Part shown: positions 1 through 64,000 of the stretch, one piece after another
Layout: each line of letters opens with the position of its first letter
Position numbering within the stretch: position 1 is the stretch's first letter
NCBI RefSeq assembly: GCF_022045235.1
Contig: NW_027266297.1
Location: forward strand, 14,632,001 to 14,696,000
Direction of reading: 5' to 3'
Source of the DNA: Haliotis cracherodii
Taxonomy: Eukaryota
Length of the DNA stretch: 64,000 nt
Program-made: the position numbers and the translations under genes
The notes under the pieces: generated by a model
What the model was told of the DNA's origin: nothing
The model's input: only the letters and a program-made list of their open reading frames with translations
Databases searched by the model: none

Positions 1-1
1 G

Positions 2-3000
2 AAGGATACAGTAGACATGATCCTTAAACAGAAAGTTCACTTCAACCTGTTCTACATGGGCATGGTGCAAAATGTGAACCTGACAAGCGCCAAGAAGCGG
101 GACACAGAAGCTCAGCTCATTGACCAGGTAGAGGAGGCTCAAGTAAGTGCAGAGGCTAGGATGCTCAGAGACATGGTAGTCAAGGGTAGACAGGCAGTAT
201 GGATACAATACCTGTTTCAAATAGTTCTTTCCTCTTCCTGATGTGTTCCAAATAATTTCAGGACAATGTTTTGAACATTTATTCAAATCAGATTTTTGTG
301 TTGCATTTTGTTTGTTTAAGGTAATTTGAGACATTATTTGTATGGTATTATTGAAAAAAAAGAGACCGCTCCAGTCAAGATAATCATTTTTTATAATGCA
401 CAGACTGCCACTGTGGTCTAGTGGATAGAGGGACGGCCCAAAGAGCGGAAGGTTCTTTGTTCAATCCCGAACGTCATACGAAAAGATGGTACTTGTTGTT
501 ACCCTGCCTGGTGCTTGGCATTAAGAGGATAAAACATAGACTGTAGGCTCGGAGTCAGTATACTGTGTCTGAGTGGGGTATCCATGTTAAACTGTGGCAT
601 GGTATCTCGGTTGGCTAGCATTATGAAACACTCATGCACACGCTCATTCCACAAGTGCATTGTGGGGCTGAGCTAAGAAATGTAAACAAAGACGGCCGAT
701 GTTTGGTGTTGCTGGTCATTGTGAGTTGAGGTGTTTTCTGTCGTACAAGTTATAACTTTGTTACCACCACTAATGTTAGAAAACTGCCTCAACTGCAAGC
801 CACGAAATAGTGTGCTTACCGAGTCAGTTGCGCTACATGATACTGTAACTGACTTGAATCGACGGCCTGGGGCATGATACTGCGTCACTGTGGGATGAAC
901 ATGGCGGAGGAAGAGCAATGTAGCGGCCGCTTTGTTTGACTACAGTAAATTGCTAAATGCCATACACTGAGCAACAGGTGTACATCTGGTTATGAAACTT
1001 TTCAACTATTATTCATTTCTTTGGAGTAGTCTGCAGTTGATCCATTCCTTTGTCCAGAGACACACCTAATTCAGAGGCACCAGAGCTCGCCTCAGACAAT
1101 TTTGTGACTGCTGTGGCACAAATGCAATGGTTGAATTATGTGTATGACCAATCTCATTAAAATCAGATCTTAGTTCTCGCTGCCGCTAAACAAAGATCTG
1201 AGGACATCCCATGACGGGTCATGTCAGACTGACCTTTCACAAACTCTGACCGACCAATGGAATTGCTGACAAGAAGTGGACATTAGCCAATCAGGAGACA
1301 GCTTTCTCGTGCTTTACGGCACTAATTTCAAATTGGCGACTACGCTTGGAAACATATTTTGACAAATTCTCGCTTAAAAATTTGAAACCTGAACAAAAGA
1401 ACATTTTCGAATGAAAAAGATGTTACCAAGGGTACGTTAGATCACAGGGGAGGAGAGTTGTTGACTTTGGTCCATTCTGACGTAACTCAAAAAGTGTACT
1501 TTATTGTGGGATAATGTAGTCGACACCTTTTGATCATTTAGCAAAGCATCCTAGAGTCTTAAACACAGCGTTAAAGACCCATTTCACCGAACCCAGATAA
1601 TGCACATTTTTCCTCTTTTAGATTGAAGGTAAGCTGCCCTTGTCTGTGACAGAGGAGGACAAAGTGGCGATTACCGTATCTCGACATGGAATCAAAGTGA
1701 TGGACACTTCCAGACAGGTGGGACACTGGCACATGAGTTTTGTTTGTTTGTTTGTTGTTTAACGCCAAACTCAGCAATATTCTAGCTACATGAAGGCGGT
1801 CTGTAAATAATTGAGTCTGGACCAGACAATCCAGTGATTGACATCATGAGCATCGATCCATGCAATTGGGATATGATGCATGCATCAAACAAGTCAGTGA
1901 GCCTGACCACCTGATCCTATTAGTCGCCTCTTACGACAAGCATAGTTGCCTTTTACGGCAAGCATGGGTTTCAGAAGACCTATTTTACCCCGGATCTTCA
2001 CTGGTGTCTACTACAGGCTTTAAGTGACAAGACAACTTAAAGCAAAAAGCAACAACAAACACACATTGAATGATCTGCCAACTTCAGAAATTTGAACACT
2101 GGATTCTTATTTTTTCAATAGAAAGATCCTGGGCTATTCGAAAGAGGCATAATTTTTTTGTCAATTTATGTTTTAGTGACCAGGTGTAACAGAGTATTAA
2201 TTGTCTATCATGATCTATCAGGATTCCCTTGCTACGTGTTCTTCTTATCAAAATGTGGAGCTGACAAATTAATTCTTAGTTTTCCTGGGTTATTCTTTTA
2301 ACTCAGGAAGTTTTCCAGCGCCATCCACTTCACACGATTGCACAACTGATTCACTACAACGATGGTTTCGGCAAACAGAATATCGCACTGAAGATCGGTC
2401 AAGTTGGGAAGATCATCAACCAGTGCTATCAGTGTTATATCTACCAATGTCATACAGAGGTAGGTCATCAACCAGTATTATATCTACCAATGTCATACAT
2501 AGGTAGGTCATCAACCAGTATTATATCTACCAATGTCACACAGAGGTAGGGCATCAACCAGTGTTGTATCTACCAATGTCACAAAGTGGTAGGTCATCAA
2601 CCAGTCTTGTATCTACCAATGTCACACAGAGGTAGGTCATCAACCAGTCTTGTATCGTCCAATGTCACACAGAGGTAGGTCATCAACCAGTCTTGTATCG
2701 TCCAATGCCATACAGAGGTAGGTCATCAACCAGTCTTGTATCTACCAATGTCACACAGAGGTAGGTCATCAACCAGTATTATATCTACCAATGTCAAATA
2801 GAGGTAGGTCATCAACCAGTCTTGTATCTACCAATGTCACACAGAGGTAGGTCATCAGCCAGTATTGTATCTACCAATGTCACACAGAGGTAGGTCATCA
2901 ACCAGTGTTGTATCTACCAATGTCACACAGAGGTAGGTCATCAACCAGTGTTGTATCTACCAATGTCACACAGAGGTAGGTCATCAACCAGTCTTGTATC

Positions 3001-3597
3001 GTCCAATGCCATACAGAGGTAGGTCATCAACCAGTCTTGTATCTACCAATGTCACACAGAGGTAGGTCATCAGCCAGTATTATATCTACCAATGTCAAAT
3101 AGAGGTAGGTCATCAACCAGTATTATATCTACCAATGTCACACAGAGGTAGGTCATCAACCAGTGTTGTATCTACCAATGTCAGACAGAGGTAGGTCATC
3201 AACCAGTATTATATCTACCAATGTCAGACAGAGGTAGGTCATCGGCCAGTATTATATCTACCAATGACAAATACGGGTAGGTCATCAACCAGTTTTTATC
3301 TTCAAATGTCACACACAGGTAGGTCATCAACCAGTGTTATATCTGAAGGAAACTGAGATAGAGTTGTCACAACCCCTGAATGCTTTTGTTCATAGGTTCA
3401 AGATTAAGGGTTCACCTGATGTGGCCTCCAATGGAGGGTTTGTCAGCTCTTAACAAACACAGGTATTGCATTGGAGTAAAGATTTGATTTTAAGGAGATT
3501 GATATATCTGGGCCCAATGTTCTAATTTCAGGAGGAGGCGAACGCTATTTGCCAGTGTGTGAGAAGGCTGTTTGATGCCATCACTGCAAAAGCATGA
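2..3597 (+). CDS. ITGB1BP1: Integrin beta-1-binding protein 1 (ICAP-1) orthologue, PTB domain; 5'-partial. Exons <2-142, 1622-1717, 2307-2459, 3532-3597
   Basis: GT-AG introns, all phase 0. Spliced product KDTVDMILKQKVHFNLFYMGMVQNVNLTSAKKRDTEAQLIDQVEEAQ|IEGKLPLSVTEEDKVAITVSRHGIKVMDTSRQ|EVFQRHPLHTIAQLIHYNDGFGKQNIALKIGQVGKIINQCYQCYIYQCHTE|EEANAICQCVRRLFDAITAKA* is colinear with the ICAP-1 PTB domain as I recall it (GKLP, VSKYGIKV, HRH.L..I, YDDG.G, YQC, AICK..FD). AATAAA at 4020-4025. Confidence 0.88.
409..632 (+). mobile_element. tRNA-derived SINE (Meta/RUDI-like core), degenerate; related inverted copy near 35365-35635
   Basis: A-box-like TGGTCTAGTGG, B-box-like GTTCAATCCC, core GGTACTTGTTGTTACCCTGCCTGGTGCTTGGCATTAAG; reverse-complement match near 35370-35460. 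Confidence 0.55.
1740..2005 (-). mobile_element. SINE-like family 1 (head GAAGATCCGGG..GGTCTTCAGCAACCCATGCTTGTCGTAAGAGGCGACTAA, (AAAC)n tail)
   Basis: Dispersed copies at about 7480-7670(-), 14262-14510(+), 17670-17810(-), 35083-35253(+), 35465-35550(-), 38998-39090(-), 43898-44110(+), 52385-52506(+), 57629-57750(+), 62552-62673(+). Confidence 0.8.
2412..3344 (+). repeat. 43-bp minisatellite (about 21 units) made of the end of ITGB1BP1 exon 2307-2459 plus its splice donor
   Basis: Unit GTAGGTCATCAACCAGTRTTRTATCTACCAATGTCACACAGAG; donor copies at 2460, 2503 ... 3319. Confidence 0.95.
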
Positions 3598-4192
3598 ACA
3601 TTTCTGGGACAGCTAGCCACAAAGGACTACATTGTGTATGGTAGAGTGAATTGTGAGGCTGTCACTGTTGTGACAGCTAGCCATTGAGGACTCCTTTGTG
3701 TGTGATGGGGTGAATTGTGAGGCTGTTTGATGCTGTCACTGCTAAAACATGAAGACTGCTGGGACAGCTACCTTTTATGGACTTCATTGTGAGGCTGTTA
3801 AACTGTATTTCATCAATGCATGTCAGCCTAAAGATGGAGGATACCATAAATTGATGCAGGTGCCGACAGAAACAACAGCAGCAGCAATTGGACTGATGAC
3901 CTGTGATATTGACATTGAGATACATTTCCTTGACGTCGTTAGGAGGATCACCTAACTATTTGCATAAAACATTGTTGAATTGTGCCTTGTTTATATGTGA
4001 ACTGAAGATATATTGTTATAATAAATAATGATTATGAACATATTTTTACATTTGAAATATCATAAAGTCATAGAAATGAATCAGACATATTTTGTCTACT
4101 TAGCTTTGGACAGGAAAAGGCAAAGGACCTTTCTTACCTATCATCATTGCTAATTTAACAAAACTTATAAAAACCCTAAAATATGTAGCAAG

Positions 4193-4936
4193 GTGTCCCC
4201 AGTGTCCTATGCTTGAAGTCAGAGCTGAGTACAGAGGACCCCAGTGTCCTATGCTTGAAGTAAGAGCTGAGTACAGAGGTCGCCGGTGTCCTATGCTTGA
4301 AGTAAGAGCTGAGTTCAGAGGTCCCCGGTGTCCTATGCTTGAAGTAAGAGCTGAGTTCAGAGGTCCCCGGTGTCCTATGCTAGAAGTAAGAGCTGAGTTC
4401 AGAGGTCCCTGGTGTCCTATGCTTGAAGTAAGAGCCGAGTACAGAGGTCGGTGGTGTCCTATGCTTGAAGTAAGAGCTGTGTTCAGAGGTCCCCGGTGTC
4501 CTATGCTTGAAGTAAGAGCCGAATACAGAGGTCCCCGGTGTCCTATGCTTGAAGTAAGAGCCGAGTACAGAGCTCCCCGGTGTCCTATGCTTGAAGTAAG
4601 AGCCGAGTACAGAGGTCCCCGGTGTCCTATGCTTGAAGTAAGAACCGAGTACAGAGGTCCCCGGTGTCCTATGCTTGAAGTAAGAGCTGAGTACAGAGGT
4701 CCCCGGTGGCCTATGCTTGAAGTAAGAGCCGAGTACAGAGGTCCCCGGTGTCCTAAGCTTGAAGTAAGAGCCGAGTACAGAGGTCCCCGGTGACCTATGC
4801 TTGAAGTAAGAGCCGAGTACAGAGGTCCCCAGTGACCTATGCTTGAAGTAAGAGCCGAGTACAGAGGTCCCCAGTGACCTGTGCTTGAAGTAAGAGCGGA
4901 GTACAGAGGTCCCCGGTGTCCTATGCTTGAAGTAAG
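4193..4936. repeat. 42-bp minisatellite, about 17.5 units
   Basis: Unit GTCCCCGGTGTCCTATGCTTGAAGTAAGAGCCGAGTACAGAG; accounts for the 14-aa periodic ORFs 4100-5017(-) and 4209-4793(+). Confidence 0.95.
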
Positions 4937-5432
4937 GGATGTGATGATCACAATGTCTGTAGACGTTGTCTCTGAAACTCTTTGATCAACAATTGCTTCA
5001 CCAAGAAACAAAATCATGTCAAGGACTAGGGTAAGATGGAATTGTTTTCCTTGAAATCAATGACGCCAAAATGAAAAAGATCAATTTATTTAGCATTTAT
5101 ATTGCTCGATACAGTTTATTGTTAGCAACATAATCACCATACCATATCTTATGCACATATTTACACAATACCATCACACTCCTCTCTCTAATTATGCACT
5201 GTTTGATGAACAATGAACACACAAAGCAAATCTCATACGTCTACCAGGTGCTTTTTCGAGCTTCCAATATTATGGTAGGCTCTCTTTCCATGTTTCTTGG
5301 ATTTTGTAATTGAGCACAGAGCGCAGCCACTGTGTCCATGCACACTGAAGCCTGTCACCTGGAGCCCTTGAGATGGAAACATCTCCAGTTCATGTTGTCT
5401 GAAAGATATTGCAGGGGCACTCTCACACAGCT

Positions 5433-5921
5433 CATATCTCCAGATAAGCTGCGTATCTCAGAAATGCAGAATTACGCTATAAAATAACATCCAAGTGTAT
5501 CAAATACGCAACTAACATTACAGATAAGCTACAAAAATAAAACTTGTGCGTATCATCAAAATATTGTGAAGTAACCCTGCATATTCGATTTGCAAATCAG
5601 CAACTTATTTTGAAATTATGAACGGGCATTCCGTCAACCTTGCCAAACTCCACGATGACAGTTACATCAGGATCATTTGCCATCACACTTTCTTGTGGAA
5701 GTATCGTGGTATTTTTTAGTCCTATAAAGCTCTCGAACCCACATGACACCAGTTTGCAGGGACTAGATGAAGTGTTTTTAAATATTTGACTTGAATACCC
5801 ACATGTGTAAATACTAGTCTGTAACAATAATATGAATACCCAGATAAAATTACTGATACCCAATGATTTTAAAATGCATGGGAAAAATACCCACAACACC
5901 AAAAGCTTATCTGGAGCTCTG
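5433..5921. mobile_element. MITE with TIR CAGAGCTCCAGATAAGC (degenerate left end); same family as 17118-17622, opposite orientation
   Basis: Whole interior is the reverse complement of 17118-17622; right end AGCTTATCTGGAGCTCTG. Confidence 0.8.
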
Positions 5922-8900
5922 CAGCCTCCCATGACACAGCAGCAATAGTAACATACAACATGTACACACATCAGGATTGCCCAAAACAATGGGATTTCTT
6001 TTCGAAATGAATGACCACATTTTCAATGATTTAGCATCCATATTGAAATAAAGCAAGCAGGTCAATAAAATTCACAACTGAAGTAGATGTCAAATCTAAG
6101 AATAGGTCTAGAATGAATAAGTAGCATCCAAAACTGACATAAAAAAACAACAACCTCAACCTACTTTTGATGACATGAATATCAACCAATTACTACACCT
6201 CTGCTTGTATGTCAACACCTTTGAGAGAATGTGAAAAGTCAACACCTTGTCAGTGTAAAAGGCATACTGTAAATCTTGAAATTAACATGAGCATGAATTA
6301 AATGCAAGTGGTCTTTTTTTCGCATGTAATGAAACGTAACATTTATATCTCCAAAATGAGTCTCAACAATAAGACTGCACTGGACACATTGGATAGCGGA
6401 AATACCAACTTGAATATAACCACAAACATGGTTTATTGAGCAGCAGTTGCCACAGTTATATAACCATGTCATTCCAAGAATAGGAATTACACACTAGGCA
6501 TCCGGTGAGTGATCACTGCTGGGGTCAAGAATTCTACCCACTTATGTCTAACTAGGTATCACTGACCACTCCAATCAGTGAGTTGTTGGTTCTATTATTT
6601 TATTGCCTTTGAACTTCCTTAACGCCAGTCAACAGAATAAACGTACAAACTGTAGGTTGTTTGGGCGAAAACACTGTTTATTGTTATTACAGAAGTGCTC
6701 TACTCAGCGCTAATAAGCAGTGTTATTTGCTGTCTGATGGGATCAAGGTAAGGTTGGATTAAGGTAAGGATATGTATCATTCCACTGGGGATGGGGTGGG
6801 GGAAGTCGCATTGATTTTGAGTCACATTTCTGGCTAGGGGACAGCGTTCGTATTAATTTGGAGACGCATTAATTTCAAGACTTAAGTATTCCTGGGACAT
6901 AAAAGACTAGTTACCAAATACTCATTGTCCATAATTCACAGCTTCTACATACATTACATGTTCCTCAATTAAGTGTGTATATAAAATTATATATATAAAC
7001 GTCAATGCAAGAAAATAACAGTCTTGATTATCTGCAGATTCCATTTGGCGTAAAGGGCAAAATAGCTATGAAAATTATACGGATGGAAAATGAATTATTA
7101 TTATACGAAATATAATCAATGCCTCTAAGTTCAAACTTTGACCAGGTTCTGTAACAATTCCCCTGAAGCTAGCTACTGAAGCTGGGAAATGGTCGAGGTT
7201 TTGGTGTCAATACCAGTAAATCTGACAAAGGTATTCAATCAAGCATTGCATATAGTGTCCCAATAGTGTTTTAAACTACTGCAACAGTTAAAAGCCCTAA
7301 AGGTCATCCCTAGCATCGATACAAAACAAAGCATACCGTGTATCGCGTATCATATCGGATATCATATTGACTTGCATATCTTGTATCATATCATGTATCA
7401 TATCACATGTGACACATCATGTATCTGATTGCATACCATATTGCATATCATATATCGTGTTTCATATCATTTTGGGTTTTTTTGGTTAATACCGCACTCA
7501 GCAATATTCCAGCTATATGGCAGCAGTCTGTATGTAAATAGTAGGCTCTGGACCAGACAATCCCGTGATTGACATCATGCGCTCAATCCATGCAATTGGG
7601 ATATGATGACATGCATTATAACCAAGTCAGCAAGCCTGACCACCTGATCCCGTTAGTCGCCTCATACGACAAGTGTATCATGTACCATATCACATATATC
7701 ACATATATAGCAAATGTTTTATCATGTATCATATCGAGTATCAGATTGTATATCACTCATATCAACATCCTGGTGAATCCTGGCATTTCACAGTGCCAAG
7801 ACACATGGCACACGGCTTATTATACTTTCGCATAAATACATTTATCATAACAGTATTGGACTAAAACAGTGAGACATTTCTTCCTTATTAGAGAAGATAA
7901 AGATACAAAACAGAAACTTATAAGCACATGTATACAAGTCAGTATCGTGTTGATAAAACTAAGTAGATTTAACAAATACAACATGCTTATATACAACAAT
8001 GGTTGATATCATGCATTGTGATTGATATCATGCATTAATGTGGTTGATATCATGCACTAATGTTTAAGATGAAAGCAGCATAAAAGAGAGTTCTTATACC
8101 AATGTAATCAAAATAATATGTATGGTATGTGTCTTGATCCGGAACTCCCACACCTAGACACTTGTGCACCTCCAACCTCCCCACCCCCAAAACCCGCCCT
8201 GACTTTGCCCAGTTACATTCAGATTAACCTTCGCTCCGATCCCACAACAATCTTTCCCTAAAGCTTGTAGGTCAACAAGCCCAAACTAATTTTGGTATCA
8301 ATTTCAGGGTTATTCTGTCTTGGCATATGGACAAATATAAACCAATCTGACAAGACCAGAATAAAGTGAACTAGACGCAGGCTTCGGACTAGTGGCTCAA
8401 GTCACAGACTGCTGCGCTGTTTATCAGCATGGGAAGGACTACAAAAATAGTCAATAGATCAAAGGCACACAATAAATATGTTATCACATCCCAATGTCCA
8501 CTTCTTACAGAGTAAATAAGAATGGTAAGTGTACATACATTGCATGTTATGTCTTAGATAAAATGTCAATGAATGTAATAATATGTACATTTAAACAACA
8601 ATAAGCAGGTATTAGCCATGTAATGTAATGCAATATTTGACATGATTCAAGGTGTTGATTGAGTTAATTATGTTTTAATAAACAGTAACATTGAGAATAT
8701 TTTTCAGATAAACTTTAAACTCTACAGATGAGACAAGCAGTCTTAAATTGTTTCACAAAATAAGTTATGCAGTAACAGTAGGTAACTTAGGTCATAATTC
8801 CAAATTGTTTGAAATTTAATTAGGACCAATCTATTAAATGTTTTTGCTGACACGTATACCCTAACAATTGCCAAAAAAACAATAAACATCATGAAAAATT

Positions 8901-9099
8901 CAAGGTATTTTGGAAACACCTGTTTCTTTTAAATAACTTTGCTTTCAAGCGATGTTTTGACAAGCAGAGACATCTCATGCTGGTAGATCCAAAACAGTTT
9001 CAGAAACTCTGCTAGACATTTTGGAACCAATTCTACAGGTACTGGTATCACTCTTCAACTGACTAGGAAGGCACAGGAACTTGCTTCCCTTATTAATCA

Positions 9100-9368
9100 G
9101 GGGCACGGGTGGCCCAGTTGTCTAAGGTGCCGCCATTCGCTGTGCAGAGTTTCGTCCCTATGATTGTGGGTTTGAATCCGGGTTCGCCCCGATTACGTTT
9201 CTAGGTTTGTCAGCACCATACCCTTGCTCGTGGGTTTCACCGAAGTGGTAAACATCTGAGACCTGCATCACTTCGGGCTTTCCTCCCACATTAAGCTGAC
9301 ACGCCGCGATATAACTGGAATACTGTTAAAAGCGGCGTTAAACCCAACTCACCCAACTCACTCACTCC
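9100..9368 (+). mobile_element. tRNA-derived SINE family 3 with (CACT)n tail and target-site duplication TCCCTTATTAATC
   Basis: A box GGTGGCCCAGTTG, B box GGTTTGAATCC, duplication on both flanks. Other copies about 9640-9903(+), 11838-12095(+), 35950-36195(-), 36330-36560(-), 38630-38840(-), 39850-39965(-). Confidence 0.85.
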
Positions 9369-10360
9369 CTTATTAATCGAGATGTTCAAGTATTATTCTT
9401 CCCTACCCTTAGCAGGTAAAAGAAATCATTCATTTTTTTTCAAATGCAATTCCACCAGTGTAGGACTTGGCTTATTAGCTTTAGGTGTGCATGGATGGGC
9501 AGGTGTCTCAGGCGCCACAATTTGCTTGCAGAATTACATCTCTTAGATGTGCCAGAAACTTAAGGGTTCGAATTCCAGTTCGCCCTGATCCAGTGTGTGG
9601 TGGTATTGTAAATCCTTCGCTCTACTAATTCAAGGTGTACGGGACACAGGTGGCTACAGTCTGTGGTGTAGAGTTGCGCCCCCTAGGCATGTCAGAAACG
9701 TATGATCGTTACAAATGCCAGACTCGCCATGATTTTGTTTCTACATTTGTCAGCACCATACCATTGCTCGGTGATTTCACCAAACTCGGAAACATCCAAG
9801 ATCTGCATCACTTCTGGCTTTCCTCCCGTATATGCTCACACGCCGTGGAACAACTTTAGTACTGTTCAAAGCAGCATTAAACCCAACTCACCCACACACT
9901 CATGAAATTGGGAAAATTGACCTCTCCCCTTGCCCAAATGGTCCCACCGTGTCCAAATGTCCTAGACAGCAATAACAGTAAGGGGTCCTAGAATGAGCTT
10001 CACAAATTGTACCCAAACTCAGATCATCAGTATGAATGACTGACACTTCCCCAGTACCCAATAGAACTGAAGGCCAAAAGTTATCTATATAAACATTGGG
10101 TCTAGGAAATATTCTGTCTATTTCACTGTTACACAATCACCAAAAGCATCTTCCAAAGATGCATTCAAATCATACTCGGTCAGCTTTGATCTCATATATG
10201 AATATACCAGAGCCAGTACCCATATGGTCCGAGATCCTATGCAGAGATGGTCCTGAAGCATTTTGTAGTCTTAGGTCCTATGTTTAAGGATCAGTCATAC
10301 CGGAATATTCTGGATTTCTCTACCAGTTTCAACCAGATCAAACATTAAATGAAAGACACA

Positions 10361-13300
10361 TCAATAATTATCGATTCCATGCATGAAGTTTTCGGGGTTT
10401 GTTTCCACATCCACGCTGGCATCAAGACGAGCGATGTGATCTGTGACCATGTTAAGAATCTGTTCTACGTCGTCGATGTTGCCGTTGCTGATAGTGCTCG
10501 CTGTTGACAACTCACTGACTGACCGTCTGCTGGAACAAACACATCAGGCTTGAAGTCAACTCGAAAAAATAAACACTTGAAATTCTTCCAAAATATTTCA
10601 GATGTTAGCATTCATTCATTTGGTCTGATATTAACATAACACTTAGCGGCTGGAGCCTTAACTAGCTTAGCCCTTAGAATCCTCTCCTATCTTAGCAAGG
10701 AACCTAATTTATTGCCTTTACTATCGGGGCCCCTTCAGCCGATAAGATAAATTTGTTGTTACTTTTATGATTAGGGTTCTCTGTAAAGTGCAATAGTCCT
10801 CCTCCCTTCTAATGTCTGATGTGCATGCTATATAGAAGCCAATAATTATTACGTGTACATTCTTGGGTTACTCCTGGAGCTGGAGAGTGTTCCATTCTCA
10901 GGGATGTTGATGCCATTCTTGCGGAGAAAGTCGACAAATTGACCATAGTCCGCAGAAGGGATGAAAGGACTCATTTCTAGAAAACCAATATTCGATGTTA
11001 TGACTACATTGATTCCAAATCCATTCAGTAATATCAAACAGAGAGCATGTGACAGTCACGGAATCAATGTTGAACAAATAAACAAGTTTTTCCTGACTTT
11101 GCTTTTATATTAAATGTATTTTCATCCTAACAAGCTCATCCTCAATCTTCATCTTAGCAATGTCAGTAGAACAGCATCATTAATTACAGATTATTAACAA
11201 GTTACAGGAGGATTAGTGAATGTTATTTTGTGCCACTGTCAGCAAATTGTCCAGGACCACGTTCCCCAAGTAGCACTCTGACAACAATGTTGAAGCTATG
11301 TTGGAGACCATACTGAAAATCAGATTCAAACTCATGAACAAATTGGGGTGCCATCTATGTTTGGGACAACATGTAAAATTTCTGCTTCATTGGTCCTGTG
11401 GTTTCTGAGAAGATGTTTACGACCGAATGCATGTTTTTCCAATGTGGATGCTGGCAGCCATGTTTCAGCTAAATCCATCACAGTTTGTGGATGAAGACAA
11501 TGATGATGGAAAGCTATGGATGACTTGCTAACAATATAAAATACCCACCTGCCAACAAATGTTTTCTATCTTGACCGTAAAGTTTTAGCACTTGTTCACA
11601 AAATTCTCCAATCGGTAGGTCATTATGCCAGTCCCGCAGAAGTTCAGCAAAGTGACGCAACTCATCCGGGTTCAGCTTTTGATGCAGCTGAAATATTTCA
11701 TGTGATGGTCAATAAACAGACAGATAAAAATACTAGCAGTCTCCTGAAACTGCTTTCTTATGATATGTTTTTGCGATGGTTTTTGTGTGATATTCTTCAT
11801 GTTCATGCACCCCAGGTAACCAGGGACCACTGCTATCAGGGGGCCCGGGTGGCCCAGTCGTCTAAGGTGCCGCCATTCACTGTGCAGGGTTGCATCCTTT
11901 GGGCACGCCAGAAACCTATGATTGTGGGTTCGAATCCCGGTTTGCCCCAATTATGTTTCTAGGTTTGTCAGCACCATACCCGTGCTTATGGATATCCCCA
12001 AAGTCCCAGTCCCCTATATCCCCACATTAAACTGATATTCCGCTATATAACTGGAATACTGTTAAAAGCGGCGTTCAACCCAACCCTCATTCACTTATTT
12101 CTATCATCAGATATTGTTAAATCATATGATTGGTTCATTTAGGCTCATTCCAATGTATTATCCAATAACAATACAGTGATGTTTTGTAATAGGTGGTAAG
12201 AAAAAGCTAGCCCAAGTAGTTTCCACGTAGTTTGAGCAGTATTTAAGTTTCCCCGTAGTTTGAGCAGTATTTAAGTTTCCCCGTAGTTTGAGCAGTATTT
12301 CAGTTTCCACGTAGTTTGAGCAGTATTTCAGTTTCCACGTAGTTTGAGCAGTATTTCAGTAATATCACACCTTAATGATATGAGAGGAAAGCCCCCAAAC
12401 TGCAATCATCAGATCTTAGATTTCAGATGTATCACAAAGTCCAAAGAAAAGCCCTCAGAAATGCAAGTCCTAGACTTTGGTGAGCATATGTTGAATTGAG
12501 AACCAGAGCTATATGGGAAAATATCAGTCATTCTCCAGAAGCAATATCAATATGTTAAAGGTAAGAAATTTGTTAGATTTTTTTGTGCAGTATGAAAAGA
12601 GACATTTATGAATATATACAAACAACATACTAACTTTAAACATGTAGTCTTTGACCAGGTCGGTGGGGATGCTGACATCACTCCCCCTCGTACTGTTCTC
12701 ACTCGGCACACGCTCTTGTCCGCGGGGCGATCGTCTCGGGATGGAATCTTGACGTGTTGGCAGATCTAGATTTGATGATGTCAAACTGAAAGAAAAATAC
12801 CACAATAATTCTAAAGGACAAGAAAAGGTAAGGTGGCATGTCTAATATTCAAACATATATAATACTCAAAGTCCTTGACCCACTAAGGAAATGTAAACAA
12901 AAACAGTGCAAACTTGGTAAACAAAATCATCATAGGCCACACACTTACCGTATTCGACGTAATAAGCGCCCAGGGCACTCTCAAAATTAAAAATAGGGGG
13001 CTCTTATTAGAATATTATTTTGGTGAAAAAGAGTTGAAAGATCAATTTCGTTGTTTATGCTGACCATCCTGACAGCCTGAAATGTTCATATACGACAGAT
13101 ATATTTTTCCAGAATTTAATTGCCCATAATAAAGGGTGCATATAACACACAAGTGTGTATTATACGCGAATAAATAAGTCTTGTGTACATTGATCAATCG
13201 GGAGGGGTGCTAATTGGGATTGTTAACTAGCCAATATATTAGCAAATATTGACGTGGGCGCTTTATGAGAGCAGGGTGCTTATTACGTCGAATACGGTAA

Positions 13301-16300
13301 TTATAATTGGCTTATCTCATGATGCTAGATGTTTATGTGCACTTGATCATGTCATATTTACAGTCCTGAACCCACAAGTATAAGAATGAACACCATTTGA
13401 ACATGCATGATTATTTTTATGCAATTATTTTAGAGTTTTCCTATATTTTACCATTTTACAATTACATTTTCAGTGAACCAAATCACCCCTCTGTTATAAA
13501 AAGAAGGGAGAACCAGTTCTAAAGATGCCAAAGACAACCAGTTCCAAAGATGCCAAAGACAACACAAAAGCATGCATAATCAACACTCAACAAGTAACTT
13601 ACAATGAAGGACGTCCACCATGTCCGAAGGGAAACACCGTTGTCGACTCTGAAATTGTTTCTATGAGATAAAAACTATTATCAATAACTGTACTTTAATT
13701 AATACAAGCAATACAGAATGATATTAAAAAAGAGTGATCAAGTTCAGAGGGCGAGGTCACTTTGAGCTATCAGATGGGAGTGAGTGACTCTGGTTTAATA
13801 ACAGTATTTCGTTTATACCACTCTATATTAGTTTAATCACTTTAATGAGATGAGAGCCCAATGTTACCATGGCTACCCAAATTGTAAACTGTAGGTCATA
13901 GACACTTTTAACTCTTTGACCTTTGACCACTAAGTCACCTCTACCGCCAATGGAATTAGAGTGAGTGATACATCTACGCCATTTTTAGCCATATTCCAGC
14001 CACATTCCAGCCATATTTTAGAAATATCATAGCAAGGAGACGGGGGCCCACTTGCACAAAGCTATCTTAGCGCTAAGACTATCGTAAGCCTTGTTAAAGC
14101 ATGGGTGTTACGATCATCTTAGCGCTAAGATCACTTTGTGCAAGTGGGACCAGGAGCAGGCTTCATACATTGTGCCCATATGAGGAATTGAACCAAGGTC
14201 TTCAGTGTAAAGAGAAAATGATTTAACCACTGGGCTACGCCATTTTCCTAATGCAATAAAAACCCTGTTGGGATTCTGGGTCCGAATAAGTCCCAGCAAC
14301 CTATGCTGGCCGTAAGAGGTGATCAAATCAATCAGGTGGTCAGTGACATGACTTGGTTGACTGCCTGTCATCAAACCCAAACAGCGTAAATCATTGCTCA
14401 TAATATCAACTCCTGGTTTATTTGGTCCAGACATGATTATTACAAGCCACTAGCATTTATATGTAGCTGGAATATTGCTGAGTGTGGCGTTAAACAACAG
14501 ACAAGCAAACCAATGCAATAAGACAATAAACTTTGTCATAGTACACATGGTAAGAGAGCACTACAAAATATAACCCATAATTTTAGTATGAAAAATATTA
14601 AAAAATCAGAGTGGCAGGTTATTGAGTATTTGAAGCCTGGGAATCCCAACCATACAAACGAACTCAAATTTGAAAATATGTAATGTTCATCAATGCTGTA
14701 AATACAAATAATCATGTTTCAGTGTTCACATTTCATAAATAAAACACTGTATGACTTTGGTCAAATGTGTCCTATCATTACACAAGAATACTGATGAAAA
14801 GTGAAAAGTGTCATCAACTTGCACGTACCCCCAGTTGATCCACTGTGAGAGACGCTGGTCGTGGTTCCGGGGATGCGAGAATCCAACAGCTGCATGGTGG
14901 CCTCAGTATACACCAGCTGGAAACACTGGCCAATCAGAGCACACAGTTCCTCTGCTGCTTGCTGATGGCAACCAATCAGAAGACAGTATTTGAGTAGGAT
15001 ACTTTGCTATCATATGTATCAGTTAGGGGCACTTAACATAAAACATGCCACATGAAGGCAAGCAACTCAAGCACAATTGGTGTTTGGTAGTCATGTTATT
15101 GTTTTGTTGAGATATATCATCAAATGATTAGGCAGATGTGGTCACCCAGCAGTGAATGGGTACCCAGTAGGAGGAGATGGTAATGTGACTGTTACCCTTC
15201 TCACACCTTGGGTTGTATACTCACCAGGGCATTGAGAATGAAAACTTGAGTGCACACTGACCAAGGTACCGTATTCGACGAAATAAGCGCCCGGGGCGCT
15301 CTCAAAATTAGAAATAGGGGGCTCTCATTAGAATATTATTTTGGTGAAAAAACAGAGTTGAAAGATAAATTTCATGGTTTATGCTGACAGCCTGAAATGT
15401 TTATATACAACAAATATCTGTTTCCAGAATTTAATTGCCCATAATTAAGGGTGCATATAACAAAGAGTGTGTATTATATTCGTATTATGTATTATGAGTT
15501 GAAAGATCAATTTCGTGGTTTATGCTGACAGCCTGAAATGTTTATGTACAACAGATATGTTTCTGGAATTTAATTGCCCATAGTTAAATGTGCATATAAC
15601 ACACTAGTGCGTATTGTACAAGTCTTGTGAACATTGTTCAATCGGAAGGGGTGCTAACTGGGATTGTTCACTAGCCAACATATTAGCAAATACCGCCGTG
15701 GGCGCTTATTAGAGCGGGGCACTTATTACGTCGAATACGGTCATTATAATGCAACCCTTCAAGCACACACACGTATGGAGTTATGCACTTTACAGTGAGT
15801 TGAGTTTTACCCCACCTTTAACAATATTCCAGCAATATCAAGGCTGGGAACACCAGAAATAGGCTTCAGAAATTGTACCCATGTGGTGAATCAAACCCGG
15901 GGCTTCGGCGTGAAGAGCAAACGCTATGACCACAAGGCTACCCCCCCCACCCCTTATGCACTTTACAAGCAGATCATTATTGCCAGATGAATCAAAACAA
16001 CTTGTGAAACAACTTATGTTTGATAGTGATGTTAATTGTTGGAAAACATATCATCAAATGATTTAGGTATATCCAATACAATTACATTTTTAAAAGTGTG
16101 GGTGGTTCGGGGCGGTGTGGGGTGGTGTGGGGTGGGGCGGTGTGGGGTGGGTGGTGTTACACACCTGTACCTTCCCTTCTGGATATGTGTATCTATATTA
16201 TTTTTTATTATACAACCTGAATGACATGTCTGACAACCCCAATTTCACACATTTCTTAAATTAATATTTTTAGAGCAGTCGCTTTTATAGTTTCAAAGAG

Positions 16301-19300
16301 TCTGTTAACAAATTTCATTAACAATAAACCCCAATGAAGATGGATATGACACTAATTCTAAGGCTTTCCATTCAAAGCTATGCTTCAAGAAAAATGTTTC
16401 CTGGATTTTTCTTTTTCATATATATATATTATAATCCTACTTGCAACATCTAAAAGATCACATTTTTGCAATTTTTGAGTTTCCTAAAACAAGCATAAGG
16501 AGTCTAACACAACCAGTCTCAGTGAGAATATCTACTCACCGCAAAAGACACACGAACAACAGAAACACATAGAGAAGTATGTACGTTAAGAAGTGATGTT
16601 TCCAATGTGTACCACTTAATGACAAAACTAACAATAAGTCAAGTGTTACCACAGAGTGTCTTTATTCTTATCACGATATGTTGCACGTGATTTCCAAACT
16701 TTACACGCTAACCCTGCACAAGACAAATGGTACATTTTGAGTCATGGATCTATCACGTCACATGATGAGGTTCACACAACATACCAGTATGCTCTTGTAC
16801 ATCGAACCAATCTAATGTCTCTTGAAAAGGAATAATTCTTCATATATGAACCAACATGTATGGTATTCACATTTTCTATGGCGGTGATATGAGCTAAACA
16901 AGTCCCAGTGAAAGTCATCTATTAACCAGCCCTGTGAGGTCAGACTTCTAACTTCCAGTGTAACATAGTCCTAAGTGGACTTTTGTGACAGAACCAAAGC
17001 TTCCGAATCCTAAACAAGTCCGTCTGGATCTTACCTTTGTATCGCAGTAGAGGACAGACAAACTGCATTCCTCGAGTGTTCCTAAAGGGAAGGACAGAAT
17101 AAGCAGTGTCACAATGCCAGAGCTCCAGATAGGCTTTTGGTGTTGTGGGTATTTTACCCATGCATTTTAAAATCATTGGGTATCAGTAATTCTATCTGGG
17201 TATTCAAATTTCTGTTACCCACTAGTTTTTACACATGTGGGTATTTAAGTTAAATATTTAAAAACACTATTCATCTAGTCCCTGCAAACTGGTGTCGTGA
17301 GGGTTCGAGAGCCTTATAGGACTAAAAAATACCACGATACTTCCACAAGAAAGTGTGATGGCAATGATCATGATGTAACTGTCATCATGGAGTTTGGCAA
17401 GGTTGACAGAATGCTCGTTTATAATTTCAAAATAAGTTGCTGATTTGCAAATCGAATATGCAGGGTTACTTCACAATATTTTGATGATATGCACAAGTTT
17501 TATTTTTGTTGCGTATCTGTATTATTTGTTGTGTATTTGATACGCTTGGATTTTATTATAAAGCGTATTTCTGCATTTCCGATGCGTATTTTACGCAGAT
17601 ACGCAGCTTATCTGGAGCTCTGCAATGCATACTGATAGGCTAGACAGTTTATATGTTCCTTTATGTCACAGTTAGCAATATTCCAGCTGTATCACGTCGA
17701 CATGTAAACAAATGACTCTGGCCAGACAAACCAGAGGTTGATATGAACACCACTCCATACAATGAACCATGTCATCAAGCCTGACCACCCATTCCAATTT
17801 AGTCGCCTCTTTTTCAGTTTAAACATATATCTCTTGAAAAGCATTTTGCACAAGTTATCAAAACTTAGAACACACTCTCCCAAAGATTAACATGTATGCT
17901 TATTTACAATTAATACATTAAATGAGAAAAAGAAAGAAGACGAGAAACAGATAAACGTATGTACATTAACACTGCTTACTCAAACGCATGTATATTCCTA
18001 AAGATGTTTTCATTGACATGATATGGTAAAGCTGCATTGCCAACTAGTATCAAGTCACTAACATTACCTGCAACTTTCACAATTAACAAACGTGAGTGCA
18101 TCATTTCATTTGTAGCTATTTAAAAATAGACGTTCAATGAAACAATTACATGAGTTTCCACAAGGGCTGCCACATCAGCAGTTGGGATCCTTGTGTAAAC
18201 ATCTACTAAATAAACCATTTTATTATTCATTATCACCATGTCTAAATTTTGTCCATGTTTTATGTTAATTCTGAGGCCATATGAGAGTCACCTCTTACGA
18301 CAGGAGATAGAATGATGGGAATGATTCTAGCCAAGGGTTGATGGTTAGACTGCAACAGTTTACAGCTACTAGGTCATCTTTGAGACGTGTTAATTCAAAA
18401 TTATCATGATTATTGCCTTAAGGAATATATCAGATTTATGTGAAGAACAGAAAGCAGTAACAAGAACATCTTCCCTAGGCAAGGGAGTTAACTGAGTATA
18501 AAAGTCCACTTCCACTCTTGCCGAACTAGGCTGGAATTTGCAGGCTTGATAGTAGCACCCCCAGCAGCTATTATGAGTTGTGTCCCTTCTATGTCTCTCC
18601 TATTGACCAATAAGATTCCATTGCTCACATCGCTTGCATTTGCTTCAAACAAAATGATGGCGCCAAGTCGAGACGATCTGATCAATAATCAAGATCTATA
18701 TTGTAATAAAACGGGTCTCACCCAGCGAAGTGCATCAAATCACTTGAGCACCTTGATTAAAATCATGAAAAGATTTGACAAAATATTTGTTGACGGAACA
18801 CATGTTTTGCAAACAAATCCTGCTGTCGACGGACATCAGCACGCTGAAATCCATGTTGTTTACACACCGGATGTCTAATTCGTCACGCGATTTTGATTGG
18901 ACTATGCATAGATCGTCCAGCCAAACTGCAACTCCAAAATTCCAGTCTATTTCGGCAAGGGTGGAAACAGGAGTTTTAGAGTCAGTTAACTCCCTTGCCT
19001 CAGGAGAATGTAACATGAAAGAAGTTATCTAAATACAACCTACCATGTTTGAGTGCCAGAATATGCTGGCCATCATCTTTTATGTAACACACAGCTGCAA
19101 TCTCATGCATTGGTATCCGTAGCAACAGATCCTGGAAAAGGGAGATAATTCTTTAAGAGTGAGTGAGTATGGTTTTACGCCGCTTTTAGGAATATTCCAG
19201 CAATATCATGGTGGGGGTCACCAGAAATGGGCTTTATACACTGTACCCATGTCATGTATCGAACCTGGGTCTTCAGCGTGATGAGCGAACACTTTAACCA

Positions 19301-22300
19301 CGAGGCTACCCGACCGCCCCAAAACAGTCAGTTGAAGTTATCGACACATGAAAATCATAATGATATTTCAAACATCCTATCTTTTTCATAATGGTATTTT
19401 ATCCATATGTCTTGTACGTGTCAAAGGTATTTCAAAGACGTCTAAGAATACCTCTGACTGGTTGTATCTGCTGATCTTGATGTTGTTGACACTTAGGCTG
19501 AAGATGGCTTCATGCTCGTATCCAACTTTTGGTGGGATGAAACCTTGTTTCTGAAATAATAAGTGAGATAAAAATGTGATTGATTGAATGATTGATGGCA
19601 TGTGTCAGAGTGTGCGAGCATTCATGAGTGAATATAGCTTCAACAATAATCTTCTAGCTGTTTTCAGTGAGCAGTCTCAGTATTGAGTACATGACAGTAA
19701 CTTAATGCTATTTGGGGTGAGGTTCAATGGACACCTGTAGTTACAGCACCAAGATGGTTTTGTGGATGGGGTCCAGTATAGCATAGAGGTCTTCCCACAG
19801 CATCCATTTTGGTACCATAGATACCAAGATGACACTGTGAGGAATCTTAATCCACTAAAACAACAACATTTAATTTGGGATAATTCTATGGTATAGCCTC
19901 ATATTACCCCTTCCTACAACTGTCAATTGGCATCTATGTTTGTTATATTATTTCTAACCAAGAACATGCTTTATAAATATCTCACCTTTCCCTTGTCAAT
20001 GACTCGGAGGACATCAGTCCTGTTTGTGATGTCGATGTCGGCCACCACTCCATCGATCATCCCCGCATACTGAAGCACAAAACAAAGGCTTTTGATTAGG
20101 CCCTAAAATGAACCATTACTTTTTCACACACCCCACACACCTCTTCACCAAACACCAAGCATCTCATCATTTTATTGTCCCCAAGTACAAATTTTTACAA
20201 ACCTGTAGAGGTTATGAATTCTCTGATGAAATCCTCCTTGGGGCACTTATTGCATTTTCCTTGCTCAAGAAAATCTACATGACATAGTTGTAACCATTTT
20301 CCTTAATAAAAAATGTTACCACACAAAAAACTTCGTTTTTGTATGATATACGACCACCCTTACGGGGCCTCACCACCAACGGCGCCTCACGCCAGGGGGA
20401 GCAACTCTCACCCAAATCACTTTCCATATGTCAAATGCTGACGGAATGTGGGGAGGTGGGTGGCTGTGCCCCAAGGAGGATTTCATCAGAGAATTCATAA
20501 CCTCTACAGGTTTGTAAAATTCTCTTTCTGATTAAATCCTCCTTGGGGCACTTATTGCATCAGGACAGACTCCCAAAGATAATCTAGGAAGTGGCATCCG
20601 TCAGCAACAGGCGTAAATAAATACATCGTATTTGATTATTCAACAGAATAAAATATTGAGTTCAATAAATGGAACCAACCTTATCGTGAGGCACCACCGT
20701 CGAAAGGCGGGGGCTAGAGACAGGGCGTGGTCGACCATATATTATGATAAAGCCTGTTTTCGCGGCTTGTCATAAGTTGAGAATTCGAAACACCTCCCAC
20801 CCCCACACTTTTTTTGAACAAGTGATATAGGGGCATAGATCACGAGAGACCATAACCAGCGCTGAGCTAGGCCAGAGGGTCCCCGAGGATCGAAGGAGCG
20901 CGTGCGCAAAATACGAGTATTATCGAGTAGTAAGGACTGATATTTATCGACCGCAGAAGATAAAATCCGGACCATTACCGAGCAGTATAACCGGAGGACT
21001 GTCTAAAATCTCGAATGCTCAATCGGCTAGAGATTAGAACTTTGCCCCGTTCGGAGAACTGACTGACCAAACCGAGTACGCTCGCTTGAGTGTTTGTCGA
21101 GTTGGTAAGGTTTGATGAATCGTGCACGGCTGGCTCCAAATAGCCGCGGAGCAGATCTGCTCAATGTGCAGAGCCGCGGCGTACGCTTTTGACGCAGCCA
21201 CTGCTCTAACCTAATGAGCCTTCAACCTGGTAGGGGGGTCCCTGCCTGTAAGCGTATACGCTGTACAAATGGTTGAAACTATCCACCTCGAGATAGATTG
21301 TTTACTCGCAGGTGAGCCAACCTTCCTACCGCCGTAACAGCAAAATAGTTGGTTATCCTTACGGACACCAATATTTCTGCTGATATAGGCCATGAGAGTC
21401 GTGCGGACATCCAAGACATGAGCATGTCTTGCAGTGGTCCCCGACGCGGAAGGCTGTGAAAGAGCAGGTAGCTCAATAGGAGCCGTTCACGTGGAAGCGT
21501 GTGCGACCCTTTGACAGTAAGAGTCCGGTAGTCGAAAACTGACTCTGTCCCGGTGATATTTATCGACCGCATGGAAGACAGTTATTTCGGGATCGGCTGA
21601 CATAACACGAATGTCGCCTACCCGTCTGCCGGACGTTACCACCACAAGGAACGCCGTCTCCCAGCTCAACAGCTGAAGAGAGAGAGACCACAGATCCCGA
21701 AAGGAAGGACCGGACAGCCAATCGAGAATGATTGACAAGTCCCAAGGGGAACTGATCCGCCGGACTGGCGGTCGGATCCTGTCCACACCTGCTAAAAAGC
21801 GCTGCACTAATGGGTGTGCACCCAGAAGTGCCCCGTCGACAGTGACGAAAAGCTGCGATAGCTGTAGAGTAACCCCGGACTGTTGATGCGGCCAGGCCGT
21901 CATCTAGTCGCGACTGGAGAAACTCAATCACGGATACGAGATCTGCAGAAAAAAAAAAAAAGATCTGCAATCCCTCTATCGACACACCAGGGCGCATAGC
22001 AGGCCTATCTATCGTACTGAACGTTTGTCGAATCTCTCCGCGAAGCCAGTATTGTGTCTGCAACTCGTGCAGGAATACCGCTCTTCTGGAGGCGATTCCT
22101 GACAGTGGCTAAGCCACCCATTGAATCCTGGGATTCGGGTGGAGGGCCCCGTTCTGGGATAGGAGGTCCGGTCATAAAGGTAATATAACAGGAGGCTGAG
22201 ACAGAAACCTGAGTATTACATGAAACCCACTCTGCGCCGACTAAAGAGGTGCCAGGAGCACAATTAGTCGCGCAGGCTGAGTGCTTAGCTGAGACAGGAC

Positions 22301-25300
22301 CTTGGAAATCAGAGGTACTGGGGGGAATGCCCACAGAATTCTGTCCGTCCAATCTAGCTGGAAGGCGTCCGGTGCCACCGACCTCGGGTCGTGGACTCGG
22401 GAGCAGAACGTTGGTGTCTGGTGATTCATCACAGACGCAAACAGATCCACCTGTAACGGCCTGTATAACAGGGAGAAAATCCCGAATATCCCCGGGTCGA
22501 GCCTCCACTCGTGAGGAGCGAGGATCCGGCGAGACAGAGCGTCCGTACGGACGTTGTCCACCCCCGGGAGATAAACAGGTAGCACCCTGATATCGTGAGA
22601 GTCGCACTATAGTAGGAACTGCCACGTCTTTCGTCGAAGCGACGGAGACGCCGTTCCCCCCTGCTTCCGGATGTAAGTCATCGCCGTTTGGTTGTCCATC
22701 TCTAGACGAACCACTTGGCCACGAAGCAGACCCGGGAAGCGTTGGAACACCAACCTGACCGCTCTCAGTTCTAGCACATTGATATGCAGTTTGATCTCCT
22801 GCTGGGACCATAGTCCCGAGGCAGTGTGATCATTCAGAACGCCTCCCCAGCCGGAGAGTGACGCTTCTGTTTGAACTGTGAGAGACGGAACGGGAGTGTC
22901 GAGGGGGAGCCCCCGGGACAGATTCCCGACCTCGGTCCACCACTGGAGGTGTGTAATGAGCCAATACGGAGTCTCGAGCACAGTCTCGAGATCTTCCGAG
23001 TTCGCCCAAATTCGACAGAGTGCTTGTTGAATGGGACTCATTCTCAAGCGCCCCGCCAGACCAAATCCACTGTCGCCGCCATGTTGTCCAGTAACTGGAG
23101 CTATGTACGAGCAGCGTGACTTGCGCTTAAGGGACTTGATATCTTGTGACAGAGATACACGTCCTCTCACCGTGTTGAAATTAGCCACTAGGAAGACTAG
23201 ATTCTGAGTGGGGCTCAGATCTGACTTCTTGAGACTGACCATCCACCCTAGCGTGATCAGAATATCTATCACTTGTTGTGTAGCTATCTGACTCAGGGAT
23301 TGCGATAGAGCTCTTAGTAACCAGTCGTCGAGGTACGGATGGCAGAACCGACCTTTTGACCTGGCCACTTGGGCGGGACTCAACATCAGCTTGGTGAACA
23401 CCCTCGGGGCCGTGAAGATCCCGAATGGTAGAACCCTGAACTGATAACACCTCCCGTCGAAAGAAAAACCTCAGGTATTTCTTGAACTCGGGGTGTATTG
23501 GTATGTGGAGATAGGCGTACTTAAGTCTATTGACGTTAGCCATTCTCCTGTCTCGACAGGTGAGATCACTGTTTGGGTGACTAGGAAACAAGTCGAGTAG
23601 AAGCCCTCGCTTTCCTGTCCCTCGGGACCCGGTTCGATCGCAGCTTTCATAAGTGCGTCGACCTCGGCACGGAGGAATTCCGCCTTCTCTCGGGTAGCAG
23701 GCACCGGAGTGTGCTTTATCCCGGAGAAGGGGAGGGGCGGATGATGTTTCCACCGAGGCAAATGGCCATCCCTTAAAATGGACGGGGTCCGGGGATTGTG
23801 ATGTAACTGTCTCCGATTCCTTCAGGAATAGAGTCAGTCGGCCGCCTACGGGGACATCCGGCTGGAGGCAGTGAACCCCGGCTGTCGGCAGTTCGATAAC
23901 TTGCGACTGTGGGTTCACCCGGGGCTCTTCGGGCGCTAATGGGAACCCATCGTTCCCAGCCCCGCGAATAAGCTGTTGGTCTCGACCAGCTGCCTTGCCC
24001 CGGCCCGTGCCTCTCTTGCTCCTCCCGGCGCCCTTATACCTGAAGGAAGCGGCGGCTTCCAAGCAGGTGTGGACGTCTGACCCGTGCGTTAGCGTAGGGG
24101 GGGACAATTGGAGAGGCCCGCTTACGCGGTTTTAACGCTTGGTACCTCCAACATGGCCTCATGAGTCTTTGATGGAAGTATACCATTGAGCGGCCTCTCG
24201 GACCACCTGCTGAGCCCCAGGGAAGAGGGTGGCACCCTCTTATACGGCAAAGCAAGTAAGTCTTGGCATGTGTAAGTCGAGTATTTAGATACCGACATCC
24301 ACCGCCTGCGCATGCCCATAACAGCGCACATCATCTGCGAGGCACAGCTACGAATAGCGTCCCGCGTAAGATAACTGAACTTCCGTTAGTTGCGCGGCCA
24401 ACTCCGAAGAGTCGACCGGCCCCTCTCCCGCTAACTCCCTCTGTACAGCCGACAGATACGCGGAGTGTACGGACACACGGAGCTGTTGGCATGCATTATG
24501 ATATTGCTCCTCGAAGCATATGTAAGCAGCCTTCAACTCCGCACCGCACGCGGGAAAGGGGGGGCAACAGCCGGCCCTGCTTGACCTTAGTCAAGTTGGG
24601 TGTCTCCGACTCTGGCATGGGCGCAGCCACCTGAGGCAGTACCTGGACAATCCTGTCCCGCACGTGCCTCTGCACCCGGCCCGATGCCGAGTCCCGGTGC
24701 CGAGTCCCGGTGCCGAGGTGCCGGAGGTTCAAGGGAACCCACCTGGCACCGGGCTAGGTATCCACTAGTGGAAGCCTCGGCCTCGGAAGAGGCGTCTGGC
24801 TCCGCTAGGGAAAGTTGTGCGTCGGTAGTGCACGGGCCGAGCCGGCGCCCGCCACCACTACGCTGGGGATCGACCGCGAGCCAGAGCCGAAGCTCGGTCT
24901 CGGATCGTCCCCGAGACAAAGGGAACCAACCTTGCTCCGGGGCAGGTATCCACTAGTGGAAGCCTCGGCCTCGGAAGAGGCGTCTGGCTCCGCTAGGGAA
25001 AATTGTGCGTCGGTGGTGCACGGGCCGGCGCCCGCCACCACTACGCTTGGGAGCGACCTCGAGCCGGAGCCGAAGCTCGGTCTCGGATCGTCCCCGAGAC
25101 AAAGGGAACCCCCCTGGCTCCGGGCTACGAATCCACTAGTGAAAGCCTCGGCCTCGGAAGAGGCGTCTGGCTCCGCTAGGGAAAATTGTGCGTCGGTAGT
25201 GCACGGGCCGGCGCCCGCCACCCCTCCGCTGGGGAGCGACCTCGAGCCGGAGCCGAAGCCCGGTCTCGGATCGTCCCCGAGATCAAGTGGCCTGCCTCGG

Positions 25301-25568
25301 CCGACGCCGGGCATAACACAGATCTCGAAGCCGCGTCCGGCGCCGACAACGGGGAAGGCTCAGCCCGTAGCTCCTCCGGAGCCGAGACTTCACCTCCTCC
25401 ATCATCGACGCCATCGGCGACTTAAGTAACGCAGAACAGTCTGCCAAAGACAGTGCAGGAGAGGGTGCAGTGCTTACTACGGGGACCCTCCAGCCTTCTC
25501 CCCCGGCCCCCGGAGAGGGAGCGGGGGAGACAATCTCGGCAGCTTTTTTACCCTTTTTAGATGGGGAG

Positions 25569-25607
<39 letters not shown>

Positions 25608-28600
25608 ATGTCTTAGTAGATCTGATATCTACCCCCGCCTTTATAGACCTCTTTAAAGTGGAACAAGTCAACTTGTCTCTTTTGGGGGGTAAAGGCAATG
25701 TCCTCCGCCAGACATATCAGGCAGCGTTCGTGCCTGTCTTAGAACAACCCGTACACAGTTTGAAGGTCTTTGTAAACAAGACCGTAATTTCTGAGGTGGG
25801 CGGGAAGGGTATTAACGTGTATCAGTGCGATATAAAGATCGGAAAAATACGTGCATAAATTGTGAAACTAGAAGCAAAGGCGTAATGTAGAATGCGATTT
25901 GTAACGCGATACTAATAGCCAATGTCGTAGTTTAACTATAACACCAAAGGGGCGTGTTACGCGCTAAGATGAAAAAACCCGTAAAAAAGGTAAGTGTAGT
26001 TTATAAATTAACACACCACCTTGGGTTTTGTAAAGGAAAAAATTGTAGTCCAATGCTGTATGATATAACAAAACCCCAAGCCGTTTCTTAATGGCCTTGG
26101 TGTTACATGTATCAGCCCGTGGGACTACAATATGGACGCCATTACGGCCATTTGAATTCAAAGGTGCCGTGCACGTGGCGTCAATTACAACTCTATAACT
26201 TCACAATGCGAGGTATTACGCCTTTGCAATGAAAGAAATGTACCATACATACAGTTTGGTCAGCCATGGTTCTTGTCGAACGATAGATTTCTCTTATTTT
26301 GTCTTGTGTGAAAAATCAACACGTCTGTCTCTTACAGATGACATAAGGAAAGTGATTTGGGTGAGAGTTGCTCCCCCTGGCGTGAGGCGCCGTTGGTGGT
26401 GAGGCCCCGTAAGGGTGGTCGTATATCATACAAAAACGAAGTTTTTTGTGTGGTAACATTTTTTATTAAGGAAAATGGTTACAACTATGTCATGTAGATT
26501 TTCTTGAGCAAGGAAAATGCAATAAGTGCCCCAAGGAGGATTTAATCAGAAAGAGAATTTTCCTTGTTGTCATCTGGACACACAGGAAAGTAGTGAGGTG
26601 ATTCCGCAGTGGCGTCTCTGGCAGGGATAGGGTTTCCCTCACAACTAATAGATATGTTGGCAGTGAAGAGGACGTCTGTTGAAAATCTATTAAAATATTT
26701 GTAGTGTGGTTCTCAGCATAAACAGGAATTTATGACAATGATGTAATAGAGGTAGGGTATTCACAAGAATTAAAGAAATTTGCTATGTCAGTCTGCGTCA
26801 AATTCATTTCAGTCTACTAGCCTGGACCTGTACCTTGAAATCATTTTCATGTCTATGGAGGTCCATACTCCAATGAACTCACTTAAAGCAAAAGTCAACT
26901 CTTTTAAATTTTTGTATCACTATTTTATACGTCTAAGTATCTACATGATCTATATCTATACACAATTCTATTAAGTATGCGTGACTTCTTGTTTACACCA
27001 ACAGCCATACAACAACCACCTTCATCGCGGAATGGAACAGCTCCTCAAAAGGAGAGGTGACATGAGCTTACGTATGCTCCAGTGACATCATTTGTAGTTT
27101 GTTTACAACAATTATATTCAAATAATATCATTATGAGCTGAGAAGGGTCTGTTAAGAGCTACCTCAGTTAATCATTCAGGGTGACTGCGAAGCGTAATAA
27201 ATTTGGAATGGCCGACGGATACATGGCGGGAGATCACTGTCCGGTAATTGAACGGTGATTGTAAAGATGCGTTAAATAGATACTAAGGTAAATTTATAGA
27301 TTGCTGTAGACTGTCACTGTGAGTCTAGGCATGGATTGAGTCGATACTACTAGTTTGGATGTGCATTTCTTTGTTTTGTTCACTAGGAGTGGTCGTAACA
27401 AGGATGTCCTTCAACGAACATGCAATCAAACTCTCTGACCCAATGTGTGCTAAAACACTAAGTTCAAGATTAAAGGGTCTAAATGATCAGAAACAACACT
27501 TCGGTGCTAATTTGTGTTTGGGAATTCCCAGGGGTTTCTCCAGGGATGTGGACATAGCCTGTCAGTGTTTACGTCATTTCAAGAATTTACGTCATTTCAA
27601 GAATATAGTCTCTTGAAAAACGTATGAATGTCAAAATGTGTCATTCATGCACTATTGATCTTCAGTTTCGCAGTCATGTGACCAACCTCTTGTCAAATGG
27701 AAAAGCTGTAAATCATGTAACCTTTATATTGAAAAATTATACAAACATGATCATGTATGCACGAGACACTGCATTCTTACCAAAGAGACTTGACAAAAGT
27801 ACCAGCATCTCTACGAAATGTACCATTCAAAGAATAAAGAAGGTGCATTACATAAGTCAGCTCATCATTAGTTACTGAAATACCAGTTACACATACATAG
27901 ATTCTACACAGGGTTTCAACTGACCTTGACAACCTTCTCTACGTTCTCCTCAATGAGGTACTGAGGTTTCACGTAGTAGTCAGGGGGTTTGAGATCGTAA
28001 CTGTTGAGCACCCGTCGGCTGTACATGCCCATCTCTTCACGGGGGCCCCGACCGCGATTCAGTTGGTTGCTGAAGAAGCCCTGGAAGTGGAAGAACAACA
28101 ATGAGTGAGTTGAGGTTCACGATGCTTTCAACAGAATTTGAGTGATATGATGGTTTGACGGATGCTGTTCACATCAGGTTGTAAGCATAGTGAGTTTTTC
28201 ATCTCCATGTTCAGCATCAGATAGCTGGTAGTTTAAGGAATTAAAAAATAAAAAATACTATGTTTACTTGAGAAAACAACTGGTGAGTTATCTGTTTAAC
28301 ACATATATATCATAGTGACAACATAAATGTAAGCAAACACATTGATGAATGCGGAAGTGGTCATGTTACTGTTTTTCTGTTTTATAGATTGTTTAATAAT
28401 GACAAACATTTACGATTGGAAAAAGAACAGATGTTCATTAGGCTTTTGAAATCTAAACTTAATTTAGAAGCATAATTTTCAAAACTTCCCCATGCAGCTC
28501 AATGTGTATTTGTGCACTCACGCCATAATGTATTCATACCTGCCACTATTATCACTAGCTATGACGTCATATGCTTTATGACGTCAAAAGCATAACGATG

Positions 28601-28957
28601 GCTGTAGCCTAGGACTACGTTTTACTTCTCCCTCCATTGTCACAATTACATCATAGGCATTATGACGCCACAAATACTACTGTTGTGCGTCACCTAGGAC
28701 TACCATGTAAGTTAAAAGTTTTCATTACACCTGAAGAGCCGTTGAACGGCAAAAGATCTTGTGTGGATAAAGGAGTTTTGACAAGCACGAATATCTGGAC
28801 TCTGTTTTTTCTATAAATATATCAGCATTGATCACTGAAACAACAATGGTTTTGATCACAGCATTCTGAGAAAATATTATTCATGTTAATATTATTAGCA
28901 GTAAACAGAAGATGATCTGTAATAAGAATAATCATGATAATATTCAAATATTCAATA

Positions 28958-29032
<75 letters not shown>

Positions 29033-32000
29033 TTATTTATTTTCCAGAGACAGGTGATTTATGTTCGAACTGATGGAAAGATTGAAATATAATTTTTTTA
29101 ATTAATTGTTTAGGACAGTAATCATGGTAATTATAAAGCAACATGGGATGAGAGAGCAGCCCTATTTTCTTCTCTCTGCTAAAGTTGTTAAATGATTTCA
29201 GGAACGAGAAAGAAAGGGAAGTAACTCTTTGACCTTTCATTCAAAACAACACTTTTTCATTATAATGTTTTCACCTGACAATCATTTTTTTATGTTAACT
29301 TATCATCATGGTTACTAAAAATATGCTTTTAAATGTCATGTTTGTTCTTAGTTTAGTAGTTTAAACACATCCCTATGGTTTCTGGGGGTGTTGGGGATGG
29401 GGTGGGATCACACGATGCATGGTTTGAAGTATATAACAAATTGCCAGGCTGCCATCAGGACCTAAAGACTTTAGAAGCTGCAGACCCCGACCAAATTCTT
29501 CAGGCCCTATTTAATAAACTGCAGCTTATTGTGACAAAGAAATTAGGACATAAGTTTACATGCAAGGACCCATACAACGTTAAGATCTAACTGTCAAAGG
29601 CCTACAGTCAGGCTCTTATTTGGAACACTGCCTTAGTTCCAGATTAACACCGTGATGAACCTGTTTTTTTTAGTCACATTGGTCTTAGAATCTGCAGGGC
29701 GGTCGGGTAGCCTAGTGGTTAAAGCGTTCGCTCGTCACGCCGAAAACCCGGGCTCATTCCCGACATGGGTACAATGTGTGAAACCCATTTCTGGTGTCCT
29801 CCGCCGTGATATTGCTGGAATATACTCCATACTCACTCACTCACTAGAATCTGCATGTGTATTGGAGTCCATCATGAAGCTTCTTCATTAAAGTAGATAG
29901 TCCTCATATAGACTCATGTTAGAATGATACACATAGGAAAACAATTCCTAATTGAAGTGATTACTACCAGCGAAATAAAAACCTGACCTGATTGAAGATT
30001 TGATTTGAGCTGATTTATGAGTGTCTATTTCAAATACTGCTTGTAAAAACAAATCAACAAAATAAAATGACAAATGACCTAACCATGCTATGATATGTCT
30101 AAATTAAACTAAAATGCATTATCAATGCACCATCATCAATAACTTTATTTGATCAACCTGATAAATATATTATCATGAATATACACCCACTCACAAGAAA
30201 ATAACAATAATAATAATTTGTGAAAATAGCGCAAGAAAAAGAAATACAAAAAAAAATGAAACAGCAATGATTTTGATGTCACCATTCTGAGCAAATATTA
30301 TTCATGTTAATATTATTAGCAGTAAACAGAAGATAAACTGTACTAAGAATAATCATGATAATATTCAAATATTTAATAAATAAACAATGTAAGCATGAGA
30401 CTAACTACAAGCCACCAACTTAGTATTTTCACCAAAATACAACAAGAACAAATGCAGAAGTTCTCCTCCCCTACCTGACTCAATATCCCCTATATCCTCT
30501 GCCTGCCTGTCCCATATACATGCAATACCTATCTAGCAGATGATGAATGGTGTACACCAAGTTCATACAGTCGGCCCTGAAGTGCCACACCCAAAAGGGA
30601 CAAAAGATTAGATAATAAATTTTCTCTACAAACATACGGTCTGTGCCCATCTGTCATCATAGGCATACAGCATTCGTGACAGGCAGATTACAGGAAGGGT
30701 GGAGTAACGTGACCTGTATTCAGTGGCAGGCAAGAGGAACCCACCCTACTTCAGCCTGTGGAATTCCACGACACAAATAGCATTTGTGTCCCTGTTGTGT
30801 CACACCATTGTGTTGACCCAATAAATACATGGCGATGAGGCAGTTGCCTGGTGCCTCACTACAGGATTATTGTCATGATTTGTCATGTTTTGTCATGTTT
30901 TGTCATGCTTATTAGTTGATAGGAAGTAATTGTTTTCATCCTGAATGACTGTTTTGCTGTGAGTGTTGATGTTCACAGGTGGACTAGGTGTAGAGGGAGT
31001 ATTCAGGAGCTGTGAGTATTATCAGCACAATTAATTATTGGAGCTCTGACGATTAAGTATAAGATTTCCTTTGTTTGTTTAACTGTGAACTAAGCAAAAA
31101 TTCTGAATTATAACTTAATTTATTTATTTATTAAATTTCAAGAAATCCCATGCTTCGAATCTTCAAAGAAGAAAAACGATTGAGTTACGTGCTTCTAAAA
31201 TACTTCTATAGTGTACTAGATACTGAATGTGATCGCCAGTAATGAAGACTTCATGAAACAAATACAACATGGAGTTCATCCACGATGCATCTGCTGTCAC
31301 ATTTTTACATGTAGCACTTAATCATACAAAATCTTTGCTTTTTTCATAATTATTACATTGCAGTGGCAACGCATGTAGACTAAGTAGACATATATATCTT
31401 CTTACCTCTTTTCAGGAATGTTAGCCACACAATATTCAACCTCTAACATCGACTTAATCAGTTTAAAATGCACGAAATGTGGAGAATACATAATCTCCCC
31501 AAACATATGTTGTTTATTACAATCCACTAGTCCTTGCTTGAAAGTAGAAATAAATTGTTTATCATTGCCTATGTCTTGATCATACCAGACAACCCCAAAA
31601 ACATATGAAGATGACACCCAGGTATGTCTTCCTGCCAACATGGCCAAGTCTTATGTTTTCATAATAAATAACATTGTTTTGGATAACGATCCTGAGGCAT
31701 TTTCAATGATTTCCACCAATAAGTAACACATTTAAAAAACTAAGCAACACATGTGCCTGTTCTCCCACACTCTGCTAAAATAGCATTACAGTAGAACACG
31801 GATATAACGAACTACTAGGGACCAGAGAAATCAGTTCGTTATATCCGTTGTTCGTTATACACGTTTTCGGTTGGATAAGACAAAACACAATACACACGTA
31901 ACTGCAGCATTGATTTGTATTAGCAGGGATCATTCAATTGATATCAATTTACAACATTCATTTAATAACATTAAATTCATAACATTTTCTGAAGATTGTT

Positions 32001-34266
32001 ATCAAATACATGTACAAAATTTAAACAAATTTATCATTTTTCGATTTACATACGAGATGTGTAGTTTGTGATTTTACTTTGGCCTCGTTTCGCTGACTGC
32101 ATTCTTGAAACGGCATCGTTCAGATCCGCCAAACTGTCAAAAACTGTTTGTTTTACAGACAAGATTACATGTACAGGTAAGATTAACACAATGCAAATTT
32201 AACAAGGTTGATCCGTCACCACTGATTGTATTGATTCGCCGCCATTGTTTTGATTCGCCGCGGATTGCGTACAGCCAATTGTCAGTGACACTTGACACTG
32301 AGTGAGATTTCTCAGTTCGCTATACACGTCGCTAATAAGTGATAAATGGGCTTGTCGGTTATCAGATATCAGTTCGCTGTATCCGTTAGTTCGCTATAGA
32401 GAGTTCGTTATATACGTAAATTTTATATGATATTATAAATCAGGGATTTTTGAACAGTTTCTTGTATCCGTTTGTTCGCTATATCCGTGTTCGTTACATC
32501 CGTGTTCTACTGTACTTGAATCATGTTTACCAACTCTCAATACATATTTACAGAAATTTGTGGGAAATCTATCTGAAAATATTCTTTCTTGAAAGCCCCA
32601 TAATTCATCCCCATATTATAACACTGGCTTTATCTTGCTATCAAATATTTTAAGTAGTACATTGTCAGGCAAATTTGGAAATTTACTGTATAACTTTTTA
32701 ATAACAAGAAGCGCCGTACTAGCTTTGTTAACAAGAGTAACAGTACACTTTGCCCAAGATAATCAAGTGGAACATAACACCCCTAGGTAATTATAATATG
32801 TAGACGTCTTTAACGGTTTACTGTCAATGACCCACTTTTCATATGATCGGATAATACCACCATTCATGAAAAACTGAACCCTCCATATGATTCCATAATA
32901 ACTTCTAAACCCTAAGATATACAAAACTTATGGAGGATGTCAATCTTTCTTTGTAGACCAATAACACTGTCATCAAATATATAAATATACTCAGTGAAAA
33001 GTAACAATAACTGTTCATGAAAGTCAGAGCCAACAAATATACCTCTGAGTTGTGCATTTTGTAATATAGTGTGAAATTCCGTAATGAATAGCAAAGAGAA
33101 GTGACTTAACATGCTCAAGACACAACCCTGTCTTACATTGCTAAATGATTCAAAACATTTCTACTGCTGCTATAATCTTTAAATACACAGTCATTAATAT
33201 TATGAATGATTTACCATGAATACCATTTCGATATGAGTGAATGCCAAAGTAAAATTTCTATTTATAGAATTGAAAGCTTTTTCCAAATCCACAAATCACC
33301 ATGATCACCAACAAGACATCCCACCACTTGTAGAAAGATATTGCTGCACCAGACATAAGTCTGTAAGGTCCTTCCTGTAGTTATTAAAACATTGCATCTT
33401 GTATTTCGACAAGTAGATCTAGTATATGTATCATCATCACAGTTCTAAACTTGGATTAAATCTATTGTCATCATTCAAAATATAATCATATAAATTGCCA
33501 TTTGGTTATTCATATGATATCCAGGAATAGTCTCATTGTTTTCTTTCGAACAGTTGCTCTAGAATTCAAGAGCTCCAAAAATGTCAAAACCAGAGCAAAA
33601 ACTTATAAATCCATTATCAGACAGATCGTTTGTTTCTGAGACAAAAAAATATATCCCAAAACAAGGAAGTGAAATTCCATATTTTGGTGTTGTACGTGTT
33701 ATTGTTAATCTTAAAATACTTATGTCGTCGGCTTATCGACTAATACAGTGCAGAGATTTTGATAGAGACCAAAGGCACTGGGATATCATTATGATTTTGT
33801 TAACAGTTAAAGATAAGATACTCGGTAGAAGTCTAGCCTAATATACAAAGGACGTATTGGATGACAAGTCTGTCAGTTTGTCAGAAATTGAATCGATCTG
33901 AAACCTTGATAGTTTCATTATAAATGTAACTCACGCTGAAATAACTTATCAATTGATACAGGCCTACGAAAGTTATAGATCTATTTTTTTTTAAAAACAA
34001 TCATTGTTAACTTTTTTTTTACGAAATTACAGCAAGCGGTCTTCAATCATTCTTCCATCATGTCCAATTAATTTGATGGTTTAATTCATTGTTTGAGATC
34101 TTGAGAGCATTGCCTTGATCTAATAATCATCAGTATTTTCTATAATGTTCCCTTAATGTATATTTACAACTGATCAAAACGAGAACAGCTGATTTATTTC
34201 CAGTTTCTAGACATTTGGATCACAAGTTATATTTACCTTTTTTCTTGTCCGTGGGTCGTCTTCCAT
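10361..34266 (-). CDS. CCM2: Cerebral cavernous malformations 2 protein (malcavernin), 421 aa. Exons 34266-34237, 28080-27925, 20069-19986, 19550-19452, 19131-19044, 17081-17035, 14961-14829, 13648-13603, 12785-12635, 11687-11549, 10976-10853, 10529-10361
   Basis: All introns GT-AG with compatible phases, 1266 nt in total. N-term MEDDPRTRKK; PTB domain (VEKVVKYAG..NRTDVLRVIDKGK..EHEAIFSLS..LLRIPMHEIAAVCYIKDD..AAEELCALIGQCFQLVYTE); harmonin-homology domain (DYMFKLHQKLNPDELRHFAELL..EFCEQVLKLYGQDRKHLL..PFIP). Colinear with vertebrate CCM2 as I recall it. Confidence 0.93.
12217..12360. repeat. 28-bp tandem repeat, about 5 units
   Basis: GTAGTTTGAGCAGTATTTMAGTTTCCMC repeated. Confidence 0.9.
12948..13297. 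mobile_element. Tc1/mariner-type MITE
   Basis: TIR CCGTATTCGACGTAATAAGC / GCTTATTACGTCGAATACGG, flanked by TA on both sides. Confidence 0.85.
14044..14151. mobile_element. Small palindromic MITE (about 108 bp) nested in a minus-strand family-2 SINE
   Basis: GGCCCACTTGCACAAAGCTATCTTAGCGCTAAGA ... TCTTAGCGCTAAGATCACTTTGTGCAAGTGGGACC. Confidence 0.7.
15269..15740. mobile_element. Second copy of the Tc1/mariner-type MITE, with an internal duplication of about 130 bp
   Basis: Same TIRs and interior as 12948-13297; GAGTTGAAAGAT..GTGCATATAACA block present twice. Confidence 0.85.
17118..17622. mobile_element. 505-bp MITE, TIR CAGAGCTCCAGATARGCT, 6-bp target-site duplication CAATGC
   Basis: CAATGC at 17112-17117 and 17623-17628; second copy at 5433-5921. 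Confidence 0.85.
18466..19011. mobile_element. MITE with imperfect TIRs of about 80 bp (..AGGCAAGGGAGTTAACTGA..)
   Basis: The two ends are reverse complements; an internally deleted hairpin version lies at 44110-44200. Confidence 0.7.
19158..19320 (-). mobile_element. tRNA-derived SINE family 2 (about 160 bp, (CACT)n tail)
   Basis: Matches 44767-44929(+); other copies about 15795-15953(-), 29696-29845(+), 41735-41890(+), 48998-49150(-), 54247-54399(-), 59487-59639(-). Confidence 0.85.
20466..20559. other. DIRS internal complementary region (circle-junction template)
   Basis: First half is the reverse complement of 20193-20246, second half of 26519-26561; joined at TGT-AAAA-TTCTC. Confidence 0.9.
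21100..22100 (-). pseudogene. DIRS tyrosine recombinase, frameshifted with an in-frame stop
   Basis: Fragments GLAASTVRGYSTAIAAF, HPLVQRFLAG..PWDLSIIL..VVVTSGRRVGDI, SKQSISRWI..LKAH*VRAVAAS split across ORFs 21211-22063. Confidence 0.85.
22200..23830 (-). pseudogene. DIRS pol: RT, RNase H and adenine-methyltransferase-like domain, frameshifted
   Basis: GFYSTCFLV, WLTSIDL, AYLHIPIHP, VFTKLM, PYLDDWLL, TEASLSGWGG, HINVLELRAV, DLFASVMN..WAFPP in several frames. Confidence 0.88.
24730..25285. repeat. Three tandem GC-rich units of about 183-189 bp in the DIRS gag region
   Basis: CCACTAGTGRAAGCCTCGGCCTCGGAAGAGGCGTCTGGCTCCGCTAGGGAAA at about 24762, 24950 and 25133. Confidence 0.9.
28727..28764 (+). 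ncRNA. Minimal hammerhead-ribozyme-like motif (Penelope-type), probably inactive (G12>A)
   Basis: ACAC-CTGAAGA-GCCGT(TGA)ACGGC-AAAA-GATC-TT-GTGT: stem I, core, stem II and palindromic helix-III remnant. Confidence 0.5.
28961..29027. repeat. (TA)n microsatellite
   Basis: About 33 perfect AT units. Confidence 0.97.
31200..34150 (-). mobile_element. Highly degraded non-LTR retrotransposon (LINE) in CCM2 intron 1; boundaries approximate
   Basis: Minus-strand RT remnants FVDLEKAFN (about 33270-33295), NVRQGCVLS (about 33113-33140), FDD..GLQRKIDILHKFC (about 32920-32980). Confidence 0.6.
31789..32512. mobile_element. Tc1/mariner (pogo-like) non-autonomous element nested in the LINE
   Basis: TA|CAGTAGAACACGGATATAACGAAC ... 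GTTCGTTACATCCGTGTTCTACTG|TA with subterminal GTTCGYTATA repeats. Confidence 0.85.
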
Positions 34267-34364
34267 TGCACAATTGCCAACATTTTAGATAAAACCACTA
34301 CTTGAAAAGTGAAAGCTGCGTATATCAGCTGTCACCAAAAGAATTTCCAAAACTTTCTACCATA

Positions 34365-34410
34365 ACAACCTCCGCCATCTTGTCGCCGTCATTTTCCGGA
34401 AGCAGGTGCC
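34365..34410 (-). promoter_or_regulatory. Probable CCM2 core promoter / transcription start region
   Basis: YY1-type CAAGATGGCGG on the minus strand (34372-34382) and ETS-like CCGGAAG about 110-140 bp upstream of the ATG, in otherwise AT-rich sequence. Confidence 0.45.
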
Positions 34411-37400
34411 CATTTAGAGTTATCTACCTTGGTTTTCTTCGTATGTTTGACTTCTATCTTATGTACAGTATTTTGTTTTAAAAGTTAATTATGTTTATAC
34501 TTTTATTATTTTACATGTCACTTTTAGAAGAATCTTTAATTACATAAGCAATCAGCATACTCAAATGTATATTTAGATAGATCTCTATTTACATTTACAT
34601 TTTATAAAGGAAAAATAATAATCTTGTTTTATCATATATTTTAAAAAATATGAATTAAAAAAAACATAAAAATATTTTAAAAATTCATTTAATTTTTTTT
34701 TCCAAACAACTCCAAACAAAATTGACAGTTGCACTATAAAATTTCTGAAAGATGATACAAGATTTCAAACCTGTTTTCCCCATTTGCAAAATTATGAATA
34801 ATAAGCATCGATACATGAATATCAGGACAGGCTACATAAAAAATGGAACTTCGGGAAATAACTAAAAATGTAGAACTGGAGCTGAATTAAGCATGCACAA
34901 AAATTAATGATAACTTTAACATGAGGCAAATGTTTCAGGTTTGGACAGTGATGAAAAATAAGATATTTTTTTATGTATCCTTAACCTGACCTGTCTAAGC
35001 TGTTTCAGATAATAAAATAACAGTGTTCTTATGTATTAGGTATGGATGGATAATAAAGGTTAAATATATTTTCACAACTAACAGGATCGGGTGGTCAGGC
35101 TCGCTGACTTGGTTGATGCATGCCATCGTATCCCAATTGCGTGGATCAATGCTCATGATGCCAATCACTGGATTGGCTGGTCCAGACTCGATTATTTACA
35201 GACCGCTGTCATATAGCTGTTATATTGCTGAGTGCGGCGTTAAACAACAAACAAGATTATTGCTCTTGTATACGATGTGTGTGTTTGTGGGAGGGGGGGT
35301 GGGGAGGGCACGTGGTTGCGTGCATGCATGTGTGTGCATGTTTCCTTGTACCAGTCTGGACTAATGCCACTTTTATAGTGCTAACCCACTGATATACCAT
35401 GCCACAGTTTAACATGGATACACCACTTAAACACTGTATGTATAGTATGACTCCGAACCGGCAAACCCGATCCCGTTAGTCGCCTCTTACGACAAGCATA
35501 AGACAAGCATGGGTTGTTGAAGACCAATTGTAACCCAGATCATCAAAGGTTCTTTTGGTATGACCAGCTAGGGGATCAAACCACTGACCTCCGTATCTCT
35601 GGGCAGATGCTCTATTCACCAGACCACGGAGGCAGTCAATAATATGAGTATCATCAATTTTGAAACCAAGTTCAGTGGCGAATCAGTACAAGGTATTTCT
35701 CCCAACAGAATGAAGATACAATACATTAGATAATCAAACACAATGGACATCATGTAAAAATATTTTATTTTGTACAGCTTGAAACCTTGAACAGAGATAA
35801 CAGTAATCAAATATGTCCAACAACCATCCAATATCTATCTTTATTGCTTCCAAGTGTCCTCATAGACTACATCTACATATACTCTTCTTCTCTGGGTATG
35901 TCTTTTCAACTTCTCAAAAAGACACCTCTTGAGTCAATGAAATCTGAGTTGTTGGGTTTAACCCCACTGTATTCCAGTTATATCACACAATGTCAGCTTA
36001 ATGTGGGAGGAAAGCCCAAAGTGATGCAGGTTTCTAAGTTTTACCACTTTGGTAAAACCCATGAGCATGTGTATGGTGCTTACAAACCTAGAAACATAAT
36101 TGGGGCAAACAGGGATTCGCAACACGATCTTCGGTTTCTGGAGTGCCAAAGATATGCAACTCTGCACCTTTAACAACTGGGCCACCCATGCCCCCCACCC
36201 TACTTAAAATGTAAGGACTACACATACTCAAAAACAAACATGTACACACTACTGTTAATAACTTTCACAAACTTCTGAACACAGTGACACTTTACTCATG
36301 TACTACAAGATGACACCTTGAATAGTTGATGAGTTTGGTTTAATGCTGCATTTAACAGTATTTCAGTATGTCAACTAGATATCAGTGGAAAAAGCCTGAG
36401 AAGTGATGCAGATCTTATCCATTTACCCCTTTGGTGAAACCAATGAGCATGGGTATGGTGCTGACAAACAGAAATCTGGAGAGAGTCTGGAATTTAAACC
36501 AGGTTTCTGGCACGCCTAAGGGATGCAACTCTACACTACAAACTGTTCCATCACCTATGTCCTTAACACAGGTTAGGAGATAAACATACTGTGTTTTCAA
36601 AGTAGAGCTATGCCTGTTCATTTGCATTAATCTTTGTAACCGAATACACAGCATGTTGTTTTAATTGTTACATTTAGTGCTGCCATAGATCTACAATGAA
36701 AACACAGTATGTTTATAGCCATTCTGCCGTGACTAAATTTAAATGCAAACTCTTTGGTATGTATCAGCAACGATCATGAGTGAAGTTATGACTCCGATGT
36801 TGTGTGTAGTTGTTGTATATTGGTGTGTATAGGCAAACATTGTGCTTTACACCAGTATATTTTACTTGCATACATGAGAACACTGAAAGTGTGTAGCTGG
36901 GATATTGCTGAGTGTGGTGTTAAACAACAAACAAACAAACTGGAAACTGGAATCTAAACAACAATTATTCAGAATGAAAAGTCTGAGTATATTCGGTTCC
37001 AAACTTAATTAAGGAGAGTTAAATCTACAGGTAACTTAGCGCTACACTGAAAACACAGTGTGTTTATCTCCTAAATACCTCATTGAACTGTTGTGGCCAA
37101 TATTCAACTATTTCAATTCTAAAATTTTAGCAGCTGATCTAAGGGAAACAACTCTGCAGGGAGTGCCACGTGTGCCTTATACAAGTGCCTTATGCTGAGT
37201 TTTCTGTACATTTTTCAAATGTAAATAATTATAACTTTACAACTGATCAATGTAATTCTAAAAAGATTTCTGCATTCAGTACTCCCAGTTATTTCATATG
37301 TGCTTAAAACCACTATTGTAACATAGGTTTCAAATGTTCATACGGCATAGCTTGTAAAACACCCACCCTCAGTCATCTCCCAGCTTCACTGATCCCTGAG

Positions 37401-37478
37401 ATCTGATGATCCTTAAACAGAAAGACACTTCGAGTAAACAAGGTTTCACTGTAAAATCCATCCACATAATGACATTCC

Positions 37479-40400
37479 TTATGTCAAAGCAGATGGAGAA
37501 AAGACAGGGTATTTCGGGACTGAGATAATTTCACCAGCCAAGAAACAGTTCTTTATTTTACCCACAATTTCAAAAGATTTGTCCCTAGGATCAAAACACT
37601 CCACTGTCGGGCTGTTGGAGAAATCTTCGAACCAGTAAACCTTCCCATGGAGCAGGACACATCCCATACACTCTGTCTGGAAATGGCCCAATTCCTTGCA
37701 GTCTCTTGTTTCTGGGTTAAACATTCTCAGATTCTTGGTGAACTTGCAACACAGGTAGATGCTGCTGCCAAAGGTCAAGGCAAAGTTGACGTTGGAGCTG
37801 ATTGGTTGGCTTATGGTGATGAATGACCATTCACAAGTTGTGAGACAGTACTGCTGAATCTGTGTTTTAAAGACGTAGATTTTGTTGTTACAGACAGCGA
37901 CTGCGGCAGAGAACTCAGGCTGAAGCAAGGGAGGATGGTCCGACCATTCATCTGGAATAGGAGAGAGAGTGAATGTAGAGGATAAGGATCCCAGTGCTTA
38001 GCTGCCTGGGTAATATACTTCAGGTAATAAGAGTAGCACCTAAGTTATACCCCAGAACCCCTGGGAACGTGTCATAGAATTTTGAAAAACATTATCATAC
38101 CCAGGGGAAATTTACAATGAGTTTCACTTGATGAATTAAAATTATAAAATTCATTTTCAACATTATTAAATCGCTTTGGTTCCTATCCAACTAACAATAC
38201 TTTTTTTTGTTTAGTCTAATTATTGTTTGAACAAAATCTTTGGCACAAATCATGATATACCATTTTTTGTTTATTTTTGCTTGCAAGGCACAAATCACTG
38301 GTTCGCCTGAATGTCGGGATGTACCTATCAATCAGCGACTTAGCCACTAGTCTAATAAATAAGTTTAGGTCACCTGTTTCAACGTCAAAGCTTTCAACAA
38401 CATTGAGTATCTTCCGGAAGCGCCCAAACCCTCCAATTAGAAACAAGTGTCTGCGGTCCACAGCACATGCTCCATGGTGTCTCCGGGGCTGTCGGAGAAC
38501 CTTCTTGCAGCACCATCTACGGGTGAAACAGTTGAACGCCATCATTGTCATCTGCCACGTGTTCCTCCCCAGGACCGCCTCCCCACCAGAGACAAACACC
38601 TCCTTGTCTGAAACAGTGGTCGCAATGGTCAGTGAGTGAGTGGGTGAGTTTGGTTTAAGACCACTTTGAACATTATTTCAGTTACATCACGACATGTCAG
38701 CTTCAAAGCCCAAAGTGATGTAGGACGATGGACGTTTACAACTTTGGTGAAACGTCTGAGAACAGGTATGGAGCTGACAAAACTAAAATCATAATCAGGG
38801 CAAACCAGGATTTGAACCAACCATCAAAGGTTTCTGGTATGTCTGACAAGACTATGGGACTCAAATCTGGAATACCCAGCACCTCAGACGACTGGGCCAC
38901 CTAATGTTTGACTTTGGCACATCATGTATGTCATGAATGGATTATTCTGGATGTGATAGAAAATGAGAATTCCTATTATACGTAATAACGTAATCATTGT
39001 TTGTTGTTGAAAGCCACACTCAGCAATATTCCAGATATAGGATGGCGGTCTGTAGATAATCAAGTCTGGACCAGACAATCCAGTCATTGATATTTGCTGT
39101 ATATCAATATTTTCAATTGCACATGTCTTCAGGATGTCTGCTGATTTTTATTTAGAATATTTAACTTTATCAAAGACAGATATTTTCAAACTTTTATATG
39201 TTAATTTTCACCCCAAAATGGTGGTTATCATGGTTAGTGTTTATTCTAATGCTATCACAACAAATTCCTGTATTAGTATGCAAGACACACAAGAGAAAAC
39301 AATCCCTGTGAAAACACTTCTGCATTAATGCATAACTACCGTAGTAGTATTTATCTTTAAAATATTTAACCAAATATGGATAAAATGTTCATCTTAAAAC
39401 CAATATCATAATTTCTATTAGTTAGTGTTCAAATATTTTAAAACCTGTAATCATGGTAATGCTGAGAACCAGAGATTCCATTGTAGATAGTACAAGATAC
39501 CCACCAACAAGTGTAACTTGACACCCTATCATCTTGAGAGCTTTTTCACCAAGCTCTGAGTTGTCATCTTTTGTGAGGGCTTCGACGGAGAAGGCGCACG
39601 TTTCTTGTGAGAACCACAGCATGTCCCTCGAGGCGGAGTTGCCCTCACACTGGTCAGGTTTCACACATGTTAACGATGAACAAACATGGCCGCCAAAACA
39701 CATGATGGCAGTTGGAGACTTTCTCTTAGATACCTGAACATGCAGAACAAGAAATCATATAATTACTAATAACATGATGACATAAAGCAAAGCTCCAGAG
39801 CAGCGAAGTAAGTTATGCAACATAAATCACCATTACCATAATTGCCACAGATTTAAAACCAAGAAACATAATCGGGGAAACCCGGGATTCATACCCACAA
39901 ACATAGGTTACTGGCATGCCTAAGGGAGGCAACTCTGCCCAGCAAATTGCAACGACTGGGGCACCCATGTCTCTAATATCAGTATCAAATGTACATACCT
40001 GGGCAGCTGGTCTTGTTCGAAGATGCAGTTTCCGTAATGCAGCAGCATCTGCCACTAGTTGCCTAGCATCTTCGTCTGAAGCCACCAGAGGATGATGAAG
40101 TAGTTTCTGTATCTGCTGCTCACACAGCATGTCAAAATACACACACTTCTTCAACAGCTCACAGAACTTGGTACTGGGAACTGCTGCCGCATTGTTTGAA
40201 GTGTGACGGTCAGTGAACTGACCTGGAGCAACAACATTGACCACAACAGGATTACAATCTTTCACAGAAATAGGCATGCTGGAATCCTGTATCAGCTCTT
40301 TGGGATCAGTGTTCATATCACTGAAATGATTGTCTGGAGAGGAACTGCACTGGTCAATCTCATTCACATTATTTTCCCCATTTGAATGTAAGGATTCAGC

Positions 40401-40985
40401 CAGAGGATCAGAATTGCAGGAGATATTCTGTGTGTACCACTTGCATAACACATCAAACACCAGCCACTCATCAGTGCAGTGGAGAGCATTATGGGAAAGG
40501 TAGTCAATGAGCTGTGGCTCTGGAAGGTCATAGAGTTCCAATTCTCGGGCAACATCTTCAAAGTACCACAAAGAGTGTGTCTTTGCCTTATGGAACAACT
40601 CCGACAGCGAGAACATGTCAGCCATTGTCATGACAGTCAGACAGTTGGAATGATCCAAGGAATGGTAAAGGAACTCACAACACGATTCCAGTACTTCTTG
40701 GAATTGGTACACTACAGAAGCTTCTGTCAAATCATATACATTGTCTTCTGTTATGAGCAGAGGAGAGTCCAAAGATTTCACTAACAATTGAATCACGTCA
40801 GCTTTGGCTCCTTTTAACTCAATTACATCTGATGAACTTTCTTTCATATTACTTGCAAACATTCCTTGGAAATAGTCACTTTTTGCAATAAGAACATGTT
40901 TTTGACATTTTATTCGAGTTTCATTTACTTGGAGAATGATGTGATTGTCTCCATTCTTTCCTGTAGTATGGCTAGAATGATCCAT
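37479..40985 (-). CDS. Kelch-like BTB-BACK-Kelch protein (probable CUL3 adaptor), about 640 aa. Coding exons 40985-39999, 39733-39505, 38607-38374, 37951-37479
   Basis: BTB (IKCQKHVLIAKSDYFQGMFASNMKES), BACK (SNCLTVMTMADMFSLSEL..EWLVFDVLCKW), Kelch repeats (VFVSGG, PRRHHGACAV..LFLIGG, KIYVF, VECFDP); GT-AG junctions in frame; probable non-coding upstream exons near 41457-41558 and 42298-42400. Confidence 0.88.
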
Positions 40986-42622
40986 GATGTCATCCGAGAC
41001 TTCTCCCCTCAACCTCTTTCTTCCATTCTTGTAAACTGAAAATAAATGATCCCATAAGTATGGAAAGTGAGTTAGTCTAACATTGTCTTAAGAAGTATTA
41101 CTATCGTGTCCCAGTTTGTCAGCTTAATGGGGGAGTATAGTTTAATGTAAACATATTTTATTGTCCAAAAAGACAATGGGATTGGGCATTAGTGCAACAT
41201 GTACTGCTACCACCTCCCTCATGAAACAATAACCACTTTGGTGAAACCGATAAGCACAGATATGGTGTTTCCTGAGCAAGGATGACAATCTATGTAAATA
41301 GGTTGAATGTGGAGACTTGAGACACAACACTTGACAGGGGACAAACTGACATGTCCACATATTCTCAGCTCGATGAAAGCAGTATCAGAGCGAGATCTTA
41401 TTCAATATCACAAACCTCTCTCCTAAAGTACATACAGTCAGGCCGTTTCTCTCTACCTTGAGTATGGTGAACTCTCAGTGCAGTCTCGGCAAACTCTTAC
41501 TTTATTTATCCCAAGTATAACCCAGATGTGTCAGATTCCTTGGTGTCTTCAACACAATCTATAACATAATCCCATTAGGTAAAACAAGCTGGTAAGTTGA
41601 GCTCAGTTTACACTTGAATTACCATAAAAAAACTTTTACAACTTCAATTCCTTTGTTAATTCCTATGTCAATGTTAACAAAATACCACTTATTACAATAT
41701 CTATAGACAATAACCTCACTCCAATTAAAGGCCCGGGTAGCCTAGTGATCAAAGGGTAACCTGTTAAAGCATTCGACCAGGGTTCGATTCCGGACATGGG
41801 TACAATGTGTGAAGCCCATTTGTGGTGTCCCCCGCGCCGTGATATTGGTGGAATATTGCTAAAAGCGGCATAAAACCATACTCACTCACTTCAATTACAG
41901 GACCATGTGCTATGATTCTTTAGCTATGTTAGTATTGAATATTAGGCCTAGTCCCATGGTCCGGTGCTTCAATCAGTGAATCACCTAAAACAACACCTTT
42001 CTTCGTCTGAGTAACCAATATTTCACCTTCATGAGGTGATGGGGTCCAACAGTCAAGACAAAAGCCTGCCTCGCGCACTGGATCTTCTCACGGCTTTGAA
42101 TGAACACTAACGAAATGTCTTAAATTCGCGGTATGAACTGTACGTAAGTAGAACGTGTAAGTCTTTTATATCGCCGTTACTGTAAGACTACTGTTACAAA
42201 AGTATGAGTGCAGCACTAGCCACACTATTTAATTACACAGGTTTGTCTTACATTGTTGAGAATACATATTTTATAGTTCCCGGGAAAAGAGTTCTTACCT
42301 TGAAACGTCTGTGTCATTCAACTTGCAAACAGACTGAGCAAGCAGTCTTTTATCCAGGCTTGACGAAAATAGCCGACGACCGAATTTCCTGCTGTAAAAA
42401 TCCAAGGGACGTAACTCTAACCAGGCAACCAAAGAGTCCATTGGCGAAGGGTTCACTACCAAGTAGAGCTGGCTGAGGTTTTTTAGAATGGTAACTACAT
42501 AACTGCGCGACTTAAATCACGTTGCAGCATTAAAAAGTATATATTAAGTAGCCAGCTCTACATGGTAGTGAACCCTTTACACTTGAGTTGCCATAAAAAA
42601 AACTTTTACAAACTTTGTAGTA

Positions 42623-42876
42623 CTTATTTTAACATATGTAAATTACCAAAATTAGTAACTACCAAATTGCTCCCGCTAGATTTGTTTTTTTATAGAAAAC
42701 AGTTTTATTTGATTCATGAAAATACAAGTTGGGGACAAGTGATACTTGTACAAATATCACTTGTCCCCAACTTGTATTTTCATGAATCAAATAAAACTGT
42801 TTTCTATAAAAAAACAAATCTAGCGGGAGCAATTTGGTAGTTAATAATTTTGGTAATTTACATATGTTAAAATAAT
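42623..42876. repeat. Near-perfect palindrome of about 250 bp, part of a direct-inverted-direct triplication (42594-43033)
   Basis: Centre TTGTACAA at about 42745-42752; arms of about 125 bp; third, direct copy at 42876-43033. Confidence 0.9.
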
Positions 42877-43800
42877 AAAAAAAACTTTTACAAACTTTGT
42901 AGTACTTATTTTAACATATGTAAATTACCAAAATTATTAACTACCAAACTGCTCCTGCTAGATTTTGTTTTATAGAAAACAGTTTTATTTGATTCATGAA
43001 AATACAAGTTGGGGACAAGTGATACTTGTACAAAGTACAATCATGATTACAGGAGCAATTGGTACAATCATATAATTTCCAAACTTGATTTTCTTTGTAT
43101 AAAAGCATGATATATGTACATAGAAAGATTTCTTATGGTTTCAATGTTGCTAGTGGTCAGTAAACTTAAATGTACAATGGTTTATATGAAAATATTTTGG
43201 TAAATATACTTTTCTTAGTACATCATGATGCGGACATACTAGTAAAAAGTGATACTGGTCCTCAATTAATCCTAGGTCACATAGTGGACAGAGTCTATTT
43301 TCTCTCGGAATATTTTGATATCTACCTTTTTCAGTTAAAAGATCATGTGATGAACATCGGGATCTTACAAGTGCTACCCTAAATTTTCTAAGACTAACAC
43401 TGAAAAGGTATTGCTCTGCAGTGATATATGACTTGAAACTGCTATATAACAGGGACTTTGGTGAACGCGTTAGAGTTTCATTCAATGACTGAAAATATAA
43501 ATCTTTTAATCTTTGTGTTATAGCATTTATGAACAACTTCGGATAAGCAATATGTTCTAATTTAAAAATGTAACCAAAACCACAATTATTCAGCAGGTTC
43601 CTTCAGTCGGTTACCCAATTGTTTTGCCATTGCTATCATACAAACACATCATATTGTAACATTTCTTAGGAAATCTTGAGGAGGGCATATTAAGTAGTCT
43701 TATCCAATATTTTATTATTTTCAGACGTGCTTCTATACACAAAGGGACTCGTCCACATTCACCATAAACCATCATGTTTGGGGTATTCATTTTAATATAT
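42876..43800 (-). mobile_element. 5'-truncated LINE 3' fragment (RT C-terminus with CCHC zinc knuckle)
   Basis: ORF 43150-43536: RCSSHDLLTEKGRY..RENRLCPLCDLGLIEDQYHFLLVCP; AATAAA on the minus strand downstream. Confidence 0.8.
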
Positions 43801-44109
43801 ATAATGTATACACCCTATTTGTAAGTAGATAGGGTTTATATTTTTATTTACTGACCAATGACGAGTTCATGTGTATTGATCTCACAGCATATAACAGACC
43901 CGGAAAGATCCGAGTTAGAATTGGTCTTCAGCAACCCAAGAGGCGAATTTGCTTGTAAAAGACGACTAATGTGATCGGTCGGTCAGGCTCTCTGACTTGG
44001 TTGATGCATGTCATCGTATCCCAATTGCGTAGATCCATGTTCATGATTTCGATCACTGGATTGTCTGGTCCAGACTCGATTTTTACAAACTGCCGTCATA
44101 TAGCTTGAA

Positions 44110-44200
44110 TACATGTTCCCGAGGCAAGAGAGTTAACTGACTTTAAAAGTCCAGTTTGGACTTTTATAGTCAGTTAACTCTCTTGACTCGGTAAGATGTA
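44110..44200. mobile_element. Hairpin MITE (TIRs only), same family as 18466-19011
   Basis: TACATGTTCCCGAGGCAAGAGAGTTAACTGACTTTAAAAGTCCA-GTT-TGGACTTTTATAGTCAGTTAACTCTCTTGACTCGGTAAGATGTA. Confidence 0.75.
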
Positions 44201-44214
44201 CCCAACCTGGCTGG

Positions 44215-44584
44215 TAGGGCTGGGACTGTAGGTCTAATGAATAGTTTAACTCTAGCCCTGGTATAAACTGTTTAGATACATGTATGAAACCAGAGACCAT
44301 ATTATAGATATATGGTCTCTTACGAAGCGATCAAACATGCGTACACTATAGTTGACTGAAGCTTTATCTTTACTCAAACATATACAAGTCAAAAGGAATG
44401 TGTGCATCATCATAAAGAAATGGAAACATCAGTGACTTGTAGTGTAACCACTGAGCTCTGGTGAGTTTTTGTCATTAAACAATATGTCACGTGACAAACC
44501 ACGGGTCCGGGTAGTACTGTGGGAAACCAGGTCCTTCTCAGGAACCAGCCGACTCGAGTACCCGAGTTACCCGTCCCAGCCCTA
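44215..44584. mobile_element. hAT-type MITE
   Basis: TIR TAGGGCTGGGAC / GTCCCAGCCCTA; 8-bp flanks CTGGCTGG and GTGGCTGG (7/8 match). Confidence 0.75.
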
Positions 44585-44766
44585 GTGGCTGGAGACATAT
44601 TACATAATGCCATATCTGTAAATGGCCTCTATTAGTATTATTGCGGTCACCCGATTATGATAGGGGGCTCAATGACTTTGAACTCATTAAAAAACGGTAA
44701 TCAATATAATAGATAGACCATTTCATGCACTTAATAACGATATATATTTTTTCGAGTTAAGTTTAT

Positions 44767-44929
44767 GGGGCGGTGGGGTAGCTTAGTGGTTAAAGCGTTG
44801 GCTCGTCACATCATAGGCCCGGGTTCGATTCCCCACATGGATAATGTGTGAAGCCCATTTTCCGGTGTCCCCCGCCGTGATATTGCTGGAATATTGCTAA
44901 AAGCGGTGTAAAACCATACTCACTCACTC
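44767..44929 (+). mobile_element. tRNA-derived SINE family 2, near-complete copy
   Basis: A box GGTAGCTTAGTGG, B box GGTTCGATTCCC, (ACTC)n tail. Confidence 0.85.
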
Positions 44930-45322
44930 GAGTAAAGTATGAAGACTCTGTATGTGCTCCTCAAAATTAATCAAATCTTTTTTTTAACTCTTAACAATGC
45001 CAATAAGATATTCTTTGGTGTCCCCCCACAAATTATTTTAAAAATAAATTTCCACAGTGAACTTGACGTTTTTTCGCAACATAATTTTTATATACAAACT
45101 GAGCTCAGTCTTTACAGATTTAAAATATTGAAAGCGCGAAGGAAGCCGGGAACCAGTCAACACTCTTTTTAAATCTCGCGTGACTGTTACTTTGAGTGTC
45201 GTCCTTGACGACCGTTGTCACTTTGATGTCACATTGACGCCATTGTTGTTGTTACATCTGCACTTTGCTGCTCTTAAAGCGTTGTCTTGCTATCCTGTCT
45301 TGCATTTCTTGAACCTGTCACC

Positions 45323-47737
45323 ATGAATGCGAGCACGTATGTTCAAGGTACAATTCTGACTTTGTTTCCATGTCTTTATGATCCTGTAACATTATTAGAC
45401 AATGTGAAGTGACAGTGCCAATCTTAGGTCCATTTCTGTATACGTAAATATACCTGGGGTACAGTTGTCCAGTACCTGTGCCGACAATGACCCCAACATC
45501 GACCGTAGACCTATAGGCCGAGCCTACCCCAGTGATTTCTTCCGCAGGGTTTCGATTTTGTGTTGAAAAAAATACGTGGGAATAGCCCAATAATTTCGAA
45601 CGTTAGTTTGAGAGATTAGCAGCCTGTTGTATCAAGGCTAAATGTCTATATAAATATATATACATACTACATATAAAGGAGGCAGGCCTATACATCAACC
45701 CACACTAGAAACTTCCGATTTCTTTGATGTTAACCATAAGCTGACCCCAAAACACGTCTGAAAAACTTGGAAACCGTTAGAGCTGCAAAGGAAGGAGCTC
45801 GTGCAAATCTGTTCCAAAAATGGCATACGGTATCGGTATGTACCGCAATCCTGCCAATGACGTGTAGGGAGACACACATGTCGTTTGTCCCTTCACTTGA
45901 TGAAGATCCTTTTAGACCTACAACCGTCTCTGCCATTGGTGAATTGCGAAATTACCAACAACTGCATGGTGCCCTCAGTCCATAATCATACAACATAGGG
46001 TAGACTTTTTTAAAATGCATTCGGCCTCACATTCTACCCCACGTTTTACATGAACTCACCTGTGTCTGTTTGTGTTGAAATGGTAACATTGTCACATGAC
46101 CAGCTGGACTGCAATGTGTCTTAACCCTCTGGCTGCCACCTAAAAATAGCCTGTGTACTATCGCTGTATTTATTTCAATTCTTTTAACATGATGTTTCAG
46201 AAGGACATATATGTCACTCTGGCACAGCAACTGTGTTTTGTGTAGGGACATACATGTCCAAATGGCATCCAGAGGGTTAAGGATGAGTCCAGTCTCCTAA
46301 ATAAGCATCCCTTATTTGAGTTTGAAATGAAATTAAACATATTACAATGATAGACATTATGTTCTCATAGGTTAGTATATGTATGAGGGGAAATCGAAAC
46401 GTTCTGGTCACATGGGAGGTTTCACAGAACTTGTATGAAGGAGAACATCTCTTGGATTATGACACATCAAGTTACAAACAAATAATTGTATCTGGTTTTG
46501 AGAAAGTATTGCTGGGCCAAGTGTATTAAAGGAAATTTACATTGGAAAAATAATTTTAATTCTGAACAATTTTCTATGTGAGGCAACAAACTTTTCGATT
46601 TACCCTCTGAAGTGGCTTGTACTCAATGTCTTACCCTTCCATTCCCTCACAGTTGATCGGATGATCTGGTTCCCCCTGCCTCTGTACCCCCTGCCTTTTC
46701 CTGCCCCTTCTCCAGTAGGTGTTATAGGGGCCTGTTATTATGTATATTCTTAGTGTTTAGCTCTGCATATAATATGATATTGTGTTTCCACTATCACTTA
46801 CATGTGGAAAACATTAATATACTGGTTGAAATTTAACATCCTAAATATTACACTAAATATGACATACTTCCCAAACTAAAAGAAAACCAACAAACATTAT
46901 TATATATTCTTGTCCTAAACAAACGGTTAAAGACAAATTCTACCAACTGGATGTATGACTATGAACAGCTTACCAGTATACTTGGCCTGGCATATACTTT
47001 GTTATTTGGTATTTCCTAGAAAATCCTTCATATTGTCTATTTTTGATTATGTAATCTCCACCTCTCTTTATTGAATGTGTACTTGAAACAATACAAGTCT
47101 TCTGTTTGGATCACATTGTCTATGGTTTCTCATAGAAAGAATCTCAGCTCTCAATATACATATTTCCAATACTGCAATAGACCATTCGGTCATTCACGTC
47201 ATATCTGCTTTACCTTTGTCTGTACCTCACATCAGCTTTTTACCATCATTCATTATCTACTATATAAAATAATATCATTTTTGTTTACTTCATGTACAGA
47301 TTTAATTCTTAATCGTAACCACCTATAGACTTTTCACTCATACCTTCATCACTTTTCTGGCTCTACCGACAAAATTTCATATTTGCTACAATAAAATTCA
47401 ATAATTGAATAACTTTTTCTTCAACATAATATTCTTTCCTCACGTCCCATTCTTTCCACTAACTCCCTCTCTATAGCAACCCACTTCAAAGTCCCTGACC
47501 ATCCCTGCCTACTTGTCCCACCTGCCCGTCCCACAGACCCTTCGCCCCAGCACTGTCCCTTCTGTGTCCCTCACTATCGCTGGTCAGTACATCGTGGACG
47601 ACACTGACTTTGTTGAAGTAGATCTCATGGATGAGGAGATCGTCCAGCCAACCCACTCCTTCCTGAAGGCCTTGCTATCCAGGGTGGCCAACTTCTTCAG
47701 AAGAGTCAAGAGTGTGTTTAAGAAGAAGGATGATTAG
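45323..47737 (+). CDS. Unrecognised 3-exon gene, copy 1 (paralog A), 115 aa. Exons 45323-45347, 46653-46714, 47477-47737
   Basis: ACCATGA start context; GT-AG introns of phase 1 and 0; product MNASTYVQVDRMIWFPLPLYPLPFPAPSPQPTSKSLTIPAYLSHLPVPQTLRPSTVPSVSLTIAGQYIVDDTDFVEVDLMDEEIVQPTHSFLKALLSRVANFFRRVKSVFKKKDD; exons and splice sites conserved with paralog B while intron interiors look unrelated; AATAAA 47876-47881. Confidence 0.72.
46125..46276. mobile_element. piggyBac-type MITE in intron 1 of paralog A
   Basis: TTAA|CCCTCTGGCTGCCA ... TGGCATCCAGAGGG|TTAA. Confidence 0.75.
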
Positions 47738-48780
47738 GCAGTGAATTCTGAACACAAAAATATATACTTATACAAAACATTTATGAACCATTTTTGGGAG
47801 TGTTGAGGCATTTGTTACAATATTTGGGAAATACATAAATTTTACCTTTATTTGTTTTATTGTTTTCTTTTTAGTAATAAAACACGTTATTTGTTACAAA
47901 TTTTGGTTGTGTTTTCATTTGCTCATTTGGTCTGCTAGTTTATGGCGATGTTCTGGACTAAGTCATGGTGATCAAACATGTAGTTCATAAGCAGCTGCCA
48001 CATTGGGGAAGACACGCTGGTGCACCATATAAACAAGTGTTCGATTAGGGTCAACCCACCTTATTCTGGAATGAAATTGGTGTTTTGTCCACACTGACAA
48101 ACCTAGAAATATAAGTAGGGCGAATCCGGCATTCAAACACACGGTCTTTGGTTGCTGGCATGCTTAAGGGACGCAACTCTGCACAGTGACCTGAGGCGCC
48201 TAAGACTGGTCCCATGTAAAACCCGCTAAGGATTCTTGAAGAAGGATGATTAGGCAATGAACTATGAACACATATGTATATACTTACATACAAAACATTT
48301 ATGAATCATTCTTGGACTGTTGAGGCATTTGTTATAATATACGGGTGGCTCAGTCGTGTACTTAGGCGCCGCGATTCGATGTGCAGAGTTGCGTCCCTTG
48401 GGAAATTAACATTCCAAACGTCACATCCACTCACATACTAAGTAGTTTACATGTACATTACTTAATCTTCACACAAGTGTTTTTAGGATAATAAATATGT
48501 GAAACTCATGAATATGTGAGTGAGTCCTCCTTTAGGACTCTTGACGCATTTGTAACAATATTTAGGAAATATATTACTTGCAAAATGTTTGGTAATAATC
48601 AAATCATTAAGTAGAAAGTTGTACCACGAACAATACATACCTTCTGACCACCATGGGAAATTAATGCATGGAGTGTGGCAGACGTTGTACCACAAATCAT
48701 TTTGTCGAGTTCTTTCCGACACTGGAATAATGACATGGCACCACAGCATTGTGTTTTCAAGGCCCCAAACAATTTTTACA

Positions 48781-48812
<32 letters not shown>

Positions 48813-49420
48813 TGCACACACACACTGTACCATGAACAAACAGAGTGACGAAGATGTATACATCCTCTGGTTGCAACATTTCTTGTTGACGAAATGGTCT
48901 ACATGTTGGTACAGTTGCAATGTTTCATCTTTGACAACCAGGCTGTTCCTGGTAGGCCCATGATACAAATCAAACATTTAAAATGAATTTAAAACGAATG
49001 AGTGAGTACGGTGCCGTTTTTAGCAATATTCCACGAATATCAGTGCGGGGGACACAAGAATTGCGCTTCACACATGTACTCATGTAGGCAATTGAACCTT
49101 GGTCTTCGGCATGAGCTAACCCTTTCACCAATAGGCTACCCACCGCCCCCCTGTTGAGAAGGAAAGTATCCATCTCTGGCGGTCTGGCTGGGTTCATGTT
49201 TCAGTGTGGACAATAATATTTTGGAGGCTTGGGAACATTTTGTCATAACATCATGACATTGATTGGAATAGATGCAAGTACTCGGCTAAATGGTTATGAT
49301 GCAACGCCTATCATATTTCATCCATACATTTCAACATGGATATCACCTTGGTGAGGTGAGGTGAATGGGTTTAACGTCAAGCATAGAGCGATGTTCATGC
49401 ACGTGTGTGTGTGCGTGCGT

Positions 49421-63483: not shown

Positions 63484-63742
63484 CAAACAGGGTTATGGTA
63501 AGATAGACACAATTTTTTTTATGGATAACAACTTCTTTAATACTGTAAAAGGCGACGTTTCGGTATAGATCCTTATACCGTTGTCAAGCAATTACCGTTG
63601 TCAGTCTTGCTTGACAACGGTATAAGGATCTATACCGAAACGTCGCCTTTTACAGTATTAAAGAAGTTGTTATCCATAAAAAATTGTGTCTATCTTGTCA
63701 TCCGTCAACTTCTAAGTAATGCCTATCAAACAGGGTTATGGT
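63484..63742. mobile_element. Penelope-like pLTR fragment inserted as an inverted pair, carrying a hammerhead-like motif
   Basis: Arms 63500-63591 and 63607-63696; 16-bp direct repeat CAAACAGGGTTATGGT at 63484-63499 and 63727-63742; motif GC-TTGACAA-C-GGTATA(AGGATC)TATACC-GAAAC-GTC-GC. Confidence 0.65.
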
Positions 63743-64000
63743 GTTTTGTCCACGCTGACAAACCTAGAAATATAAGAGCGAATCCAGCATTCAAACTCAC
63801 GGTAATAGGATGCTGGCATGCCTATGTAAACTCGCGAAGGATTCTTGAGGGGATATGTTCTGATTTCACAGAAGGCTTGATCTGGTTCACACGTTGTATC
63901 AAATAGTATATTTAACTTTCTCATATGTTTTTTCTACACATTTACACTTTCCGCAAATGTTCTTTTTCTTAATCTTCTTCCTAAAACTTGTGTCTCAATT

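What the first reader, a model, noticed from the sequence alone, without database searches (positions are those of the whole stretch)
2..34266. ICAP-1 and CCM2, two KRIT1-binding PTB proteins, are adjacent tail-to-tail and share three intron positions
Seen: I find no gene between the two stop codons (3597 and 10361). Three phase-0 introns fall at equivalent PTB positions: EEAQ|IEGKLP vs DKGK|KQGFIP; DTSRQ|EVFQRHP vs YNQSE|DLLLRIP (enclosed exons 96 vs 99 nt); YQCHTE|EEANAIC vs LYCDTK|QAAEELC. Established: both proteins bind KRIT1/CCM1 NPxY/F motifs, and the human genes are on different chromosomes (2 and 7). Inference: the pair may be the retained product of an ancient local duplication that gave rise to the two PTB subunits of the CCM complex, or a co-regulated micro-synteny block.
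Basis: partly seen in the sequence, partly recalled or inferred. Interest (0 to 1): 0.7.

Follow-up and report, generated by a model that had tools for sequence, protein, structure and literature searches.

The report
Ancient ICAP-1/CCM2 sister-gene pair
Two genes whose human versions bind the same scaffold in a brain blood-vessel disease pathway (ICAP-1 and CCM2) are each other's closest relatives among the proteins tested and sit tail-to-tail both in this abalone and in two annelid-like genome fragments, likely as a leftover of the duplication that created them.

Summary
Both genes are intact, spliced as read, tail-to-tail, with no gene found between them; the three phase-0 introns align exactly. 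The intron argument is weak: GULP, Numb, ANKS1, Mint and a fifth PTB gene of the same genome carry phase-0 introns at or near all three sites, and CCM2 shares a fourth with them that ICAP-1 lacks. The conclusion survives on better evidence. (1) ICAP-1 and CCM2 are sister PTB families: reciprocal best profile hits, structure Z 19.4 versus at most 15.9 for other PTBs, tree support 100/99. (2) The arrangement is not abalone-specific: both of the two metagenome contigs long enough to test (annelid-like) carry CCM2 tail-to-tail with ICAP-1, and one also shares the upstream TFIIS gene. Linkage therefore dates at least to the mollusc-annelid ancestor. Both families occur in sponges, so the duplication is older still; continuity back to it is inferred, not shown. 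The genes lie on different scaffolds in four heterobranch snails and on different chromosomes in humans, so any constraint is loose. Co-regulation was not tested. I found neither the linkage nor the sisterhood in the papers searched.

The parts
1..142 (+). ICAP-1 (ITGB1BP1) coding exon 2 (begins 38 bases before the window; coding exon 1 lies about 250-320 bases before it); ends at shared intron site I
1622..1717 (+). ICAP-1 exon, 96 nt, phase 0/0, between sites I and II
2307..2459 (+). ICAP-1 exon, 153 nt, phase 0/0, between sites II and III
   Evidence: PF10480 E 5.9e-5; joint 2459-3532 in 4 of 4 runs
2430..3344 (+). 43-bp tandem array (21 copies) made of the exon end plus its splice donor
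   Evidence: 21 GGTAGG donor-like copies; only the first is seen spliced
3532..3597 (+). ICAP-1 last coding exon with stop
3598..4024 (+). ICAP-1 3' UTR, AATAAA at 4020
   Evidence: spliced contig ends at 4024 in X1 and 4010 in X5; hexamer
4195..4936 (.). 42-bp tandem array (17.7 copies) filling most of the gap between the two 3' ends
5085..10360 (-). likely CCM2 3' UTR (about 5.2 kb); minus-strand AATAAA at 5085 and 5115
   Evidence: tiling contigs of RNA-guess runs, strand not shown; hexamers
10361..10529 (-). CCM2 last coding exon (alternative acceptor at 10526)
10853..10976 (-). CCM2 exon 11, harmonin-homology domain second half (alternative donor at 10859)
11549..11687 (-). CCM2 exon 10, harmonin-homology domain
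   Evidence: PF16545 E 4.6e-11
12635..12785 (-). CCM2 exon 9
13603..13660 (-). CCM2 exon 8
14829..14961 (-). CCM2 exon 7, PTB C-terminal helix, starts at shared site III
17035..17081 (-). CCM2 exon 6 (47 nt, phase 1/0)
19044..19131 (-). CCM2 exon 5 (88 nt), starts at shared site II
19452..19550 (-). CCM2 exon 4, 99 nt, phase 0/0, between sites I and II
19986..20069 (-). CCM2 exon 3 (84 nt); starts at an intron shared with GULP, Numb, ANKS1 and Shc but not ICAP-1
27925..28080 (-). CCM2 exon 2
34237..34266 (-). CCM2 exon 1 (30 nt, ATG)

Best explanation
ICAP-1 and CCM2 are sister PTB-domain genes that sit tail-to-tail in abalone and in two annelid-like contigs, most likely because they arose by a local duplication of one ancestral PTB adaptor before sponges and bilaterians split and have stayed neighbours under only weak constraint. 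Shown: both genes intact and spliced; sister relationship among the PTB families tested; same order and orientation in a mollusc and two annelid-like loci, with TFIIS head-to-head with ICAP-1 in abalone and in L052; both families present in sponges. Inferred: that adjacency is continuous since the duplication; that one copy stayed a bare PTB (ICAP-1) while the other carries the harmonin-homology tail (CCM2), the two dividing KRIT1's NPxY/F motifs (motif 1 versus 2/3, established in vertebrates); that retention owes to slow rearrangement helped by tight packing (3' ends about 1 kb apart, a divergent TFIIS neighbour on the other side). The shared introns are an inheritance from the wider Dab-like PTB family, not a mark of this duplication.
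For: Sisterhood: ICAP-1 profile (60 seqs) ranks CCM2 first after ICAP1 in the PDB, 57.4 bits vs GULP 43.1; CCM2 profile (28 seqs) ranks ICAP1 first, 42.5 vs GULP 18.1; 5 of 5 CCM2 proteins scanned score higher on PF10480 than on PF00640; the predicted abalone ICAP-1 model matches CCM2 at Z 19.4, rmsd 1.7, 126 aligned, tied with ICAP1 (19.4-20.3), next EPS8 15.9 and Dab 14.8; trees separate ICAP-1 + CCM2 + unicellular relatives from 10 and from 7 other abalone PTBs at 100/99 and 99/99; AU tests reject CCM2+GULP (p 3e-7) and CCM2+ANKS1 (p 1.7e-4). Linkage: of 16 metagenome loci, 2 reach more than 2.5 kb past the ICAP-1 stop and both carry CCM2 on the opposite strand, stops about 3.5 kb (L052) and 0.9 kb (L053) apart; their ICAP-1 groups with Capitella at 98/92. 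L052 also has the 69-nt TFIIS first exon in the abalone position and orientation (score 67, next best 25 of 36,114 windows). Age: ICAP-1 in four named sponges and ICAP-1-like proteins in two named choanoflagellates; CCM2 with its tail in Amphimedon.
Against: No deuterostome, cnidarian or sponge locus could be examined, so there is a gap between the duplication (before the sponge split) and the oldest shown linkage (mollusc-annelid ancestor). L052 and L053 come from one unnamed assembly and may not be independent lineages. In 4 of the 10 assemblies (Aplysia, Physella, Lymnaea, Bulinus) the listed proteins lie on scaffolds of different length, though a second, linked CCM2 copy could have been missed, since Haliotis and Bradybaena have two. 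Human CCM2 maps to 7p15-p13 (PMC7729028, passage) and ITGB1BP1 to chromosome 2 (recalled). The tree outgroup is from one species, partly incomplete, lacks Dab, tensin and EPS8, and has only 138 columns. No conserved non-coding match was found between abalone and annelid-like gaps.
Confidence: 0.65

Rival explanations
1. The pair is a tandem-duplication relic actively held together by shared regulation, for example to balance the two KRIT1 partners (ICAP-1 draws KRIT1 to the nucleus, CCM2 to the cytoplasm) or through interlocked 3' ends.
For: Three-gene order kept between mollusc and annelid-like L052; 3' ends close in abalone and hexamers 134 bp apart in L053; opposing localisation roles in vertebrates (PMC7729028, passages); both bind KRI-1 in C. 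elegans (PMC6470173, passages).
Against: Different scaffolds in 4 heterobranchs; unlinked in human; the second Haliotis CCM2 persists with no ICAP-1 in 110 kb; KRIT1 and PDCD10 candidates are on other contigs; no conserved non-coding sequence.
Confidence: 0.2
2. The two sister genes were dispersed early and became neighbours secondarily in the spiralian stem by ordinary shuffling; the linkage is old but has nothing to do with the duplication.
For: Adjacency is shown only in molluscs and annelid-like loci; the duplication is much older.
Against: A chance meeting of exactly the two sister paralogues is unlikely (my rough estimate, a few in 1000 even on one linkage group); not computed from data.
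Confidence: 0.12
3. Abalone-specific chance neighbourhood or assembly artefact, with the PTB likeness only generic.
For: The introns are generic to PTB genes.
Against: Same arrangement in L052 and L053; sisterhood by profile, structure and tree; same contig in two other Haliotis assemblies.
Confidence: 0.02

Closest known systems
Vertebrate and nematode CCM complex (KRIT1/KRI-1 with ICAP1 on NPxY motif 1, CCM2 on motifs 2/3)
   Same: Same proteins and domains: PTB-only ICAP-1, PTB + harmonin-homology CCM2; a KRIT1 candidate with two NPxF motifs (NPVF, NPLF) in one open frame is in this genome.
   Different: Human genes are unlinked; human CCM2 has one 184-nt exon (PMC6825194, table passage) where abalone has 99 + 88 nt, so it lacks site II. 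Binding in abalone was not tested.
Ancient metazoan microsyntenic gene pairs and retained tandem paralogue pairs (Irimia et al. 2012 and similar surveys; recalled, not read)
   Same: Neighbouring genes with order and orientation kept across phyla.
   Different: Here the neighbours are deeply diverged sister paralogues (18% identity in the structural alignment) that bind one scaffold; this pair was not found in the supplements of six genome/synteny papers searched.
Dab-like PTB family (Uhlik et al. 2005 classification; recalled, seen only as a reference-list entry)
   Same: Fold and the common set of phase-0 introns.
   Different: ICAP-1 and CCM2 form their own well-separated subfamily that reaches choanoflagellates.

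Membership tests
ICAP-1 / ITGB1BP1 | Short protein with a Ser-rich N-terminus and a single ICAP-1-type PTB domain | tested here: met
   P0001 187 aa, PF10480 85.2 bits, cut-off 25; best PDB hit ICAP1
ICAP-1 / ITGB1BP1 | Binds beta1-integrin tail and KRIT1 NPxY motif 1 | not tested
   Established in vertebrates (PMC7729028, passages); no binding test or complex prediction run
CCM2 / malcavernin | N-terminal PTB plus C-terminal harmonin-homology domain | tested here: met
   PF16545 78.3 bits and PTB hit 58-187 in P0061; profile's best PDB hits are malcavernin
CCM2 / malcavernin | Binds KRIT1 NPxF 2/3 and MEKK3 | not tested
   Only the presence of a KRIT1 candidate with NPxF motifs was seen
Sister paralogues (ICAP-1 + CCM2 clade) | Each is the other's closest PTB family | tested here: met
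   outgroup limited to one species in the trees
Sister paralogues (ICAP-1 + CCM2 clade) | Intron positions exclusive to the pair | tested here: not met
   Site II identical in GULP, Numb, ANKS1, Mint and the C15 PTB gene; site III identical in ANKS1 and two residues off in GULP, Numb, ARH, Mint; site I within 1-5 columns in five others
Ancient microsyntenic block | Adjacency kept across phyla | tested here: met
   Abalone plus annelid-like L052 and L053; TFIIS shared with L052
Ancient microsyntenic block | Adjacency in deuterostomes or non-bilaterians | tested here: inconclusive
   No usable locus or gene table found
Co-regulated block | Co-expression or shared cis-elements | not testable with these tools
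   Only contigs of RNA-guess runs available; no conserved non-coding match

The most novel reading that the evidence does not exclude
The two PTB arms of the CCM complex were born as a tandem pair before animals diversified, and the TFIIS-ICAP-1-CCM2 block has been held together since then in slow-evolving lineages by shared regulation that balances the two KRIT1 partners; choanoflagellates keep a living proxy of the undivided ancestor.
Probability: 0.2. Interest if true: 0.75.

Novelty: new member of a known kind. Interest (0 to 1): 0.52.

Why it matters
It gives a concrete origin for a disease-relevant signalling complex: KRIT1's two PTB partners, usually treated as unrelated binders, are one subfamily split by duplication, and a genomic trace of that event appears to survive in spiralians. 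It makes testable how motif preference (NPxY1 versus NPxF2/3) and the integrin versus MEKK3 outputs diverged, using sponge and choanoflagellate proteins, and it adds a three-gene marker block for synteny studies.

Tried and rejected
Introns as diagnostic evidence: rejected after rebuilding other PTB genes of the genome. Of 13 other PTB loci looked at, 5 have phase-0 introns at or near all three sites (GULP, Numb, ANKS1, Mint; the C15 gene with site III seen as a donor only), 2 are intronless, and 6 differ or were only partly recovered. No Dab locus was found; tensin was not fetched. One L052 exon was mis-picked and corrected. Dating the duplication against the choanoflagellate split: neither order rejected (p-AU 0.19 and 0.24). 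RefSeq accession distance as a proxy for adjacency (154 in Lineus, about 830 in Gigantopelta, about 1850 in Pomacea): could not be calibrated, not used. The other 14 metagenome loci end within 2.4 kb of the last ICAP-1 exon found or are transcript-like, so they are uninformative. Scans of prokaryote genome contigs and viral contigs found no relative. A weak ICAP-1 Pfam hit on C3 is not a PTB exon on inspection. No sequencing run was on record as RNA. A promoter-like YY1/ETS motif pair near the TFIIS start is not seen in L052, so a bidirectional promoter is unsupported. Earlier scan findings: 5 look-ups, nothing relevant. Literature: 9 full-text searches gave no paper on the linkage or sisterhood. 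Supplement searches of PMC8809688, PMC10719294, PMC10946136, PMC13121700, PMC10232365, PMC9977687 and PMC7385117 gave no hit; one file each in four of them was not searched. The CCM2-PTB and ICAP1-KRIT1 structure papers (PMC4317034, PMC3684052) are not held and may already remark on the structural likeness.

Full report
1. The observation. The window is C34:14,632,001-14,696,000 of a 1.18-Gb genome. Its CCM2 exons translate exactly to proteins named Haliotis cracherodii CCM2. ICAP-1 runs on the plus strand from just before the window to a stop at 3597 and equals P0001, 187 aa, with GT-AG at all four junctions. CCM2 runs on the minus strand in 12 coding exons from 34266 to 10361. The three introns quoted are phase 0, enclose 96 and 99 nt and occupy identical columns in a 71-sequence alignment. 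Eight ATG ORFs of 60 aa or more lie between the stops; none has a credible family match. Contigs from runs guessed to be RNA splice 2459 to 3532 in 4 of 4 runs and end near an AATAAA at 4020; others tile from the CCM2 last exon down to about 5100, near minus-strand hexamers at 5085 and 5115. So the 6.8 kb between stops is likely mostly CCM2 3' UTR and the true gap about 1 kb, most of it a 42-bp array. Contigs show no strand, so this is inferred.

2. The introns are not diagnostic. I pulled the other PTB loci found by Pfam searches of the genome and rebuilt their exons. GULP, Numb, ANKS1 and Mint were named by best PDB hits; the names ARH, CAPON, Shc, JIP, FE65, RABGAP1-like and FAM43-like are from my recall of motifs. 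Site II is in the identical column in GULP, Numb, ANKS1, Mint and an unnamed PTB gene on C15. Site III is identical in ANKS1 and two residues later in GULP, Numb, ARH and Mint. Site I is within 1-5 columns in GULP, ANKS1, Numb, ARH and C15, in a loop that aligns poorly. GULP's enclosed exon is 99 nt, as in CCM2. A fourth phase-0 intron just before the first-strand glycine motif is shared by CCM2, GULP, Numb, ANKS1, C15 and Shc but is absent from ICAP-1 in abalone, L052 and L053. Of 13 other loci, 5 carry all three sites at or near position, 2 are intronless and 6 differ or were incompletely recovered. Human CCM2 has a single 184-nt exon here (PMC6825194, table passage), so it lacks site II.

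3. ICAP-1 and CCM2 are sisters among the families tested. An ICAP-1 profile ranks CCM2 first among non-ICAP PDB sequences (57.4 bits vs GULP 43.1; the same order with a narrower profile). A CCM2 profile ranks ICAP1 first among non-CCM2 sequences (42.5 vs 18.1). The two profiles align over 143 columns at probability 99.5 (no control family run). All 5 CCM2 proteins scanned score higher on the ICAP-1 Pfam model than on the general PID model. A confident model of abalone ICAP-1 (mean pLDDT 87.8) matches CCM2 at Z 19.4, rmsd 1.7, tied with ICAP1 itself and 3.5 above the next PTB. Trees of 71 and 28 rows separate ICAP-1, CCM2 and unicellular relatives from other abalone PTBs at 100/99 and 99/99, and AU tests reject CCM2 with GULP or with ANKS1. 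Limits: 138 columns, a one-species outgroup without Dab, tensin or EPS8; 42 ICAP-like and 16 CCM2 database rows were hand-picked from the larger sets, plus P0219 and the two metagenome ICAP-1s. ICAP-1 occurs in Ephydatia, Sycon, Oscarella and Vazella, ICAP-1-like proteins in the choanoflagellates Diaphanoeca and Hartaetosiga, and CCM2 with its harmonin-homology domain in Amphimedon. The duplication therefore predates the sponge-bilaterian split; whether it predates choanoflagellates is unresolved (p-AU 0.19 and 0.24).

4. The linkage is not abalone-specific. A metagenome scan with an ICAP-1 alignment gave 16 loci. Two extend more than 2.5 kb beyond the ICAP-1 stop, and both carry CCM2 exons on the opposite strand, tail-to-tail: L052 (PTB to last exon, stops about 3.5 kb apart) and L053 (C-terminal exons, about 0.9 kb apart). 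Their ICAP-1 proteins are 66% identical to each other and group with Capitella at 98/92; the two loci differ in GC (0.38 and 0.46) but come from one unnamed assembly. Upstream of abalone ICAP-1, head-to-head, lies a TFIIS (TCEA) gene. L052 has the same 69-nt first exon in the same place and orientation (score 67 against 25 for the next of 36,114 windows; the only two PDB hits are TFIIS, both weak); L053 shows none in its 3 kb of upstream sequence. The heterobranch result is soft, because a second CCM2 copy could be the linked one. Haliotis has a second CCM2 on C56 with the same PTB introns and no ICAP-1 within the 110 kb examined. KRIT1 and PDCD10 candidates lie on other contigs, so this is not a cluster of the whole complex.

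5. How it most likely works. One ancestral NPxY-binding PTB adaptor duplicated locally. One copy stayed PTB-only, the other carries the harmonin-homology tail; in vertebrates they bind KRIT1 motif 1 and motifs 2/3 and pull it to nucleus or cytoplasm (PMC7729028 and PMC13013565, passages), and both bind KRI-1 in C. elegans (PMC6470173, passages). The pair stayed adjacent into the mollusc-annelid ancestor and in some descendants, and came apart in others. I favour weak constraint (0.65) over active co-regulation (0.2) because of the apparent losses, the free-standing second CCM2 and the lack of conserved non-coding sequence, and over secondary joining (0.12) because a chance meeting of two sister paralogues is unlikely. 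From recall and untested: human ITGB1BP1 (2p25, beside ASAP2), TCEA3 (1p36, beside ASAP3), TCEA1/2 (8q, 20q) and CCM2L (20q11) lie in regions usually assigned to one vertebrate paralogon, which would fit an older shared linkage group; a paper search for this found nothing useful.

6. Novelty. The genes and their complex are well known. I found no statement of the linkage or of the sister relationship in 9 full-text searches and 7 supplement searches; the two key structure papers were not available and may note the structural likeness. Papers seen: passages of PMC6470173, PMC13013565, PMC6825194 and PMC7729028; supplement searches only for the seven genome papers; search listings for the rest. 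It is a new example of a known kind, an ancient microsyntenic paralogue pair, of moderate interest (0.52).

Noticed in passing
L001 5912 to L002 about 3750, minus strand (about 4.1-16.2 kb before window base 1): Complete TFIIS/TCEA gene head-to-head with ICAP-1; its first exon is also upstream of ICAP-1 in annelid-like L052 (1392-1324, minus).
   Followed up: yes
window 2430-3344: 43-bp array of 21 copies built from the end of an ICAP-1 exon plus its splice donor; use of a later donor would shift the frame for most copies, and only the first is seen spliced in 4 runs of contigs.
   Followed up: partly
window 2307-2459: Haliotis ICAP-1 has a 3-residue insertion before the last strand, present in all three cluster members and absent from the 11 other proteins aligned.
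   Followed up: partly
G000 C56:53,686,358-53,709,710 (L026-L028): Second CCM2 paralogue (73% identical) with the same PTB introns, seen in four Haliotis species; an inverted extra copy of its 99-nt exon sits at C56:53,690,638.
   Followed up: partly
window about 21,000-25,900: GC-rich element in CCM2 intron 2 with broken reading frames that look like a DIRS-type retrotransposon (label from recalled motifs; 4 frames gave no Pfam hit).
   Followed up: partly
window 41087-37482, minus: BTB-BACK-Kelch gene upstream of CCM2 on the same strand.
   Followed up: no
window about 47,300-63,500: Tandem segmental repeat, unit about 5 kb, at least three copies, 98-99% identical; repeated short frames have no convincing Pfam match.
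   Followed up: no
protein P0219: Unnamed 308-aa protein with an MIT domain fused to an ICAP-1-type PTB; falls next to CCM2 in the tree at 97/83 on a long branch.
   Followed up: partly
L052 about 6,620-6,680: A short duplicate of the start of the ICAP-1 96-nt-type exon lies in frame just upstream of the real acceptor.
   Followed up: no
G000 C10:2,835,337-2,835,700 (L038/L039): KRIT1 candidate with two NPxF motifs (NPVF, NPLF) in one open frame; a third motif was not located.
   Followed up: partly
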